Of a DNA stretch of 64,000 bases, positions 1 through 64,000 are shown piece after piece. The notes beneath the pieces were generated by a model. It had not been told where the DNA came from. It saw only the letters and a list, made by a program, of their open reading frames with translations, and did not search any database. The DNA lies in the NCBI GenBank assembly GCA_030152305.1, contig JASKOM010000001.1, positions 265,174-329,173 on the forward strand, given 5' to 3'. This DNA comes from Campylobacterota bacterium. Lineage in GTDB: Bacteria; Campylobacterota; Campylobacteria; Campylobacterales; Thiovulaceae. The position numbers were made by a program, and so were the translations under genes. Position 1 is the stretch's first letter, and every line of letters starts with the position of its first letter.

Positions 1-545
1 ATTAAAAAATTTGACAATTCATTTTTATAATCAGGAAAACATTTATCACAGCCAAGCGAATTAATTTTTAATTTAGTCGAAATGCCCAAATTATCAAAAA
101 TCTCTTTTGCCATTAAAATAATCGAAACATCTTCAAATGATGAACTTTCGCCAAAACTTTCACAACCAAATTGATGAAAAAGTCGCAATCGCCCTTTTTG
201 TGGTCGTTCATAACGAAACATCGAGCCATAATAAAAAAACTTTTCGCGATCAGCTTTTTTGTCTAATTTGTGTTCAATAAAAGCTCGAACAACTCCAGCA
301 GTTCCTTCAGGTCGAAGCGAAATATCAGAACCGCCTTTATCAACAAATTGATACATTTCTTTACCGACTATATCGCTACTTTCACCTACACTTCGTTTAA
401 AAAGTGCGGTTTCTTCGACAAGTGGAGTTTCAATAAATTTAAAGCCGTAATTTTTTGCTATTCGTGAAGCTGTTTCGATGATATGCTGAAACTTATCAGA
501 GTCTTCACTTAAAATATCATTCATACCTCTAAGAGATTTGACCAT
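1..545 (-). CDS. hisS: histidine--tRNA ligase, N-terminal ~181 codons (3' end lies beyond window start)
   Basis: Reverse translation from the ATG at 543-545 gives MVKSLRGMNDILSEDSDKFQ... It contains class-II HisRS motifs (EMYQFVDKGGSDISLRPEGT, FRYERPQKGRLRLF). It is absent from the ORF track because it runs off the window. Confidence 0.9.
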   Translation of the reverse strand, partial: MVKSLRGMNDILSEDSDKFQHIIETASRIAKNYGFKFIETPLVEETALFKRSVGESSDIVGKEMYQFVDKGGSDISLRPEGTAGVVRAFIEHKLDKKADREKFFYYGSMFRYERPQKGRLRLFHQFGCESFGESSSFEDVSIILMAKEIFDNLGISTKLKINSLGCDKCFPDYKNELSNFL

Positions 546-737
546 TGATTTTTTTCCTATTTTTAATTTTATGTTTGTATTCTATCAAATCGAATATTTT
601 TATTTATATAATAAAAATCGTGTTATGTAATATAAAAAATAAAATAAAAATAAGTTTATATGAATTGTTATAATAAATGTAGAGAATTTATCTCCCCCGT
701 TGTTTTGCAGGGAAAATAAATTAATTTTTTTGAGTTT

Positions 738-1733
738 TTAAAATTCTGTAATTAATTTTGTTATAAAATAGCCACCTATTAAAAGCCAAATAAACATAAT
801 TCCAGCTGTGTATAACGGTGCAAAACCTACACCTTTGAATTTTTTAACTGTTGTTTCCATTCCGAGAGCCGTCATTGCCATTGTTAATAAAAATTGATCA
901 GCGATATTTATATATTCAACGATATCTTTTGGAATAATATTTAATGAATTAATTCCGCTCATAACGATAAACAAAACGGCAAACCATGGAATAACCAAAC
1001 TATTTTGTCCATTTGTTCCTTTTGATAAATTAGAAAGAATAATTCCTAAGATTATTAACATTGGAGCAATTAACATTACTCGAGTCATTTTTACGATAAT
1101 TGCACTGTTTGAAACATCTCCGCCGTAAGTTCCACCAACGGCAACAACTTGAGCAACTTCGTGAATTGTAGCACCGACATAAATACCGAATTGCGAATCA
1201 TTTAAATCTAAAATGCCAGTCGATTTAACGGCTGGATATAAAAACATTGCAATTGTTCCGAAAAATACAACAGTCGAAACAGCGATTGCACTTTTATAAG
1301 ATTCTGATTTTAAAACTGGTTCTGTTGCTAAAACAGCAGCAGCACCACAAACGGAACTTCCAGAAGCTGTTAGCATCGAAGTATCTCGATCTAATTTAAA
1401 AAATCTCATTCCGACATATGTTCCAATTGCGAAAGTTGAAATAACGATCAATATTGAAATAATTGCTCCGTCAAGACCAACATTATAAATTTCTCCAAAA
1501 GTAATTCTAAAACCGTAAAACACAATTGCAAATCTTAAAATTCGTTTTGCTGAAAATTTAATTCCATCTGTGAATCGATTGCCAAAATTATCGCCAATCG
1601 AATTAGCATAAATCATTCCAAGAACGATACCAACAACAAGAGGAGAAAAACCTAATTGCTTTACCTCATCGATATGAGAAATAAAAGTCGCAACTGTTGT
1701 TAAAACAAGAACAAGAATAACACCTTGGAGCAT
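738..1733 (-). CDS. YeiH/UPF0324-family integral membrane protein (putative exporter)
   Basis: 331-aa polytopic membrane ORF. The C-terminal ...TALGMETTVKKFKGVGFAPL... resembles the YeiH family. Confidence 0.6.
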   Translation of the reverse strand: MLQGVILVLVLTTVATFISHIDEVKQLGFSPLVVGIVLGMIYANSIGDNFGNRFTDGIKFSAKRILRFAIVFYGFRITFGEIYNVGLDGAIISILIVISTFAIGTYVGMRFFKLDRDTSMLTASGSSVCGAAAVLATEPVLKSESYKSAIAVSTVVFFGTIAMFLYPAVKSTGILDLNDSQFGIYVGATIHEVAQVVAVGGTYGGDVSNSAIIVKMTRVMLIAPMLIILGIILSNLSKGTNGQNSLVIPWFAVLFIVMSGINSLNIIPKDIVEYINIADQFLLTMAMTALGMETTVKKFKGVGFAPLYTAGIMFIWLLIGGYFITKLITEF

Positions 1734-1771
1734 AATAAAAAAATCCTAAAAAAATAATATGAGTTTTGATT

Positions 1772-2010
1772 AAAAAATGAAGAGTTTGACGGAAAAATAC
1801 CGTCAAATTTAGTTTAACTTTAGTAGCCGTCCCATTAGAAGTCTAGTTCGCATAGCAACACCAAACTCGACCATGAGAGAAACTTTAGGTAAAATCAACA
1901 GGGATTTCGCACACGGTTTCAACTACGAATAGTCTTACAAAACTTTGTTCGAACCGCAAAATATGGAGTATCGAACTACCAAGCCAAACTGAACGAAATT
2001 GTATCTAATT
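1772..2010 (-). ncRNA. candidate structured RNA or 5' leader ending in an intrinsic terminator (family not recognised)
   Basis: This 290-nt gap has no ORF. On the minus strand there is a TACAAT-like -10 near 2000, internal helices (GTTCGA...TCGAAC), and a terminator hairpin TTTGACGG-N7-CCGTCAAA (1785-1807) followed by CTCTTCATTTTTT. Confidence 0.25.
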
Positions 2011-2025
2011 TTATATATATTTTTT

Positions 2026-2886
2026 TTAAAGATTTTCTAAAGTTGAATCACTCCAAAAACTCTTTGGAATATCACGATTAATTTTAATAGTTTTTACAGG
2101 CATAAAAATTACTCGTTCTGTATTATTTACATGATCGATACTGTATCGATAATTCATGATAAATTCATTGTTTATTTCAGTAAAATCACGATAAACAGAC
2201 AATAATAATTTATTATTTTCATTAAAATATAAAGTTTTTCTTTCTAGATTTGTATCTCTTTGAACATAACTAATTCGTTTTTTATACCAATTTTCATATT
2301 TTGGAGTTGATTCGATTTCGATATATTTATCGCTAATTTTAATAACTTCAGAAGGCAAATTCTTTGAATATTTTCCAGTTGTAAAACTTCCTCGTTCGAT
2401 TTCTAAATCTATATATTGTTCAGACACAAATCGATGATTTTCATCGTCATATTTTCTAAGTTTTAATTCAAAAAGAAGACTTTTATCAAGAATACCGAAA
2501 CCATTATGATCAAGAGGATTTCCAATTGATCTTACTTTTCTAATTGCGGGTAACCATAAAAGATATTTTGGAGTTTCATAACGATTATAAAACATTGTTA
2601 TCATTCCGCCAACACCTTTTAATGCTCCACTTTTTATAAAAAACATATCTCTATTTTCAATATTTAAATCAAACTCGTTATATAAATGTCGTTCAAAAAA
2701 AAGTTCAATTTCTCGTCCATCGCTATTTTTTTGTAAAACAACTGGATAACTATTTCCGTTTTTTTCAAACGATATATTTTTAAAATGCGAATATTTATTA
2801 TATTCAAAATATTTTTCGATGATATTTAAATCAAAACTATTTAATTCAAACGAAACCAAAAAGATCAAAGCAAAAAGTTTATACAT
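2026..2886 (-). CDS. secreted LolA-like (outer-membrane lipoprotein-sorting family) protein, tentative
   Basis: 286 aa with an N-terminal signal peptide (MYKLFALIFLVSF). The motif LWLPAIRKVRSI is reminiscent of the LolA_like family. Confidence 0.4.
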   Translation of the reverse strand: MYKLFALIFLVSFELNSFDLNIIEKYFEYNKYSHFKNISFEKNGNSYPVVLQKNSDGREIELFFERHLYNEFDLNIENRDMFFIKSGALKGVGGMITMFYNRYETPKYLLWLPAIRKVRSIGNPLDHNGFGILDKSLLFELKLRKYDDENHRFVSEQYIDLEIERGSFTTGKYSKNLPSEVIKISDKYIEIESTPKYENWYKKRISYVQRDTNLERKTLYFNENNKLLLSVYRDFTEINNEFIMNYRYSIDHVNNTERVIFMPVKTIKINRDIPKSFWSDSTLENL

Positions 2887-2972
2887 ATTATCTCCTTATA
2901 ATTTTTATTTGGAAATTTTATCAAAACTTATTACTTTTATAATTTATATTTTATACATAATTTATTAATAAA

Positions 2973-3003
2973 CGAAACAGCTATATATTTTCAAGCTGTT
3001 TCG
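2973..3003 (-). terminator. intrinsic terminator
   Basis: Hairpin CGAAACAGC-N13-GCTGTTTCG, followed on the minus strand by TTTATT. It abuts one copy of the GATGAGGT motif. Confidence 0.55.
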
Positions 3004-3017
3004 ATGAGGTTAGTTTA

Positions 3018-3572
3018 TTATTTATCGTCCATATTTTTACCAGCTTCTGATAATTTTTTTGTTAATTCAGATGCTTTTTTTGGATCCATTTTTGAAAAAA
3101 TTTGAGAAATAACTTTTGGATTCATATTTAATAAAATTTTCACACCTTCATCAGTATCTAATTCATTTAAAATCGTAGCCGATGATTTTGGTTTCATCTT
3201 AGAAAAAGAATTTGATAATTTATCCATTTTAACTTTTTCGATATCTTCCAATAGCTTTTTATTTTCAGCGATTAAACTTTCTATTTTTTTCTCTTTTGCT
3301 TCGATATCAGCTAATTTTTTATTAACTCCAGCTTCTTGTTCATTTAATTGTTCATTTTTTTTATTTAATAATTTTGTTGTTGCTTCTCGAAGAGCTTCAA
3401 GCGAATTTTCTTTGTCATTTAATCTTTGAATTTCAAGAGCTAATTCACCTTTTCGTTCCTCAAAAATTTTATTACAAATTACTAATTCATCTTTACCAAA
3501 AAGCAAAGAAAAACTAAAAAGAACAAGCGGAACTATTTTTATGGTCATTTTATTTCTAAACCAGAAAGCCAT
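3018..3572 (-). CDS. MotE/MgtE_N-like coiled-coil protein
   Basis: 184 aa with an N-terminal hydrophobic segment and a long coiled coil. The C-terminal [41 protein letters not shown] is an MgtE_N-type repeat. An alternative ATG at 3548 overlaps the argH stop as ATGA. Confidence 0.45.
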
Positions 3573-4939
3573 AGTTCAAAAAATTCAATCTGTTTAATAG
3601 TCTGTTCTTGAGATGTTCCACCAAATGATTTTCGACTATTCATCGAATTTTTAAGCGAAAGAACCTCATCGACATCTGAACCAATTCGATCATCAATTTC
3701 TTGAAGTTTTTTATAACCCATTTCACTAAGATCAATATTTAATTTATCAGCTTCAGCAACCGCTCGACCAGTAATATGATGAGCCTCTCTAAAAGGAACA
3801 TTGCAAATTTTGACAAGATAATCAGCTAAATCTGTTGCTGTCAAATGTCCAGTTTTACAAGCTTTTGCCATATTTTCTCGATTAACTTTCAAAGTTGCAA
3901 TTGCTTTTTCAAGAATTTTCAACGAAATAATCGCAGTTTCGACAGAATCAAAAACACCTTCTTTGTCTTCTTGCATGTCTTTATTATAAGCAAGTGGCAG
4001 ACCTTTCATAACTGTTAAAAGCGAAATCATATTTCCAAAAACTCGACCACTTTTGCCTCGCAATAATTCAGCAACATCTGGATTTTTCTTTTGAGGCATA
4101 ATTGAACTTCCTGTCGAATATGCATCGCTAAAAGTTACGAATTTAAATTCATAACTGCTCCAAATTATTAATTCTTCGGCAAATCTCGAAATATGAACAA
4201 ACAAAGTCGAAATATTAAAAAGAATTTCAAGAGCAAAATCTCGATCGCTGACTGTGTCAAGACAATTTATCGATGGCGATTTAAAATCTAAAAGCGAAGC
4301 TGTTATATTTCGATCGATTCGATGAGGTGTTCCAGCAAGTGCTGCACAACCAATTGGCGAAATATTATTTCGTTCGATAGAGCTTTCGAATCGTTCGATA
4401 TCTCGTTTAAACATCGAAACATAGGCAAGAATATGATAAGCAAAATTAATCGGTTGAGCATGTTGCAAATGTGTCATTCCTGGTAAAAGAGTATCGATAT
4501 TATTTTTTGCCATGTCAATTAAAGTCTGTTGAAGTTTAATTAATAAATTTATAATTTTTCGATTATTTCTAAGAACATATAATCTAAAATCTAAAGCTAC
4601 TTGATCGTTTCGGCTTCGTGCAGTATGTAATTTTTTTCCAGCATCGCCAATAATTTCAGTAATTCGACTTTCGATAGCCATATGAATATCTTCGTCAGAT
4701 ATTTTAAATTCGAATTCGCCGTTATCGATTTCTTGTTCAACTTGTTTTAAAGCAACGATAATTTTCTCGACATCATCAGCTGATAAAATTCCAACTTCTC
4801 GCAACATTGTCGCATGAGCAATTGAACCAGCGATATCTTCGCGATATAACTTTTTATCAAAAGGCAAAGAGCCATTAAATTCTTCAAGCAGAGAGGAACT
4901 AGCCTCTTCAAATCGTCCAGACCACATTTTTTTAGTCAT
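3545..4939 (-). CDS. argH: argininosuccinate lyase
   Basis: 464 aa with a full-length ArgH-like sequence and the fumarate-lyase signature [12 protein letters not shown]. Confidence 0.95.
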
Positions 4940-5190
4940 CGGATTCCTTTTAATTCTATTTTTTGTAATTGTAATATTTTTGAATTTTTATTAATCGAAA
5001 AATAATCTAGACCTCATCGTTTTGTTGTCAAACTTAACAAAAAACAACATGTAACATATTTATAAAATATATTTTTGTTAATTTTATTAATTTAGAACTC
5101 GATTTGACAAAACCGTTTTTTTTTTACAATTTGACAGCTCGTTTTTCGATGGGTGAAATAAATTTCTTTTAAAAAACAGGAGTTTGAAAA

Positions 5191-5424
5191 ATGGAAATAA
5201 AAAAGTTAGCCTTTTTAGGCTTTGTTGCAATTGGATTAAGTTCTAACTTGTGGGGAAAAACAGCTGAAGGCACGGGCTATGCACAATCTTCTGCTTTAAA
5301 AGAAGCCCATGATAAAACAAGATGTTATAGTGATGAAATAAAACAATTAGTAGACAGAACTTGTGAAGAAACAATGAAAAATTATTGGACATGCATCGTT
5401 ATCTACGAGTGTGTTAAACGATAA
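5191..5424 (+). CDS. small secreted cysteine-containing protein, unknown function
   Basis: 77 aa with a signal peptide (MEIKKLAFLGFVAIGLSS), four Cys residues, and a GGAG RBS upstream. Confidence 0.5.
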   Translation: MEIKKLAFLGFVAIGLSSNLWGKTAEGTGYAQSSALKEAHDKTRCYSDEIKQLVDRTCEETMKNYWTCIVIYECVKR

Positions 5425-5427
5425 AGG

Positions 5428-5832
5428 GTGAAAATGGCGGAAAATTTTGATGTTGAATATGTTGTGTCTAAAATTGACACAAAAGACAATTCAATGCTTT
5501 CATGTGAATGTTTAAATAAAGTGCCTACTGAATGGCTATTTTCAGATTCAAAACAAAAAACAATGTTGTATTACATTAAATTTGAGTATGATAAAAAAAC
5601 ATACTATAAAATAGGCATTACAGAGTCTTTACGAGAAAGATTTAGCAGTGAAGATAAGGATAAGTTCAAATTAATTGATGGCTTTAGTCTGAAAAATATT
5701 AAAGATCCAAAAGCAGTTGAATCTAAAATTAAAGAACTTTGCTTAAAAAATAAGGCTATTACTCACGATATTCTCAAATCTGGTAATACTGAAGTTTCAA
5801 AAACAGATTTCTTGGGTTGTTTTTCAAACTAA
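5428..5832 (+). CDS. T5orf172/MUG113-like (GIY-YIG superfamily) domain protein
   Basis: 134 aa. MLYYIKFEYDKKTYYKIGITESLRERF matches the Y-x-Y...YKIG-x-T core of T5orf172-type domains. Confidence 0.5.
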   Translation: MKMAENFDVEYVVSKIDTKDNSMLSCECLNKVPTEWLFSDSKQKTMLYYIKFEYDKKTYYKIGITESLRERFSSEDKDKFKLIDGFSLKNIKDPKAVESKIKELCLKNKAITHDILKSGNTEVSKTDFLGCFSN

Positions 5833-5845
5833 CTACTTTCTCAAA

Positions 5846-5887
5846 ACCTCATCGCAAAAATATAAAACTTTTCTTCATCGATGAGGT
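5846..5887 (+). terminator. intrinsic terminator formed by an inverted pair of the ACCTCATCG/CGATGAGGT motif
   Basis: AAACCTCATCG-N24-CGATGAGGTTT followed by TCCCTCTTTTT, immediately after the stop at 5832. Confidence 0.6.
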
Positions 5888-5910
5888 TTTCCCTCTTTTT
5901 AACAAACTAC

Positions 5911-5953
5911 AAAACTAAAACAAACATGAGTCCCGAAATAAATTCGGGATGAC
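5911..5953 (+). repeat. palindromic repeat element, copy E1 (AAAACTAAAACAAACATGAG + TCCCGAAATAAATTCGGGATGAC)
   Basis: Near-identical to 6998-7041. Core hairpin is CCCGAA-ATAAA-TTCGGG. Confidence 0.85.
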
Positions 5954-6125
5954 GAAAATCTTCTTTTTTTTTAAATTCCACAAACATATTTTTATTATTT
6001 TTTATTAACTTATTTAATTTTAATTTATTTGAAAATGAGGCATTGAGTTATAATTCGACAAGATCATTCCTCACGAACTTGCAAATGTGAGAAATGAAAA
6101 ATTCCAAAAAGAAAGCGGTGAAATT

Positions 6126-6998
6126 ATGGCATACAAATATGAATCTGTGCTGAAATCGTTCCAATACTCGACAGAGAGTTATCAAGTTATTTCTGATTTT
6201 TTATTATCAGGTGATAAAACAAATCCAAAAGTCATGTTAAAAGTAACAGAAATTTCTAAACATTTCAACAAACGACCTAATGATTGGTTTGCAAATCCTA
6301 CGGTTATAGACTTTATTAGAACTTTGATTTTAGTCAAATTAGAAAATAAAGATACAAAATTAATAAAAGCTTTTAAAAAATGGGCTAAGGAAGAAAAAGC
6401 AATTACCAGAAAATCTGGTAATTGGCAACACAGCGATTTTATCGATGTTATCAACAAGTTAGAACACAAAGCTATTATTGATTTTGCAAAGTCGATTGAA
6501 CTTATTATTGTCAAACGAGGTAATGCAGAATTAACAGGGGCTTCATCTGGAACTTGGATTAATCGAGACTTAGCTGTTAAATATGCTGAATGGCTTGATC
6601 CTAAGTTTTCAATTTGGGTTTCTCAAAAAATCTTAGAACTTGTTAATGACGGTGTTGCTTGGAATGAAATTCGAAATAAGACCAAAAAAGATTATTTGCC
6701 TCTCACAAGTGCAATTAAAAAATATGTTGTTCCAGCAAATACGAAAACAAAAGCGGATATTATTTACGGACAAATAGCAAACTTTATAAATTTGCGAGTT
6801 ACTCAACAAAAAGCAAAAGACATTCGCGAAGAACGACATATTCAAGCAAACGAATTAACTCGAGATTATTTCGAAAAACTTGAATTAGATCGAATTGCAA
6901 AACTTCAAATCTTCGCTGAAATGATCATTGCTCAATTAAATATAACTTATCTAATAAAATTATCAAATATGATCGCAAACTACAAATATCAAGACTAA
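6126..6998 (+). CDS. KilA-N domain DNA-binding protein with P63C-like C-terminal half
   Basis: SGTWINRDLAVKYAEWLDPKFSIWVSQKI is the KilA-N signature. The ORF track starts at 6087. The ATG at 6126 is preferred because of a purine-rich RBS. Confidence 0.7.
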   Translation: MAYKYESVLKSFQYSTESYQVISDFLLSGDKTNPKVMLKVTEISKHFNKRPNDWFANPTVIDFIRTLILVKLENKDTKLIKAFKKWAKEEKAITRKSGNWQHSDFIDVINKLEHKAIIDFAKSIELIIVKRGNAELTGASSGTWINRDLAVKYAEWLDPKFSIWVSQKILELVNDGVAWNEIRNKTKKDYLPLTSAIKKYVVPANTKTKADIIYGQIANFINLRVTQQKAKDIREERHIQANELTRDYFEKLELDRIAKLQIFAEMIIAQLNITYLIKLSNMIANYKYQD

Positions 6999-7041
6999 AA
7001 ACTAAAACAAACATGAGATCCCGAAATAAATTCGGGATGAC
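6998..7041 (+). repeat. palindromic repeat element, copy E2
   Basis: Direct repeat of 5911-5953. The two copies bracket the KilA-N gene. Confidence 0.85.
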
Positions 7042-7116
7042 ATATTTCGCTTAATAAACGCCCGATAAATATGTTTTTTTTAATTCCACGATATGTATAA
7101 ATAAAATTTTTAAAAA

Positions 7117-7524
7117 TTAATTGTAAGAAATATTTTTAATTCTTTGTAGATATTGTTCTAAGATAATTTTTGCAGATAATGAATCTATTCGACCATCGCG
7201 AGAATGCCTGATTTCGTTTCCAAGAATTTGTTCGGCTTCAAAAGAAGTTAGTTCTTCATTTTCGTAAATAATTTCGTTATCAAATTTTAATAACGATACA
7301 AAATGTTTAAATCTTCGTTCCATTTCATCTCGATTCGAACCGTTTGGAATACCAACAATTAATTTATTAATATTCCAATTTTTGATAATTTGACGAACAT
7401 CATTACTTGCAATATCTCTATTTTTACGAATGACTGCCCGTAAAGGAATTGCAATTTTGCCATCTTGAGAAATAGCAATACCTATTCGTTTTAAGCCAAT
7501 ATCAATAGACAAGATGTTGTTCAT
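7117..7524 (-). CDS. ruvX: Holliday-junction resolvase-like / pre-16S rRNA nuclease YqgF
   Basis: 135 aa with N-terminal ILSIDIGLKRIGIAIS. Size and pattern match the YqgF family. Confidence 0.85.
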   Translation of the reverse strand: MNNILSIDIGLKRIGIAISQDGKIAIPLRAVIRKNRDIASNDVRQIIKNWNINKLIVGIPNGSNRDEMERRFKHFVSLLKFDNEIIYENEELTSFEAEQILGNEIRHSRDGRIDSLSAKIILEQYLQRIKNISYN

Positions 7525-7536
7525 GTAAATTATAAA

Positions 7537-8064
7537 TTATTTTGAATTTTTAGCTTTTAAAATTGATTCATCAAGAATTTTAATTGCTTCATCGACACCA
7601 ACAAAACTTTTAATTTTGACCCATTTATTTGGTTCAAGCATCTTATAAGTTTCAAAGAAATTTTTAATTTTGTTAATAACAGCTGAAGATAAATCTTCAT
7701 ATGATTTTACTTTTTCAAAAGTAGGATCGACTTTTGTAACAGGAACAGCGATAAGTTTTTCATCCATACCAGATTCGTCTTCCATGATTAAAGCACCGAT
7801 TAATCGACATTTAATAACACTGCCAACGGCAAAAGAATGATCTGAAAGAACAAGAATATCAGCTGGATCGCCATCATTTGCAAGAGTATTAGGAATAAAA
7901 CCATAATTTGCAGGATAAAACATTGCAGAATATAAAACTCTATCTACAAAAATAGCACCACTGTCTTTATCAAGTTCATATTTAATACTTGAACCAAAAG
8001 GTATTTCAATGACAGCATGTAATTTATTAGGGATTTCACCGTAACCGACTTTTTCTAAATCCAT
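7537..8064 (-). CDS. ppa: inorganic pyrophosphatase (family I)
   Basis: YELDKDSGAIFVDRVL, PANYGFIPNTL and DGDPADILVL motifs. The start is placed at ATG 8062-8064 behind an AAAGGA RBS. The 24 extra N-terminal codons in the ORF track are unsupported. Confidence 0.9.
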   Translation of the reverse strand: MDLEKVGYGEIPNKLHAVIEIPFGSSIKYELDKDSGAIFVDRVLYSAMFYPANYGFIPNTLANDGDPADILVLSDHSFAVGSVIKCRLIGALIMEDESGMDEKLIAVPVTKVDPTFEKVKSYEDLSSAVINKIKNFFETYKMLEPNKWVKIKSFVGVDEAIKILDESILKAKNSK

Positions 8065-8207
8065 TTTAATTCCTTTAAGAAAATACAAGGGTTTCATTAT
8101 TTTAATAGAAGTAAAGAAAAAAATCAAGATAAACATCTTTTAGAAATATTAAAAAATCAATGCTTTTGAAATATTAGTTTCTAATCATTAAATTAAAAAA
8201 TTGTCTC

Positions 8208-8236
8208 TTGACTTTTTTTATTTTTATAATTATAAT
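8208..8236 (+). promoter_or_regulatory. sigma70-type promoter of the tRNA cluster
   Basis: TTGACT (8208-8213), a 17-nt spacer, and TATAAT (8231-8236), 23 nt upstream of tRNA-Gly. Confidence 0.6.
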
Positions 8237-8259
8237 TCCGCACAGATTTTTAATTGAAT

Positions 8260-8334
8260 GCGGGAATAGCTCAGTGGTAGAGCACAACCTTGCCAAGGTT
8301 GGGGTCGCGGGTTCGAATCCCGTTTCCCGCTCCA
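8260..8334 (+). tRNA. tRNA-Gly (anticodon GCC)
   Basis: 75 nt. Acceptor GCGGGAA/TTCCCGC, anticodon loop TTGCCAA, T-loop GGTTCGAATCC, encoded CCA. Confidence 0.95.
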
Positions 8335-8349
8335 ATTTAAGTTTTTGTT

Positions 8350-8437
8350 GCCCGGGTGGCGGAATAGGTAGACGCAAGGGACTTAAAATCCCTCGATAGT
8401 TTTTATCGTACCGGTTCGATTCCGGTTTCGGGCACCA
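8350..8437 (+). tRNA. tRNA-Leu (anticodon TAA)
   Basis: 88 nt with a long variable arm. Anticodon loop CTTAAAA, T-loop GGTTCGATTCC, encoded CCA. Confidence 0.95.
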
Positions 8438-8454
8438 CTACTAGTCAAACAGTT

Positions 8455-8529
8455 GGCGACATAGCCAAGTGGTAAGGCAGAAGCCTGCAAAGCTTTTATG
8501 CCCCAGTTCGAATCTGGGTGTCGCCTCCA
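8455..8529 (+). tRNA. tRNA-Cys (anticodon GCA)
   Basis: 75 nt. Acceptor GGCGACA/TGTCGCC, anticodon loop CTGCAAA, T-loop AGTTCGAATCT, encoded CCA. Confidence 0.95.
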
Positions 8530-8562
8530 TAGTTAACTGATGACTAATATATTATATTTCAC

Positions 8563-8652
8563 GGGGCGATGGCAGAGTTGGTTGATTGCACCGGTCTTGA
8601 AAACCGGCGAGGCTAATAACCTCCCAGGGTTCGAATCCCTGTCTCCCCGCCA
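8563..8652 (+). tRNA. tRNA-Ser (anticodon TGA)
   Basis: 90 nt with a long variable arm. Anticodon stem CCGGT/ACCGG with loop CTTGAAA, T-loop GGTTCGAATCC, encoded CCA. There is one C/T mismatch in the acceptor stem. Confidence 0.9.
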
Positions 8653-8658
8653 CAAATT

Positions 8659-9036
8659 CTAAATTTTACTTCCAATCCAAACCATTAAAATAGTTCCAAA
8701 AACATTTAAAATAATATTTATTAATGCTAATTTAATATTTCCTGCTTGTATAAACAAAAAAGTTTCATATGAGAATGTTGAAAAAGTTGTTAAACCACCT
8801 AATAAACCTGTTGTTAAAAAACTTTTGATTGTTGGATCAATTTGAATTGTATGAAAAAAAGAAAATAAAACTCCAATTAAAAAACTACCAAGTAAATTTA
8901 CAAATAAAGTGCCCAGCGGAATTGATAATAAATATAAATTATTATTTATTATTGCATTAAAATATAATCTCGATATAGATCCGATAAATCCACCAATGCC
9001 AACAGCTAAAATTGTTCCAATTGAAATATAGATCAT
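8659..9036 (-). CDS. crcB: fluoride ion channel CrcB/FluC
   Basis: 125 aa with 4 TM segments. GIGGFIGSISRLY and LGGLTTFSTFS motifs. Confidence 0.9.
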   Translation of the reverse strand: MIYISIGTILAVGIGGFIGSISRLYFNAIINNNLYLLSIPLGTLFVNLLGSFLIGVLFSFFHTIQIDPTIKSFLTTGLLGGLTTFSTFSYETFLFIQAGNIKLALINIILNVFGTILMVWIGSKI

Positions 9037-9042
9037 TTATTT

Positions 9043-9837
9043 TTATATTCTTTTTAATATTAAAATAGATATTAATATAATTACAGATGTTGCAATTATT
9101 GAAGCACCGCTTGGAATTGCAAAATAAAATGATAATAAAAGCCCCATTGTTGTTGATATTGTTGAAATTAAAATTGCTATTAATAATGTGTTCAAAAAGC
9201 CCGTTTTGAGTTGCAAAGCAGAAATCACTGGAATTACGATCATTGCTCCAATTAGTAATGAGCCGATAATATGAATTGAAAGTGCAACCAATAATCCAAC
9301 CATCGTAATTAATAAAAAATTTAAATAATCTATTTTTACACCGCTGACTTTTGCGACATTTTCATCTAATGATAAATATATAAAATCTCGCCAATAATAT
9401 GACATGATTATTAATATTGTTACGGCTAATATCGATAAATAAATAAGATCTTGATTTGTAATTGATAAAATTGAACCAAATAAATATGATAATAATGATG
9501 AATTAAAATTGTTGCTTAAACTAACTAAAATTATCGAAAGTGCTAACGAAGTTGATAATATTATTGCTAATAACGAATCAGAATAAATTTGATATTTAAA
9601 TCTTAAATATTCGATTAGCAGAGATAATATTAAGACTGTTATAATTGTTGAAATCGTTGGTGAAATTCCAGTTATTATTCCAATTGAAACACCTAACAGT
9701 GCAACATGTGCAAGAGTATCTGAAACCATCGCATATCTTTTTAAAACAATAAATATTCCAACTAATGGAGTTAATAACGATAAAATCGCTCCACCAATAA
9801 AAGCACGAATCATAAAATCATATTGAAATATTTCCAT
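9043..9837 (-). CDS. ABC-3 family metal (Zn/Mn) transporter permease
   Basis: 264-aa polytopic membrane protein with ZnuB/MntB/TroD-like sequence throughout. Confidence 0.75.
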   Translation of the reverse strand: MEIFQYDFMIRAFIGGAILSLLTPLVGIFIVLKRYAMVSDTLAHVALLGVSIGIITGISPTISTIITVLILSLLIEYLRFKYQIYSDSLLAIILSTSLALSIILVSLSNNFNSSLLSYLFGSILSITNQDLIYLSILAVTILIIMSYYWRDFIYLSLDENVAKVSGVKIDYLNFLLITMVGLLVALSIHIIGSLLIGAMIVIPVISALQLKTGFLNTLLIAILISTISTTMGLLLSFYFAIPSGASIIATSVIILISILILKRI

Positions 9838-9844
9838 TGTATAA

Positions 9845-10111
9845 TCAAACTCCGTTATTTTCTTGTTCTATTCGTATCTTGCCTAATTTACAAGTTGCTC
9901 CAACATGATTATGATCGTGTTTATGTCGTTCGTCAATAAAATCTAAATCGCTTTTTGCCTGTTTTAATATTCTTTTTTGTTGAACCAATGGCAAAATACA
10001 GCTATCTTTTTCTGGAAGTGAAAGAGAAGAATCACCAATAACTTTTTGAACTTCTTTTGTTATTTCAGCAATTGCTAAATCTATATATTCTTGAACTTTG
10101 TGCATTAGCAA
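9845..10111 (-). CDS. hypothetical protein with a His-rich segment (HKHDHNH)
   Basis: 88-aa ORF between hldE and the metal permease, overlapping the hldE stop by 7 nt. No recognisable family. Confidence 0.4.
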   Translation of the reverse strand: MLMHKVQEYIDLAIAEITKEVQKVIGDSSLSLPEKDSCILPLVQQKRILKQAKSDLDFIDERHKHDHNHVGATCKLGKIRIEQENNGV

Positions 10112-11544
10112 TTACACTCAATTTTTTTTATAATATTTGTCGTGCTTCGACCTTCAAGAAAATTTATTAATTCAACTTTTTTTACAAGATCAGAACCGAC
10201 GACTTCTTTATTTTTATAATCAGCACCTTTGACAAGAACATCAGGTTTAATAATTTTTATTAATTCATACGGTGTATCTTCTTCGAAAATCACGACATAA
10301 TCAACAGCTCTTAATCCCGATAAAATTATTGCTCGGTCATTTTCGTTATTAATTGGTCGTGTTTGACCTTTTAATTTTTTAACAGAACTATCAGAATTCA
10401 ATCCGACGATTAAAATATCTCCCAATTCTCGAGCTTTATTTAAATAAGAAACATGACCAGCATGTAAAATATCAAAACAGCCATTCGTGAAAATTACTTT
10501 TTTGCCACTATTTTTTAAATTTGAACTAATTTTTTCGACCTCATCGCGAGATAATATTCGTTTATCTGGATTTAACTTTTCACCATCTTCTAAATATAAA
10601 ATCTCATCGAATGAAGCCGTTGCAGTTCCAACTTTGCTAATTACAACCGCGGCGGCACTGTTGGCAAAATGAATCGCACTATGAAGATCTAACTTGCTAT
10701 TTAACGAAACAGCAATCGATGCCAAAACAGTATCACCAGCTCCTGTAACATCAAAAACTTCTTTGCCTTTTGTTGGAAAACTAGATAATTCTCCGTTTTT
10801 GTCAAATAATTTCATTCCGTCTTCTGACAAAGTAATTATCGATTTATCAAAATCAAATTTATTAATTAATTCAAAACCTAATTTATTTATATCGCTAATT
10901 TCACCGTTGAATGCTTCAATTGCCTCTTTTTTATTTGGTTTAATTAAAAAAGCTCCACGATATTTTTCGTAATTTTTACCTTTTGGATCAACAAGAACAG
11001 GAATATTGAATTTTTTAGCCAAATTAATTATTGATCTAGCTAAATAATAAGAAACTACACCTTTACCATAATCAGAAATAAGAATCGATTTATATTTATG
11101 AATATTCGATTTTAATATTTCGCAAATGTGATCAGCAACCTCATCGCTGATATCTTTTTTACTTTCAAGATCAAAACGAGAAATTTGTTGATGTCTTGCG
11201 ATAATTCGACTTTTTAAAGTTGTTGGTCTGTCATTCGAAACGATAATTCCAAATGAGCCAATATTCGAACGAGCGAGTTCATTTTTTAATAATTCGCCGT
11301 TTGAATCATTGCCAATTACACCGAATAAATCAACATTATGTTCAAAACTTTTGATATTAAAAGCTACATTTGCTGAACCACCTAAACGAAAAGTTTCCGA
11401 AGATAGTTCAACGATTTGAATTGGTGCTTCAGGTGATATTCGATTTGTTTCGCCGATGAGGTAGCGATCGATCATAATATCACCGATAACAGCTGTGTAA
11501 CTTTTTGTCGATGAATTTTTAATAGCTTCAATGATTTCTCTCAA
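10105..11544 (-). CDS. hldE: bifunctional D-beta-D-heptose 7-phosphate kinase / D-beta-D-heptose 1-phosphate adenylyltransferase
   Basis: 479 aa. N-terminal ribokinase-like domain (DVTGAGDT) plus C-terminal cytidylyltransferase-like domain (FTNGCFDILHAGHVSYL). TTG start. Confidence 0.92.
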   Translation of the reverse strand: MREIIEAIKNSSTKSYTAVIGDIMIDRYLIGETNRISPEAPIQIVELSSETFRLGGSANVAFNIKSFEHNVDLFGVIGNDSNGELLKNELARSNIGSFGIIVSNDRPTTLKSRIIARHQQISRFDLESKKDISDEVADHICEILKSNIHKYKSILISDYGKGVVSYYLARSIINLAKKFNIPVLVDPKGKNYEKYRGAFLIKPNKKEAIEAFNGEISDINKLGFELINKFDFDKSIITLSEDGMKLFDKNGELSSFPTKGKEVFDVTGAGDTVLASIAVSLNSKLDLHSAIHFANSAAAVVISKVGTATASFDEILYLEDGEKLNPDKRILSRDEVEKISSNLKNSGKKVIFTNGCFDILHAGHVSYLNKARELGDILIVGLNSDSSVKKLKGQTRPINNENDRAIILSGLRAVDYVVIFEEDTPYELIKIIKPDVLVKGADYKNKEVVGSDLVKKVELINFLEGRSTTNIIKKIECNC

Positions 11545-12276
11545 TCTTTATTCCTTTCATGTTCTAATAAATCAGAATAAAGAGTAAATCTACCTCGACC
11601 ATTTTTCTTAGAATGATACATAGCGATATCAGAACTTTTTAATAATTCAGAAATATTATTGCCATCATGCTGATAAATAAAATGTTAAACTCATATCAAG
11701 AACGATTTTATTGGCAAATTCACGAACGATAGATAATTCGTTAATATTTGGCAAAATAACAACAAATTCATCACCACCAAGTCTTGAAACAAAATTATTG
11801 TCGCCAATAATATTTTTTATTCGACCAACAGCTCCGATAAGAATTTCGTCTCCAGCATCGTGTCCCATAGTGTCATTAATATGTTTAAATTTATCAAGAT
11901 CAATAAACATAATGGCAAATTTATTACCATTGTCTCGACTTGCTTTAATAATTTCGGGAAACATTTCGTTGAACATTCCACGATTTGGAATCTTTGTTAA
12001 AGGATCAAGTTTTGCATCTAATAATTCTCTAACTTTTTCATTAACTTTTTCTTCAAGTTTCATTCGATATTCGTCAAGTTCAGCATAAGAATCTTGAAGT
12101 TGTTTATGCAAAGTTATAAGCTGTTTATGTTGTGAATCACTTTGTTTAAGAACTTTTTCTAATCGTCTTTGAGTTCGATCATATTCTTTTTCAAGTTTAT
12201 CTACCTCTTTTTGCAAAAGAGCAATTACATTATTAGAAAATTCTTTAAGAGAATCTTGAAAACTACCTAAACTCAA
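11541..12276 (-). pseudogene. GGDEF diguanylate cyclase (SiaD-like), frameshifted near the 3' end
   Basis: The ORF at 11665-12276 has a coiled coil plus a GGDEF domain (RLGGDEFVVIL) and stops at ...LTFYLSA*. The missing domain end (IYQHDGNNISELLKSSDIAMYHSKKNGRGRFTLY...) continues in another frame down to the TGA at 11541-11543. Deleting 1 nt from the T-run at about 11672-11687 restores it. Confidence 0.7.
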
Positions 12277-12278
12277 AG

Positions 12279-12662
12279 TTAATCTTTCGTGATCATTGCA
12301 ATATTTAAATTACGATATTCAGCGACAAAATCTTCACCAGCTTCTTCAGCACTGCTATTATCAGGACTATAAATCCATCGAACTTCGATTATATGACCAT
12401 CTTCAGAAGAATCAGACAAAATATCAAAAAGTTGAAAAAACAGTTGAGAACTACTTGAATTAAAATAATTAATTTCCATTTCAACGATAGTTTTTAATTC
12501 TGATTCTTCTTGAAAAAATTTCTTTAACCAGTTTAAAACATTTTTATAAAAATCAAAAGTATTTTCAGGAAAAGAGTTACCTCGAACTGAAAAAATTCTT
12601 GTTGTTACATTAAAAGATATTTCTGGTGTATATTCAGTAGCTCTAATTTCTAAGTTTTCCAT
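12279..12662 (-). CDS. SiaC-like DUF1987 regulatory protein
   Basis: 127 aa. Starts MENLEIRATEYTPEISFN...; FPENTFDFYKNVLNWLKKF and NYFNSSSSQLFFQLFDIL are typical of DUF1987. Confidence 0.7.
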   Translation of the reverse strand: MENLEIRATEYTPEISFNVTTRIFSVRGNSFPENTFDFYKNVLNWLKKFFQEESELKTIVEMEINYFNSSSSQLFFQLFDILSDSSEDGHIIEVRWIYSPDNSSAEEAGEDFVAEYRNLNIAMITKD

Positions 12663-12680
12663 TTTTTAACTCCTATTGTT

Positions 12681-13232
12681 TTAAATTATAACTTTTAACG
12701 AAAAAAACATACTTTCGTGATCTAGTTCTACGAATTTGTATTCTAATTTTTCGCTAGATTTTCTGGCTAAATCGATTAAACCTAAACCAGCACCGCGACT
12801 ATGAACATCTTGACGACCTCGTCTTCGTTCTCGATATAAATCTTTTAAAGCTTCAGCATCAAGTGTATTTAAATTATTAATTTTTGCTGTTAAATTAGTT
12901 TTTTTGCCTTTTGCAATTCGATTACCACTCATAATAAAATATTTATTAATTTCTTGATTTAATCCAACAACGACAATTCCACTACTTTCAAACATGTTTT
13001 GTCCAATATCTCGACTATCATAAGAATAATTAAGAACATTTTGCATCATTTCGATTAAGACTTCAAATATAGTTCTAACAACTCGTGTTTCAACACCTAA
13101 ATTTGCAAGTTTAATTTCCATGCCTTTTGCAAAACCAGAAAGAACAGGTTGGGATATTGCACCACTAAAAGCAAGAAGAATTCCGTTTGAATCAAAATTA
13201 TGTTTTAATTCAAGAGTTTGATCCAATAACAT
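12681..13232 (-). CDS. SiaB-like small ATPase/kinase-fold protein
   Basis: 183 aa. Size, position between the PP2C and DUF1987 genes, and C-terminal GAGLGLIDLARKS (HATPase-like G-box) fit SiaB. Confidence 0.55.
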   Translation of the reverse strand: MLLDQTLELKHNFDSNGILLAFSGAISQPVLSGFAKGMEIKLANLGVETRVVRTIFEVLIEMMQNVLNYSYDSRDIGQNMFESSGIVVVGLNQEINKYFIMSGNRIAKGKKTNLTAKINNLNTLDAEALKDLYRERRRGRQDVHSRGAGLGLIDLARKSSEKLEYKFVELDHESMFFSLKVII

Positions 13233-13259
13233 ATAAAAATTATCCTTTTAATTTTATTT

Positions 13260-14575
13260 TTAAAACTCGATGCCTATAACAGAAACATCATCATTTCTTT
13301 TTACAGAACCGCTATATTTCTTAAGAGTATCAAGAAAAGCATTTTTTGAATTTCCATGCTATTTTTTTGTTGATCTATTATCAGATTATAAAAATTTTTA
13401 CTGCCAAAAGGCAAATATTTTTCGCCACCCATTTGATCAGTAAAACCATCAGTCGTTAAATATATTTTATCATTACTTTCTAAATTAATAGATATTTCAT
13501 TAAATTTATAATCAAGAGCTGTTCGATTATAACCAATAGAAAAACGATCGCCTTTAAACATATCAATTTTGCCATTTCTAATAAAATATAAATTTAATTT
13601 TGCTCCTGAATAATTTAAAACATGATTTTTATAATCTATAAATAAAACTGCTCCATCAAATCCAGATTGATTTAATAAAGTTTCTCGTAATTTGCTATTA
13701 AACATTTGTAAAATCATAGAGGGAGATAAATAATTATTTTTTTTAATTTGATCAACAATTTGTCTATGAATAGCTTTTATGAGCATTGTTAAAAAAGCTC
13801 CTGGCACTCCATGACCTGTGCAATCAATAAGCATTAAAAAAATAGTATTCATCTCTTCGATATCCTCAATAAAATATATATCCCCACCAACAATATCACG
13901 AGGTTCCCAAATTATAAAATAATCTTTAAATCTTTTATTTAAAATATCTTGATTAGATAAAAGGGACTTTTGAATCAGAGATGCATACTCTATTGAAGAT
14001 TTCATATCTCGATGCAAACGACTTAATTCTTCTTCTCGTTGTTTCTGTTTTGTTATATCCGTAACCATTCCAAGAAAAGCAGGTTCGCCGTAAAAATCGA
14101 TTTCGACAAGCGAAAGAAGAGCATCAAATTCATGATCATCAAAAGCTTTAAATCGCAATTCCATACCATAAAGAGCATTATCACAAGCCTTTAAAGCATC
14201 ACGAATTTTAAAAGCATCGTTTTGATCAACATATATTCGTTCAATAGAACTACCAATTAATTCATTTAAACTTGTTCTATATTGAGCAGATGCTTCAGGA
14301 TTTGCATAAATAATTTTTCGTGTCCTTTTTGATGTTATTAACATAGGCGAGACTATATTAGACAAAATTAATTCTGTTTGCTCTTTTTGTTTCAAGAGCA
14401 TTTCAGTTCTCTTTTGAATAATTTTATCTAGCCCTGCATTGAGCGAATGTAATTCTTCGGTTGCTTTATAAAGATCTAAAGCTTTTTTTTCAAGGAGATT
14501 TTCAGCCTCTTTTCTGGCTTTTCGTTCTCGCTCAAACCGTTTTTTCCATCGCTCTATCTCTTCTTCGTTTGCCAA
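13260..14575 (-). CDS. PAS + PP2C/SpoIIE-type phosphatase (SiaA-like), C-terminal frameshift
   Basis: Coiled coil, PAS-like segment and SpoIIE domain (GDIYFIED..., LMLIDCTGHGVPGAFL, TDGFTDQ). The ORF-track model ends at 13301. The canonical domain end NAFLDTLKKYSGSVKRNDDVSVIGIEF* is in the +1 frame after the A6 run (plus-strand T6 at 13342-13347). Confidence 0.7.
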
Positions 14576-14587
14576 TTATTTACCTTT

Positions 14588-15661
14588 TTATTGATTTGAT
14601 GAGGTATTATTTGTTGAACTTTTTATTTTTTGACCATCGTTTTTCATATCAACCCAAATATTTGGAGTTGAACCACCTGGTGTTAAAAATATTTTTGCAT
14701 CTGTATTAGTTTGTAAAGCTTTATTAAACTCATTTTGAACTTTTAACTGTTCAAGTGCTAATAAACTTTGATTTAAACTATCTGAAATTAATTTATTTGC
14801 TTTTGCTTGTGATTCAGCTTCAATTAAAACAGAATCAGCAATACCTTGCGATTGAATTTTTCTAGCTTCAGCTTCACCACGAGCAAGTTCAGCTTTTTGA
14901 AATGCTGTTTGCTTTGCTTTTTCGACTTCTTGTTGAGCTCGTTCGACTTCTTGTTTTGCAACTTGAACTTTCTCGATTTGCTCTTTTACTTTTATAGGAA
15001 GAATAATTTCTCGTAAATTAACAGACTCTAATTTTGCAGGTGAATTTTCAAGATTTTCAATTCGTTCTCGGATTTTCATATCAATTTCTGTTGCTATTTC
15101 ATTTCGTTTAATTGGCAAAATTTCAGCTTCATAATTTCCGACAACATTTCGAACGATGTCTCGAACAACTGGATTGATAATTTTTTCTTCCCATGAAATG
15201 CCCCAAGTCGAAATCGTTTTTGCAACATTAAACTGATTTAATTTATATTGAACTGTTAATTCGATCGTTACAGGAAGACCTCGTTTATCAAGAACTGTAA
15301 TCGGTTCTCGAGTTTGAAGACCTTCATCTTTTTTACTATCACCAAATAAATCAGTAGATTTATAATGAACAAGTCGAACTTTTGTATCAACGACCATAAC
15401 TTGTTGAACAACTGGAATAACAAAATGAATCCCCGGTTCAAGAGGAATTTGCTCATATTTTCCAAGAGTAATTTTTATGCCTCGTTCGCCTTCGCTAATT
15501 ATCGTAAAAGGTTTTGCAAAAAAGAAAAAACCTCCAACAATAAGAACAAGATAAACCAACCAAGATTTTTCACCAAGATTTTTTATAAATTCTGGTGGTT
15601 CTGGCATTTGCCCATTTCCACCGCCACTACCTCGTTGAAAGTCTCTCATATCAGCTGGCAT
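14588..15661 (-). CDS. SPFH/band-7 (prohibitin-like) membrane protein
   Basis: 357 aa with an N-terminal TM segment, an SPFH domain, and a C-terminal coiled coil rich in A/E/Q. Confidence 0.8.
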   Translation of the reverse strand: MPADMRDFQRGSGGGNGQMPEPPEFIKNLGEKSWLVYLVLIVGGFFFFAKPFTIISEGERGIKITLGKYEQIPLEPGIHFVIPVVQQVMVVDTKVRLVHYKSTDLFGDSKKDEGLQTREPITVLDKRGLPVTIELTVQYKLNQFNVAKTISTWGISWEEKIINPVVRDIVRNVVGNYEAEILPIKRNEIATEIDMKIRERIENLENSPAKLESVNLREIILPIKVKEQIEKVQVAKQEVERAQQEVEKAKQTAFQKAELARGEAEARKIQSQGIADSVLIEAESQAKANKLISDSLNQSLLALEQLKVQNEFNKALQTNTDAKIFLTPGGSTPNIWVDMKNDGQKIKSSTNNTSSNQ

Positions 15662-15665
15662 TTAT

Positions 15666-16592
15666 TTACCTCTCTTCATTTATATAAGTTAGCATATGGC
15701 TATATTTTTCATTTCGTCCATAAACAACATCGAAATATGCTTTTTGAATTCGTTCAGTAATTTCACCTCGACCGCCATTTCCGATAATTCGGCTATCAAC
15801 ATCTTTAATCGGTGTAATTTCTGCTGCTGTGCCTGCAAAAAATGCTTCGTCTGCAATATAGACCTCATCACGAGTAATTCGTCGTCGTTCAACAGGAATA
15901 TTTAAATCTTTTGCGATTAATAAAACAGTATCTTGAGTAATACCTTCGAGAGCATTATCATTTGGAGGACAGATAATTTTGCCATTTCGAACGATAAAAA
16001 ATATTTCACCGCTACCTTCAGCGATAAAACCTTCGCTATCTAATAATAAACCTTCTTGATAACCTGCTTCGATTGCTTCGTATTTAGCCATTTGAGAATT
16101 TATATAATTTGCAACTGCTTTAGCTTTACCCATTGTTGATCGAACTGAATTTCGCATAAATGAAGAAATTTTTACTCGAATGCCATTTTTTAAGCCTTCA
16201 TCACCTAAATAGCTACCCCATTCCCAAGAAGCAATTGCTGATTTAACAGGAGCTTTCATGTGATAAACACCCATAACACCGTAACCTAAATAAATAATAG
16301 GTCGAATATAAACATTCTTTTTAAATTCATTTCGTTTTAATAATTCGATTTGAGCATATTCGAGTTGTTCAATATTAAAATTAGGTTTAATCATAGTGAT
16401 TTTTGCTGAATTAAGTAATCTTTGAGTATGTTCTCGAAGTCTAAAAATTGCAAGTCCTCGATCAGTTTGATAAGCTCGAACACCTTCAAAAACACCGTTA
16501 CCATAATGCAAAGTATGAGTTAATATATGTGTTGTTGCATCAGCCCAATTGACGAATTCACCGTCCATCCAGATATATTTTGCTGGTTCCAT
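15666..16592 (-). CDS. ilvE: branched-chain amino acid aminotransferase
   Basis: 308 aa with class-IV aminotransferase sequence throughout (HYGNGVFEGVRAY, EGSGEIFFIV). Confidence 0.92.
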   Translation of the reverse strand: MEPAKYIWMDGEFVNWADATTHILTHTLHYGNGVFEGVRAYQTDRGLAIFRLREHTQRLLNSAKITMIKPNFNIEQLEYAQIELLKRNEFKKNVYIRPIIYLGYGVMGVYHMKAPVKSAIASWEWGSYLGDEGLKNGIRVKISSFMRNSVRSTMGKAKAVANYINSQMAKYEAIEAGYQEGLLLDSEGFIAEGSGEIFFIVRNGKIICPPNDNALEGITQDTVLLIAKDLNIPVERRRITRDEVYIADEAFFAGTAAEITPIKDVDSRIIGNGGRGEITERIQKAYFDVVYGRNEKYSHMLTYINEER

Positions 16593-16593
16593 T

Positions 16594-17037
16594 TTAATTT
16601 TCCTCTTCTGTGTTTATCATCCAAATTGAGAATACATTTATATAATTCCAGAAGATTTCAATAAGAGCTTGTGGCACTCGATTTTCTAAAGATTTTAAAA
16701 TTGGAATATATAATTCAAGCCAAACTCGTCTAGCTTTTGGAGTTATTCTAAAAGGTGCATGTCTACCTACCATTCGCGGAGCTCCTCGACTTTCAGTGAA
16801 ATAAGGTTTTCCGCCTAAAACTTGAATAAAAAAATCAGAAGCTCGTTTTTTTGCTTCTTCAAATTCATCTTCATCAACGGGAAACAGATTACGAATTTCG
16901 CTATTTTTTATAGCTTCATAATGCTGATCAACAATTTCTCTCATTCCAGTTTCGCCAATAAATTTAAAAAAATCTGGATGAGGTGCTGTTACAGGTGGTC
17001 TTTCACCAAATGGAACTTCTCTAATAACAAGATTCAT
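16594..17037 (-). CDS. truncated-haemoglobin-like globin family protein
   Basis: 147 aa. FFIQVLGGKPYFTESRGAPRMVGRHAPFRI matches the bacterial-globin core pattern. Confidence 0.5.
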   Translation of the reverse strand: MNLVIREVPFGERPPVTAPHPDFFKFIGETGMREIVDQHYEAIKNSEIRNLFPVDEDEFEEAKKRASDFFIQVLGGKPYFTESRGAPRMVGRHAPFRITPKARRVWLELYIPILKSLENRVPQALIEIFWNYINVFSIWMINTEEEN

Positions 17038-17144
17038 ATTAAAAAATCCTTTCTATAAGTTATGTATTCTCTTTTTTGATTTAAGAGAAATTTTATCAAA
17101 TTAACGAAATTTAATAGTTAAAATAAATAAACACTTTTTAAATT

Positions 17145-18908
17145 TTATTTTGTTGTTGTCATCATTTGAATTAAAGCTTTTAATTCTAGACTTTCGTTTA
17201 AAGTTTCTAACTTATCTTTTTTTAATAAATAACTTTGATCGCCTTCTCTTAAAAATGCAAAACTATTTTTTTCATTTTCGTTGAGCAACGAATTGCCATA
17301 TAAATTATATTTTTTATTATTTTTTAAAATTTTAATAATCGTTGGAAAAATATCAGATTGAGAAGCAATTTTATCGATTTGATGAGGTTCAAAAATATCA
17401 GGAGCATAAATATATAACGGGATTCTATGTCGTTCAATTATAGATTCACTTTTAAATAAATTATTTCCAACAACATGATCAGCCGTAATTATACAAATCG
17501 TGTTTTGAAACCAACTTTGTTTTTTACACGATTCGAGAAATTCACCTAATTTATTATCAAAATAATATAAATTATTTAAATAACCGTTTAGTCCAGTTTC
17601 ATCGTGAGAATAAATTTCATATTTTTTATTTGGTAATTTAAAAGGCATGTGCATTGTAGCCGTAAAACCAAATAATAAAAATGGCTGATTCGAATTTAAT
17701 TCTAAATGATTAATAAATTTTAATAAATTGCCATCCCAAACACTGCCAAAAGGCAATTTAATATTTACCTCATCGACATTTAAATTTTGCATATCTTCAG
17801 CACCAAAAACATTATCAAAACCAGCAATCGTCAAAGCTTGATCAATTCGAAAACTAGATCGTTTTGACCCTTGAATTCCAAAAGTTTTATAATTTAAATC
17901 TTTGACAAATTTGCCAAGATAATTGATATTTTTATTCATTTCTCGACCGTAACCTAAATCAGGAAAAGCAGGAACAGACGGAATACCCGTTAAAATAGAA
18001 GTTATTCCTTCGATGCTTCGCTGACCATTTGCAAAAAAATTATTAAAATAAATAGACGAATTTTTTAAATTATATAAATTTGGAGTCAAATTTTGATCGA
18101 TAAATTGCGGTGTCAAACTTTCAACTAATAAAATAATAATATTTGGTGTTTCGATATTTTTTTTATATTTTATATTTGACGAAAAATTATTATCTAATAA
18201 ATTATTAATTATATTTTCAGCTTCGTTATTTGGCACAAAATTATAAATTGTTCTCTTTTTGCTTTTTAAAATCGAGAAAGTTCCAGAAACTGCAAGATGA
18301 GCCGTTTGGATTTTGCCGTTAATAAAATTATCAGAAAATGACAACGGTTTGCCTGAAATTTTGCCACGAATGCCTAAAAATAATAAAATAATCGCGATAA
18401 AAATAATTATTATTTTTTCGATTAATTTTGAATTATTTATAAATTTTGTTTCGTCTATTTTTGTTAAATTAAGCCATATTTTCCAAATTAATAACATGCC
18501 TAAAGCATAAAGCGAAATAAAATTCGCATAAATTATAAATAAATCAAAAATAAAATTTAAATCATTGCCGATTAAAAAAACTTCATTTTCGAGATGACGA
18601 CCAACTTGAGGAAAATAGCCAATGCTAATTAAATTAACCGAAAAAATTATATATAAAATAATAAATAAACTTCGATTTCCAAATTTCCAAAAGCCAAAAA
18701 GCATAGCCAAAATAGAAACCGCTCCAAATGTTGAAATTGTTAAAAAATCAACACGAAGACCATTTATAAACGATAAAAAAATTTCGTTAAAACTTAATTT
18801 AGCAAAATTATCTAAGTTTAAAAAATAAAATAAAAATCTTTCAAGTGAAAGAACGAATAACGAAAAAACAACCAGTTTTGAACTCTGTTTAAATTTGTAA
18901 ATTGTCAA
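17145..18908 (-). CDS. LTA-synthase-family sulfatase-type transferase (phosphoglycerol/phosphoethanolamine transferase-like)
   Basis: 587 aa. N-terminal TM helices plus an extracytoplasmic alkaline-phosphatase/sulfatase domain (LLVESLTPQF, ITADHV). TTG start. Confidence 0.7.
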   Translation of the reverse strand: MTIYKFKQSSKLVVFSLFVLSLERFLFYFLNLDNFAKLSFNEIFLSFINGLRVDFLTISTFGAVSILAMLFGFWKFGNRSLFIILYIIFSVNLISIGYFPQVGRHLENEVFLIGNDLNFIFDLFIIYANFISLYALGMLLIWKIWLNLTKIDETKFINNSKLIEKIIIIFIAIILLFLGIRGKISGKPLSFSDNFINGKIQTAHLAVSGTFSILKSKKRTIYNFVPNNEAENIINNLLDNNFSSNIKYKKNIETPNIIILLVESLTPQFIDQNLTPNLYNLKNSSIYFNNFFANGQRSIEGITSILTGIPSVPAFPDLGYGREMNKNINYLGKFVKDLNYKTFGIQGSKRSSFRIDQALTIAGFDNVFGAEDMQNLNVDEVNIKLPFGSVWDGNLLKFINHLELNSNQPFLLFGFTATMHMPFKLPNKKYEIYSHDETGLNGYLNNLYYFDNKLGEFLESCKKQSWFQNTICIITADHVVGNNLFKSESIIERHRIPLYIYAPDIFEPHQIDKIASQSDIFPTIIKILKNNKKYNLYGNSLLNENEKNSFAFLREGDQSYLLKKDKLETLNESLELKALIQMMTTTK

Positions 18909-18981
18909 TAATAAAACTCCCGTAATGTTTTGTTTATTTTATTATATATTCAATGATTTTATTTTCACCGCTTTCCAAACC

Positions 18982-19006
18982 GTCATTTCGAATTTATTTC
19001 GGGATC
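18982..19006 (+). repeat. palindromic repeat element, copy E3 (degenerate left arm)
   Basis: GTCATTTCGAATTTATTTCGGGATC, followed by the conserved TAATTAATTTGAAAAAG. Confidence 0.7.
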
Positions 19007-19059
19007 TATCTAATTAATTTGAAAAAGATAAAGATGATTTAAATGTTGATTTTGTTGAT

Positions 19060-19272
19060 TTATTGTAATTTCAACGAAACACTTTCATAAAGTTTTGCTT
19101 TTTTGTAAGCTTCTATATATAGCTTAATAATTTTTGGCACTTCAATATCACCAAGCACCCATCGATTAATAGTATTGGCGGTTTTATCGATATGTTCTGC
19201 GAAATCTTTTTGGGTCATTCCAATAGCTTTTAATTCGGCTTTCAAATCAAACTCTTTTTTTATTTCCTCCAT
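19060..19272 (-). CDS. XRE/Cro-type helix-turn-helix protein (H6, orphan)
   Basis: 70 aa. GMTQKDFAEHIDKTANTINRWVLG is an HTH_3 pattern. The first 25 aa are near-identical to H5 (20275-20499). Confidence 0.8.
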   Translation of the reverse strand: MEEIKKEFDLKAELKAIGMTQKDFAEHIDKTANTINRWVLGDIEVPKIIKLYIEAYKKAKLYESVSLKLQ

Positions 19273-19337
19273 TTAACACCTTTCACAATTTTTCGTAATT
19301 TTAATATTTTTGGCTTTTCGATTGTCATCCCAAACCA

Positions 19338-19404
19338 GTCATCCCGAATTTATTTCGGGATCTAATTAATTTGAAAAAAGATTCTAAAATGAATTCATGG
19401 CGAC
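19338..19404 (+). repeat. palindromic repeat element, copy E4 plus an inverted partner
   Basis: GTCATCCCGAATTTATTTCGGGATC (19338-19362), the spacer TAATTAATTTGAAAAAA, and an inverted degenerate copy GATTCTAAAATGAATTCATGGCGAC (19380-19404). Confidence 0.75.
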
Positions 19405-19414
19405 GAAAAGTTTA

Positions 19415-20167
19415 TTAAACAATCGTTTTTATTTTCCACTTGATTTGATTAAACTTACCAACGATCGCAATTCCAAATTCTTCACCCGATGAGGTCATTT
19501 TCCAAATTCCATTTTCTTTAACTTGAAAACCTTTATGAGCTAACATCAAATTAATTTCGACAGGACTTTTGTTAATCATTTTGCCTAATTCAGTCGGAAG
19601 AAAGAATTGCGAATCAAGCTCTATTTCAAAATATTCAAGAACTGAAAAGTTATGAAACTTTCGATAAAACTTATCAAGTCGAAATAAATCGATTGGATTT
19701 GCATTTCGTAAATTTGCGAGTAAGTTTGTTGTTGCTGTGAAATTGTTATCAAGTTCGATTATCTGTTCAGTTGAATTTCCAATTTCTGGAAGTTGAGAAG
19801 TTTGAATTTGCGGTTTCTGATTTTGTAAAAGCTCTCGCATTCTAAAGAATTCCCCAACTAAACGGACTTTAAAATCTAAAACGATGTCGTTATTTCTCAT
19901 CATTGAAATTAGTAAAGTTGCTTGTTGCTCGTTGAGATAGAAAGTTTTAGCAGGTCTATAATTTGGATTAAGTTTTTGCTGTTCTTTTATTTCAAATTCG
20001 CCCTCGATTTTAAATCGCATCCGATCAAAAAGCTCGAATTTATCGATATTTGAAGTAATTAATTTAGGAATACTTCGCTCTAAGTTTTGTGTTTGTTCAG
20101 CGATAACTCGATGAGAAATTTGTGGTTCGTTGTCGATGAGTTCGACTAAGTTTGTTATAATTTCCAT
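19415..20167 (-). CDS. Rha-type N-terminal domain + KilAC/ANT-type C-terminal domain protein (R5)
   Basis: 250 aa. LVELIDNEPQISHRVIAEQT...TFYLNEQQATLLISMMRNNDIVLDFKVRLVGEFFRMRE is Rha-like. The C-terminal FFLPTELGKMINKSPVEINLMLAHKGFQVKENGIWKMTSSGEEFG is KilAC-like. Confidence 0.75.
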   Translation of the reverse strand: MEIITNLVELIDNEPQISHRVIAEQTQNLERSIPKLITSNIDKFELFDRMRFKIEGEFEIKEQQKLNPNYRPAKTFYLNEQQATLLISMMRNNDIVLDFKVRLVGEFFRMRELLQNQKPQIQTSQLPEIGNSTEQIIELDNNFTATTNLLANLRNANPIDLFRLDKFYRKFHNFSVLEYFEIELDSQFFLPTELGKMINKSPVEINLMLAHKGFQVKENGIWKMTSSGEEFGIAIVGKFNQIKWKIKTIV

Positions 20168-20274
20168 TGATGTTTCCTAATCTGGAGATCTAAATTTGAA
20201 TTGAGTGTGTTTTGAAAGCCTAGCTCAATTCTAATGAAAATTATAGCCTAAAAAGATAAAAAAAAATCCTTTAA

Positions 20275-20499
20275 TTATACTTTAATGAAAAACTGTTGTT
20301 TTATAATTTCGTCAAGTGTTTTTGCTTTTTTGTAATTTTCAATTAATCGCTCGACCCATTTTGGCATTAATAAATCGCCTGTAATCCATCTACTGACTGT
20401 ATTATGATTAATTTCTGTATATTTTGCGAAATCTTTTTGAGTCATTCCAAGAGCTTTTAATTCGGCTTTCAAATCAAACTCTTTTTTTATTTCCTCCAT
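20275..20499 (-). CDS. XRE/Cro-type helix-turn-helix protein (H5)
   Basis: 74 aa. GMTQKDFAKYTEINHNTVSRWITG. Lies immediately upstream of R5 on the same strand. Confidence 0.8.
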   Translation of the reverse strand: MEEIKKEFDLKAELKALGMTQKDFAKYTEINHNTVSRWITGDLLMPKWVERLIENYKKAKTLDEIIKQQFFIKV

Positions 20500-20550
20500 T
20501 TAACACCTTTCCCAATTTTTCGTAATTTTAATATTTTTGGTTTTTCGATT

Positions 20551-20591
20551 ATCATCCCGAAGCGATAGCTCCTGTAATTCATTTCAGGATC
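20551..20591 (+). repeat. palindromic repeat element, long variant E5
   Basis: ATCATCCCGAAGCGATAGCTCCTGTAATTCATTTCAGGATC. Outer arms ATCCCGAA/TTCAGGAT enclose a small internal hairpin. Confidence 0.75.
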
Positions 20592-20650
20592 TAAAAAAAT
20601 TTTGCTACAATTCAAATCAAAAAATCTTAAATTATTTGTTTTAAATTTAT

Positions 20651-20760
20651 TTCAATAAGGCTTACCAAGTGCCTACAGCATAACTCAAGCTTTCTAAGTC
20701 ATTCGGCTTGAAAGCCTTATTGAAGTAAATTTTGAAGAGTTATGCTGTGAAACTTGGTAA
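20651..20760 (+). ncRNA. candidate structured leader / c4-like antisense element upstream of AntA paralog P1
   Basis: Helix TTACCAAGT (20662-20670) / ACTTGGTAA (20752-20760) is extended by the copy-specific ACAGCATAACTC (20675-20686) / GAGTTATGCTGT (20737-20748). A competing outer helix pairs 20651-20663 with 20712-20724. Confidence 0.45.
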
Positions 20761-20821
20761 CTTTCTTAGCAACTCTTCAGCAAAAAAATTTATTTTAATT
20801 CAATAATTTACCAAGTAAAAA

Positions 20822-21754
20822 ATGATGGAAATCGTAAAAATTGTGCCTCAAAAAATTGGGGAAGAGAATTCTCAAGCTGTGTCAGCGAGAGATTTACATA
20901 AATTCTTAGGTGTCAAAAGACAATTTGCAAACTGGATTAAGGATCAGCTTAATAGAGGTAGATTTATAGAAAATATCGATTATATAGTAGCTTCAACCGT
21001 TAACATAAATGTTAACGGCAAAAATGTAACAGCCGAAGCTAATTCTACACAGCGAGATCAATCTGGTAAATTTACATCGATTGAATATTTCTTAACTCTT
21101 GAAACTGCTAAACATGTATCTTTAATGAGTGAAACAGAAAAAGGTTATGAAGTTCGAAACTATTTTATTCGGATTGAAAAAGAGTATTCAAACTTAAAAA
21201 CTCAACAAGCTATTCATGAAGCCGTTGAGCAAGAACGAAAAAATCAAAATCCAAAACTTGAGTTAATCAAAGTTCGCGGAAATGGAAAAATTATTCGAAG
21301 ATCTTTCACGGATGCAGTTAAAGATTTTGTTGTTTATGCAAAATCGCAAGGTAGTCAAAATGCTGATCGTTATTATTTAATTTTCACAATTGAAATTTAT
21401 AGAAAACTTGGCTTAATCAAAACGAATAAAGATTTTGGCAAATTAAAAAATGCGATTTCTGAAATCAAATTAAATGAACAAGATCTTAAAAAACTAGATA
21501 AGCAATTTAATTTTCGCGATGAATTAGATGTTGAAAACTTAACAGTTGTTAGTTCGTGTGAAATTATTGTTCAGCGAATTATTGAAGATGAAATGACAAA
21601 ACAGACACCTTACAAACAAATTTTTAAAATTGCAAAAGCTCAACTTTCGACAATTCAAATCGCATTCGAGCCTTATATCGCAACCGCAAAACAGCAACTT
21701 GAATTCAAAGGGACTTTGTTTGAGTTTTTATTACTTGAAAATAAAGAATCTTAG
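20822..21754 (+). CDS. AntA-type N-terminal domain + P63C-like C-terminal domain protein (P1)
   Basis: 310 aa. AVSARDLHKFLGVKRQFANWIKDQ...EYFLTLETAKHVSLMSETEKGYEVRNYFIRIEKEY is AntA/AntB-like. GKIIRRSFTDAVKDFVVYAKSQGSQNADRYYLIFTIEIYRKLG...NFRDEL is P63C-like. Confidence 0.7.
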   Translation: MMEIVKIVPQKIGEENSQAVSARDLHKFLGVKRQFANWIKDQLNRGRFIENIDYIVASTVNINVNGKNVTAEANSTQRDQSGKFTSIEYFLTLETAKHVSLMSETEKGYEVRNYFIRIEKEYSNLKTQQAIHEAVEQERKNQNPKLELIKVRGNGKIIRRSFTDAVKDFVVYAKSQGSQNADRYYLIFTIEIYRKLGLIKTNKDFGKLKNAISEIKLNEQDLKKLDKQFNFRDELDVENLTVVSSCEIIVQRIIEDEMTKQTPYKQIFKIAKAQLSTIQIAFEPYIATAKQQLEFKGTLFEFLLLENKES

Positions 21755-21759
21755 TTTCC

Positions 21760-21800
21760 GTCATCCTGAAGCGAAAGCTCCTGTAACTTGTTTCGGGATC
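21760..21800 (+). repeat. palindromic repeat element, long variant E6
   Basis: GTCATCCTGAAGCGAAAGCTCCTGTAACTTGTTTCGGGATC with an internal GC-GAAA-GC hairpin. Confidence 0.8.
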
Positions 21801-21859
21801 TAAAAAAATTTTGCTACAATTCAAATCAAAAAATTTTAAATTATTTGTTTTAAGTTTAT

Positions 21860-21967
21860 TTCAACAAGGCTTACCAGTGCCTGTCACGAACTCTTCGCTT
21901 TCTGGTCATCTTGATTGGAAAGCCTTTTTGAAGTAAATTTTGAAGATGTTTGTGACGAAACTGGTAA
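21860..21967 (+). ncRNA. candidate structured leader / c4-like element upstream of P2
   Basis: TTACCAGT (21871-21878) / ACTGGTAA (21960-21967), plus the copy-specific GTCACGAACTCTTC (21883-21896) / GAAGATGTTTGTGAC (21942-21956). Confidence 0.45.
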
Positions 21968-22027
21968 CTTCTTAGCAACTCTTCAGCCAAAAAATTTATT
22001 TTAATTCTATAATTTACCAAGTAAAAA

Positions 22028-22906
22028 ATGATGGAAATCGTAAAAATTGTGCCTCAAAAAATTGGGGAAGAGAATTCTCAAGCTGTTTCAGCGAGAGATT
22101 TATATAAATTCTTAGGTGTAAAAAGACAGTTTTCAGACTGGATCAAGGATCAAATTAACAGAGGTTTGTTTGAGGAAAACATCGATTTTATCACGAGTTC
22201 ACAAAAAAGTGAAGTCGGCCCAGTTGTCAAAGAAGTAAAAGAATATTATTTGACAATTGAAACCGCGAAGTATATTGCTTTAATGAGTAGAACAGAAAAA
22301 GGTAAAGAAGTAAAAAGATATTTTCTCAAAATCGAAAAAGAGTATTTCAATTTGAAAGTTCATGAAGCCGTTGAGCAAGAACGAAAAAATCAAAATCCAA
22401 AACTTGAGTTAATCAAAGTTCGCGGAAATGGAAAAATTATTCGAAGATCTTTCACGGATACAGTTAAAGATTTTATCGTTTATGCAAAATCGCAAGGTAG
22501 TCAAAATGCTGATCGTTATTATTTAATTTTCACAATTGAAATTTATCGAAAACTTGGCTTAATAAAAACGAATAAAGATTTTGGCAAATTGAAAAATGCG
22601 ATTTCTGAAATAAAATTAAACGATGAAGATCTTAAAAAACTAGATAAGCAATTTAATTTTCGCGATGAATTAGATGTTGAAAACTTAACCGTTGTTAGTT
22701 CGTGTGAAATTATTGTTCAGCGAATTATCGAAGACGAAATGACAAAACAGACACCTTACAAACAAATTTTTCAAATTGCAAAAGCTCAACTTGCAACAAT
22801 TTCAATCGCATTCGAGCCTTATATTGTAACCGCAAAACAGCAACTTGAATTTAAAAATACACTTTTTGAGTTTTTATTACTTGAAAATAATCCTGTTGTG
22901 AATTAA
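22028..22906 (+). CDS. AntA-type + P63C-like protein (P2)
   Basis: 292 aa. Paralog of P1 with a different segment between ENIDF and EYYLT. C-terminus is ...LLLENNPVVN, as in P4. Confidence 0.7.
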   Translation: MMEIVKIVPQKIGEENSQAVSARDLYKFLGVKRQFSDWIKDQINRGLFEENIDFITSSQKSEVGPVVKEVKEYYLTIETAKYIALMSRTEKGKEVKRYFLKIEKEYFNLKVHEAVEQERKNQNPKLELIKVRGNGKIIRRSFTDTVKDFIVYAKSQGSQNADRYYLIFTIEIYRKLGLIKTNKDFGKLKNAISEIKLNDEDLKKLDKQFNFRDELDVENLTVVSSCEIIVQRIIEDEMTKQTPYKQIFQIAKAQLATISIAFEPYIVTAKQQLEFKNTLFEFLLLENNPVVN

Positions 22907-23012
22907 TTCGTAGATTCTAAAACGAGAAGTTATTTGAAACTTGATAATTCATGACTTTATTAATCGTGTTTATCTGATAAAATTATCTAAAGTTTTATTA
23001 AAGGAGTTTTTT

Positions 23013-23351
23013 TTGAAATTATTTTCAATTGTGTTGATTTCAAGTTCTTTTTTGTTTGCTGATTTTCAGGATGAATTAGATAATGATCCTCGTGAGGCTA
23101 ACAAAAAATATATTGACAAATATAACCGTGAGTTTAATGCAAATCATTCAAAGATCAAAAAATTGTTAGATCGTAATTTAAAATGTTTGGAAGGAACTGA
23201 AAAAATTGCGAGTAATCTTAAATGCTATTCGGTTTATTTATCGATTACGGAGTTAAAAGAGAAAAAGCATGTTGATCAAGCTTTGATAGATCAACTTGAA
23301 ACACATTGTCCAGATTGGAAAGATTATCAAGTCGAGGAGTGCGAAAAATGA
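23013..23351 (+). CDS. small secreted protein, unknown function
   Basis: TTG start at 23013 lies 7 nt after AAAGGAG and gives MKLFSIVLISSSFLFADF (signal peptide). The ORF-track start at 22941 has no RBS. Confidence 0.5.
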   Translation: MKLFSIVLISSSFLFADFQDELDNDPREANKKYIDKYNREFNANHSKIKKLLDRNLKCLEGTEKIASNLKCYSVYLSITELKEKKHVDQALIDQLETHCPDWKDYQVEECEK

Positions 23352-23920
23352 AAAAAATATTTTTAGCGATGTCGTTGCCAATTTCACTTTTGGCTACGGA
23401 TATTAGCAATTATAAACAGCCTGAACGAGTAGAATCTCAACAAGAAAAGTTAAATAAAGCTAAACAACAAAAAGAAGAAATTCGTAGAAAATTAAGCGAG
23501 ATTCCGGGGCTTCAAAAAAAGATAATTGCAATGCAAGAAACTATAAAAAGAGCTTCAGATCATCAGCGAAAATTAGCTGACACATATGCAAAAGCTAATA
23601 AATTTTGCGAAGAACAAAAGGCAAAAAACGAGCTAAAAGGCATGAAATATACTCATATAGAAAAAATTTATAAAGATTGTCAAGAAGAAATGAAATTAGA
23701 TGATATTTTTTCGTCAGATCAACATAATCAGTTAATGACTGATATAAAGTCGTTTAAACAAGCTATTCAGACACATATTGAAGAAAGTGATGCTCTTGTT
23801 AATAAAAAAGAGGCTCTTGAAATGAAAGAGACTTATATAAGTGAAGCTATTTTAATGCTTGAAGAATCTGTTAATAATCCTGATGGTAGTAAATCAGACA
23901 ATGAAAAAGAATCAAAATAA
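23348..23920 (+). CDS. secreted coiled-coil protein
   Basis: The ATG at 23348 overlaps the previous stop as ATGA. MKKIFLAMSLPISLLATD is a signal peptide. The sequence is homologous to the N-terminal ~150 aa of the 27078-28703 product (KLS.IPGL, KKE.LEM.E.Y.SEA..MLE). Confidence 0.6.
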   Translation: MKKIFLAMSLPISLLATDISNYKQPERVESQQEKLNKAKQQKEEIRRKLSEIPGLQKKIIAMQETIKRASDHQRKLADTYAKANKFCEEQKAKNELKGMKYTHIEKIYKDCQEEMKLDDIFSSDQHNQLMTDIKSFKQAIQTHIEESDALVNKKEALEMKETYISEAILMLEESVNNPDGSKSDNEKESK

Positions 23921-23923
23921 TAG

Positions 23924-24999
23924 ATGAGGTATTTAATGAAATTCAATAAAATAAAAATTGCGGTTATATTTAGTGTATTATCAGCAATTGAATTAAGCGG
24001 TGGAAATTATAATTTAAGTTGTGGCAATGTTCCAGATGATGCTATTGAGGAACTTAATAATTTAATAACAGATGAAAAAACAGCACCAATGGAAATGGTG
24101 TTTTTGGTGTGGATGTTGGTTTTAAAAAAACTGGTGATTTATATATTGGTTTCTTTTCTTTAAATCAAAACAACATAGCTGAATATAAACAACATGTTTT
24201 TAACGGACGAGAAAACAAAGAACCTCATCGTGTTGAATATGCTTTGTCAGATAAATATTCAACAACGGTTGAAAAATATTATTATTCAAAAGATCCGCTT
24301 TCTATTATTGTGTTTGCTAACGATCAAGTTTTTGATGTTCCTGTTGCAAAACTTGGACTAAACAATAAAGATTCAATTTTTGTTCTTGGCAATGAAATAG
24401 CTTTAAAGCTTGATATTGGCGGTAACAATAAAAAAGCACCTGATTATGAAAATTATTTAAATTCAGAAGAAATCAAAACTGCTCAAAATCAAGCAAAAGC
24501 ACGAGCTGATGAAGCCGAAGCAAATGAAAAACGAGAAAAAGCAAAAATTCAAGCTACAAAAATAAGTTCTGGTGGTGGAAAATCAGATGCTGGTTCAGGT
24601 TCAAATAATCATCCAACTGATTACGACACGGTTAAACAGCCAAAAGAAGACGAATATCGAGAAAAAGGAAATAAAAAAGCTGAAAGTGAAGAACAAGAAC
24701 AATCTCCTCAATCTTAAAAACCTGACTGCACAACCCCAATAAATGTGGCTATAAAAAACATTAACGGTAATAAAACTTGTGCTACTACAAAGTGGGAAGA
24801 TTTTAAAAAAGGTTTTAATGATAATTTTGAATTTGATTCGAATAAACAAGCATATAAAGTAAAAAAAGCTGAAGCACTAAGCTCACCTAACTGTAAAAAT
24901 GATGATTATGTGCAATTTTTTGATGGTAGTAAAGGTAGTAAAGGTTGCCAACTTTCAAATGCACAAATTGCTGAAGCTATAAATTTTAGCAAAAAATAA
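23924..24999 (+). pseudogene. disrupted secreted-protein gene (1 frameshift + 1 in-frame TAA)
   Basis: The signal-peptide ORF (23924-) changes frame at the A6 run 24075-24080; an A7 would join it to ...NSTNGNGVFGVDVGFKKTG. An in-frame TAA at 24715-24717 separates 24109-24717 from 24745-24999. The paralog 27078-28703 reads straight through the equivalent point. Confidence 0.65.
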
Positions 25000-25934
25000 T
25001 GAACATATTTATTAAAAAGTTTTTTACACTTAGCATAAGTTTATCAACGATGCTATTTGCTGATTTTTCTGAAGAATCAAATAAAAAAGAACAAGATCAA
25101 GATGTTGAAACTTTGATTAAAGAATATCAAAAATATAAAAATAGTGATGTTCAAGAAGTTCAAGATAATCAAAACGAAAACGAGCCTGTCGAAGAATTGC
25201 CAAAAGCTAAAAAGCCACAAACTAAAACTTCGTCAAATCCAGAAATTCAAGCTCTAAAAGATGAATATACAAAATATAAAAATGCAGTCGAATCTGATAT
25301 TAACATAGTTAAAAATGGTCAAATTAACGAATTGCCTGAATTAAAAAAATTGGCAATAAAACCTGATTTGCAAATTACTATCGATGCAATCGAAGAAGGA
25401 GCTCAAAAAAAAGCTCTTCAATCTGATGCCTATTTATATTTAAAACGATGGTTTTTACTTGCTGATGAGGTCGATAGTGAAGATAAAGAGACTTTATTTT
25501 ATTTAATACTCGATTCTCATTTTAAACAAAACATGGCTGAAGTCGAATCTTTGACAATTAATGAAGATTTTATTTCAGATCAAGAATTCATGGATTTTAT
25601 TAAATTGGGCTATGACGAATATATGGAATATTTAACAATGATCGCGGAAGATTTCGGTGATATCGATGAAAAATATTACAACAAAATAAAATATCGAGTT
25701 ACATCAAAAGGTGGTTTGAGTGTTCAAAAAGATCCATTAACAGGAATTGAACTCAAAAGCAAAAAAGTTATTCCAAATAAAGCAATAGTTTATGTCAAAT
25801 ATTCAACTCGAGGATCTGATAAAAATTTCAAAAATTCATTTAATAAAAAGTTTGCCAAAATCGAATATGAAACCGACGATGAAAAAATAATTGGTTGGGT
25901 TGATTTCAAATCGTTAGTCAAAAAAAACAGATAA
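24999..25934 (+). CDS. secreted protein with possible C-terminal SH3b-like domain
   Basis: 311 aa. Signal peptide MNIFIKKFFTLSISLSTMLFA, an acidic/Q-rich N-terminal region, and C-terminal ...AKIEYETDDEKIIGWVDFKSLVKK. Confidence 0.5.
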   Translation: MNIFIKKFFTLSISLSTMLFADFSEESNKKEQDQDVETLIKEYQKYKNSDVQEVQDNQNENEPVEELPKAKKPQTKTSSNPEIQALKDEYTKYKNAVESDINIVKNGQINELPELKKLAIKPDLQITIDAIEEGAQKKALQSDAYLYLKRWFLLADEVDSEDKETLFYLILDSHFKQNMAEVESLTINEDFISDQEFMDFIKLGYDEYMEYLTMIAEDFGDIDEKYYNKIKYRVTSKGGLSVQKDPLTGIELKSKKVIPNKAIVYVKYSTRGSDKNFKNSFNKKFAKIEYETDDEKIIGWVDFKSLVKKNR

Positions 25935-25970
25935 AACACAAAACAAAAATCCAAAACTAAAAGAATATAA

Positions 25971-27071
25971 ATGATATTAAAAACAAAATCTTTTATATTT
26001 TTCGCTATTTTTTTGACCTCATCGGTATTATTAAATGCCGAAGGTTCTCATTTTATTTTTAATTCTAATGTTGTTGAAAAAAGAAAAACTTTACAACAAG
26101 AATTAAAAATACTCGATGAAAAAGTCGTCAAATTATTTAATCTCGAAAAAGAATTAAATAATAAACAGCTATTAAACAAACATGAAATAAGCGAAAAACA
26201 GGCTGAACAAAAAGAACTTTTGTCTCAAATTAAATTTTACGATATAAAAAAATTATCTATCGATTATCTTAACGAACATATAAACATCGAACTTTTAAAA
26301 TCAAAAAGTTTTGAAAAACAATTAAATAATTTTTCTTTCTACGACACGAAATATAATAATTTATTTAATTTTTATATGAACGAAAATCAAGACGGCATGA
26401 CAAAATGTCTCAAATTCGAAAAATCTTTTAATTTTAAAGTTTCTCAAGATTATCGAGATTTAGAATCAACTAAACAAATAAAAGACACTTTTTTATATTT
26501 TGAAAATTTAATTTATTACACAAATATAAAAATTCGCAAATTAGATCGTGGAGATTATTATGATCGTTATGACGAATTACCTTCGAAAGCTATTTTAAAA
26601 GAATTTGTAAATTATATAAATAGCAAACAAAAAGAATTAATCTCATTTTTATATACTCAATTTTATGAACTTGCCTTTTTAAAACATCGAAATATTTCAT
26701 TTTTATTTGGCTTAAATATTTATTTAAACAGCGATAAAAATTTAATAATCGAATATTACGGCATCGATTCTGAACAAAATTACAAAACTGATCATATTTA
26801 TATTCCCGCTGAATCTATTGGTAAAGATATAAAAAATAATTTAGTCATGAAAACAGTTTATACAGCAAATCGAAAAGAACCTACAAATGTTATTATGACT
26901 TATCAAAATTATGAATATTGGCTTCCTGTAACTCTTTTTGCTAATCATACTTCAGCTCAAATTATCAAAAATGAACTTGATTTTTGGATTTTTAAAAATA
27001 ATATTAGTCCAGCTCGAAGTTTCATTCGAGAGCAATATATACAACTGTTCAAAAATAAAGTCGAGGATTAA
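25971..27071 (+). CDS. secreted protein, unknown function
   Basis: 366 aa with a signal peptide (FIFFAIFLTSSVLLNAEG) and an N-terminal coiled coil. Confidence 0.5.
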   Translation: MILKTKSFIFFAIFLTSSVLLNAEGSHFIFNSNVVEKRKTLQQELKILDEKVVKLFNLEKELNNKQLLNKHEISEKQAEQKELLSQIKFYDIKKLSIDYLNEHINIELLKSKSFEKQLNNFSFYDTKYNNLFNFYMNENQDGMTKCLKFEKSFNFKVSQDYRDLESTKQIKDTFLYFENLIYYTNIKIRKLDRGDYYDRYDELPSKAILKEFVNYINSKQKELISFLYTQFYELAFLKHRNISFLFGLNIYLNSDKNLIIEYYGIDSEQNYKTDHIYIPAESIGKDIKNNLVMKTVYTANRKEPTNVIMTYQNYEYWLPVTLFANHTSAQIIKNELDFWIFKNNISPARSFIREQYIQLFKNKVED

Positions 27072-27077
27072 ACTTTT

Positions 27078-28703
27078 ATGAAAATCATATTTTCGTTTTT
27101 TATATTTATTGGTCTATTATTTAGTGAAGATATTAATCAAAATAAAACAAAATTAAATCAACTCAAAACTAAACGAGATGAAATTCGCGGAAAATTAAGT
27201 CAAATTCCAGGTTTGGAACAAAAAATGAAAGAAATGAAAGCTAAGATCGAAAAGGTTTCAAAAAGTGCTCAAAAAATGCAGGAAATTAAAGCCAGATTAG
27301 ATAAATTAGAACATTCAACATCTTTTGATAATCAACACGAAGAATATATGTTATCAGCTGAAAATTTCAAAGATAGCTTAAAACAACATATTCAAAAAAA
27401 TGCAGTGATTTTTAATGAACTTATGGATAAAAAAGAATCTTTAGAAATGGTTGAACAATATACAAGTGAAGCCGTTGCAATGCTTGAAGATATGATAAAT
27501 AAACCTTATGAAAAAATTGATTATGAACAAGCAAGAAAAGAATCTGAAGCTAAAGCCGAACGATCAAAAAAACAAGCCGAAGCAAAAGCACGAGCTGAAG
27601 CCGAAGAAAATGAAAAACGAGAAAAAGCAAAAATTCAAGCTACAAAAATAGGTTCTGGTGGTGTAAAATCAGATGCTAGTTGTAGTTTGAATCATCCAAC
27701 TGATTATGACACAGTTAAACAACAAAAAGAAGATGAATATCGTGAACAACCAAAAGAAGACGAATATCGAGAAAAAGGAAATAAAGAAGCTGAAAACGAA
27801 GCAAATCAACATTCTTCTCAATCTCCTAATGATTGTAAAGAAACCCCAAAAAATGTGGCTATAAAAAATATTAACGGTAATAAAACTTGTGCTACTACAA
27901 ATTGGAAAAATTTTAAAGAAGGTTTTAATTCTGTTTTTGAATTTGATTCGAATAAACAAGCATATCAAGTAAAAAAAGCTGAAGCACTTTCTTCACCTAA
28001 CTGTCGAAATGGTGATTATGTGCAATTTTTTGATAACAGTAATATTTGCCAACTTTCAAATGAACAAATTAGCGAGGCAATAAATAGTAATTATCGTAGT
28101 TTGAATCATCCAACTGATTACGACACGGTTAAAGCTACAAAAATAGGTTCTGATGGTGAAAAATCAAATGCTGGTTCAAATTCACCAAATTATTCAACTA
28201 ATTACGACACAGTTAAAGCTACAAAAATAGGTTCTGGTGGTGAAAAATCAAATGCTGGTTCAAATTCACCAAATTATTCAACTAATTACGACACAGTTAA
28301 AGCTACAAAAATAGGTTCTGGTGGTGAAAAATCATATGCTGGTTCAAATAATTATTCATATGATTATGACACTGTTAAACAGCCAAAAGAAGACGAATAT
28401 CGCGAACAAGGAAATAAAGAAGCTGAAACATATTCTAACGATTGTAAAGAATTCCCAAGAAAAATTGCAATCAAACATCTTGACGGTGAGAAATGTGCAA
28501 CTGTTGTTACAAAACTATCTTTTCAAGAAAATTTCAATCTTGATTTCGAAGCTGTTCGTGGAAAACAAAGAACATATCGAGTCAAAAATCAACAAACAGA
28601 TTGTAAAGTCGGTGAGCAAATTCAATTTTTTGATGCTAACAAAGATTGCCAACTTTCAAATGATCAAATAGCTGAAATTATAAATTTTAGCAAAAATAAA
28701 TAA
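27078..28703 (+). CDS. secreted modular repeat protein
   Basis: 541 aa: signal peptide, coiled coil, a charged AKARAEAEENEKREKAK segment, NHPTDYDTVK motifs, two copies of a ~80-aa Cys-containing module (...KTCATTNWKNFKEGFN...CQLSNEQISEAIN), and three 28-aa tandem repeats. Confidence 0.6.
   Translation: MKIIFSFFIFIGLLFSEDINQNKTKLNQLKTKRDEIRGKLSQIPGLEQKMKEMKAKIEKVSKSAQKMQEIKARLDKLEHSTSFDNQHEEYMLSAENFKDSLKQHIQKNAVIFNELMDKKESLEMVEQYTSEAVAMLEDMINKPYEKIDYEQARKESEAKAERSKKQAEAKARAEAEENEKREKAKIQATKIGSGGVKSDASCSLNHPTDYDTVKQQKEDEYREQPKEDEYREKGNKEAENEANQHSSQSPNDCKETPKNVAIKNINGNKTCATTNWKNFKEGFNSVFEFDSNKQAYQVKKAEALSSPNCRNGDYVQFFDNSNICQLSNEQISEAINSNYRSLNHPTDYDTVKATKIGSDGEKSNAGSNSPNYSTNYDTVKATKIGSGGEKSNAGSNSPNYSTNYDTVKATKIGSGGEKSYAGSNNYSYDYDTVKQPKEDEYREQGNKEAETYSNDCKEFPRKIAIKHLDGEKCATVVTKLSFQENFNLDFEAVRGKQRTYRVKNQQTDCKVGEQIQFFDANKDCQLSNDQIAEIINFSKNK
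28134..28379 (+). repeat. 84-nt tandem coding repeat, about 3 units
   Basis: Units start at 28134, 28218 and 28302 and encode ATKIGSGGEKSNAGSNSPNYSTNYDTVK. The first two units are near-identical at the DNA level. Confidence 0.9.
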
Positions 28704-28783
28704 CTAACACAATTCACGACTTTATCGATAATTTATTTTTTTCGATGAGGTCCGTTTCTTCGAAACAAAATAAAATAATTAAA

Positions 28784-29701
28784 ATGGAACATAAATATAT
28801 GGGTGATCAAGCAACGGTTTTCTTAAATCAAACATCAGCAACAAACAGATCTAATAATCAATCAAATCAGTCAAATAAATTTTTCAATAAGTATCTCAAA
28901 GCTTTTCTATTTATTATATTAATAATTATTGCTAGTTCAATAACTTATTATTACGATTATCAATCAGCAAAAACTAAAGAACAGGAACAAAAAAAAGAAT
29001 CTGAACTTGAATCAGAAAAGTTAAAAAAAATCGAAGCTGAAAAATTGCAAAAATACGAATTAGAGTTAAAAAGAATCGAAGCCGAAGAATTACAAAAAGC
29101 TGAACTCGAACGACAAAGAATCGAAGCTGAAAAATTACAAAAAGCTGAACTTGAACAACAACGACTCGATGCTGAAAAATTACAACAATACGAATTAGAG
29201 TTAAAAAGAATGGAAGCCGAAGATTTTCAAAAAGCTCAACTCGAGAAACAAAGAATCGAAGCTGAAAAATTACAAAAAGCTGAACTCGAACGACAACGAA
29301 TCGAAGCTGAAAAATTAAAAAAAGCTAAACTTGAAAAACAACGAATCGAAGCTGAAAAAACCACACAACCTAAACCATCAAATAAAAATGGCATTGTTGT
29401 AATTAACGATTTAATGTTTCAAGATCAACAATTGCCAAATCAAATGAGTTGGACTGAAGCAGTAAGTTATTGCAAAAATCTAACATTTAAAGGTTATTCC
29501 GATTGGAAATTACCAGATCTTGAAGATTTAACAATTGCTTTTCAAAATAAGTCAAAATTCAAAAACTTACAACAAAGTTGGTATTGGAGCAGAACAAATC
29601 ACGATAATTTTGGTGCGAAATTCATAGATTTTCACAGCGGATTAACCGATTGGGATGTTCAAACAGCAAACGGTTTTGCTTTTTGCTCAAGAGATTTGTG
29701 A
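28784..29701 (+). CDS. membrane-anchored coiled-coil repeat protein with C-terminal DUF1566 (Lcl-C-like) domain
   Basis: One TM segment (FLFIILIIIASSITYYY), repeats of the AEKLQKAELERQRIE type, and C-terminal MSWTEAVSYCKNL...YSDWKLPDLEDL...WYWSRT. The start is uncertain. The ORF-track ATG at 28745 lies inside a GATGAGGT motif. Confidence 0.6.
   Translation: MEHKYMGDQATVFLNQTSATNRSNNQSNQSNKFFNKYLKAFLFIILIIIASSITYYYDYQSAKTKEQEQKKESELESEKLKKIEAEKLQKYELELKRIEAEELQKAELERQRIEAEKLQKAELEQQRLDAEKLQQYELELKRMEAEDFQKAQLEKQRIEAEKLQKAELERQRIEAEKLKKAKLEKQRIEAEKTTQPKPSNKNGIVVINDLMFQDQQLPNQMSWTEAVSYCKNLTFKGYSDWKLPDLEDLTIAFQNKSKFKNLQQSWYWSRTNHDNFGAKFIDFHSGLTDWDVQTANGFAFCSRDL
29040..29358 (+). repeat. 45-nt periodic coding repeat (IEAEKLQKAELERQR heptad-like units)
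   Basis: About 7 diverged units of ATCGAAGCTGAAAAATTACAAAAAGCTGAACTCGAACGACAAAGA. Confidence 0.8.
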
Positions 29702-29723
29702 AATTCAAAAAAACAGTTTTTCC

Positions 29724-29764
29724 GTCATCCTGAAGCGAAAGCTCCTGTAACTTGTTTCGGGATC
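29724..29764 (+). repeat. palindromic repeat element, long variant E7
   Basis: Identical to E6: GTCATCCTGAAGCGAAAGCTCCTGTAACTTGTTTCGGGATC. Confidence 0.8.
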
Positions 29765-29825
29765 TAATTAAAAATTTTGCTACAATTCAAATCAAAAAAT
29801 CTTAAATTATTTGTTTTAAATTTAT

Positions 29826-29946
29826 TTCAACAAGGCTTACCAGTGCCTAAGATTCAATCTTTCATACCTTCTTGCTTATCTTGAAGGTATTCTGATACAA
29901 GCCTTTTTGAAGTAAATTTTGAAGAGATTGAATCTGAAACTGGTAA
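29826..29946 (+). ncRNA. candidate structured leader / c4-like element upstream of P3
   Basis: TTACCAGT (29837-29844) / ACTGGTAA (29939-29946), copy-specific AGATTCAATCTTTC (29850-29863) / GAAGAGATTGAATCT (29921-29935), and a copy-specific inner hairpin ATACCTTC (29864-29871) / GAAGGTAT (29883-29890). Confidence 0.45.
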
Positions 29947-30005
29947 CTTCTTAGCAACTCTTCAGCCAAAAAATTTATTTTAATTCTATAATTTACCAAG
30001 TAAAA

Positions 30006-30917
30006 ATGACAGAAATCGTTCAAATTGTGCCTCAAAAAATTGGGGACGAGAATTCTCAAGTTGTGTCAGCGAGAGATTTACATAAATTCTTAGGTGTCAA
30101 AAGACAATTTGCAAACTGGATAAAAGATCAAGTGAGACGAGGTCGCTTTAAAGAGAATATCGATTATATCGTTACTCAAGAGGTTGTTAACATTAATGTT
30201 AACAACCTCAATTTAGGTGGAAGACCTTCAATTGAATATTTCTTAACTCTTGAAACTGCTAAACATGTATCTTTAATGAGTGAGACAGAAAAAGGTTATG
30301 AAGTTCGAAACTATTTTATTCGGATTGAAAAAGAGTATTTCAATTTAAAAGCTCAAGAGTTTGCTAATCAAGAATTAGAAAAATATAAACAATCTCAATC
30401 GCAAAGTCAAAATCCAAAACTTGAGTTAATCAAAGTTCGTGGAAATGGAAAAATTATTCGAAGATCTTTCACGGATGTAGTTAAAGATTTTATCGTTAAT
30501 GCAAAATCGCAAGGTAGTCAAAATGCTGATCGTTATTATTTAATTTTCACGATTGAAATTTATCGAAAACTTGGCTTGATAAAAACGAATAAAGATTTTG
30601 GCAAATTAAAAAATGCTATTTCTGAAATCAAATTGAATGAAGGCGATCTTAAACAATTAGATAAGCAATTTAACTTTCGAGATGAATTAGATGTTGAAAA
30701 CTTAACCGTTGTTAGTTCGTGTGAAATTATTGTTCAGCGAATTATCGAAACTGAAATGACAAAACAGACACCTTACAAACAAATTTTTCAAATTGCAAAA
30801 GCTCAACTTGCAACAATTTCAATCGCTTTTGAACCTTATATCGCAACTGCAAAACAGCAACTTGAATTTAAAAATACACTTTTTGAGTTTTTATTACTTG
30901 AAAATAAAGAATCTTAG
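30006..30917 (+). CDS. AntA-type + P63C-like protein (P3)
   Basis: 303 aa. Closest to P1: same FANWIKDQ and EYFLTLETAKHVSLMSETEKGYEVRNYFIRIEKEY, and the same ...ENKES end. Confidence 0.7.
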   Translation: MTEIVQIVPQKIGDENSQVVSARDLHKFLGVKRQFANWIKDQVRRGRFKENIDYIVTQEVVNINVNNLNLGGRPSIEYFLTLETAKHVSLMSETEKGYEVRNYFIRIEKEYFNLKAQEFANQELEKYKQSQSQSQNPKLELIKVRGNGKIIRRSFTDVVKDFIVNAKSQGSQNADRYYLIFTIEIYRKLGLIKTNKDFGKLKNAISEIKLNEGDLKQLDKQFNFRDELDVENLTVVSSCEIIVQRIIETEMTKQTPYKQIFQIAKAQLATISIAFEPYIATAKQQLEFKNTLFEFLLLENKES

Positions 30918-30922
30918 TTTTC

Positions 30923-30966
30923 GTCATCCTGAAGCAAACCCGTCATCCCGAATTCATTTCAGGATC
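30923..30966 (+). repeat. palindromic repeat element E8 (partial copy + full copy)
   Basis: GTCATCCTGAAGCAAACCC followed by GTCATCCCGAATTCATTTCAGGATC. Confidence 0.75.
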
Positions 30967-31027
30967 TAATTAAAAATTTTGCTACAATTCAAATCAAAAA
31001 ATTTTAAATTATTTGTTTTAAGTTTAT

Positions 31028-31148
31028 TTCAACAAGGCTTACCAAGTGCCTGTAACATAGCTCACAAGCTTTCTAGTCATTTGACTTGAAAGCCTTTTTG
31101 AAGTAAATTTTGAAGAGCCATGTTACGAAACTTGGTAACTTTCTAGCA
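31028..31148 (+). ncRNA. candidate structured leader / c4-like element upstream of P4
   Basis: TTACCAAGT (31039-31047) / ACTTGGTAA (31140-31148), plus the copy-specific GTAACATAGCTC (31052-31063) / GAGCCATGTTAC (31125-31136) with one A/C mismatch. Confidence 0.45.
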
Positions 31149-31198
31149 ACTCTTCAGCAAAAAAATTTATTTTAATTCAATAATTTACCAAGTAAAAA

Positions 31199-32116
31199 AT
31201 GATGGAAATCGTGAAAATATTGCCTCAAAAAATTGGGGAAGAGAATTCTCAAGCTGTTTCAGCGAGAGATTTACATAAGTTTTTAGGTGTAAAAAAGAAG
31301 TTTGCAGACTGGATCAAAGATCAATTTGAGAGAGGTCGTTTCGAAGAAAATATCGACTATTCCACTGTTCCCCTAAAAGGGAAGAGTGAAAAAGTAACAC
31401 TTTTTGATAATGGTTTATACCGTAACCAACACGGTCAAGTTGTAACTGTTGATTATTTTTTAACAGTTGAGACAGCTAAATTAATTGCTTTTATTAGCGA
31501 AACTGAAAAAGGTCACGAAATAAAAAAGTATTTTCTCAAAGTTGAACGAGAATATTGGGAATTAAAAATTCAGGAAGCCGTTGAGCAAGATCGAAAAAAT
31601 CACAATCCAAAACTTGAGTTAATCAAAGTTCGCGGAAATGGAAAAATTATTCGAAGATCTTTCACGGATACAGTTAAAGATTTTATCGTTTATGCAAAAT
31701 CGCAAGGTAGTCAAAATGCTGATCGTTATTATTTAATTTTCACGATTGAGATTTATAGAAAACTTGGCTTAATAAAAACGAATAAAGATTTTGGCAAATT
31801 AAAAAATGCGATTTCTGAAATAAAACTAAATGATGAAGATCTTAAAAAACTAGATAAACAATTTAACTTTCGAGATGAATTAGATGTTGAAAACTTAACA
31901 GTTGTTAGTTCATGTGAAATTATTGTTCAGCGAATTATCGAAGATGAAATGTCAAAACAAACTCACTACAAAACAATTTTTCAAATTGCAAAAGCTCAAC
32001 TTTCAACAATTCAAATCGCATTCGAGCCTTATATCGCAACTGCAAAACAGCAACTTGAATTTAAAGGGACTTTGTTTGAGTTTTTATTACTTGAAAATAA
32101 TCCTGTTGTGAATTAA
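31199..32116 (+). CDS. AntA-type + P63C-like protein (P4)
   Basis: 305 aa. C-terminal two-thirds are near-identical to P2 (...ENNPVVN end). The segment between ENIDY and DYFLT is unique. Confidence 0.7.
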   Translation: MMEIVKILPQKIGEENSQAVSARDLHKFLGVKKKFADWIKDQFERGRFEENIDYSTVPLKGKSEKVTLFDNGLYRNQHGQVVTVDYFLTVETAKLIAFISETEKGHEIKKYFLKVEREYWELKIQEAVEQDRKNHNPKLELIKVRGNGKIIRRSFTDTVKDFIVYAKSQGSQNADRYYLIFTIEIYRKLGLIKTNKDFGKLKNAISEIKLNDEDLKKLDKQFNFRDELDVENLTVVSSCEIIVQRIIEDEMSKQTHYKTIFQIAKAQLSTIQIAFEPYIATAKQQLEFKGTLFEFLLLENNPVVN

Positions 32117-32199
32117 TTCAGAATGACAAACTTCTTCGTCATTCCAGTTTAAACCTCATCGCTAAGCTATAATTTCCAGTAAAAAAATGGATATTTATA

Positions 32200-34632
32200 A
32201 TGGAATATAAAGCTAAAGAAATAGAAAGTTTTTGGCAAAAACATTGGTTAGATAACCGACTTTTTGAACCTGAAGAAAACAGCTTAAAATCTAAAAAATA
32301 TGTTTTGAGCATGTTTCCGTATCCGTCGGGACGAATTCATATGGGACATGTCCGAAATTACACGATTGGCGATGCTTTTGCTCGATATTATCGTAAAAGC
32401 GGTTTTAATGTTCTTCATCCAATTGGTTGGGACAGTTTTGGTATGCCAGCTGAAAATGCGGCAATAAAACATGCTGTTCATCCAAAAAAATGGACTTACG
32501 AAAATATAAGTTATATGCGAAATGAATTAAGATCTCTCGGTTTATCTTTTTCGTCTGAACGAGAATTTGCAACTTCTGATCCAGATTATACGAAATTTGA
32601 ACAAGAATTTATTATCGATTTATGGAATCGTGGGCTTTTATATAAAAAGAAATCTCATTTAAATTGGTGTCCAAATGATCAAACGATTCTTGCAAATGAA
32701 CAAGTTATCGAAGGTCATTGTTGGCGATGTGATACTGAAATCGAACAAAAAGAGATGGAGCAATATTATTTAAAAATTACTGATTATGCTGATGAACTTT
32801 TGTCTGATCTTAAAAAATTAGATCAATGGCCAAATCAAGTTAAATTAATGCAAGAAAACTGGATTGGCAAAAGTCGAGGTTTAAAATTTAATTTTAAATT
32901 AGATAATTCGACCTCATCGCAAATAAATAATATCGAAGTTTTCACAACTCGACCAGACACGATTTATGGAGTTTCGTATATTGCCGTTGCTCCTGAACAT
33001 AAACTTGTTGATGAGGTCTTAGAATCTGATCTTATTTCTCAAGATGATAAAGATCAAATTTTGGCAATCAGAAAAACTTCGCCTCGAGATCGAGCAACTC
33101 ACGAAAAAAGCGGAATTAATTTAAATATTTTCGCAATTCATCCATTGACAAACGAAAAAATTCCAGTTTGGACAGCTAATTTTGTTCTTGTTGATTACGG
33201 TTCAGGTGCAGTTATGTCAGTTCCAGCTCATGACGAACGAGATTTTTTATTTTCGCAAAAATATAATTTGCCAATTAAAATTTCTGTTCAGCCAAAAAAT
33301 AATTCGAATAATATAAATTTGCCATTTGTTGATGATGGTGTTTTAATTAATTCGGATAAGTTTTCTGGTTTAGAATCAGCTGAAGCTCGTGAAGCGATAA
33401 TTAACGAATTTGAAAATTTAAATTTAGGCAAAGCTGTTATTAATTATAAATTGCGAGATTGGGGAATTTCTCGTCAGCGATATTGGGGTGCACCAATTCC
33501 ATTAATTCATTGTTCGACATGCGGAACTGTTCCAGAAAAAATAGACAATTTACCTGTTGCACTTCCTGATGATGTTCAAATTACTGGCGAAGGTAATCCG
33601 CTTGATCATCATCCGAATTGGAAATATTGCAAATGTCCAGTTTGTGGCAAAGATGCAATTCGAGAGACTGACACACTTGATACTTTTGTTCAATCATCTT
33701 GGTATCACTTGCATTATACGGCTCAAAATCCAAAAAAAGATGCTTTCGGAAATATCGATTATTGGCTTCCAGTTGATCATTATATTGGCGGAATCGAACA
33801 TGCGATTCTTCATCTTTTATATTCGCGATTTTTTACAAAAGTTCTAAGAGATCTTGGCAAAATCAAAATTGACGAACCATTTACACATCTTTTGACTCAA
33901 GGCATGGTTTTAAAAGATGGTGCAAAAATGAGCAAATCAAAAGGTAATGTCGTTGATCCAGATGAAATAATCGAAAAATATGGTGCTGATACAGCTAGAT
34001 TATTTATTTTATTTACAGCTCCACCAACAAAAGAGCTTGAATGGAATGACAGTGCCGTTGAAGGAGCTTATAAATTTGTTCGTCGATTAGCTTTAAAAAG
34101 CGAATTTGCAAATCAATCTGTTTTAATTAATCAGCCAATTATTGATCATTCGTCGTTAAGCAAAGAAGAAAAATTCGCTCGTCGAAAAGTATTCGAAGCA
34201 TTAATGAGAAGTCGTGAAGTTTTCACAAAAACTTATACTTTTAATACTTTGATTGCTGGTGTAATGGAAGCAATGAATGCTCTTGAAGATCAAAATAATA
34301 TAAATATTTGGTCTGAAGGCTATTGGATTTTATTAAATATTCTTGAGCCAATTGTTCCTCATATTTCTTGGGAATTATCTAAAAATTTATTCGATTTAAA
34401 TAATTTAAATAACGAAATAAATATTTATGATGAGGTTTTTCAACTTGATCAAATTACTCTTGGAGTTAGTGTCAATGGCAAAAATCGAGCGGAAATTTCT
34501 GTTTCGCCTGATTCAACAGAAAATGAAATTATTGCAGTTGCAAAAAATAGTGTTTCAAAATGGCTTGACGGTAAAACGATAGTCAAAGAAATTCTTGTTC
34601 AGCGAAAACTCGTAAATCTCGTAATTAAATAA
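32200..34632 (+). CDS. leuS: leucine--tRNA ligase
   Basis: 810 aa with the HIGH-type [10 protein letters not shown] and KMSKS motifs and a CP1 editing domain. Confidence 0.95.
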
Positions 34633-34638
34633 TAAATT

Positions 34639-35850
34639 TTGATAGATAAAAATTCGTCAAATATTAAAAATTCAGTTCATGGATTTTTTTTATCTGTTGG
34701 AACAACTGTTGCTGAACCTTCTACGATTTTGCCTTTAATTGTTCATCATTTTTCTGGTAGTTCAATTTTAGTTGGCATTTTTGCCTCGCTTTTAAAAGGC
34801 GGTGCAATCTTCGTTCAAATGATCGCCGCATTTAAAGCTCAATCGTATAAATATATGATGCCATCGTTAAGATGGGTTTTTTTAATTAGATTTTTATCAT
34901 GGTTTGGCATCGGTTTAATTATTTATTTTGTCGGCAATATTAGCAATTTTTGGACATTGTTTGGAATTGCTTTTATGCTTTTTATTTTTTCGTTTTCATC
35001 GGGATTTGGAGCTGTATATTTTAAAGATATAATAGGCAAAATTTTTACTCGAAAATATCGGGCAAAAAGCATGGCTTCAAGACAATTTTTTTCTGGATTG
35101 GGAGCTATTTTGTCGGGAACTACCGCAGGTTGGTTTTTGGCAAGTTTCAATCCACCTGAAAGTTTTGCATATTTATTTATGTCAAGTGCAATTTTAATGG
35201 CAATCGGTTTAATCGCTTTTAGTTCAATTCCTGAACCCGTTAAACAAAAAATCGAAGAACCAAAAAGTAATTTTTTAGATTTTTTAAAAGAAAGTCATGA
35301 TTTTTTTAAAAATGATAAAAGATTGAGATTTAATATATTTGCAAATTTATATTCTTATGGCTACCTCATCGGATTACCGTTTATTATTTTAGATGCTCAA
35401 AATTATATAAAATTAGATGGTCATTTAATTGGTTTATTATTATCGAGTCAAATGACTGGAAGCATGTTAAGTAATATTTTATGGGGTTGGATTGCATCGA
35501 AAAATAATGGCGATGAGGTCGTAATTTATATTGCAACATTTTTAGGCATTTTAGCTTTTTTATTAGCTTTAATATTTCATGATATTTATATTTATGCAAT
35601 TATATTTTTTATATTAGGAGCTTCAATCGACGGAACAAGATTATCTTTTGGAAATTTAATAATCGAAATTTCACCAGAAGAACATCGACCGACTTATATC
35701 GCGATGAATTCTAATATTTCGTCTATTGGGCTATTTTTCCCGATTTTGGGCGGATTAATCGTCTCATTTAGTAATTATCAAATCGTTTATTTAATATCAA
35801 TTGCGATTTTATTATTATCTATTTTTTATCACAAAATATCTTTAAAATAA
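34639..35850 (+). CDS. MFS-type transporter
   Basis: 403 aa with about 12 TM segments. TTG start. Confidence 0.65.
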   Translation: MIDKNSSNIKNSVHGFFLSVGTTVAEPSTILPLIVHHFSGSSILVGIFASLLKGGAIFVQMIAAFKAQSYKYMMPSLRWVFLIRFLSWFGIGLIIYFVGNISNFWTLFGIAFMLFIFSFSSGFGAVYFKDIIGKIFTRKYRAKSMASRQFFSGLGAILSGTTAGWFLASFNPPESFAYLFMSSAILMAIGLIAFSSIPEPVKQKIEEPKSNFLDFLKESHDFFKNDKRLRFNIFANLYSYGYLIGLPFIILDAQNYIKLDGHLIGLLLSSQMTGSMLSNILWGWIASKNNGDEVVIYIATFLGILAFLLALIFHDIYIYAIIFFILGASIDGTRLSFGNLIIEISPEEHRPTYIAMNSNISSIGLFFPILGGLIVSFSNYQIVYLISIAILLLSIFYHKISLK

Positions 35851-35857
35851 AATACTC

Positions 35858-35890
35858 AAATAAGTTTAGTCTAGTTGGCTAAACTTATTT
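35858..35890 (+). promoter_or_regulatory. 12-bp perfect inverted repeat with 9-nt spacer abutting the groES -10 box (candidate heat-shock operator and/or terminator of the MFS gene)
   Basis: AAATAAGTTTAG-TCTAGTTGG-CTAAACTTATTT, with TATAAT at 35893-35898. The geometry is like CIRCE (9-nt spacer), but the sequence differs from TTAGCACTC-N9-GAGTGCTAA. Confidence 0.4.
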
Positions 35891-35964
35891 AATATAATTT
35901 TAAGAAATTGTTTTTTAAGATTTCAATCAAAATTTTAAAAATTAAAAAAATAAAAGGTCAATTT

Positions 35965-37865
<1,901 letters not shown>

Positions 37866-37911
37866 TAAATAATAAAATAAACAAATCTTCCAAACTAAAA
37901 TATAAAAAATA

Positions 37912-37948
37912 ACCTCATCGAATAAATAAAAAATATTCTCGATGAGGT
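37912..37948. terminator. bidirectional intrinsic terminator built from an inverted ACCTCATCG/CGATGAGGT pair
   Basis: ACCTCATCG-N19-CGATGAGGT flanked by A-runs and T-runs on both sides, between convergent groEL (+) and R4 (-). Confidence 0.6.
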
Positions 37949-37956
37949 TTTGCTTT

Positions 37957-38712
37957 TTACAAAACAGCTTTAATCTTCCACTTTAATTGACTAAACTTAC
38001 CATTTATCTCAATTCCAAAATCACGACCAGATTTTGTTAATTTCCAAACACCATTTTCACGAATTTGAAAACCTTTATGTTCGAGCATCAAATTAATCTC
38101 GACCGCTGATTTGTTGATCATTTTGCCTAATTCAGTTGGTAAGAAAAATTGATTTTCGAGATCAATCTCAAAATGTTCAAGCGGTGAAAAGTTATGAAAC
38201 TTGCGATAAAACTTATCGAGTCGGTAAAGAGTTGTTGGATTCATATTTTGTAAATTTGCAATTAACTTTTCGGTTGCCGTTAAATTATTATCAAGTTCAA
38301 TAATTTTTTCAGTTTCATTTCCAATTTCTGGAAGTTGTAGGTTTTGAGTTTGCGATTTCTTATTTTGCAAAAGTTCTCGCATTCGAAAGAATTCGCTAAC
38401 TAATCGAACTTTGAAATCTAAAACAATGTCGTTATTTCTCATCATCGAAATTAGTAAAGTTGCTTGTGCTTCGTTTAAATAGAAAGTTTTTTGTTCAACT
38501 TGCCCTCTATCTTTACCATTTTTTGTTGTTCTATCTAAACCCTCATTTTTAAAATGAATGTTTCCAAAAAACTCGAATTTATCGATGTGTTTGTTGATCA
38601 TGTTTGCGATTGAAACAGCTAAGTTTTCTGTTTTTTCTGCGATAACTCGATGAGAAATTCGAGGTTCGTTGTCGATGAGTTCGACGATATTTGTGTTAAA
38701 ATTTGAGTCCAT
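37957..38712 (-). CDS. Rha-type + KilAC-type protein (R4)
   Basis: 251 aa. IVELIDNEPRISHRVIAEKTENLAVSIANMINKHIDKFEFF... The C-terminal ~130 aa are near-identical to R1, R2 and B3. Confidence 0.75.
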   Translation of the reverse strand: MDSNFNTNIVELIDNEPRISHRVIAEKTENLAVSIANMINKHIDKFEFFGNIHFKNEGLDRTTKNGKDRGQVEQKTFYLNEAQATLLISMMRNNDIVLDFKVRLVSEFFRMRELLQNKKSQTQNLQLPEIGNETEKIIELDNNLTATEKLIANLQNMNPTTLYRLDKFYRKFHNFSPLEHFEIDLENQFFLPTELGKMINKSAVEINLMLEHKGFQIRENGVWKLTKSGRDFGIEINGKFSQLKWKIKAVL

Positions 38713-38828
38713 TTTTTATCTTTCGTAAAAAATTAAAGTTCAAGATGGAAGAGTTCCAAAAATCCGTCTTGACTGGACAATTATACTATTTTAAAATATC
38801 ATTTTCAATTTTAAGCATATAAAAATAT

Positions 38829-39083
38829 TTATCTTGTTTGAATTGCGATTAACTGACTCATGCTATTTTTAAAATTTTTAAACTCTTGCTCTTTTAGTAA
38901 TAAATTTAATGTTGTTTCAACTAAAAGTGAAATTGGTGTTTTATTATTTGCCCAATCAGAAACAGTATTTTTATTGACCCCTATTCTTTCCGCCAATTCT
39001 TTTTGAGTTATGCCCAATTCACGGCAGGTTTTTTTAACTAAGTTTTCTTGTTTGTCTTGTTCGGTTTTTTCAATTTTACTCAC
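38829..39083 (-). CDS. XRE/Cro-type HTH protein (H4)
   Basis: A GTG start at 39081-39083 follows AAAGGA and gives MSKIEKTEQDKQENLVKKTCRELGITQKELAERIGVNKNTVSDWANN... The ORF-track ATG at 39140 lies inside the last codons (KWKIKTII*) of the upstream gene. Confidence 0.7.
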   Translation of the reverse strand: MSKIEKTEQDKQENLVKKTCRELGITQKELAERIGVNKNTVSDWANNKTPISLLVETTLNLLLKEQEFKNFKNSMSQLIAIQTR

Positions 39084-39115
39084 GAATAAATCCTTTTGAT
39101 TTTCCGTAATTTTAA

Positions 39116-39874
39116 TTAAATTATCGTTTTTATCTTCCATTTTATTTGACTAAACTTACCAACGATCTCAATTCCAAATTCATTCCCCGATTTTGTTAAT
39201 TTCCAAACACCATTTTCACGAATTTGAAAACCTTTATGTTCGAGCATCAAATTAATCTCGACGGGACTTTTGTTAATCATTTTGCCTAATTCAGTTGGAA
39301 GGAAAAATTGCGAATCGAGATTAATCTCAAAATGTTCAAGCGGTGAAAAGTTATGAAACTTGCGATAAAACTTATCGAGTCGGTAAAGAGTTGTTGGCTT
39401 TTTTGATTCGAGGATTTCAATTAAATTTGAAGTTTCGAGAACATCGTTTTTTAATTCGATCATTTTGTCAGTTTCATTTCCAATTTCTGGAAGTTGTAGG
39501 TTTTGAGTTTGTGGCTGTTGAATTGAATAATTTCCAGTTTTGCGAATTGACGGAAGAACTTCACCAGCGATCCATTTTTGAAAAGGTAAAGCTTTCGGTT
39601 TATCTGAACGACCTATAAAAAAATATAATCCTTGTTCTGATAAAACAAGCATATTTCGGGTTATATTATTCATACGAATCGGTTTCGTATGAACCCATTC
39701 GTTAGGCACATTAGCAATTAAATTGCTATCAAATCGTTGATATTCTAAAGCAGTTGCAACATCTTTTGCGACAAACCAAATTGTCTCATTTGCAAAAATT
39801 GTCCTGATTTGATTACGATCTTCGAATAAAAATTGCGATTCAGAAGAGTTTTCTGATAAAATAGAGGAAGTCAT
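39116..39874 (-). CDS. Bro-N domain + KilAC-type protein (B3)
   Basis: 252 aa. IRTIFANETIWFVAKDVATALEY...LSEQGLYFFIGRSDKPKALPFQKWIAGEVLPSIRKTG is Bro-N. From QTQNLQLPEIGNET onward it is near-identical to the Rha-type paralogs. Confidence 0.8.
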   Translation of the reverse strand: MTSSILSENSSESQFLFEDRNQIRTIFANETIWFVAKDVATALEYQRFDSNLIANVPNEWVHTKPIRMNNITRNMLVLSEQGLYFFIGRSDKPKALPFQKWIAGEVLPSIRKTGNYSIQQPQTQNLQLPEIGNETDKMIELKNDVLETSNLIEILESKKPTTLYRLDKFYRKFHNFSPLEHFEINLDSQFFLPTELGKMINKSPVEINLMLEHKGFQIRENGVWKLTKSGNEFGIEIVGKFSQIKWKIKTII

Positions 39875-39946
39875 TTTGACCTTTAAAAATAAAATGATTA
39901 AGAAAGAAATATTTGCTGTGGTAGGTTGAATTTTCTTTCTGTTTTA

Positions 39947-40216
39947 TTATAATTGATTTAAAATCAAATTGTCAAGTTTATTTCTAAAATTTATTAATTC
40001 TGATTCAATATTTGACATTCTATTAATTTTTAATAATGCTTGAAATAATGTTTCTACTGTTTTAGGTATTTTTTGACCATTGCTCCATCGTGATAAAGCT
40101 TCTTGACTTACCCCTATTCGTTCCGCCAATTCCTTTTGAGTAATGCCTAATTCACGGCAGGTTTTTTTAACTAAGTTTTCTTGTTTGTCTTGTTCGGTTT
40201 TTTCAATTTTACTCAC
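39947..40216 (-). CDS. XRE/Cro-type HTH protein (H3)
   Basis: A GTG start at 40214-40216 follows AAAGGA and gives MSKIEKTEQDKQENLVKKTCRELGITQKELAERIGVSQEALSRWSNG... The ORF-track model (to 40366) reads through a palindromic repeat element. Confidence 0.7.
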   Translation of the reverse strand: MSKIEKTEQDKQENLVKKTCRELGITQKELAERIGVSQEALSRWSNGQKIPKTVETLFQALLKINRMSNIESELINFRNKLDNLILNQL

Positions 40217-40255
40217 GAATAAATCCTTTTGATTTTCCGTAATTTTAATATTTTT

Positions 40256-40332
40256 GGATTCTGAAACAAGTTGCAGGATGACAAGTTTTTTGTCATCCCG
40301 AAGCGATAGCTCCTGTAACTTGTTTCTGGATC
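40256..40332 (+). repeat. palindromic repeat element E10: inverted partner + long variant (MITE-like composite)
   Basis: GGATTCTGAAACAAGTTGCAGGATGAC (40256-40282), the spacer AAGTTTTTT, and GTCATCCCGAAGCGATAGCTCCTGTAACTTGTTTCTGGATC (40292-40332). AATTTTAAT is present on both sides. Confidence 0.75.
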
Positions 40333-40341
40333 TAATTTTAA

Positions 40342-41070
40342 TTAAATTATCGTTTTCATCTTCCACTTCAATTGACTAAACTTACCAACGATCTCAATTC
40401 CAAAATCACGACCAGATTTTGTTAATTTCCAAACACCATTTTCACGAATTTGAAAACCTTTATGTTCGAGCATCAAATTAATCTCGACCGCTGATTTGTT
40501 GATCATTTTGCCTAATTCAGTTGGTAAGAAAAATTGATTTTCGAGATCAATCTCAAAATGTTCAAGCGGTGAAAAGTTATGAAACTTGCGATAAAACTTA
40601 TCGAGTCGGTAAAGAGTTGTTGGATTCATATTTTGTAAATTTGCAATTAACTTTTCGGTTGCCGTTAAATTATTATCAAGTTCAATAATTTTTTCAGTTA
40701 AGTTTCCAATTTCTGGAAGTTGAAAGTTTTTAGTTTGCGATTTTTGATTTTGTAAGATTTCTCGCATTCGAAAGAATTCGCTAACTAAACGGACTTTAAA
40801 ATCTAAAACGATGTCGTTATTTCTCATCATCGAAATTAGTAAAGTTGCTTGTTGCTCGTTTAAATAGAAAGTTTTTTGTTCGTTAGTCCGATTTTTCGAG
40901 TTTTTAATAGCCTCCGTTTTAAACGGAACCATTCCAAAATGTTCGATTTTACTGATTAGTTCAACGACATTTTTTTGTTGAATTTCTGTTTGTTCTGCGA
41001 TAACTCGATGAGAAATTCGCGGTTCATTTTCGATGAGTTCGACGATATTTGTGTTAAAATTTGACTGCAT
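40342..41070 (-). CDS. Rha-type + KilAC-type protein (R2)
   Basis: 242 aa. The N-terminal Rha segment has a distinct middle (AEQTEIQQKNVVELISKIEHFGMVPFKTEAIKNSKNRTNEQ). The C-terminal half is near-identical to R1 and R4. Confidence 0.75.
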   Translation of the reverse strand: MQSNFNTNIVELIENEPRISHRVIAEQTEIQQKNVVELISKIEHFGMVPFKTEAIKNSKNRTNEQKTFYLNEQQATLLISMMRNNDIVLDFKVRLVSEFFRMREILQNQKSQTKNFQLPEIGNLTEKIIELDNNLTATEKLIANLQNMNPTTLYRLDKFYRKFHNFSPLEHFEIDLENQFFLPTELGKMINKSAVEINLMLEHKGFQIRENGVWKLTKSGRDFGIEIVGKFSQLKWKMKTII

Positions 41071-41072
41071 GT

Positions 41073-41151
41073 ATCTCCAATTATTTGACTAAAATAGAAA
41101 TTGCCGTTTCTAAGATAGTTGGAGATAATTATATAGAATATATTCTATATA
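41073..41151 (-). promoter_or_regulatory. candidate operator + promoter + RBS-sequestering 5'UTR hairpin of R2
   Basis: Perfect 22-bp palindrome TATATAGAATATATTCTATATA (41130-41151) overlaps a TATAAT. In the transcript, ATCTCCAA (41126-41119) can pair with TTGGAGAT (41080-41073), which contains the GGAG 2 nt before the ATG. Confidence 0.45.
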
Positions 41152-41161
41152 ATCAAGAATA

Positions 41162-41404
41162 TCATCTATTTAAAATAGCTATAGTTTTTTTTAAAATTTC
41201 TAATTCTTCTTCTTTTTTCAAAAGTTCGATTGTTCTATAAAAACTTTTCGGAGGTTTTAATTTATTATTCGCCCAATTTGTAATCGCTCTTTCACTTACC
41301 CCAATTCGTTCCGCCAATTCCTTTTGAGTTATGCCCAATTCTCGGCATGTTTTTTTAACTAAGTTTTCTTGTTTGTCTTTTTCGGTTTTTTCGACTTCGC
41401 TCAA
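41162..41404 (-). CDS. XRE/Cro-type HTH protein (H2)
   Basis: 80 aa with a TTG start after AAAGGA. MSEVEKTEKDKQENLVKKTCRELGITQKELAERIGVSERAITNWANN... Confidence 0.75.
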   Translation of the reverse strand: MSEVEKTEKDKQENLVKKTCRELGITQKELAERIGVSERAITNWANNKLKPPKSFYRTIELLKKEEELEILKKTIAILNR

Positions 41405-41463
41405 GTTTAGTCCTTTTTTGAATTAATTTGTTTTTCCGCAATTTTAATATTTTTGGATTGATC

Positions 41464-41530
41464 GTCATCCCGAATTGATTTATAGATCTAATTAATTTGA
41501 AACAAGACCCTGAAATCAATTCATTGAGAC
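41464..41530 (+). repeat. palindromic repeat element E11 (degenerate) plus an inverted partner
   Basis: GTCATCCCGAATTGATTTATAGATC (41464-41488), then TAATTAATTTGAAACAA, then GACCCTGAAATCAATTCATTGAGAC (41506-41530). Confidence 0.65.
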
Positions 41531-41538
41531 GAAAAAAT

Positions 41539-42297
41539 TTACAAAACAGCTTTCATCTTCCACTTTAATTGACTAAACTTACCGTTTATCTCAATTCCAA
41601 ATTCATTCCCAGATTTTGTTAATTTCCAAACACCATTTTCTCTAATTTGAAAACCTTTATGTTCGAGCATCAAATTAATCTCGACGGGACTTTTGTTAAT
41701 CATTTTGCCTAATTCAGTTGGTAAGAAAAATTGCGAATCGAGATCAATCTCAAAATGTTCAAGCGGTGAAAAGTTATGAAATTTGCGATAAAACTTATCG
41801 AGTCGGTAAAGAGTTGTCGGATTCATATTTTGTAAATTTGCAATTAACTTTTCGGTTGCCGTTAAATTATTGTCAAGTTCGATTATTTTTTCAGTTGAGT
41901 TTCCAATTTCTGGAAGTTGTAGGTTTTGAGTTTGCGATTTCTGATTTTGCAAAAGTTCTCGCATTCGAAAGAATTCGCTAACTAAACGGACTTTAAAATC
42001 TAAAACGATGTCGTTATTTCTCATCATCGAAATTAGTAAAGTTGCTTGTTGCTCGTTTAAATAGAAAGTTTTTTGTTCAACTTGCCCTCTATCTTTACCA
42101 TTTTTTGTTGTTCTATCTAAACCCTCATTTTTAAAATGAATGTTTCCAAAAAACTCGAACTTATCGATATTTTTGTTGATTAAATTTGCGATTGAAACAG
42201 CTAAGTTTTCTGTTTTTTCAGCGATAACTCGATGAGAAATTCGCGGTTCGTTGTCGATGAGTTCTATTAAGAATTCGGTAAAATTCTTTTCGTTCAT
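41539..42297 (-). CDS. Rha-type + KilAC-type protein (R1)
   Basis: 252 aa. The Rha segment is almost identical to R4. Confidence 0.75.
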   Translation of the reverse strand: MNEKNFTEFLIELIDNEPRISHRVIAEKTENLAVSIANLINKNIDKFEFFGNIHFKNEGLDRTTKNGKDRGQVEQKTFYLNEQQATLLISMMRNNDIVLDFKVRLVSEFFRMRELLQNQKSQTQNLQLPEIGNSTEKIIELDNNLTATEKLIANLQNMNPTTLYRLDKFYRKFHNFSPLEHFEIDLDSQFFLPTELGKMINKSPVEINLMLEHKGFQIRENGVWKLTKSGNEFGIEINGKFSQLKWKMKAVL

Positions 42298-42409
42298 TTA
42301 ATTTTGCTCCAGATATTTTTCTAAAATAGAAATGCCAGTTTCTAAAATAGTTGGGGCAAATTTTAGCATATTTTTCTATTATATGGCTACTTAAATCTAC
42401 TATTTTCTA

Positions 42410-42667
42410 TTAAATATATTTTTGAACTTCTTGAATAGAATTTTTTAGATTTTGAAAACTTGTTGTCTTATTTAAACTTTCTACTAATAAATTAATATGA
42501 TTAATAATATTTTTAGGAATATTATTACTTGTTGCATATTTTGATAATGTTCGATCAGTTAAGCCTATTCTTTCTGCCAACTCTTTTTGAGTTATGCCCA
42601 ATTCTCGGCATGTTTTTTTAACTAAGTTTTCTTGTTTGTCTTTTTCGGTAATTTTGACCTCATCCAT
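42410..42667 (-). CDS. XRE/Cro-type HTH protein (H1)
   Basis: The ATG at 42665-42667 lies 10 nt after GGAG and gives MDEVKITEKDKQENLVKKTCRELGITQKELAERIGLTDRTLSKYATS... The ORF-track TTG at 42682 contains that RBS. Confidence 0.75.
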   Translation of the reverse strand: MDEVKITEKDKQENLVKKTCRELGITQKELAERIGLTDRTLSKYATSNNIPKNIINHINLLVESLNKTTSFQNLKNSIQEVQKYI

Positions 42668-42720
42668 TTTTATTATCTCCAATTCCCAATTTTTTGTAAT
42701 TTTAATATTTTTTGCTTTTT

Positions 42721-42745
42721 GTCATCCCGAATTTATTTCGGGATC
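42721..42745 (+). repeat. palindromic repeat element, copy E12
   Basis: GTCATCCCGAATTTATTTCGGGATC, identical to the E4 core. Confidence 0.85.
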
Positions 42746-42754
42746 TAAATTTAT

Positions 42755-43076
42755 TTAATTATATTTACCTAATTCAGTTGGTAAATATAGTTCACGACCA
42801 ATTCTATTTTGAAGTTTTTGAGCGATGAGTATTTATTGCTGTCGTAAATGTATTTCTCAAGTCCATAAAGATTAAATAGATTAATCTTGAAGCTTCAAGA
42901 AAAAGATCTATTAGTTTAAGAATTTTTTGTGTTAAGTTGTCAGTTGCTGGAATGAGCAGTTGTGATTTTTGATTTTCTATAATAATATCTATTTTTCTAG
43001 CTAAATATAAATCTGATGTTCTGACATCAACACTAACACTTCCATTTAAAAGTGCCTCTTCTGTTTGTCCTATCAT
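42755..43076 (-). pseudogene. decayed remnant of a sixth KilAC-type cassette gene
   Basis: Homology to the paralogs is spread over three frames: ENQKSQLLIPATDNLTQKILKLID (cf NQKSQTQNLQLPEIGNETEKIIELD), LYGLEKYIYDSNKYSSLKNFKIEL (cf LYRLDKFYRKFHNFSPLEHFEIDL), and LYLPTELGKYN* (cf FFLPTELGKMINKS). Confidence 0.6.
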
Positions 43077-43222
43077 TTTTTATGACCTTTTTATAAAATT
43101 TTATTCCTCTATCTTTTTCGATGAGGTAATGAAATTTTAAAATAGTTTATTGCCATAAAAATATTTTTATTTCAATCGTTATTCCGTGTTATGATATGGA
43201 ATCAAATAATTAAAATTGGAAT

Positions 43223-44941
43223 TTGAAAATGAATAAATTAATTCTTGGCGATAATTTAGATTCGTTGAAAAAATTAGAAAGTGAATCGGTTGATCTTATA
43301 TATTTAGATCCGCCGTTTTTCTCGAATCGAAGTTATGAAGTCATTTGGGGCGACAAAGGTGAAATTCGAAGTTTTGAAGATCGCTGGAGTGGTGGAATGG
43401 ATCATTATATTAGCTGGTTAAAAGATCGTGTTGAACAAATGCACAGAGTTCTGAAGCCGACAGGCTCGATATTTCTTCATTGTGATTATCATGCAAATGC
43501 ACATATTCGTGTTTTTATTCTCGATAAAATTTTTGGTGAAGATAATTTCAGAAATGATATTACATGGCAAAGAACAAATAATCCAAAAGGTTCTCAATAT
43601 AAAAAAAAGAATTTAGGAATAGCAACAGATACTATTTTTTGGTATTCAAAATCAAACAAATATTTTTTCGATGATACTAGAATAAGAACTGAACTTGAAG
43701 CGGAATTAGTGGCTGATAAATATCCAAAAATTGACGAATATGGTAGATATTATGAATATCCTATATTAAGATCCGCTTCTAAAGGAGCAAGACCAAACCT
43801 TGTTTATGAATATAAAGGTTTTACTCCACCTTTTTATGGTTGGGTTGTTAGCAAAGAAAAACTAATTGAAATTGACTTACGAGGTGATTTAGGTTGGAGA
43901 AAAAATGGTCAACCTTTTAGAAAGTTTAGACCTCATGAAGATCCAGGCAAATTAGTTAATAACATGTGGGACGATATTTTACGAATTCAATCAAACTCCA
44001 AAGAAGCAATCGGCTATCCAACTCAAAAACCAGAAGCTCTTCTTGAACGAATAATTAAAATGGCAAGTAATTAAAATGATGTTGTTCTTGATCCTTTTGT
44101 TGGCGGTGGAACAACTGTTTCAGTTGCAAATAAATTAAATCGCAAATGGATCGGAATCGATCAATCTCCAATGGCTATTAAAGTTTCTGAATTGCGACTC
44201 GAACGAAATAAAAATTTGTTTTCTGAACCGTTTATCGTGCAATTGCATAAATATGATTTCGACTTTTTGCGAAATTCGGATGCTTTTCAGTTTGAAAGTT
44301 TTATCGTCGAACAATTCGGCGGAATTCCAAATGTCAAACAGCGAGGCGATTCAGGAATTGATGGCAAAACTCGAGACGGATTAGCAATTCAAGTCAAACG
44401 ATCAGATAATATTGGCAGAAATGTCGTTGATAATTTTTTATCAGCAATCAATCGTTTTGACAAAAAATTATTCGAAACTCAAAAAACTAATAAATCTGAA
44501 GTCGGCTATATTATCGCTTTCTCATTTGGCAAAGGTGCAATCGGCGAAGTTGCAAGATTAAAACATGAAGAAAATATAAATATAAAATTAGTGCGAGTCG
44601 ATGAAATCGTTCCAATGGCAACAAAACCAAAATTAAATTTAATAATTTCAGAAAAAAATATTGGCGAAATTGATTCAAAAGGGAATCGAGAATTTATATT
44701 AAAAGCAAAAGCCGAATCGGAATCTGGAATTGAATTTTTTGCTTGGAATTTTAATTATGATGAAAATTTAGGTTTTCAAGCTGAAATTATGATCGATAAA
44801 ACAGGCGAACAGAATTATAAATTTGGAATCGGTGAACACAAAATAGCTGTAAAAGCAATTGACAACGACGGACTTGAGTCAATCGAAATCGTCAAATTAA
44901 AAATCAATGGCAAAATCGAAATAATTTCAACTTCGAAATAA
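43223..44941 (+). pseudogene. beta-class N6A/N4C DNA methyltransferase fused to an Mrr-like nuclease domain and a PKD/Ig-like tail, interrupted by one in-frame TAA
   Basis: Motif IV is DLIYLDPPFFSN (ORF 43223-44074). A TAA lies at 44072-44074. Motif I, VLDPFVGGGTT, is in the same frame at 44084-44116 between the two ORF-track models. Downstream are GDSGIDGKTRDGLAIQVKRS (restriction-endonuclease-like) and FFAWNFNYDE...KAIDNDGLESIEIVKLKING. Confidence 0.7.
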
Positions 44942-45070
44942 GATTTAATTTTTTTGATGAGGTTCGTTTATATAATAAATAATTAACAAAGATATTTATC
45001 TCGTTTATATTTCATTAACAATCATCTTGTAGAATGTCATGAAATTTAAAAATACAAATAAGGATAAATT

Positions 45071-46084
45071 ATGTTAAATAACAATAAAATTATAGCATCA
45101 GCTATATTTATAGCAATGAGTTTATTATCATCAGGCTGTAATGAATCAAATACAAATGACAACAATGCTTCAAATGGAAATAGTTCAACCGCTGGAAATA
45201 ATGCTTCGAACGGAAACGGCTCGACTGTTGAAAATAGTTCTTCAAATGGCAACAGCTCAACTGCTGGAAATAATGCTTCGAACGGAAACGGTTCATCTAA
45301 TATTCAAGTTGATGAAAACGGAACAACAACAGTTAATGGAACTTCAATAATTAGCAATATTCCAGAAGAAAATTTATCAGAAGCCGAAACAAAATCGCTT
45401 TTATTTGTTCGAGAAGAGGAAAAACTAGCACGAGATGTATATTTAGGTTTAAATATTCTTTGGGGTGATCAAGTTAAAAACTTTTTAAATATATCAAAAG
45501 CTGAACAAACTCACACAGATTCTGTTAAAGCTCTTCTCGATCGTTATAACTTAACAGATCCAGTTACAGAAAGCGAAGATCAAAATTTAGGTGTTTTTCA
45601 AGATTTAGAGTTACAAAGTTTATATGACAGTTTAATGGCAAAAGGAAAAATAAGTCTTGTTGATGCTCTTCAAGTTGGAGCAACTGTCGAAGATTACGAT
45701 ATTTTTGATATTGAAGAACATATGAAAAATGTTGATAATGCTGATATTCTCGCTGTTTATGATGGTTTAGTTAAAGGTTCTGAAAACCATTTACGAGCTT
45801 TCTCAAAAAAATTAGCTGAACAAAACTCTAGTTACACAACTTCATATATTTCTGCTGAACGATACGAATTAATTCTTTCATCATCAAATAGTGGCGGAGA
45901 TCATAACGATACAAACACAACTGACACTGTTGCAACAAATACAACAACAGATTCTACTTCTACTAATGGTAACTCATCTAATGGTAATGGAACTGCAACA
46001 GGTTCTGGCACAGGTAACGGAAGTGGATCTGGAAATGGTAACGGTAACGGAACAGGATTAGGTTCTGGAAATGGCAATAATTAA
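45071..46084 (+). CDS. DUF2202 (ferritin-like) lipoprotein with N/G/S/T-rich low-complexity ends
   Basis: Lipobox LLSSGC. REEEKLARDVYLGLNILWGDQVKNFLNISKAEQTHTDSVKALLDRY is the DUF2202 core. N-terminal ASNGNSSTAGNN repeats and a C-terminal GNG tract. Confidence 0.65.
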   Translation: MLNNNKIIASAIFIAMSLLSSGCNESNTNDNNASNGNSSTAGNNASNGNGSTVENSSSNGNSSTAGNNASNGNGSSNIQVDENGTTTVNGTSIISNIPEENLSEAETKSLLFVREEEKLARDVYLGLNILWGDQVKNFLNISKAEQTHTDSVKALLDRYNLTDPVTESEDQNLGVFQDLELQSLYDSLMAKGKISLVDALQVGATVEDYDIFDIEEHMKNVDNADILAVYDGLVKGSENHLRAFSKKLAEQNSSYTTSYISAERYELILSSSNSGGDHNDTNTTDTVATNTTTDSTSTNGNSSNGNGTATGSGTGNGSGSGNGNGNGTGLGSGNGNN

Positions 46085-46120
46085 TATTTTAAAAATTATA
46101 TAAAATAATCAACATTCAAA

Positions 46121-46156
46121 ACCTCATCAACATTAACAAAATCAAAGCGATGAGGT
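46121..46156. terminator. bidirectional terminator from an inverted ACCTCATC/GATGAGGT pair
   Basis: AAAACCTCATC-N20-GATGAGGTTTATTT between the convergent DUF2202 gene (+) and purL (-). Confidence 0.55.
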
Positions 46157-46171
46157 TTATTTATTTAATTA

Positions 46172-48400
46172 TTAATCTTCTTGTTCGATGATTTTTTTAA
46201 AGCCGTTGAAATAAATATCTCGCATTTTATTAAGACTTTCGTCAATGTCATTTAATTTAAATCGATCGCCTTTTGATAAAACACCAATTTTTATAACTGG
46301 AATATTTAAACTTGTTGCTAAATTTTCAAAAGCAGTTTCGTTATCTTTTTTGACTTCGAAAATTGCTCGTGAAAAACTTTCTGAAAAAATATCAAAACTA
46401 TTTGCTAATTCGATTTTTGCATCAACGACTAAACCGCTTTTGATACTTGATTTTGCTAAAGCAATTGCGATTCCGCCGACATTTATATCTTTTGCTGAAG
46501 CTAATAAATTATTTTCGTTGCCTTTAATTGCAAGTTCCCAAAGAGCTTTTTCTCGTGAGAAATTTATTTCAGGTAATTTTCCAGCGACTAAATTAAAAAT
46601 TGCTTTTAATAATAAACTTCCGCCAAATTCTGATTTTGTTTCACCAGCTAAATAAATTATATTTTCGCTATTTTGAAAAACAGACGGTAAAACTTTATTT
46701 TGATCAGGATTAACTCCGACCATTGCAATACTTGGAGTTGGAAAAACAGACTTGCCATTTGTTTCGTTATAAAGCGACACATTGCCACTAATTACAGGTG
46801 TAACAAGATTTGAACAAGCATCTTTAATTCCATATGTCGATTCAGCAAATTGCCACATAACTTCAGGATTTAACGGATTACCGAAATTTAAACAGTCTGT
46901 AATTGCTTTTGGAGTTGCTCCACTCATTGCAACATTTCTACCACTTTCCATAACTGCTGAAGCTGAACCGCCTCGTGGATCAATATAACAAAATCGTGGA
47001 TTACAGTCAGCACTCATCGAAAGAGCAACACCTGTTTCTTTAATTCGAACAACTGAAGCATCGAGATCACCACCTCGTTTAATCGTATTTGTCTGAACCA
47101 TCGAATCATATTGCTCATAAATCCATGATTTATCAACGACTTCAACATTTGATAATAATTTATTAAAAATTTCACCGTTCGATAAATTAGCTGAATTTAT
47201 TTCAGGAATTTCTTCGATATTTTCGAGATATTTCGGTTTTGAAATTGGTCGGTCATAAATTGGACATTCACTCGCAATTGGTTTAATTGGCATATCAACA
47301 ACTTTATCACCATTAAAATAAATTTCCATTCGACCTGTTTCTGTAACTTCACCGATTACAACAGCATCAAGTTCCCATTTATGAAAAATCTCGATAACTT
47401 TATCTTCAAAGCCTTTTTTTGCACAGATTAACATTCGTTCTTGAGATTCTGAAAGCATAAATTCATAAGGTTGCATTCCATCTTCTCGAGCAGGAACGGA
47501 TGATAAATCCATTTTCATGCCATTTCCAGCACGGTCAGCCATTTCAAAACTCGATGAGGTCAAACCCGCCGCACCCATATCTTGAATTCCGACGATCCAA
47601 TCAGTTTTAAAAACTTCGAGACAAGCTTCTAATAATAATTTTTCAGTAAATGGATCTCCAACTTGAACGGTTGGTCGTAATTTTTTGCTTTCTTCGTTGA
47701 AACCGTCAGAACTCATAACAGCTCCACCGAGACCGTCTCGTCCAGTTTTTGAACCAACATAAATTACTGGATTTCCGATTCCTTCGGCTCGTCCGTAAAA
47801 TATTTCATCATTTTTAACAAGACCTAAATTAAAAGCATTGACTAAAATATTGCCGTTATAACAATCATCAAATGATGTTTCGCCTCCAATTGTTGGCACA
47901 CCCATTGAATTTCCATAACCTGAAATACCACCGACGACACCTTTGACTAAATATCGGTGATGTTTGCCGACCTCATCATTTCGAGTTACATCACCAAATC
48001 GCAATGAATTTAAACTTGCAATTGGTCTAGCTCCCATTGTGAAAACATCTCGCATGATTCCGCCAACACCAGTTGCTGCACCTTGATAAGGTTCAATATA
48101 AGAAGGATGATTATGTGATTCCATTTTGAAAACAGCACCATAACCACCGCCGATATCGATAATTCCAGCATTTTCACCTGGACCTTGAATAACCCAAGGA
48201 GCTTTTGTCGGAAAACCAGAAAGATATTTTTTAGAAGATTTATAAGAACAATGCTCACTCCACATAGCCGAAAAAATTCCAAGTTCGACTAAATTTGGAT
48301 GACGATTTAAAATTTTTAATATCTGTTCGTAATCTCGATCAGTTAATTTGTGCTTTTTTAATAAAGCCTCGAGATTATTAAGAGGTTGATTTTGATCCAA
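46172..48400 (-). CDS. purL: phosphoribosylformylglycinamidine synthase subunit PurL
   Basis: 742 aa with full-length small-PurL (FGAM synthase II) sequence ([20 protein letters not shown]). Confidence 0.95.
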
Positions 48401-48458
48401 AATATGATCCTTATTTTTTTATATTGTAGTTATTAGAATTTTAACAGAATTAATAAAA

Positions 48459-48474
48459 CCCCGACTTAACGGGG
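48459..48474 (-). terminator. intrinsic terminator after galU
   Basis: CCCCG-ACTTAA-CGGGG, followed on the minus strand by TTTTATT. Confidence 0.55.
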
Positions 48475-48524
48475 ATATTTTAAAATAAAAAGAAGAGAAT
48501 AAAAAGTTTTGTTGAATTTAAAAG

Positions 48525-49349
48525 TTATTTATTATAAAAGCCGTTGATTGCTTCGACATAACCTTCGACTGAACCGCAATCGTATCGTTTGCCTTTAAAT
48601 TTATAAGCAATTACTTTACCTTGTTCGGCTAATTTTTGAAGTGCATCTGTAATTTGAATTTCACCACCAGCACCAGGTTTTGTGTCAGCTAACATAAAAA
48701 AAATATCAGAAGTTAAAATATATCTTCCGATAATTGCAAGATTTGTTGGAGCATCAGCAGGTTTTGGTTTTTCAATCATTTTACTAACTCGATAAACATC
48801 ATTTTCGATTTGAGTTCCTTCGATGATTCCGTAACTATCACTTTTTTCGATTGGAACTTCCATAATAGCAACAACTGAACAGTCATATTTTTTATATATT
48901 TGAACCATTTGAGTCATAACAGATTCGTAACGACCAGAATCACAAACATCATCGGCAAGAATAACACCAAAAGATTCGTTTCCGATCATCGTTTTAGCTT
49001 TATAAATTGCATCGCCTAAACCTAACATTGCACCTTGGCGACGAAAAGTAAAAGTTCCTCGAGAAATTAATTTATTAATAGGATCAAGTAATTTTAATTT
49101 TTTTGGTTTATCAGCAAGTTCTGTTTCAAGTTCGTAATTTTTATCAAAATAGTCTTCGATTGCACTTTTGCCTCGACCGAGAATAATATTAATTTCGTTC
49201 AAACCAGCATCAATAGCTTCTTCGACTCCATAATGAATAAGTGGTTTATCTAAAACTGGCAACATTTCTTTTGGAATTGATTTTGTTGCAGGTAAAAATC
49301 GTGTGCCATAACCAGCAGCGGGGAAAAGACATTTTTTTAATTTTGACAT
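48525..49349 (-). CDS. galU: UTP--glucose-1-phosphate uridylyltransferase
   Basis: LFPAAGYGTRFLPATKSIPKEMLPV. The ATG at 49347-49349 follows GGAG. The ORF-track TTG at 49361 includes the RBS. Confidence 0.92.
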   Translation of the reverse strand: MSKLKKCLFPAAGYGTRFLPATKSIPKEMLPVLDKPLIHYGVEEAIDAGLNEINIILGRGKSAIEDYFDKNYELETELADKPKKLKLLDPINKLISRGTFTFRRQGAMLGLGDAIYKAKTMIGNESFGVILADDVCDSGRYESVMTQMVQIYKKYDCSVVAIMEVPIEKSDSYGIIEGTQIENDVYRVSKMIEKPKPADAPTNLAIIGRYILTSDIFFMLADTKPGAGGEIQITDALQKLAEQGKVIAYKFKGKRYDCGSVEGYVEAINGFYNK

Positions 49350-49472
49350 ATAGTTCTCCAAAAAATTAATGAAAATCTATTATATCATTTTAAGATAAAA
49401 GTTATTTTAAGTTTTTATTAGCTTAAAATAACTTTTTTAGATAAATTATAAAAAAAAATAATTTAAATTGAT

Positions 49473-50948
<1,476 letters not shown>

Positions 50949-51100
50949 CTATCATGAGACATGACGGACTTGTTTTATTTTATTTAATATTAAAATTATT
51001 AATAATAATTATATTAATGCTTATTTTTAAATAAAATATCGAAATTAGATAAAATTAATAGTTAAAACTTAACTAATTACAGAAAGGAAAGGGACTTTTA

Positions 51101-53281
51101 ATGAAAAGACTCTTACACATCGAAGAAAGCGAATGGAGCATATCGAGAATATCGATAGCTATCATTTTGACTTTTATTTTTTCAGTATCACTCCGTTATA
51201 TTTGGGTTGATCAATTCAAGGATGTCGATAGCTTCAAATGGCTTGGACAAATCATGATCAATACAAATGATGGCTACTTTTTTGCCGAAGGAGCAAGAGA
51301 CATTTTGGCTGGTTTTCATCAAGAAAATGATAATTCTCCAATTTATGAACCAGCTTCACAACTAACTGCATTGTTTGCAAAAATTCTTCCATTTTCGTTT
51401 GAAACGATTATTTTATGGCTTCCTGCATATTTAGGATCGTTATTAGTTATTCCGTTAATTTTAATTGGACAAAGTTTAAAACAGCCGTTAATGGGTGTAA
51501 TCGGTGCATTAATTGGTTCGATTGCCTATAGCTATTATAATAGAACAATGGTCGGTTATTATGATACAGATATGCTTTCGATAGTTTTACCAACTTTTTT
51601 CTTATGGGGAATAATCGCATATTTACGATCTCGTGAAAATCGTTTTTTAATAATCGCACCGATTTTTCTTGTTTTATATTTAGTCTGGTATGGTCAAGGT
51701 GTTTCATTAGCTCTTGCAACTGTTGGCTTTTTGTTTTTATATACTTTGATTTTTCATAGACGAGATTTCGAAAATTATAAATTATTAGCTCTTTTATTTG
51801 TTGCTTTAACACCATTAAATCCTGTTATAAAAATATTAGCTATTTTATTTATATTTGGTATTTTTACTTATCTTGAAAGTTCGAGAAATTTTGGTATTAA
51901 AAATGACAAAGATGAAAATGTTCCGACAGTTGTTTTAAAAGAAAACAGCGGAAAACTTGATCCTAAAATTCTTCATCGAATTACGATTGCTATTTTTATA
52001 GTTTCTGGAATTGCTCTTTTATTTTCAGGCTCTTTTGACTTTGTTTATGCTTTATTAAAAGGTTATGTTTTTAGAGAAGAAAGTGCCGTTGCTGAAGGCA
52101 ATTTACATTTTTATAATGTTGCTCAAACTGTGCGAGAAGCTGGAGCGATTCCGTTTGATGTTTTTGCTGAACGAATTAGCGGACACATGATTACATTTTG
52201 GTTAGCAACAATTGGAACAATTTTAATGATGTTCAAATATCGAGAAACAATGATTGCAATTCCAATGATTGGTTTAGGATATTTGGCATATAAAAGTGGA
52301 TTACGATTTACGATTTATGCTGTTCCGTTTTATGCTCTTGGACTTGGATATATTATTTCGTTAATTATTCGAGATATTAGTCCAAAATATGTAAAATATG
52401 CAATTGCTTTATTATTTACAGCTTTGGCTATATATCCAAACTATACACATATTCAAGAATATAAAGTTCCAGTTGTGTTTAATAAAAATGAAATCGAAGT
52501 TCTTGATCAATTAAAATATCAGGCAAAACGAGAAGATTATGCTGTTGCTTGGTGGGATTACGGTTATCCAATTCGATTTTATTCAGATGTTAAAACTCTT
52601 GTTGATGGTGGAGCTCACAGTGGAGATATTAATTATCCTGTAAGTTATGCATTGATGAGAAAACCGCTTGAATCTGCAAATATGAGCCGTTTTGCTGTCG
52701 AATATCGAGAAATGGGTAAATTTTCAATTGATGCAATGATGAAAGATTTAAATATTTCTAATTCTGATCAGTTTTTAAGAGAGATTGAAACTAATATTTC
52801 ATTGCCAAATAAGACTCGAGATGTTTATTATTATTTGCCTTTACGAATGTTAGATATTCTTCCGACTGTTGCTCTTTTCTCGAATATCGATTTAAAAAGT
52901 GGAAATCAAGTTATTAAACCTTTCTTTTATCAAACTGGTAATTTTGCTGATCGTGGAAATGAAATCGATTTAGGCGGTGGAATAAGTTTTGATAAAGTTA
53001 ATGCTGTTTTAAAAATTGGTGGAGTTCAACGACCAATCGATTCGTTTTATATAACTCAATATGATAATAACGGAAAATTATTAACTCATCGTTTGCAAAG
53101 TCGAGCTGGAGCAAATTTAAATATTATTTATATGAAAAATTATAATCGTATTTTAGTTGTTGATAATTTTACTTTGAATTCGACATATTTTCAGCTTTTT
53201 GTTCTTGAAACATATTCGAGAGATCTGTTCGAACCTGTTATTATGACACCTATTGCAAAAGTATTTAAACTCAAAAAATAA
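51101..53281 (+). CDS. pglB: undecaprenyl-diphosphooligosaccharide--protein glycotransferase (STT3/PglB family)
   Basis: 726 aa with a polytopic N-terminal domain, TNDGYFFAEGARD, and the WWDYG motif (AVAWWDYGYP). Confidence 0.88.
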   Translation: MKRLLHIEESEWSISRISIAIILTFIFSVSLRYIWVDQFKDVDSFKWLGQIMINTNDGYFFAEGARDILAGFHQENDNSPIYEPASQLTALFAKILPFSFETIILWLPAYLGSLLVIPLILIGQSLKQPLMGVIGALIGSIAYSYYNRTMVGYYDTDMLSIVLPTFFLWGIIAYLRSRENRFLIIAPIFLVLYLVWYGQGVSLALATVGFLFLYTLIFHRRDFENYKLLALLFVALTPLNPVIKILAILFIFGIFTYLESSRNFGIKNDKDENVPTVVLKENSGKLDPKILHRITIAIFIVSGIALLFSGSFDFVYALLKGYVFREESAVAEGNLHFYNVAQTVREAGAIPFDVFAERISGHMITFWLATIGTILMMFKYRETMIAIPMIGLGYLAYKSGLRFTIYAVPFYALGLGYIISLIIRDISPKYVKYAIALLFTALAIYPNYTHIQEYKVPVVFNKNEIEVLDQLKYQAKREDYAVAWWDYGYPIRFYSDVKTLVDGGAHSGDINYPVSYALMRKPLESANMSRFAVEYREMGKFSIDAMMKDLNISNSDQFLREIETNISLPNKTRDVYYYLPLRMLDILPTVALFSNIDLKSGNQVIKPFFYQTGNFADRGNEIDLGGGISFDKVNAVLKIGGVQRPIDSFYITQYDNNGKLLTHRLQSRAGANLNIIYMKNYNRILVVDNFTLNSTYFQLFVLETYSRDLFEPVIMTPIAKVFKLKK

Positions 53282-53814
53282 TGTTTGGCAAAAACTTCGC
53301 CATTTTTTTAGCTTCTAGCCTATTTTTATTAATGGGCTGTGGCTATAAACCTTCTTCATATTACACTGAAGAAGTGTTAGGCTCAAAAATATATGCTTCT
53401 GTTTTAACATCAATTGAAGAACCTGAAACATCAATTTTAATTGAAGATGCATTAAAAGATGCTCTTCGAGTTAGATTAAATGTCTCGTTTTCTAATAAAA
53501 ATGATGCCGATTCTTTTTTGCAATTGTCTATTAAACGATTGGAATTCAAACCTTTACAAACTGATGGCGGTTATACAGTTTTATATCGAAGTGAATTAAT
53601 TTTAAAAGCCCAATTTACTTTTATAAAAAACGGTGTCAAAGAAATTATAAATTATGATCTTGAAGGTTTTTATGAATTTCCTGTTCGCTCAAATGCTTCG
53701 TTATCAGTTGCTTTAAAATTAGAAGCTGTAAAAATTTCAGCTTTAAAAGCTCTTGATACTTTGATTCCAAAATTAGCTCTTCGTGGAAGTATGGAAGTTG
53801 ATAATAAAAAGTGA
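53281..53814 (+). CDS. lipoprotein, possibly LptE-like
   Basis: 177 aa with lipobox LLMGCGYKPS. The size and the CGY start resemble LptE. The call is weak. Confidence 0.35.
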   Translation: MFGKNFAIFLASSLFLLMGCGYKPSSYYTEEVLGSKIYASVLTSIEEPETSILIEDALKDALRVRLNVSFSNKNDADSFLQLSIKRLEFKPLQTDGGYTVLYRSELILKAQFTFIKNGVKEIINYDLEGFYEFPVRSNASLSVALKLEAVKISALKALDTLIPKLALRGSMEVDNKK

Positions 53815-54314
53815 AAACTAATTATCAAAAAAGAATTTCTGAACTCGAAGAAAGAGTTTCGGCTCTCGAGAATATTATCAACGAATTAAAAAATCAAAAT
53901 TCTCAAATACCTCATCAACAACAAACAATTATAAATAAAATAAAATATTTTGTTGAATTTGGAGAAATTTATATCGAATTAAGAAATCAAATTCAAATAG
54001 AAGATTTATTTAATTTCGATGAGGCAATTAACAGAATCGATAATTTAAATAAAATAAAATATGGCAATTTAAATAATTGGCGGTTGCCTTTTCGAGATGA
54101 ATTGCAAAAAATAATGAACTTATTAATTATCGAACAAGATAATAATTTAATAAAAGAGTTCGTTTTGCCAAATAAATTTCAACCAATTTTTTGGTCTTCA
54201 ACTGAAGAACAAGATTCGCCAAAAGTTTGGATTGCAAATTTTAAACATGGTTTTGGCAATTTTGCATATAAACGACATAATTATTATTCGTTCGCTGTGG
54301 CTAATAAATTATAA
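53811..54314 (+). CDS. DUF1566 (Lcl-C-like) domain protein
   Basis: 167 aa with an N-terminal coiled coil. NNWRLPFRDELQKIMNL...IFWSSTEEQDSPKVWIANF. Confidence 0.6.
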   Translation: MKTNYQKRISELEERVSALENIINELKNQNSQIPHQQQTIINKIKYFVEFGEIYIELRNQIQIEDLFNFDEAINRIDNLNKIKYGNLNNWRLPFRDELQKIMNLLIIEQDNNLIKEFVLPNKFQPIFWSSTEEQDSPKVWIANFKHGFGNFAYKRHNYYSFAVANKL

Positions 54315-54340
54315 AATAAAAAATAAAAATAGGAGGAATA

Positions 54341-54979
54341 TTGTTAGAAGTTAATAACTTAAAATTATCTTTCGGTGAAAGAGAAGTTTTAAAAGGTATT
54401 TCGTTTGAAATTAGACTTGGTCAAATTGTTGGACTTTTTGGCAAAACATCTTCAGGAAAAAGTCAAATCTTTGAAACTGTTTTAAATTTGAAAAATTTCA
54501 CAGCTGGAACAGTTATTTATGAAAATAAAAAAGTTGCTTATAACATTAATGAACATATCGTTAATTTACGACAACAAATAGGCTATGTTCCACAATATAA
54601 AAATTTTCTTGATTTTGGCAATTTGTTTGAAAATCTAACATTTATCAGCAATAAAAAATCTGATCAAATTATTTATATTGCTTCTCTTTTGGAATTTACA
54701 GATTCGTTATATAAAAATATCGATGAGGTCGAAAGTGAAGATTTATTTCGAGCAAAAATTGGTCTCGCTCTTTTAAAATCACCAAAAATTATTTTAATTG
54801 ATGAACCTCTCGCATATTTAAATGAAGACAGAATCGAAACTGTTTTGAAATTTATCGAGAAAATATTTCGAGATAAAAAAATTGGTGTTTTAATCTCTTC
54901 GCAAAGTGAAAATTTATCAAAATTAGAAATATTTGATAAAAAATTATTTTTAAATAATGGAGTTATTAATGAACTTTAG
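54341..54979 (+). CDS. ABC transporter ATP-binding protein, divergent (FtsE-like size)
   Basis: 212 aa. Walker A is GKTSSGKS, Walker B is ILIDEP. TTG start after GGAGG. Confidence 0.55.
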   Translation: MLEVNNLKLSFGEREVLKGISFEIRLGQIVGLFGKTSSGKSQIFETVLNLKNFTAGTVIYENKKVAYNINEHIVNLRQQIGYVPQYKNFLDFGNLFENLTFISNKKSDQIIYIASLLEFTDSLYKNIDEVESEDLFRAKIGLALLKSPKIILIDEPLAYLNEDRIETVLKFIEKIFRDKKIGVLISSQSENLSKLEIFDKKLFLNNGVINEL

Positions 54980-56006
54980 TTTTAAACTAATTCGAGAAAA
55001 TTTAGATATATATCTTTCGACTTTTTTATATATGTCAATTTTTTCGTTTTTTATATTAAAAGATCTGGTTTTTAATATTAATCAAAATATAGAAAATATT
55101 TCTCATGTTCAAAAAGAAGAATTTATTCCTGTCAATGGAATTAAAGTTGTAAAAAATGATGGCAAATTTGAAATTGATAATTTGCAGGAATTTGAAAAAG
55201 TTGTTGGTGAATTTGACCAAATAATTAAACAAACTTTATATAGAATAGAATTCTCGGCTCTTATTAAAAATGGTGAAAATATCAGCGAAGTTAGAGGAAT
55301 CGGTTTAGATATTCAAGCTGAAAATAATAATTTAGAATATAAATTAAAAAATTTAATTGGATCGTTTCATGGTTTTTCTGTTAGTAAATCGATTGCTGAT
55401 AGTTTAGCAAATAAAGATCAAAATAATAGTTTTGAAATGTATCTATTTGGCAAAGATTCAGTTGATTCAGCGATTTCACTTTTTCCAATAAAAATTGGCG
55501 GTGTTTTTGATGGAATTCAAGATAAATTAATTTTAGTTCCTTTAAAAATGGCAAAACCTTTATTAAAAAGCGATCAATATGATTATGCAATTATCGAATT
55601 TAATAATATTCAAGATTTCATAAAAAATGAGAAAATGATTAATGAAAGTTTAGAAAAAATAGGCTATAAAATTATAAATAATATAATTAAAAATGAACAA
55701 AATTTAAATATATTCACGAATATTTATTTATTAATTATGTTCGCAGTTTCGTTTTTGGCTTTAAGAGATAGTGCAATTTTGCATGAACGAATTAAACGAA
55801 CAAAAGAGATAATATTATTATATGGCTGGAAAAAAACAGATGTGTTAAAAATATTTTTTATGCAAAATATATTACCAATAATTTTATATATATTAATATG
55901 GTTAGCAATTTCTTTTTATATAAATTATCAATTCTGGTATATATTAATGCCTGTTTTTATTTTATATTTATCTGTTATTTTAATATTTTTTGTTATATAT
56001 TTATAA
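54957..56006 (+). CDS. FtsX-like ABC permease, divergent
   Basis: 349 aa with an N-terminal TM segment, a large extracytoplasmic domain, and a C-terminal FtsX-type TM bundle (RTKEIILLYGWKKTDVLKIFF). Confidence 0.45.
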   Translation: MELLMNFSFKLIRENLDIYLSTFLYMSIFSFFILKDLVFNINQNIENISHVQKEEFIPVNGIKVVKNDGKFEIDNLQEFEKVVGEFDQIIKQTLYRIEFSALIKNGENISEVRGIGLDIQAENNNLEYKLKNLIGSFHGFSVSKSIADSLANKDQNNSFEMYLFGKDSVDSAISLFPIKIGGVFDGIQDKLILVPLKMAKPLLKSDQYDYAIIEFNNIQDFIKNEKMINESLEKIGYKIINNIIKNEQNLNIFTNIYLLIMFAVSFLALRDSAILHERIKRTKEIILLYGWKKTDVLKIFFMQNILPIILYILIWLAISFYINYQFWYILMPVFILYLSVILIFFVIYL

Positions 56007-56051
56007 AAATTAGATATTTGACTTTGATATAATTCTTAAACGGAGATAACA

Positions 56052-56870
56052 ATGAAATTTGATACCCTTTTTCCTATGAATAATTTAAAGAGAATTAATC
56101 AAAGCGAAGCTGAACAAAATAGCAAAGCAGGATTAATAAAATATGGTTCTAATATACCATTTACGATGGAAATCTTAGAAAGATTAGATCCTTTAAATTA
56201 TCTTTTACAGATGGACGGCAAAAAGGCATTTGCAGAAAGTGAAAAATTACTTGAGCCAGGAATGAAATATTGGGGCGAAGCTCTTCATAAACGAGGTGAA
56301 AAATATGTAATTAATAATTTAATTAAACAACCTCAAATTTTTCAACAGGTTCAAGATCATGCTTTCGTTGATGCAAGAAAAGTTCTTGAAGCTTTCTCGA
56401 ATAATTCAAGAACACCTTTTGAAAGTCAATTTAAACAAGAGATTATTTCCCAAATGGCAAATAGCAACGATAGAAATGAATTTATATTTTTAAATCAACT
56501 TTTATTGTCAATGGAAAATAATGTCATTACGATTCCAATTAATTATCAAGATAGAAGTATGCTTTTTCAATATAAATATGGTGATAAAGAAAAACATGAA
56601 AAAAATTTAGAAACTGATGAAATTAAAACATTAGATTTTTATGCTATTTTTGAACTTCTTGGTCCAATGAAAGGAAAAGTTATTTATCTTAACGGAAATA
56701 TTTCTCTTAGTTTGGATGTTAATTTTGAAAAAAGCAAAAAATTTCTTCAAAGAAATATAATGAATAATGAAACAATTAGTTCAATGAACATAGTTATTAA
56801 AGTTGTAAAAGAAGAAATACAACCTTTATATTCGTTCACTCAAAACAACTTATTAGATGTAAGAACATAG
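56052..56870 (+). CDS. hypothetical protein
   Basis: 272-aa ORF with a GGAG RBS. No family recognised. Confidence 0.5.
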   Translation: MKFDTLFPMNNLKRINQSEAEQNSKAGLIKYGSNIPFTMEILERLDPLNYLLQMDGKKAFAESEKLLEPGMKYWGEALHKRGEKYVINNLIKQPQIFQQVQDHAFVDARKVLEAFSNNSRTPFESQFKQEIISQMANSNDRNEFIFLNQLLLSMENNVITIPINYQDRSMLFQYKYGDKEKHEKNLETDEIKTLDFYAIFELLGPMKGKVIYLNGNISLSLDVNFEKSKKFLQRNIMNNETISSMNIVIKVVKEEIQPLYSFTQNNLLDVRT

Positions 56871-56972
56871 TTTTCAACTTTTAGCTTATGCTTATAAAAA
56901 TTATCTTAAAACGGTTTTAATAGCATACAGATTATAATTTTGAAAGAAAATTTTTTAGGAGAATAAAATAAA

Positions 56973-58424
56973 ATGATTAGCTGGATGCAAGAAAATAGAA
57001 AATATCTAGTCGTTACACTGTGGATTAGTGCCTTTGCTTTTATTGGTGCTGGTTTTGTCGGCTGGGGCAGTTATCAATATGGTAGCAAAGCAACCTCAAT
57101 AGCAAAAGTCGGTTCCGTTGATATTAAATTGTCAGAACTTCAAATGGCTTATAGTAATTTATATGCTTATTATAATCAAATGTTTGGTGGCAAACTTGAT
57201 CAAGAAATCGCAAAAGAATTAAAACTTGAAGAAAGTGCTTTTAATATTTTAAAACGAGAAGCTCTTTTGTTAAATTTAGCCGAAGAATTTGGCTTAAAAG
57301 TTTTAGACCAAGAAATCGCTGATAATATAATTAAAAACGAAAGTTTTTTTAACAATGGCAAATTTGACAGAAATCAATATGAATTAATTTTAAAAAATAA
57401 TCGAATATCTCTTAAAGATTATGAACATAGATTAGCAAAATCTATTTTGATTTCTAAGATTCGAGAACTTTTTCCTGCTACTCCAACAAATTTCGAAAAA
57501 GAATTATTTAGTTCTGTTTTAACTTTAAAAGACAAAATCGAATATAAAATATTATCAATCGAAGATATTAATGTATCTATTTCTGATAATGAAATTTCTG
57601 CTTTTTGGGAACTTAATAAAAATAAATTTTTAACTGAACAAGAATTTAAAATTAGTTTTATTGAAACTAATATTGCTGATCGAAATTACAGCGATGCGGA
57701 ACAACAAGAATTTTATAATACAAATGGTTTAAAATATGAGTCATCTTTTGAAGATTCTAGAAATGACATTCTTAAAGATATGCGAGAACGAGATTCAAAA
57801 CGAGATGCTATGCGAGATTATTTATCATTTAAAAAAGGTGAATATAATGGCTCAATTCAACAATCTCAAATTTTATCTTTAAATAATTTAGTTTTATCTA
57901 CTGTTGATGAAGATTTATCCGAATTAAAAATTGCTAAAATAAATGATATTTTTAAACCTCAAATTTCTAAAGATCGAAGTGCTTTCTTAACTATTCGAAT
58001 TGATGAAATTATTCAACCTCGAGAAAAAACTTTTGATGAGGTCAAAAATGATATCGAAATTGAATTAAAAGCTCAAAAAAGTAAAGAAGCAATTTTAAAT
58101 ATGGCAAAAGAAACTTATACTAATTTTTCAGGTAAACAAACTGAATTTTTATCAGTAGCTGATGGTAGTAAAATCGAAGGACTTTTTCCTCAAGATGGTT
58201 CTGAATTTTTATCTTCTATTTTCACAACTGGAACAAATAAAGGCTTTATTCCATTAGGTTCAAAAGTTGTTTTATATAAAATTATTGAACAAATGATTGA
58301 TAACAATCAACAAGAACAAGATTTATCAACTCAAATATTAGAAGTTAAAGAAAGAGTTTTTGAAGATAATTTAATTAAAAAATTAGAATATTACTATCCA
58401 GTTCAAACATACTTTAAAGGATAA
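56973..58424 (+). CDS. PpiD/SurA-N-like periplasmic chaperone
   Basis: 483 aa. The N-terminal anchor MISWMQENRKYLVVTLWISAFAFIGAGFVGWG is typical of PpiD-like proteins. It lies directly upstream of ftsA, as in Campylobacter. Confidence 0.6.
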   Translation: MISWMQENRKYLVVTLWISAFAFIGAGFVGWGSYQYGSKATSIAKVGSVDIKLSELQMAYSNLYAYYNQMFGGKLDQEIAKELKLEESAFNILKREALLLNLAEEFGLKVLDQEIADNIIKNESFFNNGKFDRNQYELILKNNRISLKDYEHRLAKSILISKIRELFPATPTNFEKELFSSVLTLKDKIEYKILSIEDINVSISDNEISAFWELNKNKFLTEQEFKISFIETNIADRNYSDAEQQEFYNTNGLKYESSFEDSRNDILKDMRERDSKRDAMRDYLSFKKGEYNGSIQQSQILSLNNLVLSTVDEDLSELKIAKINDIFKPQISKDRSAFLTIRIDEIIQPREKTFDEVKNDIEIELKAQKSKEAILNMAKETYTNFSGKQTEFLSVADGSKIEGLFPQDGSEFLSSIFTTGTNKGFIPLGSKVVLYKIIEQMIDNNQQEQDLSTQILEVKERVFEDNLIKKLEYYYPVQTYFKG

Positions 58425-58428
58425 TAAT

Positions 58429-60000
58429 TTGGAAAACAACGGCAGATATATTTTAGCTCTTGATGTAGGTTCTACGAAAATATGTGCAATCATTGCTGAA
58501 ATTAGAGGTATTAACGATGTTCGAATCATCGGAGCTGGTGTCGAAAAATCTCAAGGATTAAAACGAGGATCAATTACAAATATTGATCTTGCTTCAAAAT
58601 CTATTAAAAGTGCTGTCGAAGATGCAAGACGAGTCGCTGGAGGCACAGAAAGTGAAGTTATTGTTTCTATTTCTGGTGCCTATGTTAAAAGTGTTGATAG
58701 TAGCGGTATTATAAATGTTCCAAGTGGTGAAGTTGGCATCGGTGAAATCAATCGAGTCATGCAAACTGCTAGATATAATGCAAATATACCTTCTGATTAT
58801 GACATATTACATATATTGCCTTATAATTTTAAAGTTGATGAACAAGATTTCGTTGAAGATCCTCTTGGCATGAATGCTTCTCGTCTTGAAGTTTTTACTC
58901 ATTTAATTATCACAACAAAATCTAATTTTAATAATTTAAAAAGATCTGTTGAATTAGCAGGTCTAAAAGTTGTTAATATTGTCTTAAATAGTTATGCATC
59001 GTATATTGCAACTGTTAATAATGACGAAAAAAGCCTCGGAATAGGTATTATTGACATGGGTGGGAATACAAGTAGTTTTGTTATTCATGCTGGTGGAAAT
59101 GCTGTTCGTTATCAAGGTTTCATAGGTGTCGGATCTAATCATATTACAAATGATCTTTCTATGGCTCTTCATACTCCTGTTACGATCGCTGAAAATGTCA
59201 AAATTACTTATGGAAATTTAACTTATCTTAGCGATGACCTCATCGAATTACCAGTTATTGGTGATGAAAATACAACACATGAAGTTTCTCTTGATATTGT
59301 TGGTCAAGTTATCCGTGCAAGAGTTTCTGAAACTCTTGAATTAGTTTCTAAACAAATCGATGATAGCGGTTTAAAAAGAGAAGTTGGCGGAGGTTTTGTT
59401 TTAACAGGTGGTTTGACAAAATTGGAAGGTATTCGAGAACTTGCAATGAGTATATTAAATGCACCAGTTCGATTAGCTAAACCTAAACCAATTAGTGGTT
59501 TATTCGAATCTTTAAGAGATCCAGCTTTTTCGACATCTATCGGTTTAATTATGCACACAACTGGAAGTTATGCTCTTTATGAAATCGATTCTAACGGAAT
59601 CATGCGATATAATCAGGGTTTGGTTGGACAAACAAAACAACCAATTCTTGATAATATAAATATGAATAATAATAATTATTCATCAACGACTCCGCAAATG
59701 CAAAATACTAAACCTGATACAACAAGAAGTCAGTTTGGTAATTCAAATCAACAATATAATAACAGTAGTTTTGGTAATAATTATAATCAAGCTCCTGCTC
59801 AAACAATTGGAGCAATGAGTCAAACATCTCAACAAGATAAAACATTGCAAAATACTGTTGTTAAAACTCAACCCATAGAATCTGAATTAAAATCTTCTCA
59901 ATATTATAATAGAAGCAATGAATTACAAATTAATCAGGGTCCTAATAATCAAAATAGTGGTTTAAACAAGGCTTGGCAGTGGATTACTCAATTATTCTAA
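58429..60000 (+). CDS. ftsA: cell division protein FtsA with a long Q/N-rich C-terminal linker
   Basis: Actin-fold motifs (ILALDVGSTKICA, IGIIDMGGNTSSF), about 115 aa of N/Q/S-rich low complexity, then the amphipathic tail LNKAWQWITQLF. TTG start. Confidence 0.92.
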   Translation: MENNGRYILALDVGSTKICAIIAEIRGINDVRIIGAGVEKSQGLKRGSITNIDLASKSIKSAVEDARRVAGGTESEVIVSISGAYVKSVDSSGIINVPSGEVGIGEINRVMQTARYNANIPSDYDILHILPYNFKVDEQDFVEDPLGMNASRLEVFTHLIITTKSNFNNLKRSVELAGLKVVNIVLNSYASYIATVNNDEKSLGIGIIDMGGNTSSFVIHAGGNAVRYQGFIGVGSNHITNDLSMALHTPVTIAENVKITYGNLTYLSDDLIELPVIGDENTTHEVSLDIVGQVIRARVSETLELVSKQIDDSGLKREVGGGFVLTGGLTKLEGIRELAMSILNAPVRLAKPKPISGLFESLRDPAFSTSIGLIMHTTGSYALYEIDSNGIMRYNQGLVGQTKQPILDNINMNNNNYSSTTPQMQNTKPDTTRSQFGNSNQQYNNSSFGNNYNQAPAQTIGAMSQTSQQDKTLQNTVVKTQPIESELKSSQYYNRSNELQINQGPNNQNSGLNKAWQWITQLF

Positions 60001-60059
60001 TTAAATTAAGTTAAAATTAGCTGATATTAATCATAACATTAAAAAAAAAGTAAAGAGAA

Positions 60060-61724
60060 ATGAAAATGGGATATAGTATAGAAGAAGTTCTTCAAGAAGA
60101 ACTTAGCGGTGCAAAAATAAAAGTTATTGGTGTCGGTGGTGGCGGTGGCAATATGGTTAATCACATGATTAAAACTGGTGTTCAAGGCATTGAAATGATT
60201 GTTGCTAATACTGATGCTCAAGTATTAGAAAAATCTCTCTGTGAAAATCGAATTCAGTTAGGCACTAAATTAACTAAAGGTCTTGGTGCTGGAATGGTTC
60301 CTGAAATTGGTCGCGAATCGGCTATGGAAAATGCAGATGAAATAAAAAAACAGTTAGACGGTGCTGATATCGTATTTATTGCAGCTGGATTAGGTGGTGG
60401 CACAGGCACAGGTGCTTCTCCTGTTATTGCTCAAATTGCTCGTGAATTAGGTGCTTTAACTATTTCTGTTGTTACAAAACCTTTTTCTTTTGAAGGTGGC
60501 AAACGAGAACGATTAGCTAGACAAGGTTTAGAAGAACTTAAAAAAGAAAGTGATTCTATTGTTGTTATTCCGAATGATAAATTATTAGCTATCGTTGATA
60601 GAAATCTAGGTTTAAAAGAAAGTTTTAAAATAGTTGATGAGGTTCTTGCAAGAGCTGTAACAGGAACAAGTGGAATTATTTTATCAAGTGGTGATAACGA
60701 TATTAATCTTGACTTTGCAGATTTGCGAACAGTCATGAGTCATAAAGGCTTAGCTCTTATGGGTATGGGTGAAGCAGAAGGCGAAAAATCAGCTTACGAA
60801 GCTATAAAAAATGCCATTGAATCACCATTATTAGATGATGTTTCTATCAAAGGAGCTATGGGAGTTCTTGTTCATTTTAATTTACATCCAAATTATCCAT
60901 TAATTGAAATTACTAATGCAATGGAAGTTGTTAGAGATAATGCTGATGCCGATGCTTCGGTTATTATGGGAACAACTACAGATTCGTCATTACCAGAAAC
61001 ATTTGTAAAAATTACTTTAATTGCAACTGGTTTTGAAAGACAAGAAGATGGACATAAAAAAGGAATTACAGCAAAAGAAAGTGATGGAACTAATTTGAAT
61101 GTTTATCAAAGAAGAACAGCACAAGCACCACAAAGTAATAATCAAGCTCAATCATCGCAGTCTGTTAATAATAATTCATCAAAATATAATTCAGCAACAT
61201 CGTCATCATCACAAATGAGTCAGCAACAAGTAAAAACAGTTGAACAACCTCAACATGTTATGAATAGAATGCAACAGCCTCAATCATTTCAAAATGATTA
61301 TCAAGCACAAGTTAGCGAACCTCAATATCAACCTCAAATACAACCACAACCACAACCACAACCACAACCACAAACAATAGTTACACCGCAAACAACACAA
61401 CGAATTCAACCGTCTCAATCAATACCATCAATTCAAAGCGAGTATCAACCTCCTGTTCAAACAGCAACACCACAGTTTAATTATCAACAAACGGGCTCTA
61501 GTTCGATTCAGCAACAACAACAAAGAAATAATTTTGGTGGAGGAGGAAATGTTGGTCAAAAATATTCACAACCTCCGAGACCAAATGCAACTCCAACAGC
61601 TGGAACAAACGGTAATTTTGAAAGTGGTCCAAAAAGAACACCAAATGTAAAACATCAATCTGGAACGATTAGTGATGAATATCTTGATGTTCCTACTTGG
61701 TTAAGACAAAGAGGAAATAAATAA
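60060..61724 (+). CDS. ftsZ: cell division protein FtsZ with a ~200-aa Q/P-rich linker
   Basis: [13 protein letters not shown] and [15 protein letters not shown] tubulin motifs, a long Q/P/S-rich linker that includes the (CAACCA)5 repeat at 61341-61370, and the conserved C-terminal peptide [13 protein letters not shown]. Confidence 0.95.
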
Positions 61725-61726
61725 CT

Positions 61727-62374
61727 CTATCTCATAGAGAAAAATCTCTCTCCATTTATAGTTATCGAGCCATCATTATTTAATATGGCTTGTGAGAGAG
61801 AAATTTTTTCTGAACTATTATTTATATTAAAAAATAAATTTCTTGATTTCTCAAATTCTAATTTATACTCTTCAAATAATTCAATCCAACTTAATTTTTC
61901 ATGTAATTTATTTAAAATAGCTTGAATAATATTTTTATTATTTTTGTTATCGCAATTTACATAACCGAAATCTTCAGTTTTATAAATATTAATTCCAATA
62001 CCGATTATTGCAAAACTACCAATTACATTCGTAATAATTCCACCAAATTTTATATCTTGATTATATAAATCGTTTGGCCATTTAAGCCAGATATTTTCAT
62101 TGCTACATTTTTTTAAAACTTGCAACGAAACTAAAGCAAAATATACCGAAAGTGATTGAAGAGGTAAATCTTTTGGTAATTCATTAATTTTAATTGCAAC
62201 CGAAAAAAAAATATTATTTCGAGTGTTCAACCAATTATTGCCTCGACTTCCTATTCCAGAAGTTTGGGAATCTGTATAAACAGCTAAATTATTTATTAAT
62301 TTTTTTTCACGAATTAAATTTAATAAATATAACTGTGTAGATTCTAATTCATTAAAATATATTAATTCGAGAAT
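61727..62374 (-). CDS. birA: biotin--[acetyl-CoA-carboxylase] ligase, start codon uncertain
   Basis: KWPNDLYNQDIKFGGIITN lies in the ORF-track model (start TTG 62230). The conserved upstream part (ELESTQLYLLN..., DSQTSGIGSRGNNW) is in the same open frame with no ATG/GTG/TTG. A possible ATT start lies at 62372-62374. Confidence 0.7.
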   Translation of the reverse strand: MLELIYFNELESTQLYLLNLIREKKLINNLAVYTDSQTSGIGSRGNNWLNTRNNIFFSVAIKINELPKDLPLQSLSVYFALVSLQVLKKCSNENIWLKWPNDLYNQDIKFGGIITNVIGSFAIIGIGINIYKTEDFGYVNCDNKNNKNIIQAILNKLHEKLSWIELFEEYKLEFEKSRNLFFNINNSSEKISLSQAILNNDGSITINGERFFSMR

Positions 62375-63513
62375 TTGTAACCCTTTGGAATAAGCATATA
62401 AAATTCGCCATCTCGTTTTGTTTTACCAGCTAATTCACCAGCTTCTTTTCCAAAACCAAAAAATAAATCAGCTCGAATAACTCCTTTGATTGCACCACCG
62501 CGATCTTGAGCCATAAATAAATGATTTAATATTTTATCTTTTGGTTGATCTGGTGATTTTATAAAAATAGGCATACCCAAAGGAATATATTTTGTATCAA
62601 CGGCAATTGTGCTTTTTGGAACTAGATTTGTTGCCATAGCACCAAAAGCCCGACCACTTGGCTGTTCGCTAAAAAATACAAAACTTTTATTAGAATGCAA
62701 TACCTCATCAGCTTCATTAGGATGATCTTTAACCCATTTGCTAATAAATTCAGCTGATAATTTATAAATAGGTATTCCATAATGTTTATTTATATATCCA
62801 CCGACAGAAGTATAATCGTAACCATTTTTAGCAGAAAAGCCAACACCAATAATTGAGCCATCGTCAAGACGAACAGAACCTGAACCCTGAACTTGCAAAA
62901 AGAGTCGTTCAACTCGATCTTCAACCCAGCAAATTACTTTAGCAGGAGGCGGATCTTTATCAATTTCTTCATGAGTTTTATAAGGCAATTTGAAATCTTT
63001 TGGTTTTTCATATAATGGATATTGAAATTGTTCAGTTTTTTTTCGACTGCCATTTAACAATGGAACATAATAACCTGTAACAGTTCCTGTCCATCTTAAA
63101 TTTTTATTATCAGCTATAAAATATGGAACAAAATTTTCTTCAAAAAATTGTGTAATTTGTTCGTTATTTGGATCAATACCCCAAAGTTCTCGACCTTTAT
63201 CACAAATCGAAGGAATATTAACAGATCGAGGTTTTTCGCAACCTCGTAAAAATGCTTCGAAACTGCCAAGTTTTTTGTCGTTTTGCCAACCGCGAATTTC
63301 GACATAATCAGTAGATATTAATTCCATATCTCCAATAGTTATAATATTTCTTGATTGAAAGTTTGGCAAAAATTTTTTTATTTGAAGTCTAAACTGTTCT
63401 TTACTAGAAGTCAATTGTTCTTCAGGTTCATTATCAAATCTACTACTACAACCAGAAATATAAAATATCGTAGAAACAGATAAAAATAGTTTAGTTATTA
63501 GAATTTTTTTCAT
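62362..63513 (-). CDS. mltA: membrane-bound lytic murein transglycosylase A
   Basis: 383 aa with lipobox ISGCSS. MltA and 3D-domain sequence: AQDRGGAIKGVIRADLFFGFGKEAGELAG. Confidence 0.8.
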   Translation of the reverse strand: MKKILITKLFLSVSTIFYISGCSSRFDNEPEEQLTSSKEQFRLQIKKFLPNFQSRNIITIGDMELISTDYVEIRGWQNDKKLGSFEAFLRGCEKPRSVNIPSICDKGRELWGIDPNNEQITQFFEENFVPYFIADNKNLRWTGTVTGYYVPLLNGSRKKTEQFQYPLYEKPKDFKLPYKTHEEIDKDPPPAKVICWVEDRVERLFLQVQGSGSVRLDDGSIIGVGFSAKNGYDYTSVGGYINKHYGIPIYKLSAEFISKWVKDHPNEADEVLHSNKSFVFFSEQPSGRAFGAMATNLVPKSTIAVDTKYIPLGMPIFIKSPDQPKDKILNHLFMAQDRGGAIKGVIRADLFFGFGKEAGELAGKTKRDGEFYMLIPKGYKFSN

Positions 63514-63560
63514 TTATAATTTCAAGATGTTAATTTATTAAAAACATATATTAATAAATA

Positions 63561-64000
63561 TTACTGTTTTAAATATTCTGTTAATGGTTGTTTATTGAAC
63601 ATATCATAAAAAGATTCATTAATATCATCTTCTTGTGATTCTATACTAAAACCCCAACCGCTATTATTATTAGTAGAAAAACTATCTGCGAAACCGTTAT
63701 TATCACCCCAACCACTATTTTCATTATTGGCTGATTTAAAATATTTTGGATTAGGTTTAAGTTGAATATTTAAATCACCTTTGCTTTTATGTCTAAATAA
63801 AAACTGGAAACTTTCGGGCATATTCTTTTTTTGAGAAGATAAATATTGCTTAACATCAAGTTCATTTTTCATATCAACATCATTTATACTAATTAATCGA
63901 TATGTTGGTCTTAAGCCTTTTTGAGAAAAAGAACTTTGATTATGAACATTGGCAACAAATAAGCCATCATCAAACCAGATACCAAGATTTTCCATAAAAG
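63561..64000 (-). CDS. hypothetical protein (possible PDZ-like segment), probably 5'-truncated by the window end
   Basis: The open frame runs to the window edge. GLFVANVHNQSSFSQKGLRPTYRLISINDVDM is PDZ-like. There is a C-terminal N/G/W-rich tract. Confidence 0.4.
   Translation of the reverse strand, partial: FMENLGIWFDDGLFVANVHNQSSFSQKGLRPTYRLISINDVDMKNELDVKQYLSSQKKNMPESFQFLFRHKSKGDLNIQLKPNPKYFKSANNENSGWGDNNGFADSFSTNNNSGWGFSIESQEDDINESFYDMFNKQPLTEYLKQ

Follow-up and report, generated by a model that had tools for sequence, protein, structure and literature searches.

Uptake sequences allow Neisseria and Haemophilus to recognise their own DNA. A 64-kb window of DNA (the whole stretch analysed here) from a Thiovulum-like sulfur bacterium of the Campylobacterota, whose LeuRS is 80% identical to that of Ca. 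Thiovulum stygium, raises the question of whether the word YGATGAGGT, which recurs throughout it, plays a comparable role. Extreme abundance alone does not make a word an uptake signal, as the cyanobacterial HIP1 illustrates.

Abundance and sharpness of the word

The eight-base core, GATGAGGT, occurs 42 times in the window when both strands are counted, 22 times on the plus and 20 times on the minus strand, exactly as the initial annotation had tallied. By comparison, 100 dinucleotide-preserving shuffles of the window give an expectation of 0.68 copies, with a maximum of 4, and Markov backgrounds predict 0.6-1.6. It ranks first among the 8-mers of the window by z-score, and the nine-base YGATGAGGT stands at about 60 times chance in this genome, with relatives likewise enriched. 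The positions first assigned to the copies are exact save for five that are slightly wrong, with 1664, 10548, 11148, 32921 and 34430 being corrected to 1663, 10538, 11138, 32911 and 34429. The base 5′ of the core is C in 26 and T in 13 copies, in agreement with the original figures, while the other three copies have G (2) or A (1); other than this pyrimidine at -1, the flanks show a relative entropy of about zero. One-mismatch variants number 70 against 52.5 expected, a 1.3-fold excess, whereas those of the H. influenzae uptake sequence are enriched several-fold, making the Thiovulum motif unusually sharp. At one copy per 1.5 kb, its density is close to that of the uptake sequences of Neisseria and H. 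influenzae, which reportedly occur about once per 1.1-1.25 kb.

Copies within genes

The 29 coding copies are read in four frames and on both strands as DEV, TSS, xLI or PH; the readings DEV, PHR, LIG and TSS proposed earlier are correct when checked against the ORFs. The commonest, accounting for 16 of the 29, is Asp-Glu-Val (DEV), read in sense. Minus-strand copies of this kind lie at 1663-1670 (CDS 738-1733, a PF03601 membrane protein), 3663-3670 (argininosuccinate lyase gene, 3545-4939), 10538-10545 and 11138-11145 (PfkB kinase/cytidylyltransferase gene, 10105-11544), 15862-15869 (class IV aminotransferase gene, 15666-16592), 17767-17774 (sulfatase-family gene, 17145-18908), 42657-42664 (small HTH ORF, 42410-42682), 47970-47977 (purL, FGAM synthase) and 62702-62709 (mltA-like gene, 62362-63513). 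Those on the plus strand lie at 25464-25471 (ORF 24999-25934), 33010-33017 and 34429-34436 (leuS, 32200-34632), 35512-35519 (MFS transporter gene, 34639-35850), 54722-54729 (ABC ATPase gene, 54341-54979), 58035-58042 (SurA-like chaperone gene, 56973-58424) and 60636-60643 (ftsZ, 60060-61724).

The remaining coding copies are antisense. They read TSS at 14598-14605 (+; SPFH/Band-7 gene, 14588-15661), 19488-19495 (+; Rha-family gene, 19415-20167), 26016-26023 (-; ORF 25971-27071), 32911-32918 (-; leuS, the T. stygium copy being two codons off) and 47553-47560 (+; purL). YLI(G) is read at 11455-11462 (+; PfkB kinase/cytidylyltransferase gene), YLI at 35363-35370 (-; MFS transporter gene) and DLI at 59237-59244 (-; ftsA, 58429-60000). 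PH-type readings are found at 4321-4328 (+; (T)PHR, argininosuccinate lyase gene), 16977-16984 (+; (A)PH(P), bacterial globin gene, 16594-17037), 17381-17388 (+; (E)PH(Q), sulfatase-family gene), 24222-24229 (-; (E)PH(R), ORF 24109-24717) and 53909-53916 (-; (I)PH(Q), Lcl_C-domain ORF, 53811-54314).

The DEV tripeptide is over-represented 3.8-fold, and all 15 of the 15 instances counted are encoded GATGAGGTN, as compared to the 10% predicted by codon usage; with GAG constituting 11% of Glu codons, the probability of this is about 5e-16. Given the four readings, the use of both strands and the invariable choice of GATGAGGTN despite the rarity of GAG, YGATGAGGT is maintained at the DNA level rather than the protein level. 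The sheer number of copies and the prevalence of DEV might otherwise have evoked remnants or targets of mobile elements (MITE, REP/RAYT or IS) or a favoured Asp-Glu-Val peptide. However, the flanks share no similarity, 69% of the copies lie within ordinary housekeeping genes, intergenic copies exist alongside the mixed frames, and the Glu codon of each DEV is the rare GAG. Moreover, at the leuS site 34429-34436, where the copy is common to four Thiovulum species, the DEV of the outgroup L007 is encoded GATGAAGT. Both readings are hence refuted, and we give them next to no credence; confinement to a single repeat family, which had been named as a point that would count against an uptake role, is likewise contradicted by the unconserved flanks.

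Copies between genes and inverted pairs

By our ORF calls, 13 copies are non-coding; 11 of them lie between genes and the other 2 span a predicted start codon, so that the original count of 13 intergenic copies holds if the latter are included. The stretches that hold them make up no more than 9% of the sequence, which amounts to a 3.5-fold enrichment between genes (P = 5e-5). The two straddling copies, 23923-23930 and 28744-28751 (both +), lie at gene boundaries, their ATG being the predicted start of ORFs 23924-24163 and 28745-29701, respectively. Single intergenic copies are found at 3003-3010 (+; 8 bp past the 3′ end of the minus-strand gene 3018-3572), 5011-5018 (-; flanked by divergent genes), 32153-32160 (-; with leuS 40 bp downstream), 43120-43127 (+; upstream of a DNA methylase gene, in a weak hairpin with the degenerate partner GATAGAGG) and 44956-44963 (+; 15 bp past the Mrr-like endonuclease gene 44171-44941).

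The three closest pairs of GATGAGGT copies are all convergent and inverted, located at gene ends and capable of forming stable hairpins (simulation P = 0.0014), with 10-12 bp stems, loops of 12-24 nt, U-rich tails and z = -5.6 to -6.8. The pair at 5843-5890 (copies 5846-5853, -, and 5880-5887, +) lies 14 bp past the stop of gene 5428-5832, and has a 12-bp stem, AAAACCUCAUCG/CGAUGAGGUUUU, and a U-rich tail (-13.9 kcal/mol, z -6.2). The pair at 37909-37951 (copies 37912-37919, -, and 37941-37948, +), between the convergent groEL (ending at 37865) and a Rha gene (ending at 37957), has an 11-bp stem that is followed by a U-rich tail on each strand (-16.5 kcal/mol on the plus and -22.1 on the minus strand, z -6.8) and is identical in the Logan contig L001; we consider it a candidate bidirectional terminator. 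The pair at 46118-46159 (copies 46121-46128, -, and 46149-46156, +), between the convergent gene 45071-46084 (+) and purL (46172-48400, -), has a 10-11 bp stem and U-rich tails (-12.2 and -20.1 kcal/mol, z -5.6 and -6.0). The folding and U-rich tails accord with the earlier description of these pairs (5846/5880, 37912/37941 and 46121/46149) as terminator hairpins, but a simple terminator consensus scan of 37000-47000 called neither of the two pairs that it covered (37912/37941 and 46121/46149), and canonical intrinsic terminators have shorter loops. NTS-like hairpin repeats are also present in the window.

Such U-tailed hairpins at gene ends would be in keeping with the word being an RNA or translation element, namely a module for building terminator stems or an internal GAGGU that resembles a Shine-Dalgarno sequence and serves as a site of pausing or initiation, with the other copies incidental. 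Indeed, GAGGT covers five of the six positions of the Shine-Dalgarno core GGAGGT, and predicted start codons are overlapped by two of the copies. However, the hairpins account for only 6 of the 42 copies, no folding was found for the single intergenic copies in the window, and 13 of the copies in coding sequence run antisense to the mRNA. While an RNA element is expected to be specific to the transcribed strand, the coding copies are 16 in sense and 13 in antisense (P = 0.71), an orientation that largely refutes this explanation and renders it very improbable.

Distribution across Thiovulum and its relatives

The motif occurs at 0.48-1.27 per kb in loci of Ca. T. stygium, T. karukerense, T. 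imperiosus and UWMA-0117 (G+C 29-38%), as against 0.037 per kb in 76 outgroup loci from Arcobacteraceae, Helicobacter and other Campylobacterota (1.38 Mb); pooled across the five species, there are 94 copies where 1.7 are expected. The enrichment is clade-specific and independent of base composition, and its recurrence in four other Thiovulum species' loci speaks against the concern, voiced at the outset, that the wider frequency might be close to expectation. Among the five motif-bearing species, the LeuRS proteins are 69-80% identical and feature copies at 9 alignment positions, 5 of them species-specific, most of which replace outgroup non-DEV residues. The copy at 33010-33017 is common to L003 and L004 but not found in L002 and L078, and the outgroups read K/Q/R/T-Y-L/I there. 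The variable protein sites at which copies have arisen differ from one species to another.

The excess could alternatively arise as a side effect of a bias in mismatch repair or one linked to methylation (cf. HIP1, and Vsr/Dcm in E. coli), with repair restoring or creating the word. Methylation of the word might then be what actually marks DNA for uptake or restriction, as happens in C. jejuni. Within the window, 43223-44941 encodes an N6/N4 methylase together with an Mrr-like nuclease. Nevertheless, we deem this improbable: known repair-driven biases are well under 2-fold, far from the excess seen here, and the same word across five species of such LeuRS divergence would need a conserved enzyme. 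In its favour, Campylobacterota are methyltransferase-rich, and C. jejuni discriminates DNA by the methylation of RAATTY (PMC10046745). No other specificity mechanism is known in the phylum, and its difference from an uptake word tells against such a role for YGATGAGGT. HIP1 is comparably abundant and has a methylation-dependent effect on transformation (bioRxiv 10.1101/2024.09.10.611283), but it is palindromic, while YGATGAGGT is not.

Strand balance

Plus and minus copies number 22/20, 10/8, 4/2, 7/4 and 10/7 in the five Thiovulum loci, which span 9-64 kb each rather than whole replichores; the parity in the window has P = 0.001 under a 75% skew. None of the five shows the strong strand skew that, as the initial annotation had cautioned, would suggest a Chi-like site. 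Chi and KOPS are strongly skewed, and an explanation along these lines is rejected by the parity in every locus. Sites such as parS and matS are few per genome, do not occupy variable protein positions and are not paired at gene ends, all of which sets them apart from YGATGAGGT.

These contrasts also weigh against the broader alternative that the word is a recognition site for some other orientation-independent DNA transaction and is kept by selection, be it as a nuclease, recombination or defence self-marker (Chi serves RecBCD in this way, and NTS the ssDNA nuclease SsnA) or as a site for a lineage-specific nucleoid protein. The exact, sharp motif with hardly any one-off excess would fit all-or-none recognition by an enzyme. 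Further, the phage-type regulator cassettes are poor in the word, as expected of a self-marker, with 1 copy in 8.3 kb (that at 19488-19495, the only one within ten such genes) versus 41 in 55.7 kb elsewhere (P = 0.02, post hoc). The NTS-like repeats of the window belong to the type that Ssn nucleases cleave in Neisseria (PMC11893778), and so the lineage has repeat-reading DNA systems. With no candidate reader protein in the window tied to the motif, we regard this alternative as possible but rather unlikely.

Competence genes and a proposed uptake signal

Competence machinery, which the initial annotation had recommended looking for, is annotated in published Thiovulum genomes as a Campylobacter-type transformation apparatus. 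It includes ctsD (PilQ/GspD secretin), ctsE, ctsW/comFC, comEA, comEC, dprA and PilA/GspG/MshA-like pseudopilins (PMC9938260, supplementary tables), along with type IV pilus genes in six of six genomes (PMC9938260). Among the genes of the 64-kb window itself, no competence or pilin gene was found. Thiovulum is uncultured. Since the DEV codon choice, the LeuRS gains, the depletion in phage cassettes and the annotated competence genes agree, we favour YGATGAGGT as a candidate genus-wide Thiovulum DNA uptake signal, a reading that we consider probable. As far as sequence can attest, it displays each of the hallmarks of a DUS/USS-type signal that can be tested by computation; the original suggestion of an uptake sequence of the Neisseria DUS or Pasteurellaceae USS kind is thereby sustained as a candidate, with frequency, repeat-family membership and strand balance all speaking for it. 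No prior report of YGATGAGGT as an uptake signal was found in the literature and, if correct, this would be the first uptake sequence beyond the Neisseria and Haemophilus families.

We posit that such an uptake signal might be read by a pseudopilin as the best candidate, possibly with ComEA, and that word-bearing fragments would then enter through the CtsD secretin, pass ComEC as single strands and be recombined by DprA/RecA. If uptake and recombination favoured these fragments over those lacking the word, new copies would consequently spread and lost ones be replaced by molecular drive. The process would run until the density came to about one per 1.5 kb, with copies occupying whatever sites tolerate them: intergenic DNA, the variable regions of proteins (chiefly as Asp-Glu-Val) and inverted pairs potentially reused as 3′-end hairpins. 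Inverted pairs are also present in T. stygium and T. imperiosus.

Abundance, form and orientation of the word

An exact search of the window recovers 42 copies of GATGAGGT, the 8-mer core of YGATGAGGT, with 22 on the plus and 20 on the minus strand, as the initial annotation had claimed; it had placed 37 of them correctly, the other five being off by 1 or 10 bases (corrected starts: 1663, 10538, 11138, 32911 and 34429). Dinucleotide-preserving shuffles of the window give a mean of 0.68 copies and a maximum of 4, Markov backgrounds of order 2–3 predict 0.6–1.6, and the word ranks first when the 8-mers of the window are ordered by over-representation. As had been noted, 26 copies have a C and 13 a T immediately 5′ of the word, and G is rare directly 3′ of it. 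As for a possible confinement to one repeat family, the flanks hold no information beyond the −1 pyrimidine, either in the window or in a pool of five species. The word is thus a free-standing 9-mer, YGATGAGGT, outside any longer repeat. REP, MITE or other interspersed repeats were rejected because just 9 bp are conserved and 69% of the copies are genic. The spacing is near random (coefficient of variation 0.97, mean 1.49 kb).

The pool of five species (128 kb sampled) contains 94 copies, where 1.7 would be expected. A balance of mutation and drive should make near-matches over-represented as well; variants with one mismatch number 70 against 52.5 expected, the surplus lying mainly in G-to-A/T changes at positions 6–7. 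This 1.3-fold enrichment is much weaker than that in H. influenzae, and the motif is accordingly sharper than the uptake signal (USS) of the Pasteurellaceae.

The word is non-palindromic, its reverse complement reading ACCTCATC. Plus- and minus-strand copies are interspersed at parity over the whole window, a result with P = 0.001 under a Chi-like 75% skew, and each of the five loci has similar numbers in the two orientations (22/20, 10/8, 4/2, 7/4 and 10/7). Chi and KOPS are likewise over-represented exact 5–8-mers, read by a DNA-processing machine, but both strongly favor the leading strand. At the scale of these five loci (128 kb), parity therefore removes the Chi-like and KOPS-like readings. 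Some other orientation-independent recognition function of the word is regarded as unlikely.

Distribution in the Thiovulum clade

The window's leucyl-tRNA synthetase (LeuRS, 32200–34632) shares 80% identity with its counterpart in Candidatus Thiovulum stygium (complete genome CP091137.1), 73% with that in Ca. T. karukerense, 72% with that in Campylobacterales UWMA-0117 and 69% with that in Ca. T. imperiosus, one genome per species having been compared; for Arcobacteraceae, Helicobacter and other Campylobacterota the identity is 60–66%. Bizic et al. (PMC9938260) place UWMA-0117 among the Thiovulum genomes. These identities place the window, which has a G+C content of about 30%, in a Thiovulum-like member of the Campylobacterota.

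The enrichment is not local to the window, a point for which the initial annotation had suggested genome-wide k-mer enrichment. In loci anchored on LeuRS, the word is present in 18 copies in 22.4 kb of T. stygium, 17 in 20.2 kb of T. imperiosus, 11 in 8.7 kb of UWMA-0117 and 6 in 12.5 kb of T. karukerense, while 76 outgroup loci together have 51 copies in 1.38 Mb (0.037 per kb). It ranks first to fifth among the 8-mers of each Thiovulum locus and is enriched at every G+C content from 29 to 38%, and the species differ in whether C or T is favored at −1. Its presence in five independent assemblies led us to reject an assembly artefact. The T. stygium locus (CP091137.1, 743846–766293) also contains the repeated 8-mers GCAATGGG (34 copies), CCAGAAGC (26) and TCAACAGC (29), for which a long gene with tandem repeats is the presumed source.

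Placement in genes, reading frames and turnover

On a gene map of simple ORF-based calls, 29 copies lie inside genes and, as previously counted, 13 outside. Thus, 31% of copies fall in non-coding DNA, which makes up at most 9% of the window (P = 5e-5). The claim that the word is read in several frames also holds. All 16 sense copies read GAT-GAG-GTN, i.e., Asp-Glu-Val; of the unused sense frames, frame 2 is excluded by TGA and the other would specify Met-Arg via an AGG codon. In the antisense direction, 13 copies give Thr-Ser-Ser (5), x-Leu-Ile (3) or Pro-His (5).

In window genes of at least 100 codons, 15 of 15 Asp-Glu-Val tripeptides are encoded by GATGAGGTN, the word itself. Codon usage predicts 9.6%, since GAG supplies just 11% of Glu codons (P about 5e-16), and an explanation by peptide or codon bias was rejected on this count. 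The word is about as frequent in the sense as in the antisense direction (16 versus 13; P = 0.71), so that most copies cannot function at the level of the message. Hence, the force that keeps the word acts on the DNA and neither on the peptide nor on the RNA. Explanations at the level of RNA, repeat element or peptide are essentially excluded.

Synteny among the fetched loci is limited to leuS and the adjacent MFS gene, confining the comparison of orthologous sites to LeuRS. In an alignment of five Thiovulum genomes and five outgroups, nine positions hold the word: five in a single species, three in two or three species and one in four. These columns are variable, and which of them hold the word differs between species; opposite the Thiovulum Asp-Glu-Val, most positions have other residues in the outgroups (e.g., Lys-Tyr-Leu, Ser-Lys-Asp and Glu-Glu-Lys), and one outgroup LeuRS (locus L007) that does have Asp-Glu-Val encodes it as GATGAAGT. 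This turnover, together with the divergent outgroup residues, indicates that the word arose repeatedly at tolerant positions, altering the protein. For the USS and the Neisseriaceae uptake sequence (DUS), repeated creation of this kind was described by Findlay and Redfield (PMC2817400). Like the USS, the word is mostly coding, occupies tolerant protein positions and prefers frames without stop codons, and both shape the proteome: Asp-Glu-Val is 3.8 times commoner in the window than predicted from amino-acid composition (cf. Findlay and Redfield 2009, PMC2817400).

Inverted pairs and hairpins

The three closest pairs of copies (5846/5880, 37912/37941 and 46121/46149) are 28–34 bp apart and all convergent, ACCTCATC...GATGAGGT, an arrangement with a chance probability of P = 0.0014. 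Each lies directly 3′ of a gene end, two of the three between convergent genes, and the loci of T. stygium and T. imperiosus contain comparable pairs. They had been described as terminator hairpins. The hairpins (stems of 10–12 bp, −12 to −22 kcal/mol, z −5.6 to −6.8) and their U-rich tails are borne out, whereas a terminator consensus scan of 37000–47000 called neither of the two pairs that it covered, on account of its loop limit of 8 nt, the loops being 12–24 nt long. We therefore describe them as U-tailed hairpins that may plausibly act as terminators. Single intergenic copies in the window showed no folding. Hairpins contain 6 of 42 copies, a smaller share than in Neisseriaceae, where about half of the DUS fall within predicted terminators (bioRxiv 10.1101/2025.10.24.684340).

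The hairpin form was also sought in metagenomes and viral contigs as the pattern AACCTCATC N8-30 GATGAGGTT. The metagenome scan gave at least 120 loci, none of those listed having a Thiovulum-like density, so that these matches are chance hairpins in unrelated organisms. The viral scan gave 78 loci, including two low-G+C contigs with 4–5 copies for which no similarity to the window or the Thiovulum loci was found.

Phage-type cassettes and a second repeat

The window contains ten paralogous phage-type regulator genes (one KilA-N, four Rha, four AntA and one Bro-N) at 6087–6998, 19060–22906, 30006–32116 and 37957–42682, the last with four modules in tandem. A small Cro/C1-like HTH ORF precedes each Rha and Bro-N gene, and a search for viral relatives of the AntA-family protein found none. 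Long gaps free of the word coincide with these ten genes, which hold 1 copy in 8.3 kb versus 41 in 55.7 kb elsewhere (P = 0.02, for a post hoc grouping). Known uptake sequences are also scarce in mobile DNA (PMC7371117).

The regulator cassettes are flanked by a second repeat with a short form, the hairpin GTCAT-CCCGAA-tttat-TTCGGGATCT, and a long form, GTCATCCYGAAGCGAWAGCTCCTGTAAYTYGTTTCGGGATCT. At up to one mismatch, the window has 13 matches against 0.5 expected, distributed over 5932–5953, 7020–7041, 19324–19365, 20551–20592, 21760–21800, 29724–29765, 30923–30970, 40292–40333, 41464–41490 and 42721–42748. Its layout, with a hairpin after GTCAT, is like that of the NTS/SRM repeats of Neisseria (PMC11893778), and with these hairpins flanking or separating the regulator genes the whole looks like a gene-cassette arrangement. 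The repeat is absent from 81 LeuRS-anchored loci, those of the four other Thiovulum species included. In Neisseria, the NTS is the target of the ssDNA nuclease SsnA, which modulates transformation (PMC11893778). The NTS-like repeats hint at a second, Neisseria-like control layer. A 134-aa ORF at 5428–5832 (+), followed 3′ by the first GATGAGGT hairpin and then by the NTS-like repeat at 5932, has a weak Pfam match to T5orf172, a GIY-YIG-related domain (E = 9e-4), and may be an Ssn-like nuclease; NCBIfam and PDB sequence searches with it gave no match. Separately, identical terminator-like hairpins, TATGCCCAATTCTCGGCATG then TTTTTTT, at 41330–41356 and 42593–42619 (+) lie inside duplicated HTH/Rha modules and are hence part of the duplicated unit.

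Competence machinery

The initial annotation had suggested looking for competence machinery. The window encodes none, and a pilin-like gene sought in it was not found; the related Thiovulum genomes do have such machinery by annotation (PMC9938260). The tables for these genomes list the secretin CtsD (PilQ/GspD-like), CtsE, CtsW/ComFC, ComEA, ComEC, DprA and PilA/GspG/MshA-like pseudopilins (PMC9938260). For ComEA, the Movile Cave genome has two COG1555 genes, one of them annotated comEA and with a pseudopilin gene nearby. Type IV pilus genes are reported for six of six genomes, and many surface filaments of the cell have been proposed to be such pili (PMC9938260). The annotated uptake genes correspond to components of the Campylobacter jejuni transformation system (PMC10046745).

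Thiovulum and C. jejuni thus share annotated uptake genes of one type (ctsD, ctsE, ctsW, comEC and dprA) as well as the phylum. In C. jejuni, the mark is a methyl group set by CtsM on a common 6-mer, RAATTY, that is not over-represented, in contrast to the over-represented 8–9-mer of Thiovulum, although the outcome, preference for self DNA, would be alike. So far, the sole mechanism of specificity known in the phylum relies on methylation; this weighs against the uptake-signal reading and speaks for a methylation- or repair-linked origin of the word, like that discussed for HIP1 (GCGATCGC). HIP1 and the word are both hyper-abundant, clade-conserved 8-mers of genes and spacers, and HIP1 has been reported to affect transformation efficiency (bioRxiv 10.1101/2024.09.10.611283). 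However, HIP1 is a palindrome overlapping methylation sites, whereas the word of Thiovulum lacks this symmetry and occurs as inverted pairs where genes end. An iterated palindrome of the HIP1 type was rejected because the word differs from its own reverse complement, and we hold the wider methylation- or repair-linked origin to be very improbable.

The word as a candidate uptake signal

In Neisseria, the receptor of the DUS is the minor pilin ComP, and ComN, which has been modeled with motif-bearing dsDNA (bioRxiv 10.1101/2025.06.16.659825), is the predicted receptor of the USS in Pasteurellaceae. The word shares with the DUS (GCCGTCTGAA and its dialects) a short, exact and non-palindromic form, a density of about one per 1–1.5 kb, equal strand use, genic and intergenic placement with an intergenic excess, inverted pairs as hairpins at gene ends, scarcity in mobile DNA, and conservation across a clade with flank dialects (in Thiovulum, the species-specific 5′ C versus T preference). 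Both lineages have a type IV pilus-like uptake apparatus, that of Thiovulum being annotated as Cts/T2SS-like as against the classical Pil system of DUS hosts. The sequences are unrelated, and the word differs further in its 8–9-bp core versus 10–12 bp and in its phylum, Campylobacterota. With the USS (AAGTGCGGT / ACAAGCGGT) it shares a 9-bp core and a similar density; the USS has AT-rich flanking segments where the word has only the −1 pyrimidine, and its hosts belong to another phylum.

The word thus displays the computationally testable hallmarks of DUS and USS, with a much weaker excess of near-matches than in H. influenzae. Its occurrence about once every 1.5 kb, strand parity, DNA-level maintenance and intergenic excess with pairs, along with its restriction to a clade with dialects, its turnover, its scarcity in phage-like DNA and the uptake genes of the lineage, lead us to favor YGATGAGGT as a likely uptake signal of the DUS/USS type. 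DNA bearing the motif would be preferentially bound by a component of the Cts/pseudopilus apparatus and then be imported and recombined via ComEA/ComEC/DprA, and the resulting uptake bias would drive the build-up of the word. With slightly less assurance, we posit that this would be a third, independently evolved uptake-signal system with a Cts/type IV pilus-like reader, without precedent in Campylobacterota or anywhere beyond Neisseriaceae and Pasteurellaceae.

To our knowledge, sequence-specific DNA uptake has for about thirty years been known from two bacterial families only. A 2025 survey still confines uptake sequences to Pasteurellaceae and Neisseriaceae. Our literature search, which excluded Marshall et al. 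2012 on the Thiovulum ES genome, found no paper tying Thiovulum or Epsilonproteobacteria/Campylobacterota to an uptake sequence, and the raw 8-mer as query returned primer matches only. The word is therefore probably a new uptake sequence of the known DUS/USS type. If so, uptake signals evolve repeatedly, the models of molecular drive and selection for their origin gain an independent test, and the Cts-type machinery common to Campylobacter would include a new DNA-reading receptor. Natural transformation would be predicted in an ecologically important, uncultured sulfur oxidizer: these veil-forming giant sulfur bacteria would take up DNA with a preference for that of their own kind, and at least part of their dense coat of pilus-like filaments (Bizic et al., PMC9938260) would serve DNA uptake. 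In practice, the word is a compact marker by which contigs of Thiovulum can be binned and foreign DNA within them flagged, and it would be an obvious addition to DNA intended for transforming Thiovulum.

Other genes of the window

A putative type II restriction-modification pair at 43223–44941 (+) consists of an N6/N4 DNA methylase (PF01555) and, downstream of it, an Mrr_cat-like endonuclease, with single copies of the word adjoining it upstream (43120) and downstream (44956). A SiaABCD-like signaling cluster at 11665–14575 (−) comprises a GGDEF cyclase (11665–12276), a SiaC-family phosphoprotein (12279–12662), a DUF6272 protein (12681–13232) and a SpoIIE/PP2C phosphatase (13301–14575), all on the minus strand. 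A run of secreted or coiled-coil proteins at 23306–29701 (+) and 53281–54314 (+) consists of ORFs of 204–541 aa with no Pfam match, several with signal-peptide-like N-termini, and two further proteins there have an Lcl_C (DUF1566) domain; no prepilin motif was found in the proteins of this run. A PglB/STT3-type oligosaccharyltransferase at 51101–53281 (+) indicates N-linked protein glycosylation, as in Campylobacter.

Follow-up and report, generated by a model that had tools for sequence, protein, structure and literature searches.

A short palindromic sequence recurs between positions 5,911 and 42,745 of this Campylobacterota DNA, and raises the question of whether it marks the borders of accessory cassettes and acts there as a mobile element, a recombination site or a transcript signal. 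In the window, as we call the whole 64-kb stretch that was analysed, the unit reads (C/T)GTC-AT-CCCGAA-N5-TTCGGG-AT-C. It is oriented and consists of a (C/T)GTC tag at the 5′ end, a palindromic stem of 8 bp beginning with A-T then T-A, a loop of 5 nt or a loop with an extra insert, and a C directly 3′ of the stem. In the short units the stem is ATCCCGAA/TTCGGGAT, closed by a TTTAT loop. The 11-mer GTCATCCCGAA was found 13 times with at most one mismatch, against 0.57 expected (13 was reached by 0/100 shuffles), and the 25-mer 6 times with at most three mismatches, against 0 expected. A match at 18588-18598, within a sulfatase-family gene, has no palindrome and was discarded as due to chance. 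The preliminary description of a REP/MITE-like family of palindromic hairpins, some of them inverted doublets, was thus borne out: it spoke of at least 12 loci and listed 11, all of which hold a copy, and a decayed twelfth was found at 32103-32150 (Table 1).

Table 1. Copies of the hairpin repeat in the window.
Feature	Coordinates	Strand	Remarks
Short unit GTCATCCCGAATTTATTTCGGGACT	5929..5953	-	Stem 7/8, tail altered; extra 18-19 nt (5911-5928) common to the copy at 6998-7016
Intact short unit	7017..7041	-	19 nt past KilA-N stop; ssDNA fold -8.7 kcal/mol, z -4.1
Decayed unit GTCATTTCGAATTTATTTCGGGATC	18982..19006	+	Two stem mismatches; between HTH gene and sulfatase-family gene; fold z 0.05, no better than shuffles
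Composite	19324..19404	+	5′ fragment GTCATCCCAAACCA (19324-19337), intact unit (19338-19362), 17-nt spacer, degenerate inverted arm (19380-19404, minus strand); between Rha stop and HTH start
Long variant, tag mutated to ATC	20551..20591	+	Divergent spacer HTH gene/AntA1; repeat families D8, D15; weak fold, z -1.0
Long variant GTCATCCTGAA-GCGAAAGCTCCTGTAA-CTTGT-TTCGGGATC	21760..21800	+	6 nt past AntA1 stop; fold z -0.65
Long variant, identical to 21760-21800	29724..29764	+	23 nt past stop of Lcl_C-domain gene, upstream of AntA3
Long-variant 5′ fragment (30923-30941), then short unit GTCATCCCGAATTCATTTCAGGATC	30923..30966	+	One stem mismatch; begins 6 nt past AntA3 stop
Decayed head-to-head pair (…TTCAGAATGAC-N10-GTCATTCCAG…)	32103..32150	.	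Overlaps stop of AntA4 (fourth AntA gene)
Head-to-head doublet	40257..40332	.	Inverted unit 40257-40282 (minus strand, GTCATCCTGCAACTTGTTTCAGAATC), 9-nt spacer, long variant 40292-40332 (plus strand)
Tail-to-tail doublet, both arms decayed	41464..41530	.	41464-41488 plus strand, 41506-41530 minus strand; between Rha stop and HTH start
Intact short unit	42721..42745	+	39 nt upstream of HTH start, 59 nt after stop of ORF 42804-43076; fold -7.4 kcal/mol, z -4.1

The 8-bp stem first described for the short variant is perfect in only three units (7017-7041, 19338-19362, and 42721-42745) and has one mismatch in two more; the majority of the window units are decayed. The long variant, with its insert, was confirmed at 20551-20591, 21760-21800, 29724-29764, and 40292-40332, where it takes the form GTCATCCYGAA - 21 nt - TTCGGGATC. 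The main unit is on the plus strand at all listed loci except 5929-5953 and 7017-7041, in agreement with the opposite orientation reported for 5911-5953 and 6998-7041. Second arms, inverted and degenerate, were likewise found at the three loci for which they had been claimed (19380-19404, 41506-41530, and 40257-40282). The four doublets are either head-to-head (40257-40332 and 32103-32150) or tail-to-tail (19338-19404 and 41464-41530), with unlike arms in 4/4. The composite reported at 40256-40332 does have the same sequence on both sides, AATTTTAAT at 40241-40249 and 40334-40342, and its doublet folds as a single 87-nt ssDNA hairpin (-21.4 kcal/mol, z -7.7). The tag is CGTC at 5953 (minus strand), 18980, 21758, 29722, 30921, 30940, and 41462, TGTC at 7042 (minus strand), 40290, and 42719, and AGTC at 19337; every intact unit has both GTC directly 5′ and C directly 3′ of the palindrome. 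Folded as ssDNA, the intact units reach z values of about -4. For the long variants and several arms, folding does not exceed that of shuffled sequence, and many copies may therefore be inert.

The placement of the units was scored in spacers of at least 30 nt touching a phage-regulator-type gene (n = 19), an intact or long-variant unit being counted. Units were present in 11/19 spacers adjoining Rha, Bro, AntA, KilA-N, or HTH genes and in 0/23 other spacers (Fisher p = 1.8e-5, a value that overstates the evidence because the loci are not independent). The spacer at 32117-32199, which contains only the decayed pair, was left out of the 11. The association with phage-regulator-type genes that had been proposed for testing was therefore found in the window, with the same non-independence of loci, and copies are indeed absent from the housekeeping blocks and confined to phage-regulator islands. 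The statement that the repeat marks every accessory cassette boundary was overstated. Five of seven unit-free spacers lie within modules (20168-20274, 38713-38828, 39875-39946, 41071-41161, and 42298-42409), 22907-22940 and 37866-37956 are likewise unit-free, and the junction at 39116-39140, where genes overlap, also has no unit.

Two modules recur in tandem, hairpin-leader-AntA every 1193-1209 nt and hairpin-HTH-Rha every 1133-1263 nt, and their co-duplication is seen in repeat families D1, D2, D5, D8, and D15. Since the hairpins belong to these tandemly duplicated modules, the number of independent events is about five, and the border position of the units here is largely explained by duplication of the modules together with the hairpin. 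The leader that precedes each AntA gene contains complementary segments that are specific to that copy. The units are located 39-66 nt upstream of five of six HTH starts, close to the 40-60 nt first described; the HTH gene at 38829-39140 has none. Placement just after AntA/KilAC stops was verified for AntA1 and AntA3, where 6 nt intervene, and at AntA4 the decayed pair overlaps the stop; in all, an upstream stop codon lies no more than about 25 nt away at seven loci. Units were also correctly placed on both sides of the KilA-N gene, which is bracketed by a 43/44-nt direct repeat (5911-5953 and 6998-7041) whose homology stops at the GTC tag. The orientation of the units relative to transcription is mixed, being sense for AntA and antisense for Rha/HTH and KilA-N.

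Beyond the window, at least 120 genome loci, spread over many phyla, matched the 25-mer pattern, and 145 hairpin-bearing loci (1.04 Mb) contained no homologue of the KilA-N, Rha, Bro-N, AntA, HTH, or T5orf172 proteins encoded in the window. Because the identical 25-mer is found beside unrelated genes in many phyla, the family is not special to these cassettes, and the tie implied by the preliminary description does not hold. Among the matches listed, the 470 ORFs neighbouring hairpins contained no recurrent family except a GIY-YIG protein of ~90 aa. In hairpin-selected loci, this gene (~94 aa) sits exactly between two inverted hairpins, and 5/5 of the GIY-YIG genes adjoin a unit. In a protein-first test on 80 metagenome loci, in which 63 genes were assessable, a hairpin was found at most 120 nt from the GIY-YIG gene in 57/63 and on both sides in 42/63, against a background density of 0.17 units per kb; the tags pointed outward in 35/48 hairpin pairs around these genes. 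The proteins match Pfam PF01541 and are 91-96 aa long, with intervals of 11 and 46-47 residues between their Y-Y-E positions, like Y6, Y17, and E64 of SsnA, the residues mutated in PMC11893778. By length and residue spacing, the hairpin-linked proteins thus resemble SsnA, and their association with the hairpin repeats a published one and is not new.

Among 193 units beside GIY-YIG genes, GTC was present in 193/193, as the search itself required, and the 3′ C in 189/193. In the stems, 97% of cells were paired, and double-change cells numbered 98 versus 27 in shuffles, 0/500 of which reached the observed value. GTCAT sites in the GIY-YIG loci had at least 7/8 complementarity in 30% of cases, a level reached by no more than about 1% of control pentamers. 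Judged by this conservation of pairing, the hairpin stem is under selection.

The repeat is best placed in a family already described, whose oriented hairpins occur across phyla and are recognised by a small GIY-YIG single-strand nuclease. The CGTC-tagged REPs (Di Nocera et al. 2013, PMC3733652) comprise families CGTC-1 to -4, including dRS3 of Neisseria and RPE-4/RPE-6 of Rickettsia, and were reported in Bacteroidetes, Spirochaetes, and Sulfurovum. They are defined by a CGTC tag (TGTC or CCTC tolerated), an 8-9 bp stem whose first pairs are A-T and T-A, and a loop of 4-5 nt; they frequently form inverted doublets, mostly head-to-head and often heterodimers, and typically lie just past stop codons. 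No associated enzyme was found for them in that study. One was described for the NTS motif, the only such system tested (Chenal et al. 2025, Nat Commun 16:2388, PMC11893778): one strand of the unit folds to a hairpin when single-stranded and is bound by Ssn, a single-domain GIY-YIG nuclease of ~94 aa (cd10448 family) that cuts a few nt 5′ of the tag, thereby lowering the integration of motif-bearing transforming DNA. The GTC 5′ and the C 3′ of the palindrome matter for Ssn cleavage and binding. The window units have the tag of the CGTC superfamily and form inverted doublets, and the short units have its stem and loop, with the 21-nt loops of the long variants falling outside the definition. 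The flanking GTC and C of Ssn-related motifs are those of the intact units, and in other genomes the same unit type flanks the ~94-aa GIY-YIG (cd10448) genes. The published SRM pattern HGTCWYN(0-2)YYVSBRHN(0-5)WNVSBRGN(0-2)RNCYNB, which finds the Neisseria NTS, has no site in the window and also misses the GAA-type units of the cross-phylum consensus. Neither a six-frame search nor a profile comparison revealed an Ssn-like GIY-YIG gene in the 64-kb window, the best six-frame matches being a T5orf172-type ORF and a 90-aa ORF, neither significant on profile comparison. As initially stated, no RAYT, IS200, Y1, or other transposase was detected in the window's large ORFs by Pfam scans; a partner of RAYT/IS200 type, which this statement implied, is replaced by the known one, the single-strand nuclease Ssn (PMC11893778).

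We consider it probable (roughly 0.7) that the units belong to the CGTC-tagged REP superfamily, the same as NTS-like Ssn-related motifs, and are passengers of duplicated modules. They are carried by two kinds of tandemly amplified module, hairpin-HTH-Rha/Bro and hairpin-leader-AntA, with a further pair bracketing the KilA-N gene. Elsewhere in the genome there may be an ssn gene whose product cuts the window sites, and the hairpins may have served as breakpoints or homology patches during duplication of the modules.

A transcriptional function was weighed at two levels. As an operator or promoter element, ATCCCGAA-N5-TTCGGGAT would be bound by the dimer of a small Xre-type HTH protein upstream of its own gene, which fits the units ahead of five HTH starts, and the ATGAC tag of one copy resembles a -35 hexamer (41468-41441, 9/12 matches). 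However, units also follow AntA and KilA-N stops with no HTH gene present, one HTH gene lacks a unit, the long variants destroy the operator geometry by spacing the half-sites 21 nt apart, many phyla have the identical 25-mer without a neighbouring HTH homologue, and promoter-like sites are no commoner than in shuffled sequence; we regard this function as highly improbable. It is very unlikely that the units act as RNA, as a terminator, 3′-end stabiliser, or processing signal of the upstream gene, although the seven post-stop loci are in the typical REP position (PMC3733652). The stems are not followed by a T-run, and the terminator scan called none of the units, its one call at these loci being the hairpin at the junction within the 40257-40332 doublet, so the terminator role first suggested was not retained; real terminators of the window use another palindrome, ACCTCATCG…CGATGAGGT followed by T's. 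Unit orientation is inconsistent, and Ssn does not bind the RNA form of its motif (PMC11893778). The 9-mer ACCTCATCG, which is DUS-like, occurs 26 times.

The cassette arrays could instead have been built by the units acting as mobile elements or recombination sites: an enzyme, of Ssn type or other, would cut one strand at the tag, or copies would recombine with each other, and modules would thereby be inserted, duplicated, or exchanged. Such activity, which we consider doubtful, would agree with module periods that begin at the hairpin, with the direct repeats around KilA-N, whose homology ends near where Ssn cuts, and with the NTS-ssnA-NTS layout, which resembles an insertion sequence (PMC11893778). 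The one candidate for a MITE-type target duplication is AATTTTAAT flanking 40250-40333: a paralogous junction has a single copy and lacks exactly the 93 nt between the two copies (39107-39123 region versus 40241-40342), but deletion between the 9-bp direct repeats explains this indel equally well. Moreover, homology runs unbroken from the hairpin into the adjoining leader, as expected from simple tandem duplication, Ssn is not known to transpose, and most window copies are decayed. A related and quite unlikely idea is that the genome pairs the DUS-like 9-mer with Ssn-type hairpins, as in the Neisseria DUS/NTS pair, the hairpins being kept at phage-regulator module borders as single-strand cut sites that decide between replacement, duplication, or blocking in natural transformation. 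The host is probably Campylobacterota-like, to judge by PglB and by the appearance of GroEL. Were the idea true, it would be an integrase-free way to manage cassettes, and no other form of such a system would be as widespread as the GAA-type hairpin subfamily, which the published pattern misses.

Among known systems, integron attC sites are also folded single-strand hairpins bordering promoter-poor accessory genes in arrays, whereas the window units have no R/L core sites, extrahelical bases, or integrase, and hairpin arrays in other genomes, with periods of 82-180 nt, are free of genes between units. REP/REPIN sequences with their RAYT (TnpA-REP) share short palindromes, often in inverted doublets, recognition of an ssDNA hairpin, and a flanked, single-copy gene for the cognate enzyme. 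However, the window tag is GTC-AT and not GTAG, the partner of the hairpin family is a GIY-YIG nuclease and not a HUH/Y1 transposase, and REPINs are lineage-specific whereas the 25-mer is nearly identical across phyla. Membership in REPIN/RAYT was rejected, as the GTAG tag is lacking, as is a Y1 transposase in the window ORFs (Pfam). CGTC-tagged REPs (PMC3733652) are alike in tag, 8-9 bp stem starting from A-T pairs, short tail, head-to-head doublets or heterodimers, and post-stop position, and differ in their CCA tail (C-T-A in the window) and in a 4-5 nt loop that the long variants exceed. NTS/SsnA (PMC11893778) differs in its stem (TCCCGCG/CGCGGGA with a 4-nt loop, versus CCCGAA/TTCGGG with a 5-nt loop), in the SRM pattern, which misses the window unit, and in the ssn gene, absent from the window. 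Both nevertheless have an oriented hairpin with CGTCAT on the 5′ side, ATC on the 3′ side, and conserved GTC and post-palindrome C; the window's exact subfamily flanks a ~94-aa single-domain GIY-YIG gene on both sides in other genomes, and in both systems copies of the motif are concentrated near variable or accessory genes.

The repeat was found at all the positions at which the preliminary description had placed it. In the window, GTCATCCCGAA was matched 13 times at no more than one mismatch (0.57 expected), and the 25-mer six times at up to three mismatches, where none was expected. Reading of the sequence distinguished perfect units, units with one stem mismatch, long variants and several degenerate arms, as well as a decayed pair at a twelfth locus. 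The intact units were predicted to reach -7.4 to -8.7 kcal/mol as single-stranded DNA (z of about -4 against shuffles), and the doublet at 40253-40339 was predicted to form one long hairpin (-21.4 kcal/mol, z -7.7); the predicted fold of the long variants and of the unit at 18982 was no better than that of shuffled sequence.

Coordinates of hairpin units, islands and accompanying features (window positions; for gene-free arrays, positions in hairpin-bearing loci L007, L018, L055 and L107 from other genomes)
Feature	Position	Remark
Perfect units	7017-7041, 19338-19362, 42721-42745	sequence reading
Units with one stem mismatch	5929-5953, 30942-30966	sequence reading
Long variants (n = 4)	20551, 21760, 29724, 40292	16-nt insert between 5' half-stem and loop
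Twelfth locus, decayed head-to-head pair	32103-32150	overlaps the stop of the fourth AntA gene
Island 1	5428-6998	T5orf172-like ORF and KilA-N gene
Island 2	18.9-22.9 kb and 29.7-32.1 kb	HTH/Rha and AntA modules
Island 3	37.9-42.7 kb	four HTH-Rha/Bro-N modules
Gene-free arrays	L007 1489-1677; L018 147-780; L055 4504-4972	
Gene-free array	L107, offsets 957-1712	minus strand; six units over ~730 nt
ACCTCATCG sites, examples	1663, 3663, 5846/5879, 10538, 11138, 17767, 32153, 37912/37940, 47552, 59237	
AntA leaders	20592-20821, 21801-22027, 29765-30005, 30967-31198	~230 nt each, upstream of four AntA genes

The window (G+C of about 30%) carries housekeeping genes (among them argH-like, ppa-like, four tRNAs, a LeuRS-type synthetase, GroES/GroEL, purL-like, guaB, ftsA, and ftsZ) and a PglB/STT3 oligosaccharyltransferase gene, and the units are confined to three islands. 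PglB and the GroEL sequence, taken together, may point to a Campylobacterota-like host. The association with phage-regulator-type genes was borne out within the window: units occur in 11 of the 19 spacers (at least 30 nt) touching such genes and in none of the 23 other spacers (Fisher p = 1.8e-5, for loci that are non-independent because the hairpin is part of a duplicated unit, as detected by a repeat finder). Hairpins were indeed duplicated together with their modules. The hairpin, the leader of ~230 nt and the AntA gene recur in four copies with periods of 1193-1209 nt, and the Rha/Bro gene core is present in five copies, four of them in HTH modules that are repeated in tandem every 1133-1263 nt. 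The window thus holds about five independent hairpin lineages, and the earlier statement that the repeat marks every cassette boundary was therefore overstated; several junctions have no copy, such as 22907-22940, 37866-37956, and the overlap at 39116-39140. AntA paralogues were also found on NCBI contigs of 424, 331, 213, 127, and 83 kb, and a contig identical to window 32090-38022 (L121) breaks at paralogous modules.

Other features in and around the islands were noted. Five genes of ~250 aa (37957-42297 and 19415-20167) are alike in a conserved C-terminal half, and their N-terminus is of the Rha type in four and Bro-N in one (39116-39874), which indicates domain swapping inside these genes and not at the hairpins. 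Between the two AntA arrays lies a block of eight ORFs (22941-29701), for which a Pfam run on seven of the eight gave Lcl_C, in the last ORF, as the sole match; it is rich in internal repeats, with 45-nt tandem units at 28974-29404 and repeats of 84 nt and longer common to 24510-24970 and 27596-28670. The HTH-Rha array directly adjoins what looks like a restriction-modification pair (43223-44941), a gene for an N4/N6 DNA methyltransferase and, after it, one for a restriction endonuclease of the Mrr_cat type.

The distribution of the motif was analyzed by scanning one genome per species with the pattern GTCATCCYGAA-N(4-26)-TTCGGGATC, which was found at no fewer than 120 loci in Treponema, Ignavibacteria, Bacteroidota, many Patescibacteria, Melainabacteria, Alpha-, Gamma-, and Deltaproteobacteria, and Sulfuricurvum. 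The 25-nt form accounts for the majority of the matches listed; often, an inverted partner whose stem differs, GATGCTGAAACAAGTTCAGCATGAC, lies 2-35 nt further on. Clustering of the 470 ORFs located within 400 nt of the matches yielded one recurrent family, a GIY-YIG protein of ~90 aa whose gene lies exactly between two inverted arms, and all five GIY-YIG genes in these hairpin-selected loci adjoin a hairpin. No homologue of the KilA-N, Rha, Bro-N, AntA, HTH, or T5orf172 proteins of the window was found in 145 hairpin-bearing loci (1.04 Mb), and few viral contigs (25) carry the motif; the association with phage-regulator-type genes is therefore local to this genome. A phage origin of the motif was rejected on the same viral count and on the absence of AntA module matches among 50,697 phage records. 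The same hairpins are also found in other phyla as heterotypic pairs arrayed in tandem, free of genes and with a period of 82-213 nt.

Literature searches with the hairpin halves as raw sequence returned primers only, and those for COG2827, UPF0213, YhbQ, and YazA only noise. Two published families share key features with the repeat. CGTC-tagged REPs display a CGTC or TGTC tag, an 8-9 bp stem whose first pairs are A-T, a 4-5 nt loop and a short tail, and are mainly found as doublets, often heterodimers, just after stop codons in Proteobacteria (including Sulfurovum), Chlorobi, Bacteroidetes, Spirochaetes, and Thermotogae; they include Neisseria dRS3 and Rickettsia RPE-4/6 and, according to the authors, have no dedicated transposase (Di Nocera et al. 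2013, PMC3733652). NTS-like hairpins, or Ssn-related motifs, flank the genes of the single-strand nuclease SsnA in many phyla (Chenal et al. 2025, PMC11893778). SsnA, a 94-aa single-domain GIY-YIG protein, binds the hairpin as ssDNA only, and not dsDNA, RNA, or the opposite strand, and its cut falls a few nucleotides to the 5' side of the motif. Cleavage requires the three bases that precede the palindrome, and binding the C that follows it; loop changes and extensions are tolerated. In N. meningitidis, SsnA reduces transformation by DNA carrying the motif about five-fold (PMC11893778).

To test this description, we started from the GIY-YIG protein and analyzed 80 metagenome loci that code for its relatives, in which 63 genes could be assessed. 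A GTCA-hairpin was located within 120 nt of 57 of these genes, and on both sides of 42, at a background density of 0.17 units per kb; the tags point outward in 35 of 48 pairs. This reproduces the published values of 71% and 42%. The logo of 193 such units reads T-GTC-AT-N-C-Y-G-A-A-CTTGT-T-T-C-R-G-N'-AT-C-T, with a C after the palindrome in 189, and the stems covary (98 double-change cells vs 27 in shuffles, the observed value being reached by none of 500 shuffles). The proteins are 91-96 aa long, with the Y-Y-E spacing of the SsnA residues Y6, Y17, and E64 that were mutated in that protein. No fewer than 7985 members of their family are present in the protein collection, and the sources that name the family use just 'GIY-YIG nuclease family protein'. 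The GAA-stem subfamily of hairpins is near-identical across Bacteroidota, Spirochaetota, Patescibacteria, Melainabacteria, Ignavibacteriota, and several proteobacterial classes, where it flanks ssn-like genes. However, the published degenerate pattern misses both the window unit and the consensus GAA-type units, and this widespread subfamily would therefore be under-counted. The motif belongs to the known CGTC-tagged REP/Ssn-related kind of hairpin, and the element in the window is a further instance of it. The preliminary description was sound in its observation, and its interpretation stands in part. The repeat can now be named, with a biochemically tested partner, and there is no need to regard it as a new signal for cassette recombination.

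No transposase was seen in any large ORF of the window, as previously noted, and no nuclease or transposase gene for the hairpins was found in the 64 kb. Rfam returned only the four tRNAs at gathering thresholds, and only chance microRNA-like matches in a permissive scan of 20500-22100. The 134-aa ORF at 5428-5832 (plus strand), which immediately precedes the KilA-N gene and the first hairpin, has a T5orf172/MUG113-type motif of the GIY-YIG superfamily (PHROG endonuclease match, E = 3.7e-8) and is not of the Ssn family; it was rejected as the cognate nuclease, its alignment with an Ssn-like profile being limited to the 15-residue YKIGIT…R motif (probability 19%). The 90-aa ORF beside an intact hairpin (42804-43076) was likewise rejected (profile probability 0.4%).

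An Ssn-type enzyme whose gene lies elsewhere may cut the GTCAT strand of the units when it becomes single-stranded, during transformation, replication, or repair, and the hairpins could have acted as breakpoints or as patches of homology. Direct repeats of 43/44 nt, in which homology stops at the tag, bracket the KilA-N gene, and in one paralogous junction precisely the 93 nt that separate two AATTTTAAT copies are missing. Both observations fit the breakpoint or homology-patch idea without proving it, and the 93-nt difference is equally compatible with a deletion between the two AATTTTAAT copies.

The units lie near HTH genes but are unlikely to serve the HTH proteins as an operator, as they are also located after the stops of AntA and KilA-N genes, one HTH gene has none, the half-site spacing is broken in the long variants, and across phyla the motif occurs with no HTH homologue nearby. 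A role as terminators, which a palindrome after a stop codon might evoke, is not supported either: no T-run follows the stem, a terminator scan does not call the units, and the true terminators of the window are built on another palindrome.

The AntA leaders are conserved except for two segments of 12-14 nt, ~75 nt apart, which differ between copies and are complementary within each copy. Predicted duplexes are of -13.9 to -18.8 kcal/mol for cognate segments and -2.7 to -10.6 kcal/mol for non-cognate ones; a terminator-like hairpin lies between the two segments, and folding predictions give alternative structures (z -3.4 to -6.8). The leader had no match in Rfam, nor its conserved core in viral contigs. 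In phage P1, the c4/ant system provides copy-specific antisense control of an antirepressor gene, and the layout of the AntA leader recalls control of this type. Together with the 9-mer described below, this leader may be worth separate attention.

The 9-mer ACCTCATCG is present in 26 copies in the 64 kb (14 plus, 12 minus; 0.12 expected), both intragenic and intergenic, with sharp edges and random flanks except for a purine at position -1. Pairs of inverted copies with T's after them form the terminators at 5846-5887 and 37912-37948. No paper describing ACCTCATCG as an uptake sequence was found; in its pattern, the 9-mer behaves like a DNA uptake sequence (DUS). With hairpins and an over-represented 9-mer in one window, Ssn-type control of transformation becomes testable outside Neisseria, where DUS are found alongside NTS and Ssn.

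Follow-up and report, generated by a model that had tools for sequence, protein, structure and literature searches.

The window, a 64-kb stretch of a Thiovulum-like (Campylobacterota) chromosome, carries four AntA-domain genes (P1 to P4) in a 2+2 arrangement, the two pairs being separated by 6.8 kb of orphan genes for secreted proteins, with leuS directly downstream. All four ORFs are intact where an earlier note had placed them, and each has an E hairpin and then a conserved leader ahead of it, in identical order and orientation. The features of the locus, with strand, are:

19060..19272, minus: HTH1, small XRE-type helix-turn-helix gene (Pfam HTH_3)
19415..20167, minus: Rha-family regulator (Pfam Phage_pRha)
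20275..20499, minus: HTH2, XRE-type helix-turn-helix gene, divergent from gene P1 (Pfam HTH_3 and HTH_26)
20553..20590, plus: E5, long variant of hairpin E
20603..20611, plus: TGCTACAAT, extended -10-like box (sequence reading)
20632..20821, plus: leader 1 (covariance model R1, 128 bits)
20822..21754, plus: gene P1, 310 aa, N-terminal AntA and a C-terminal module common to Rha, Bro-N and KilA-N proteins
21762..21799, plus: E6 hairpin, directly 3' of the P1 stop codon
21841..22027, plus: leader 2 (R1, 111 bits)
22028..22906, plus: gene P2, 292 aa, short AntA insert subtype
22907..29723, plus: cargo, nine ORFs (c136, c204, c79, c202, c84, c311, c366, c541, c318)
29726..29763, plus: E7 hairpin, 3' of the c318 stop codon
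29807..30005, plus: leader 3 (R1, 114 bits)
30006..30917, plus: gene P3, 303 aa
30925..30965, plus: E8, a partial E copy, then a full short E hairpin
31009..31198, plus: leader 4 (R1, 123 bits)
31199..32116, plus: gene P4, 305 aa
32200..34632, plus: leuS, the housekeeping right-hand neighbour

Each regulator gene appears to form its own expression unit: the REP-like hairpin E comes first, then an extended -10-like box, the structured leader (~150-nt core) and the ORF. E (ATCCyGAA...TTyrGGAT, 22-41 nt) matches 11 times within the 64 kb, at 9 intergenic sites, and two of the matches lie either side of HTH1 (at 18984 and 19340). Like REP-type intergenic palindromic repeats, it is a short intergenic hairpin usually found just 3' of stop codons, but its sequence is specific to this genome, it is absent upstream of the leader in Ca. 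Thiovulum stygium, and no link between E and a RAYT transposase was seen. No E hairpin follows P2, where the next same-strand gene begins ~106 nt downstream, or P4, where leuS begins 83 nt downstream. The TGCTACAAT box is present in all four units and has equivalents in homologues (TGTTATAAT in T. stygium, TGCTATAAT in contig L065); in several other metagenome copies, the ATAAT end of such a box lies where the extracted sequence starts. Judged by its sequence, the box would act as a promoter.

On the left-hand side, HTH1 and HTH2 are 60% identical, and a direct repeat at HTH2 (D8) is 81% identical to the HTH1 region. The Rha regulator is part of another multigene family, whose further members in the window are at 37957, 39116, 40342 and 41539. 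Its identity to three Rha genes at 38-42 kb is 69-73%, and it has its C-terminal half in common with a Bro-N gene.

All cargo ORFs are orphans except for the Lcl_C domain of c318, the only cargo match in Pfam, PHROGs, NCBIfam and PADLOC, and c366 has zero homologues among 5.8 billion proteins. The probable start of c136 is a TTG at 23013. The earlier description of the cargo as encoding only signal-peptide or membrane-anchored proteins is roughly right: visual inspection or a crude test of hydrophobicity gives an N-terminal signal peptide or anchor for six of the nine. The remaining ORFs (c79, c202 and c84) are, together with c204, fragments of a broken paralogue of c541, the 541-aa gene (23306-24999, against 27078-28703 for c541 itself). 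The block is probably a group of orphan genes that evolve fast and encode secreted or anchored proteins, with an internal duplication and a decayed copy. The cargo may be transcribed by read-through from P2, which lacks an E hairpin. On a different Thiovulaceae contig (L065), a leader-AntA gene lies 1.8 kb from leuS and adjoins a lipoprotein gene, so the linkage between leuS, secreted protein and AntA could exceed chance.

The structured leader

The leader core matches no Rfam family. Searches with nhmmer and the covariance model found about 30 copies in low-GC metagenome contigs, always 35-55 nt (mostly 37-44 nt) upstream of the ATG of AntA, Bro-N or Rha genes. Leader 1 comprises an outer stem P1, helices H1 and H2, an inner hairpin P3 and a GAAGAG/CTCTTC pair (P4). 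Two folds are predicted: state A would combine the outer stem P1 (18 bp) with the inner hairpin, and state B would stack H1 (TTACCAAGT/ACTTGGTAA) on the hypervariable H2. The two cross topologically and differ little in energy.

Both sets of helices show covariation. In stem P1, 98.7% of cells are paired and 9 of 18 pairs have changed on both sides, a covariation value reached by none of 500 shuffles. In H2, all 11 pairs have changed on both sides, with 91% pairing as against 27-41% when the partners are slid, and for H1 the six sequences without the A are also without the paired T (6/6). In 24 of 26 sequences, the fold of minimum free energy is state A or state B (state A for leader 1, z = -5.0), and the energy gap between the two states is below about 5 kcal/mol in 17 of the 26 and under 7 in 22. 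With helices that cross, that both covary and that hardly differ in energy, the leader resembles a switch; its most likely role is that of a two-state RNA switch controlling regulator expression. By sequence comparison, it looks like an undescribed two-state RNA conserved in related bacteria.

How such a switch might work is suggested by partial copies of the 5' elements beside the start codon, among them a second TTACCAAGT copy 7 nt before the ATG in leader 1, which point to pairing of the middle strand with the translation start region. The middle strand could then sequester that region instead. Such pairing is weakly supported, the modelled energy being ~2 kcal/mol better than for shuffled sequence and the pairing strong in units U1 and U4 only; control by the leader would in that case be translational.

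Another reading takes the leader for a co-transcribed antisense regulator of the phage P1/P7 c4 type. In those phages, the c4 antisense RNA controls ant and heteroimmunity is set by complementary sequences, and sar RNA is the antisense control of phage P22 ant (PMC12197685); as Citron and Schuster (1990) are cited there, the complementary segments differ between otherwise similar elements. Here, a 5' hairpin formed by stem P1 would display H1a and H2a in its loop and act on the downstream H2b and H1b, possibly after processing and in trans, with H2 as an address that keeps control of each paralogue orthogonal. The behaviour of H2 fits this: it is completely different between copies, and unique in each of 22 leaders, while its flanks hardly vary; its divergence far exceeds that of synonymous sites (~32% identity versus pS 0.14-0.22); and non-cognate arms fail to pair (mean pairing run 5.0 nt, against 12.1 nt for cognate arms). 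Stem P1 and H1/H2 are, moreover, both real yet crossing. By analogy with c4 (icd-ant) and sar (ant), regulation would again be at the RNA level in the 5' region of an antirepressor-type gene, for which antisense control is established elsewhere (PMC12197685), and as in c4 the complementary segments lie in one transcript and vary between similar elements. However, the leader has no match or similarity to Rfam C4, its arms are ~12 nt long and sit inside a two-state fold, and the target is off the ribosome-binding site, with 60-75 nt between it and the downstream ATG. RNA processing is unsupported, trans action is putative, and the covariation is accounted for by a two-state switch that acts purely in cis. 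An identical H2 before three different proteins (L016, L052 and L113) fits leader modularity and is uninformative on trans action. The c4-type reading is rather unlikely.

The regulator family and its setting

P1 to P4 all match Pfam AntA (PF08346) at 69-81 bits (gathering cutoff 27) and belong to a family of 11 full-length members in one assembly, with the same kind of gene at seven further places in the genome. The window alone holds ten Ant/Bro/Rha/KilA-N genes. The N-terminal 100-130 residues resemble the phage antirepressors AntA/AntB (PF08346; PHROGs 5817 and 377, 'anti-repressor Ant') above the Pfam threshold, and phage homologues are 33-38% identical over the N-terminal half. In contrast to the phage proteins, P1 to P4 are chromosomal, multi-copy and outside any recognisable prophage, and their C-terminal 180 residues are a different module, fused elsewhere mostly to Rha; any antirepressor activity is putative. 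This module has 535 representative homologues, and its fusions among 32 sampled were to Rha (20), AntA (4), Bro-N (2), KilA-N (2), P22_AR_N (1) and ORF6N (1). An AlphaFold model was unusable (pLDDT 44).

Baculovirus repeated ORFs exemplify a BRO multigene family with domain shuffling. Such BRO/KilA-N/Rha families of large DNA viruses and phages were reportedly described by Iyer, Koonin and Aravind in 2002. The present family resembles them in having many paralogues per genome that recombine mutually, and in the swapping of N-terminal DNA-binding domains onto conserved C-terminal modules (module 1 carries AntA, KilA-N or Rha N-domains, and module 2 Rha or Bro-N). It differs in being an expansion on a bacterial chromosome, in which one subfamily has a dedicated structured RNA leader.

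The phage-type character of all the regulators (XRE HTH, Rha and AntA, with PHROG anti-repressor matches) raises the question of whether 18.9-32.1 kb (HTH, Rha, HTH, two AntA, secreted proteins, two AntA) is a decayed prophage or genomic island between a sulfatase-family gene and leuS, with the AntA pairs as remnants of immunity/antirepressor regions. The orphan cargo would fit, as would the neighbourhood: the closest LeuS relative (80% identity) retains the leuS-MFS pair, but the accessory genes upstream of it are unrelated and encode a toxin-antitoxin pair as well as a beta-propeller protein, and synteny is absent in the more distant relatives compared. However, the segment lacks an integrase, genes for structural proteins or replication, and att-like repeats at its flanks, and its GC content equals that of the surrounding DNA. 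Housekeeping genes also surround similar regulator clusters at 6.1 kb and at 38-42 kb of the same window, and in other genomes such clusters adjoin glmS (on contig L072, Bro-N followed by leader-AntA) or restriction-modification genes. The picture is therefore one of a family scattered over the chromosome and not confined to one island, and an island origin is improbable.

Relationships among the four units

The earlier note had read the locus as two duplicated 2.4-kb blocks enclosing cargo in a composite-element-like architecture. The repeats do align end to end (20552-22909 with 29725-32119, 84.5% over 2437 columns), divergence is focused, as proposed, in the leader helices (columns 121-180) and the AntA insert (columns 421-570), and P2/P4 homology stops right after GTGAATTAATTC. 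However, when single ~1.2-kb units are compared, all six pairings of the four are about equally similar (74-82% by MAFFT, 79.6-85.5% by blastn), and the two clean blocks dissolve. Synonymous divergence in the conserved C-terminal block (pS 0.14-0.22) is lowest between neighbours P1 and P2 (0.14). The proposed pairing of paralogues survives in part: P1 and P3 share an AntA recognition block (98%, columns 571-630) and the ENKES tail, although their pS is 0.22; P2 and P4 match in tails and C-terminal halves, although their AntA inserts are unrelated (15-50% identity, columns 451-570) and their pS is 0.19. From unit identities and pS, the pairs did not arise by recent block duplication.

Among the 69 informative sites with a 2+2 split, 36 place U1 with U3, 26 place it with U4 and 7 with U2. 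The sites cluster in mosaic blocks (22 partition switches versus 39.7 +/- 3.8 expected, p<1e-5), indicating gene conversion, and the longest stretches of identity shared by units run to 58-140 bp. The sequences thus support exchange among the copies, and conversion would keep their conserved parts similar. Because the mosaic blocks are significant, homologous recombination between the direct repeats is real, and there is a possible mechanism for unequal crossing-over that changes the cargo. It is plausible that the cargo could be deleted or amplified by this route, and its copy number would then vary. The first gene of each pair ends in ENKES, followed by E, and the second in ENNPVVN with the common GTGAATTAATTC junction. 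This parallel order and the P1/P3 match in the AntA block would fit an ancient pair duplication, since overwritten by conversion.

Based on their sequences, P1 to P4 appear to be old paralogues under purifying selection (pN/pS 0.14-0.29), and their AntA inserts ancient subtypes common to several species. The subtypes of P2, P3 and P4 are also present in other genomes; that of P4 (PLKGKSEKVTLFDNGLYRN) is the same as in T. stygium AntA-1 and paralogue P0006. T. stygium itself has a tandem AntA pair with different N-subtypes and near-identical C-halves, an HTH gene between the two and an Lcl_C gene beside them.

A composite-like element, with cargo copy number varying by recombination between its arms, is thus very improbable, even though the arms align end to end with a common right-hand junction, past recombination has left signs, and the Logan contigs built from short reads of the same strain are interrupted at the repeats. 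Like a composite transposon (two IS copies plus cargo), the locus has ~2.4-kb direct repeats around unrelated genes, between which recombination would be possible. However, its arms encode regulators instead of transposases, are ~84% identical and mosaic both mutually and internally, are no more similar than any unit to any other, share identical tracts of at most 140 bp and differ in AntA subtype between P2 and P4; the repeat unit is a single gene of an 11-member family. No transposase or integrase was found in the locus or in 29 other window ORFs scanned (about half of those of at least 100 aa outside it), a repeat search gave no terminal inverted repeats flanking the 20.5-32.1 kb block, and sequence reading found no target-site duplication at its edges. 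A composite mobile element was rejected given the regulators in the arms, their old divergence, the seven further genomic places and the T. stygium pair, which lacks cargo of the P2-P3 kind.

The locus as a whole is probably best explained as two tandem pairs of leader-controlled AntA regulator genes, with conversion among the copies and no composite mobile element. The pairs would derive from a lineage-expanded, phage-derived regulator family and lie in a variable region upstream of leuS. The leader is of more consequence than the architecture of the locus.

Paired AntA genes, their flanks and the enclosed cargo

Four intact genes of the AntA type lie at 20.5-32.1 kb of the window (30% GC) as two tandem pairs, P1-P2 and P3-P4, which enclose a cargo of nine + strand ORFs (22907-29723) and are bordered on the right by leuS.

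Features of the window
20822-21754, + strand, AntA gene P1, intact ORF
22028-22906, + strand, AntA gene P2, intact ORF
30006-30917, + strand, AntA gene P3, intact ORF
31199-32116, + strand, AntA gene P4, intact ORF
37957-42297, - strand, second regulator cluster (Rha, 103-aa HTH, Bro-N, 139-aa HTH, Rha, Rha)
8260-8652, tRNA cluster of four genes (Gly-GCC, Leu-TAA, Cys-GCA, Ser-TGA)
5930, 7018, 18984, 19326/19340, 20553, 21762, 29726, 30925/30944 and 42723, sequence matches to the E hairpin repeat

The products (292-310 aa) all match the AntA/AntB antirepressor domain family (Pfam AntA, PF08346) at residues ~20-100, with 69-81 bits against a gathering cutoff of 27 in each of the four genes, and also match the PHROG 'anti-repressor Ant' families. 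A PDB profile search with P1 returned no match, and the AlphaFold model of this protein (from an 11-sequence alignment) has a pLDDT of 44, too poor for use. About 270 nt are common to the 5' sides of all four genes and consist of the E hairpin repeat, an A/T-rich stretch with TGCTACAAT and a conserved leader; with its ORF, each forms a unit of ~1.2 kb (U1-U4). An earlier note had described two 2.4-kb direct repeats flanking the cargo, and its coordinates, order, orientation and junctions are correct, as seen from the ORF positions, the shared 5' block, the alignment of 20552-22909 with 29725-32119 (84.5% over 2437 columns) and the common junction GTGAATTAATTC, directly 3' of which the homology of P2 and P4 ends.

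The composite-element-like architecture proposed for these repeats does not hold, since P1-P4 carry only AntA or anti-repressor matches (Pfam, PHROGs) and the flanking copies are thus not insertion sequences. No transposase, integrase or phage structural gene occurs in the locus and 29 other ORFs of the window (coverage outside the locus being about half of the ORFs with 100 aa or more). The outer ends carry no terminal inverted repeats, the repeat search having given one unrelated inverted pair only, and no target-site duplication is common to the flanks TTTTTCGATT/ATCATCC and GAATTAATTC/AGAATGAC. Nor does the region of 18.9-32.2 kb contain the integrase, att repeats or structural and replication genes of a prophage, and the GC content of the locus is that of its surroundings. 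An integron-like cassette array with E as attC is disfavoured by the lack of an integrase in the scanned ORFs and of an attC core in E. The most fitting description of the locus is that of an orphan cluster of secreted proteins between two tandem gene pairs from a recombining, leader-controlled family of AntA-type regulators, and not that of a composite element.

None of the nine cargo ORFs belongs to a Pfam, PHROG, NCBIfam or PADLOC family except for an Lcl_C domain in the last (c318; these ORFs are named by length in aa), and a search of 5.8 billion proteins gave no homologue of c366. Six of the nine are predicted to have a signal peptide or membrane anchor at the N-terminus, a count that includes c136 on the assumption that its start is TTG 23013, which follows AAAGGAG. 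The segment 23306-24999 is a broken-up paralogue of c541 (29-65% identity, with an in-frame stop). The c541 ORF itself contains three 84-nt tandem repeats (ATKIGSGGEKSNAGSNSPNYSTNYDTVK) and two copies of a Cys-containing domain of ~80 aa (features spanning 27596-28701), and c318 has seven 45-nt repeats coding for a coiled coil (EAEKLQKAELERQRI) 5' of its Lcl_C domain (28974-29404). E is a genome-specific REP-like hairpin (GTCATCCCGAATTTATTTCGGGATCT), with a long variant whose loop is ~16 nt longer; its 11 matches at 9 sites in the window are always intergenic and usually lie just 3' of a stop codon. P2 and P4 have no downstream E hairpin, so that transcription might possibly continue into what follows them, the cargo (P2) and leuS (P4).

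Exchange among the units and variation near leuS

The two pairs had also been taken as copies of one two-gene block, with P1 matching P3 and P2 matching P4. However, the cross-block partners (U1-U3, U2-U4) are not clearly closer than within-block neighbours along their whole length, and the partner signal is confined to blocks of sites. Pairwise identity in the four-way alignment is 0.80 for U1-U2, 0.81 for U1-U3, 0.81 for U1-U4, 0.80 for U2-U3, 0.82 for U2-U4 and 0.74 for U3-U4 (79.6-85.5% by blastn), and the longest identical tracts between units measure 58-140 bp. At the 69 sites that divide the units two against two, U1 groups with U3 in 36 cases, with U4 in 26 and with U2 in 7. Sites uniting U1 and U3 make up the AntA block and the last six positions, and those uniting U1 and U4 fall at the unit start, in part of the leader and in the 3' part of the gene. 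The partition switches 22 times between adjacent informative sites, against 39.7 +/- 3.8 under permutation (p<1e-5), and such blocks with few switches are a signature of gene conversion among the units. The alignment thus points to four mosaic paralogues rather than two duplicated blocks.

Synonymous divergence (pS) in the conserved C-terminal block of P1-P4 is 0.14-0.22, with its minimum between the neighbours P1 and P2 (0.14, versus 0.22 for P1-P3), and pN/pS is 0.14-0.24 in this block and 0.18-0.29 in the N-terminal one. On these values, P1-P4 are old, functional genes. The AntA inserts of P2 and P4 differ; the P4 type recurs in Ca. Thiovulum stygium and in paralogue P0006, the P2 type in three contigs from other sources (L065, L056, L052), and the GGRPS motif of P3 in P0009 and P0010.

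The LeuS protein is 70% identical to that of Thiovulum sp. ES and 80% to that of the nearest metagenomic relative, in which leuS-MFS is kept and the upstream region holds a nucleotidyltransferase toxin-antitoxin pair and a beta-propeller gene, with no AntA gene. Relatives at 73% and 71% LeuS identity show no synteny of the leuS region, and in L065, another Thiovulaceae contig (LeuS 73%; 65-5000), a lipoprotein gene and a leader-AntA gene are oriented divergently from leuS. Given these differences in gene content, the region upstream of leuS is variable. The layout of L065 echoes the association of leuS with a secreted protein and AntA in the window. It is plausible that unequal crossing-over could remove or add the cargo; Logan short-read contigs of the same strain end at the repeats and contain no alternative junction. 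At ~20.5 kb, where gene orientation changes from - to +, the sign of the GC skew reverses and the cumulative skew is at its lowest, which could be a gene-strand effect or a replication landmark.

A probable two-state leader RNA

The novel content of the locus is the two-state leader RNA. Homologues were collected from metagenome contigs with an invariant 17-18-mer as the first probe and then with nhmmer and a covariance model, which gave about 30 copies in low-GC contigs. Twenty-six distinct copies precede AntA, Bro-N or Rha genes at 35-55 nt from the ATG (mostly 37-44), the gene being AntA mostly, Bro-N in two contigs (L057, L113) and Rha in one (L040). Two motif scans of viral contigs in IMG/VR gave chance matches only, none of which passed the covariance model. 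The leader has no Rfam match; scanning the whole window at gathering thresholds returns tRNAs only, and cmscan of 20500-22100 at E<=10 gives 15 chance-level matches, with C4 absent. Its fixed position relative to the gene and its covarying helices in many non-identical copies are those of a structured cis-regulatory RNA, and it is an undescribed, widespread motif outside Rfam, located before AntA, Bro-N and Rha genes of Thiovulum-like Campylobacterota.

Two structures are proposed for the leader. State A combines an outer stem, also termed P1 (a helix, not the gene), with the inner hairpin P3, and state B stacks H1 (TTACCAAGT/ACTTGGTAA) on H2. The outer stem (ATTTAyTTTAGnAAGGCTT/AAGyCTTnCTAAGGTAAAT) is 98.7% paired, with both-side changes in 9/18 pairs, a covariation value reached by 0/500 shuffles. 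Within H1, the paired T is missing in all six sequences that lack the A. H2 shows both-side changes in 11/11 pairs, with 91% of cells paired versus 27-41% when the partners are slid, and a mean pairing run of 12.1 nt between cognate arms versus 5.0 between non-cognate ones. As the outer stem and H1/H2 cross with no linker between them, they are alternative states, and covariation supports both of these mutually exclusive helices. Constrained folding places states A and B within ~5 kcal/mol in 17/26 leaders and less than 7 apart in 22/26, three of the large differences having the look of register errors. State A or state B is the fold of minimum free energy for 24/26 leaders; the U1 leader folds as state A and the L065 leader as state B, both at z ~ -5.

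An extended -10-like box lies 5' of the leader, and partial copies of its 5' elements recur near the start codon (ATTTAyC-like at about -30, TACC at about -12), with the full TTACCAAGT 7 nt 5' of the ATG in the leaders of the window. The middle strand pairs with the translation start region only ~2 kcal/mol better than with shuffled sequence, and strongly (-11.6 kcal/mol) in U1 and U4 only, and sequestration of the translation start by the leader is thus a tentative suggestion. Cognate-specific pairing of this kind is rejected, cognate and non-cognate combinations being equal. An intrinsic terminator within the leader is likewise rejected, as the scan fits the inner hairpin of U2 only, which is not conserved. 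A hammerhead or other known ribozyme or riboswitch fails on the missing Rfam match, and the stretch enclosed by the candidate core motifs does not make a hairpin of its own.

Antisense RNAs control ant genes in phages: sar does so in P22, and in P1 and P7 this is the part of c4, whose complementary sequences determine heteroimmunity (PMC12197685). By covariance model, the leader is not a member of the C4 family (P1/P7 type). C4 antisense RNA is a processed small RNA that pairs in trans with the ant mRNA on the ribosome-binding site; the complementary arm of the leader lies 60-75 nt 5' of the ATG.

Hypervariable arms and the regulator families

Full-length homologues of P1-P4 are found in one NCBI assembly only (11 paralogues on five contigs), and elsewhere the N-terminal domain alone matches, with the best genomic match of the family in Ca. 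Thiovulum stygium. Together with the LeuS identities, this marks the source as an unsampled lineage within the Thiovulaceae. The C-terminal ~180 residues constitute a module of which there are 535 representative homologues, fused in 32 sampled ones to Rha (20), AntA (4), Bro-N (2), KilA-N (2), P22_AR_N (1) or ORF6N (1). The same module occurs in the KilA-N gene at 6087-6998 (phrog_2657), whose product matches the PADLOC candidate defence family PDC-S22 (E = 3e-13); this gene and a T5orf172-domain gene occupy 5428-6998, each with an E hairpin directly 3' of it (5930, 7018). A second family in the window shares another C-terminal half (Rha 19415, Rha 37957, Bro-N 39116, Rha 40342, Rha 41539) and is accompanied by four small XRE HTH genes. 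In the 37957-42297 cluster this half is 69-93% identical among members and to Rha 19415, and a putative restriction-modification pair (N6_N4 methylase and Mrr-like nuclease, 43223-44941) directly adjoins it. Altogether, Ant, Bro, Rha and KilA-N genes number 10 per 64 kb, among housekeeping genes.

T. stygium shows a like pattern: two AntA genes lie in tandem, their N-subtypes different and their C-halves near-identical, with an HTH gene separating them and an Lcl_C gene at their side. Both AntA genes (L002 10001-12107, CP091137) are split by frameshifts or stops, into 235+60 aa and 83+185 aa, which points to either pseudogenes or MAG homopolymer errors. In the metagenomic contig L110 (169-8757), a leader-AntA gene is flanked on one side by a fused C5/N6 DNA methylase with HNH nuclease and on the other by a BrnA antitoxin, an SMC-like ATPase and an FtsK/HerA-like ATPase, a context that looks like a defence island.

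The H2 arms differ in 22/22 sequences, with ~32% identity to one another, far beyond the divergence at synonymous sites of the same units (pS 0.14-0.22), and at least eight leaders of a single metagenome family, nearly identical in their flanks, each have an H2 of their own. Specific recognition of H2 by the variable AntA insert is rejected: one H2 sequence (AACAGAAACAT) stands before genes of two AntA subtypes and before a Bro-N gene (L016, L052, L113), so that H2 is not matched to the protein, and P1 and P3 have a common recognition block behind unrelated H2 arms. An attractive though rather doubtful reading is that H2 is an address code: every Ant/Bro/Rha paralogue would be transcribed together with a c4-like antisense module, and the unique arms of 11-14 nt would make its post-transcriptional control orthogonal. 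Restriction-modification and toxin-antitoxin neighbours in other contigs, and the PDC-S22 match of the related KilA-N gene, fit loosely with a role in defence.

Annotation of the locus as a mobile element is unwarranted, and as a composite element it would be ordinary. Gene conversion and module swapping shape such regulator families, and short-read assemblies break there. The leader provides a concrete candidate example of RNA-level gating of phage-derived regulators beyond c4 of phage P1 and sar of P22, and its copies are a candidate natural set of orthogonal RNA switches. If the address code were true, a single chromosome could keep a dozen phage-type regulators under independent control, and these might serve as sensors for defence against phages.

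Follow-up and report, generated by a model that had tools for sequence, protein, structure and literature searches.

A conserved leader precedes four AntA-type genes

The stretch of DNA analysed here, referred to as the window, comprises 64,000 nucleotides from a Campylobacterota bacterium and carries four AntA-type genes on its plus strand. Gene 1 (20822..21754, 310 aa) matches PF08346 with an E value of 3e-20, and gene 2 (22028..22906, 292 aa), gene 3 (30006..30917, 303 aa), and gene 4 (31199..32116, 305 aa) encode proteins with an AntA/AntB antirepressor domain. A leader of ~210 nt lies 5' of each gene. The alignment of the four leaders showed a mean column identity of 86%, with the differences clustered in two complementary patches, in agreement with the near-identical leaders and hypervariable patches described in a first-pass annotation of this DNA. 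The earlier coordinates and sequences that were checked were all correct, including the ATGs at 20822, 22028, 30006, and 31199 and the variable arms of copy 1 (20675-20686 / 20737-20748) and copy 2 (21883-21896 / 21942-21956). All four leaders fold into a long helix (z = -3.3 to -5.8 relative to shuffles), and the patch pairs, said to be reverse-complementary within their own copy, indeed form cognate duplexes of -13.9 to -18.3 kcal/mol.

Leaders of the same design occur outside the window

Public data yielded 11 further leaders of the same design, bringing the set to n=15 with the window copies. One is from Candidatus Thiovulum karukerense (Campylobacterota), eight, from metagenome contigs, are located 5' of AntA genes, and two, the rep-type leaders L038 and L049, are located 5' of plasmid Replicase-family genes. 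Use of the leader module extends beyond antirepressor genes, the design of its helices P1 and P2 being found 5' of plasmid rep genes as well. A covariance model scored the plus strand at 34-130 bits and the minus strand at 26 bits or less. The leaders had no match in Rfam, C4 included, and this two-state leader family is previously undescribed and absent from that database.

The leaders are predicted to adopt two covarying conformations

State A, as predicted by folding, consists of P1, P2, and P3, with region 2 pairing with region 4 into a rod, and is the minimum-free-energy fold in all four window copies and in most of the 15 leaders. P1 comprises 9 bp (UUACCAAGU/ACUUGGUAA), all 9 of them invariant in the 15 leaders. 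Its 5' arm, the constant part of region 2, is located at 20662..20670, 21871..21878, 29837..29844, and 31039..31047 in copies 1 to 4, and its 3' arm at 20752..20760, 21960..21967, 29939..29946, and 31130..31138. The coupled indel reported for this helix is present, the arms reading TTACCAAGT/ACTTGGTAA in copies 1 and 4 and TTACCAGT/ACTGGTAA in copies 2 and 3. P2 has 6-15 bp (10-15 bp in AntA-type leaders) and differs in every copy; its variable arms are TACAGCATAACTC (20674..20686) and GAGTTATGCTGTG (20737..20749) in copy 1, TGTCACGAACTCTTC (21882..21896) and GAAGATGTTTGTGACG (21942..21957) in copy 2, AGATTCAATCTTTC (29850..29863) and GAAGAGATTGAATCT (29921..29935) in copy 3, and TGTAACATAGCTC (31051..31063) and GAGCCATGTTACG (31115..31127, with one A/C mismatch) in copy 4. 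The inner hairpin P3 occupies 20687..20715, 21897..21923, 29864..29902, and 31064..31093, and in copy 3 it has, as noted before, a sequence of its own (ATACCTTC/GAAGGTAT).

In the alignment of the 15 leaders fitted to the model, 93.8% of state A cells were paired, a count of cells from a few related lineages and not of independent events, and 23 of 34 pairs showed changes on both sides; none of 500 shuffles reached this. When the pairing was shifted by 1-3 columns, only 32-44% remained paired. Compensatory changes were found in 13 of 15 P2 pairs and in all 10 P3 pairs.

State B is predicted to combine an 18-20-bp helix, Alt, formed from the 5' end of the leader, with the 3' hairpin P4. In Alt, region 1 (the first ~20 nt) pairs with region 3, located between P3 and the P2 3' arm, and region 2 is single-stranded inside the loop. 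The two strands are at 20644..20663 and 20712..20731 in copy 1 (where the 3' strand of P3 overlaps the latter), 21853..21872 and 21920..21939 in copy 2, 29819..29838 and 29899..29918 in copy 3, and 31021..31040 and 31090..31109 in copy 4. This alternative helix had been annotated as 13 bp; it is real and longer, at 18-20 bp (AATTTATTTCAATAAGGCTT / AAGCCTTATTGAAGTAAATT). P4 is made of region 4 and region 5 and presents ACUUGGUAAC in a 9-nt loop. In copy 1 its 5' strand is the P2 3' arm with 20733-20736, its loop is the P1 3' arm, and its 3' strand is region 5 (AACTCTTCA, 20771..20779), which in copies 2 to 4 is found at 21977..21985, 29956..29964, and 31148..31156.

Alt was 98.5% paired over 18 bp with five pairs changed on both sides, which 0 of 500 shuffles reached, and P4 was 93.9% paired with three compensated pairs. 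The rep-type leaders also have an Alt helix of ~20 bp, unrelated in sequence, and a third copy of the variable sequence covaries in them (CACTC/GAGTG in L038, ACACA/TGTGT in L049). The earlier proposal of RNA switches with mutually exclusive pairings is supported by compensatory changes for both conformations in independent loci.

For the full leader, state A and Alt with P4 differ in energy by about 1-6 kcal/mol in most copies, and either may be lower. Folding of growing prefixes gave B first (12/13), A once region 4 had been made (10/13), and B with P4 once region 5 had been made (9/13). According to these models, states A and B are mutually exclusive and near-isoenergetic.

Such an order could provide the time window for a transcription attenuator, in which the P1 and P2 rod followed by C-UUUCUU or UUUUAU would be an intrinsic terminator, Alt, formed first, the antiterminator, and P4 a hairpin that stabilises read-through after RNA polymerase has passed; expression would depend on how fast B gives way to A during the time that the polymerase spends on the U-tract. 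Attenuation is used by pT181- and pIP501-type rep leaders, a precedent for this reading, and in all 15 leaders a U-rich tract follows GGUAA(C/U) (in the window at about 20761-20767, 21968-21973, 29947-29952, and 31139-31145), with an A-rich AAGG before P1. However, the short tract is broken up and has 3-5 U following an unpaired C, the stem is AT-rich, the loop is a whole sub-domain instead of 3-8 nt, and a terminator scan did not call the rod, its sole call being the P3 hairpin of copy 2. Attenuation also leaves unexplained the hypervariability of P2 and the conserved complementarity of the P1 3' arm to the start region, and we consider it rather doubtful.

Divergence between paralogs is concentrated in P2

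Over the 15 leaders, cognate arm duplexes had a mean of -14.6 kcal/mol, compared with -3.6 (sd 2.8) for non-cognate combinations. Divergence between paralogs lies almost entirely in P2: L050a and L050b share 97-100% identity in their flanks, their interior, and the 39 nt that open the coding sequence, whereas the arms are only 67-71% identical. This location of the divergence of tandem paralogs, between flanks of 97-100% identity, bears out the view of the variable arms as copy-specific determinants. Transitions account for all 9 arm differences between copies 1 and 4 and for all 4 that distinguish the 5' arm of L050a from that of L050b. Pairing is not always kept, since the arms of L050c are mismatched, its 3' arm being identical to that of L050a and its 5' arm different. 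No third copy of either variable arm was found elsewhere in the window beyond chance-level 10-mers, and a trans-acting partner was looked for and none found. A helix that differs between copies and still remains self-complementary suggests copy-specific RNA control of mobile-element regulator genes.

Strand and promoter signals point to a plus-strand RNA

Exactly one plus-strand TGnTAnnnT motif is located 32-56 nt upstream of GGCTT in 13 of 13 AntA-type leaders. In the window, the predicted extended -10-like motif of this class lies at 20603..20611 in copy 1 and 21812..21820 in copy 2 (TGCTACAAT in both), 29778..29786 in copy 3, and 30980..30988 in copy 4. Each AntA-type gene probably forms its own transcription unit, with putative promoter and RNA ends.

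A predicted promoter motif for each copy also bears on whether the leaders are only processing or stability elements, since separation of a polycistronic RNA would then not be needed. The 22-24-bp P1/P2 rod would here either be cleaved by RNase III or act as a protective 5' hairpin, keeping the mRNAs of tandem genes separate and stable, with P2 varying only because any pairing sequence suffices. The near-perfect duplex of more than 20 bp with an internal loop and the position of leaders between tandem genes are in line with this, as is the RNase III-dependent sRNA processing documented in Campylobacter (PMC8687705). Neutral drift, however, cannot confine nearly all differences of leaders from 97-100% identical paralogs to the arms, and the covarying, mutually exclusive Alt and P4 helices are left unexplained, which makes this role improbable.

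G:U pairs exceed A/C mismatches by 37 to 8 in state A and by 18 to 0 in Alt. This is the signature of one RNA strand and argues against a DNA-level element. Such an element might be an operator with inverted repeats for HTH, AntA, or Rha proteins encoded nearby, a site of recombination or inversion, a single-strand origin, or a miniature transposable element whose terminal repeats vary. Inverted repeats do occur in promoter-proximal DNA beside genes for DNA-binding proteins and a plasmid rep gene, but close copies differ by transitions whose intermediates are wobble pairs, and covariation is seen in two alternative helices that interleave. The spacing of 50-60 bp between the arms is too short for inversion and too long for a dimeric operator. 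Genes for unrelated proteins (AntA, Rep) have an identical P1 5' of them, and it therefore is not an operator for the downstream product. A DNA-level role is accordingly very improbable; judged from these signals, the leader is a plus-strand RNA.

The leader could instead be the target of a cis-encoded antisense RNA, transcribed from a minus-strand promoter in its 3' part, with a countertranscript that pairs with the leader and blocks expression, as with ColE2 RNAI, R1 CopA, and the Pseudomonas REx-C modules. The variable patch would be an incompatibility determinant, and complementarity between sense and antisense would be automatic. This possibility accounts for selection for orthogonality between co-resident copies and fits the presence of the module 5' of Replicase-family rep genes, whose relatives ColE2 and pPT23A are controlled by a countertranscript. 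Minus-strand -35/-10-like sites are present at 20819-20792 and 22025-21998, and TGnTAAATT-type motifs occur on the minus strand of the window and L050 copies. A precedent comes from REx-C modules, in which a few changes, grouped in a stem-loop of the putative antisense RNA, suffice to overcome incompatibility (PMC5304414). Against it, no minus-strand -10 is positionally conserved across the family, with none downstream of the structure in L013, L025, L030, L038, and L049, and promoter-like matches in the window region are at chance level (8 vs 6.4 expected). Furthermore, the G:U pairs that abound on the plus strand would turn into A/C mismatches in a countertranscript, the minus strand folds less stably in 12 of 15 leaders, and neither the mutual complementarity of the two arms nor the second covarying plus-strand conformation is explained. 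We regard antisense control as possible but unlikely.

The P1 3' arm is complementary to the start region in most copies

The P1 3' arm, or P4 loop, ACUUGGUAAC is complementary to positions -15 to -7 before the start codon in most copies, as expected from the earlier claim that this arm can pair with the initiation region. In 11 of 15 leaders, loop and tail gave a duplex of -6.1 to -11.3 kcal/mol with the target at -12 to -15 relative to the ATG, and for 10 of these 11 the shuffle fraction was 0.05 or less. Both rep-type leaders are included, and there the target takes in the Shine-Dalgarno region. L013, L022, L025, and L029 show weak complementarity. The third TTACCAAGT described in front of each ATG is indeed located 4-5 nt before it (20808..20816, 22014..22022, 29993..30001, and 31185..31193), the first of these boxes being complementary to the P1 3' arm of copy 1, but the P1 indel of copies 2 and 3 is not mirrored in it, and its conservation in relatives is only partial. 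Start-region accessibility was alike in states A and B in nested-structure models, which cannot score a loop-to-start pseudoknot.

The best explanation, to which we assign a probability of roughly 55%, is that a two-state plus-strand leader switch with a copy-specific P2 controls each AntA-type gene. Being complementary to the ~15-7 nt before the start codon, ACUUGGUAA would be an element directed against the initiation region. Locked in P1 in state A, it would leave the start region free and translation ON; in state B it would be displayed and could mask the start region, turning translation OFF. Alternatively, the pseudoknot may activate translation rather than block it. P2 would serve as a copy-specific barcode, with self-complementarity kept and difference between co-resident paralogs driven. 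This pattern would make sense if region 2 or region 4 were also read by an RNA in trans, which might be a piece of the same leader, another molecule of it, or an antisense transcript.

Comparison with c4 and plasmid incompatibility determinants

The first-pass annotation had likened the leaders to the c4 antisense RNA of phages P1 and P7. That they are a diverged true homolog of c4 RNA with its a/b target sites is scarcely credible, even though the downstream genes have the AntA/AntB antirepressor domain and complementary specificity segments lie within one leader. The search with the Rfam C4 model that had been proposed gave no match: six leaders were negative for RF01695 at the gathering threshold, E<=1, and E<=10. 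No icd-like ORF is present between leader and AntA-type gene. The architecture differs, with interleaved 1:3 / 2:4 / 4:5 pairings, and the host belongs to the Campylobacterota, whereas the known C4 RNAs come from Proteobacteria and the phages of these (PMC2864571). The covariance-model searches already largely refute homology to c4.

The specificity region here is a single unbroken arm of 6-15 nt and not a pair of short loops. Its principal partner is found upstream within that leader and not at a ribosome-binding site. A c4-like logic in the sense of copy-specific RNA pairing is nevertheless plausible, and a released piece may hypothetically act in trans (heteroimmunity). If region 2 or region 4 were read in trans, each copy's switch would be set by its own RNA alone, comparable to plasmid incompatibility determinants and to c4 of P1/P7.

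Leaders of the AntA-type genes

The four AntA-type genes of the window start at 20822, 22028, 30006 and 31199 (copies 1 to 4), as the first-pass annotation had stated, and match the Pfam AntA domain (PF08346) with 69-81 bits against a cut-off of 27; the domain is also matched by the AntA genes of the metagenome loci L020, L025 and L050. The description of near-identical leaders interrupted by variable patches was borne out, since the upstream blocks of ~290 nt have a mean column identity of 86% and diverge mainly in two patches and at the inner hairpin. The variable arms lie where they had been placed, and the sequence also confirms that the flanking helix has a coupled A/T indel, that copy 3 has a substituted inner hairpin and that TTACCAAGT stands 4-5 nt before each of the four ATGs. 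When folded, each window leader gives the long helix, and its z-score relative to dinucleotide shuffles lies between -3.3 and -5.8.

The Rfam C4 antisense RNA model (RF01695), whose use had been proposed as a check, returned nothing at the gathering threshold over the whole window or at E<=10 in 20500-22100, and had no match at E<=1 in L020, L022, L025 or L049. Other Rfam families gave only sub-threshold, microRNA-like chance matches to the hairpin, and inspection of the sequence revealed no conserved leader peptide.

Relatives outside the window

A blastn search of phage genomes with the leader gave nothing; in IMG/VR, the pattern TTGAAGTAAATTTTGAAGA found two chance coding matches only, and a strict two-block pattern and GCTTACCAAGTGCCT found zero true copies. 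At the protein level, tblastn against PLSDB recovered distant relatives only (~25% identity for Rep, 26-42% for AntA), the sole match of an AntA protein search of genome contigs was from Chloroflexota (38% identical), and viral AntA relatives have only the C-terminal domain in common (alignment A2).

Relatives bearing the leader were reached by two routes. By way of the proteins, the AntA homologue P0014 led to contig JAMJTX010000058.1 (locus L013), which belongs to an assembly of Candidatus Thiovulum karukerense, Campylobacterota (PMC9938260), and whose diverged leader keeps the flanking helix, has a new variable helix (GATCGAACTC/GAGTTCGATC) and shows a covarying alternative helix. By the second route, a pattern made from the shared blocks identified eight metagenome contigs bearing true copies. 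Single leaders are present in L020, L022, L025 (=L041), L029 (=L043) and L030, and three in tandem in L050 (L050a, L050b and L050c), all of them 5' of AntA genes; in L038 and L049, the same flanking helix and a variable helix with a different interior stand 5' of a Replicase-family/PriCT_1 plasmid initiator gene (rep-type leaders). A covariance model made from two of the leaders found, over all sequence searched, exactly 15 distinct leaders, which derive from a few related lineages, and none extra in the window.

AntA paralogs occur on five NCBI contigs, ten of them close and one more distant (P0011, 40% identity), and these probably belong to one assembly with the window. The seven paralogs other than the four window genes (P0002, P0006-P0011; NCBI contigs of 83-424 kb) lie outside the leader set, and the AntA genes P0012 (L009) and P0018 (L095) have short intergenic regions without such a leader.

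Strand and nature of the molecule

In all 13 AntA-type leaders, exactly one plus-strand extended -10-like motif, TGnTAnnnT, is located 32-56 nt 5' of GGCTT, and both complementary arms lie 3' of this single conserved motif and 5' of the AntA gene. The 5' end predicted from the motif falls right at the first helix strand in L013, L030 and L041. G:U cells exceed A/C cells in the paired columns, 37 versus 8 in the long-helix fold and 18 versus 0 in the alternative helix, and plus-strand scores of the covariance model are 34-130 bits, with minus-strand scores not exceeding 26 bits. The arm differences between close copies are all transitions (9/9 between copies 1 and 4, 4/4 between the 5' arms of L050a and L050b), which is what evolution via wobble intermediates would give. 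From the promoter motif, the G:U excess, the strand scores of the model and the transitions, we conclude on sequence grounds that the leader is a plus-strand RNA structure and not a DNA element; a DNA-level element, opposed by the strand asymmetry, is scarcely credible.

Control of this RNA by a cis-encoded antisense RNA (countertranscript) is plausible, if on balance rather unlikely: the rep-gene context and the REx-C precedent (PMC5304414) speak for it and the window copies have weak minus-strand promoter-like sites, but no minus-strand -10 is positionally conserved among the 15 leaders, five of which are without any site.

Two alternative conformations

The first fold, state A, consists of the invariant 9-bp helix P1 (UUACCAAGU/ACUUGGUAA), the variable helix P2 and the inner hairpin P3. 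In alignment A6, which was fitted to this structure, 93.8% of the cells are paired and 23 of the 34 pairs have changed on both sides (13/15 in P2, 10/10 in P3, with P1 invariant), a result equalled by 0 of 500 shuffles; slid controls reached 32-44% paired cells.

In the second fold, state B, the first ~20 nt of the leader pair with the segment between P3 and the 3' arm of P2, forming the Alt helix. The first-pass annotation had described it as a 13-bp helix exclusive with the long one, and both its reality and its exclusivity stand, although its length, actually 18-20 bp, had been understated. In the MAFFT alignment A3, Alt is 98.5% paired, with five pairs changed on both sides, one-sided changes that are all G:U, and 0 of 500 shuffles equal. 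Alt overlaps the 3' strand of P3 by 4-7 nt, and it cannot coexist with P1/P2 because the 5' arms of P1 and P2 are enclosed in its loop without a linker. The 3' half of state B is the hairpin P4 (93.9% paired, three compensated pairs), which has an outer stem GAAGAG(U)/(A)CUCUUC, a middle part in which the variable 3' arm is partly paired with the segment after it, and an inner stem (G/A)AAA/UUU(C/U) closing the 9-nt loop CUUGGUAAC.

With the successive strands numbered 1 to 5, Alt is 1:3, P1 and P2 are 2:4, and P4 is 4:5. In the rep-type leaders, the downstream partner covaries with the variable 3' arm (CACTC/GAGTG in L038, ACACA/TGTGT in L049), and with extra 5' sequence these leaders too form an Alt helix of ~20 bp, unrelated in sequence. 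Since they keep the 1:3, 2:4 and 4:5 pairings, the interleaved design is conserved even where the sequences are not.

For the full leader, state A and Alt plus P4 are ~1-6 kcal/mol apart in most copies, and either may be lower; as the prefix grows, the predicted fold is first Alt (12/13), then state A with region 4 included (10/13) and then Alt plus P4 with region 5 included (9/13), both bistability and prefix folds being thermodynamic calculations, not kinetics. Covariation and modelling together show the leader as a predicted promoter-proximal, plus-strand, two-state RNA with a copy-specific helix.

Competing helices and a U-rich tract 3' of P1 are also what a terminator/antiterminator attenuator would contain, but the tract is short, interrupted and weak, and a terminator scan made no call there; we hold this reading to be unlikely. 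That the leader is an RNase III or stability element appears very improbable. A k-turn in the P1/P2 internal loop was dropped because tandem G-A pairs are missing, as were a T-box, a retron msr/msd, an integron attC and an invertible promoter, whose defining features are missing; a reverse transcriptase and RYYYAAC/GTTRRRY cores are absent, and the arms lie too close together.

The variable helix as a barcode

The arms of P2 are different in all 15 leaders, and the mean duplex energy is -14.6 kcal/mol for cognate arms as against -3.6 kcal/mol (sd 2.8) for non-cognate ones. Among the three tandem copies of L050, identity is 97-100% in the upstream part, in the interior, in the tail and over the initial 39 nt of the coding sequence, and the arms are 67-73% identical, save for an identical 3' arm in L050a and L050c; the window copies show the same divergence pattern. 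In L050 and in the window, co-resident copies thus differ by specificity changes that are concentrated in one stem-loop, a feature of antisense modules. Neutral compensatory drift is unable to combine near-identical flanks with diverged arms, and the pattern therefore points to selection under which paralogs differ while each stays self-complementary. As far as sequences can tell, this indicates selection for RNA-level orthogonality between paralogs of one genome. No third copy of any variable arm turned up in the window, where only chance-level 10-mers matched.

L050c (L050 positions 4265-4370) is an exception, in that its 3' arm is that of L050a and its 5' arm differs at three positions, which weakens state A (-34.6 versus -50.0 kcal/mol). 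For this copy the prediction is a lock in state B, which would leave its 3' arm free to form a perfect duplex with the 5' arm of L050a.

Link to the start codon and proposed mechanism

The element ACUUGGUAA(C) is both the 3' arm of P1 and the loop of P4. The suggestion that the P1 3' arm can pair with the initiation region holds for 11 of the 15 leaders, in which duplexes of -6.1 to -11.3 kcal/mol are predicted with targets starting at -12 to -15 from the ATG (shuffle fraction <=0.05 in ten of the 11), but the match is weak in L013, L022, L025 and L029. Both rep-type leaders are included, with the target covering the Shine-Dalgarno region; in copies 2 and 3, the start-proximal box does not carry the indel change of P1. 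Nested folding, a model blind to loop-to-tail pairing, gave no accessibility difference between states A and B.

We propose that in state A the anti-start element would be locked in P1, leaving the start region free, and that in state B it would be displayed, where it could either cover the start region or form a pseudoknot that activates translation. Additional recognition of region 2 or region 4 by an RNA in trans would be the reason for the barcode and would make the switch of each copy private. The leaders would then be mutually orthogonal, self-addressed riboregulators, in which a fragment of the leader itself or a second molecule pairs in trans through the P1 nucleation site and the P2 barcode with transcripts of its own copy only, flipping them between ON and OFF folds; we give this reading about one chance in four. 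If true, each of the ~11 co-resident antirepressor-like paralogs, and the plasmid rep genes, would have private dosage control or immunity, and diversifying selection would act on the barcodes as it does on plasmid incompatibility groups, but inside one chromosome.

Neighbouring features

The window has 30% G+C and AGGA-type Shine-Dalgarno sequences, a cluster of four tRNA genes at 8260-8649, and a homologue of PglB-type oligosaccharyltransferases at 51101-53281. The G+C content, the Shine-Dalgarno type and the PglB homologue agree with a Thiovulum-like genome of the Campylobacterota. The AntA-type proteins (genes 20822-21754, 22028-22906, 30006-30917 and 31199-32116) have a hypervariable insertion inside the AntA domain between near-identical flanks (columns 57-92 of alignment A2), so that a localized variable cassette is present in the protein as well as in the leader. 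The AntA-type proteins share their C-terminal domain with the Rha-family protein P0019, and the C-terminal domain of P0014 instead matches the Rha-type genes of the window.

Five such Rha-type genes form a second paralog array at 37957-43076 (minus strand) and 19060-20499, with repeat families D1, D6 and D10; the genes, at 19415-20167, 37957-38712, 39116-39874, 40342-41070 and 41539-42297, each follow a small HTH-like ORF. In two Rha-type leaders (41063-41135 and 42290-42375, minus strand), an upstream segment folds onto the Shine-Dalgarno region (UAUCUCCAA...UUGGAGAUA and UUUGC.CCA...UGG.AGCAAA; z-scores -3.2 and -1.3), the differences between them being compensatory, and a perfect 22-bp palindrome, TTATATAGAATATATTCTATATAA, is found at ~41129-41152, just upstream of a Rha-type leader.

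A short hairpin repeat, GTCATCCyGAA(...)TTCGGGATC (repeat families D14 and D20), is dispersed between genes, at 20553-20592, 21762-21801, 29726-29765, 30921-30970, 40281-40337, 19338-19362 and 41464-41490, and stands directly 5' of each AntA leader promoter; a REP-like element and a terminator are both conceivable. The ORFs at 22941-29701, which separate the two AntA pairs, have no family match; tandem repeats with units of 45 nt (28974-29404) and 84 nt (around 28091-28359) occur inside them, modules are common to several of them (families D3, D7, D9, D12, D15 and D18), and the last ORF has an Lcl C-terminal domain. A distant AntA gene on an ENA contig (P0017; L098, 900-1050) is preceded by another kind of leader, in which the loop CTCCTCCAAGTA of a long hairpin, TATATATAGGCTGCT...AGCAGCC.ACTATATATGG, is complementary to the ribosome-binding region TACTTGGAGG; its words CCAAGTA/TACTTGG and AAGAGT/ACTCTTCA recall the window leader.

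Significance and comparison with known systems

The leader is a structured, specificity-coded control element of mobile-element regulator genes and a new RNA family, well supported, absent from Rfam and present in poorly studied, uncultured Thiovulum-like Campylobacterota. Its design is unusual, combining interleaved, near-isoenergetic long helices (1:3 versus 2:4) with a helix re-invented in each paralog while the rest is almost identical. Should an RNA in trans read the barcode, the leaders would be orthogonal riboregulators of natural origin, with a bearing on the crosstalk-free coexistence of related mobile-element regulators and a use as parts for synthetic biology.

In the c4/icd/ant system of phages P1 and P7, a single promoter 5' of the antirepressor gene serves both the antisense segment and its target, expression of ant is coupled to icd, a small upstream ORF, and the processed free RNA is ~77 nt long. 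Two short loop sequences of the immI c4 RNA are described as pairing with the icd ribosome-binding site (Citron & Schuster 1990, 1992, as cited in PMC8546580 and PMC8201110). The present leaders resemble c4 in having a regulatory segment and its complementary partner in one leader 5' of an antirepressor-type gene, in short specificity sequences that vary among relatives with changes compensated on both sides, and in one segment with alternative partners upstream and downstream. They differ from it in that there is no sequence or structure homology, paired a/b loops and targeting of an icd ribosome-binding site are missing, the single 6-15-nt arm has its pairing partner in an arm upstream of it, and the match to the start region is confined to the constant P1 arm; the host phylum is Campylobacterota, and rep genes too are preceded by the module. 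No icd-like ORF was found between leader and AntA start in the window copies. Of the c4-like RNA switches suggested in the first-pass annotation, the two-state leader and the copy-specific helix remain, whereas the C4 model does not match and the defining c4 features are absent.

In repZ-type leaders of IncI-alpha/IncB plasmids, a loop-to-RBS pseudoknot, blocked by Inc RNA, activates translation and needs translation of a leader peptide. The present leaders share with them a hairpin loop complementary to a stretch just 5' of the start codon and alternative folds that would gate translation, but are without a leader peptide. Helicobacter type I toxin mRNA leaders (aapA/IsoA), from the same phylum as the hosts of the present leaders, are reported to sequester the translation start by successive metastable and stable structures during and after transcription (PMC6733600). 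They differ in that the genes regulated are small toxin ORFs, each system having its own antisense RNA, and they are not known to have a hypervariable barcode helix or sequence in common with the present leaders.

Pseudomonas REx-C elements are antisense-RNA control modules of theta plasmids found before four Rep families, and in plasmid replicon modules a few clustered stem-loop changes remove incompatibility (PMC5304414). Like ColE2 RNAI and REx-C, the present element is a self-contained structured leader before non-homologous genes (here AntA and Replicase-family rep), whose co-resident copies differ by few changes in one stem-loop, compensated between the arms. Unlike them, it shows no conserved opposite-strand promoter, leader peptide or sequence similarity, its variable part is a long intramolecular helix and not mainly a loop, and the majority of its copies sit in the chromosome, within arrays of phage-regulator-like genes. 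Portable antisense-type control modules of plasmid replicons are its nearest conceptual relatives, and the presence of one module before AntA genes as well as before rep genes of plasmids carries the notion of portable control beyond plasmid replicons.
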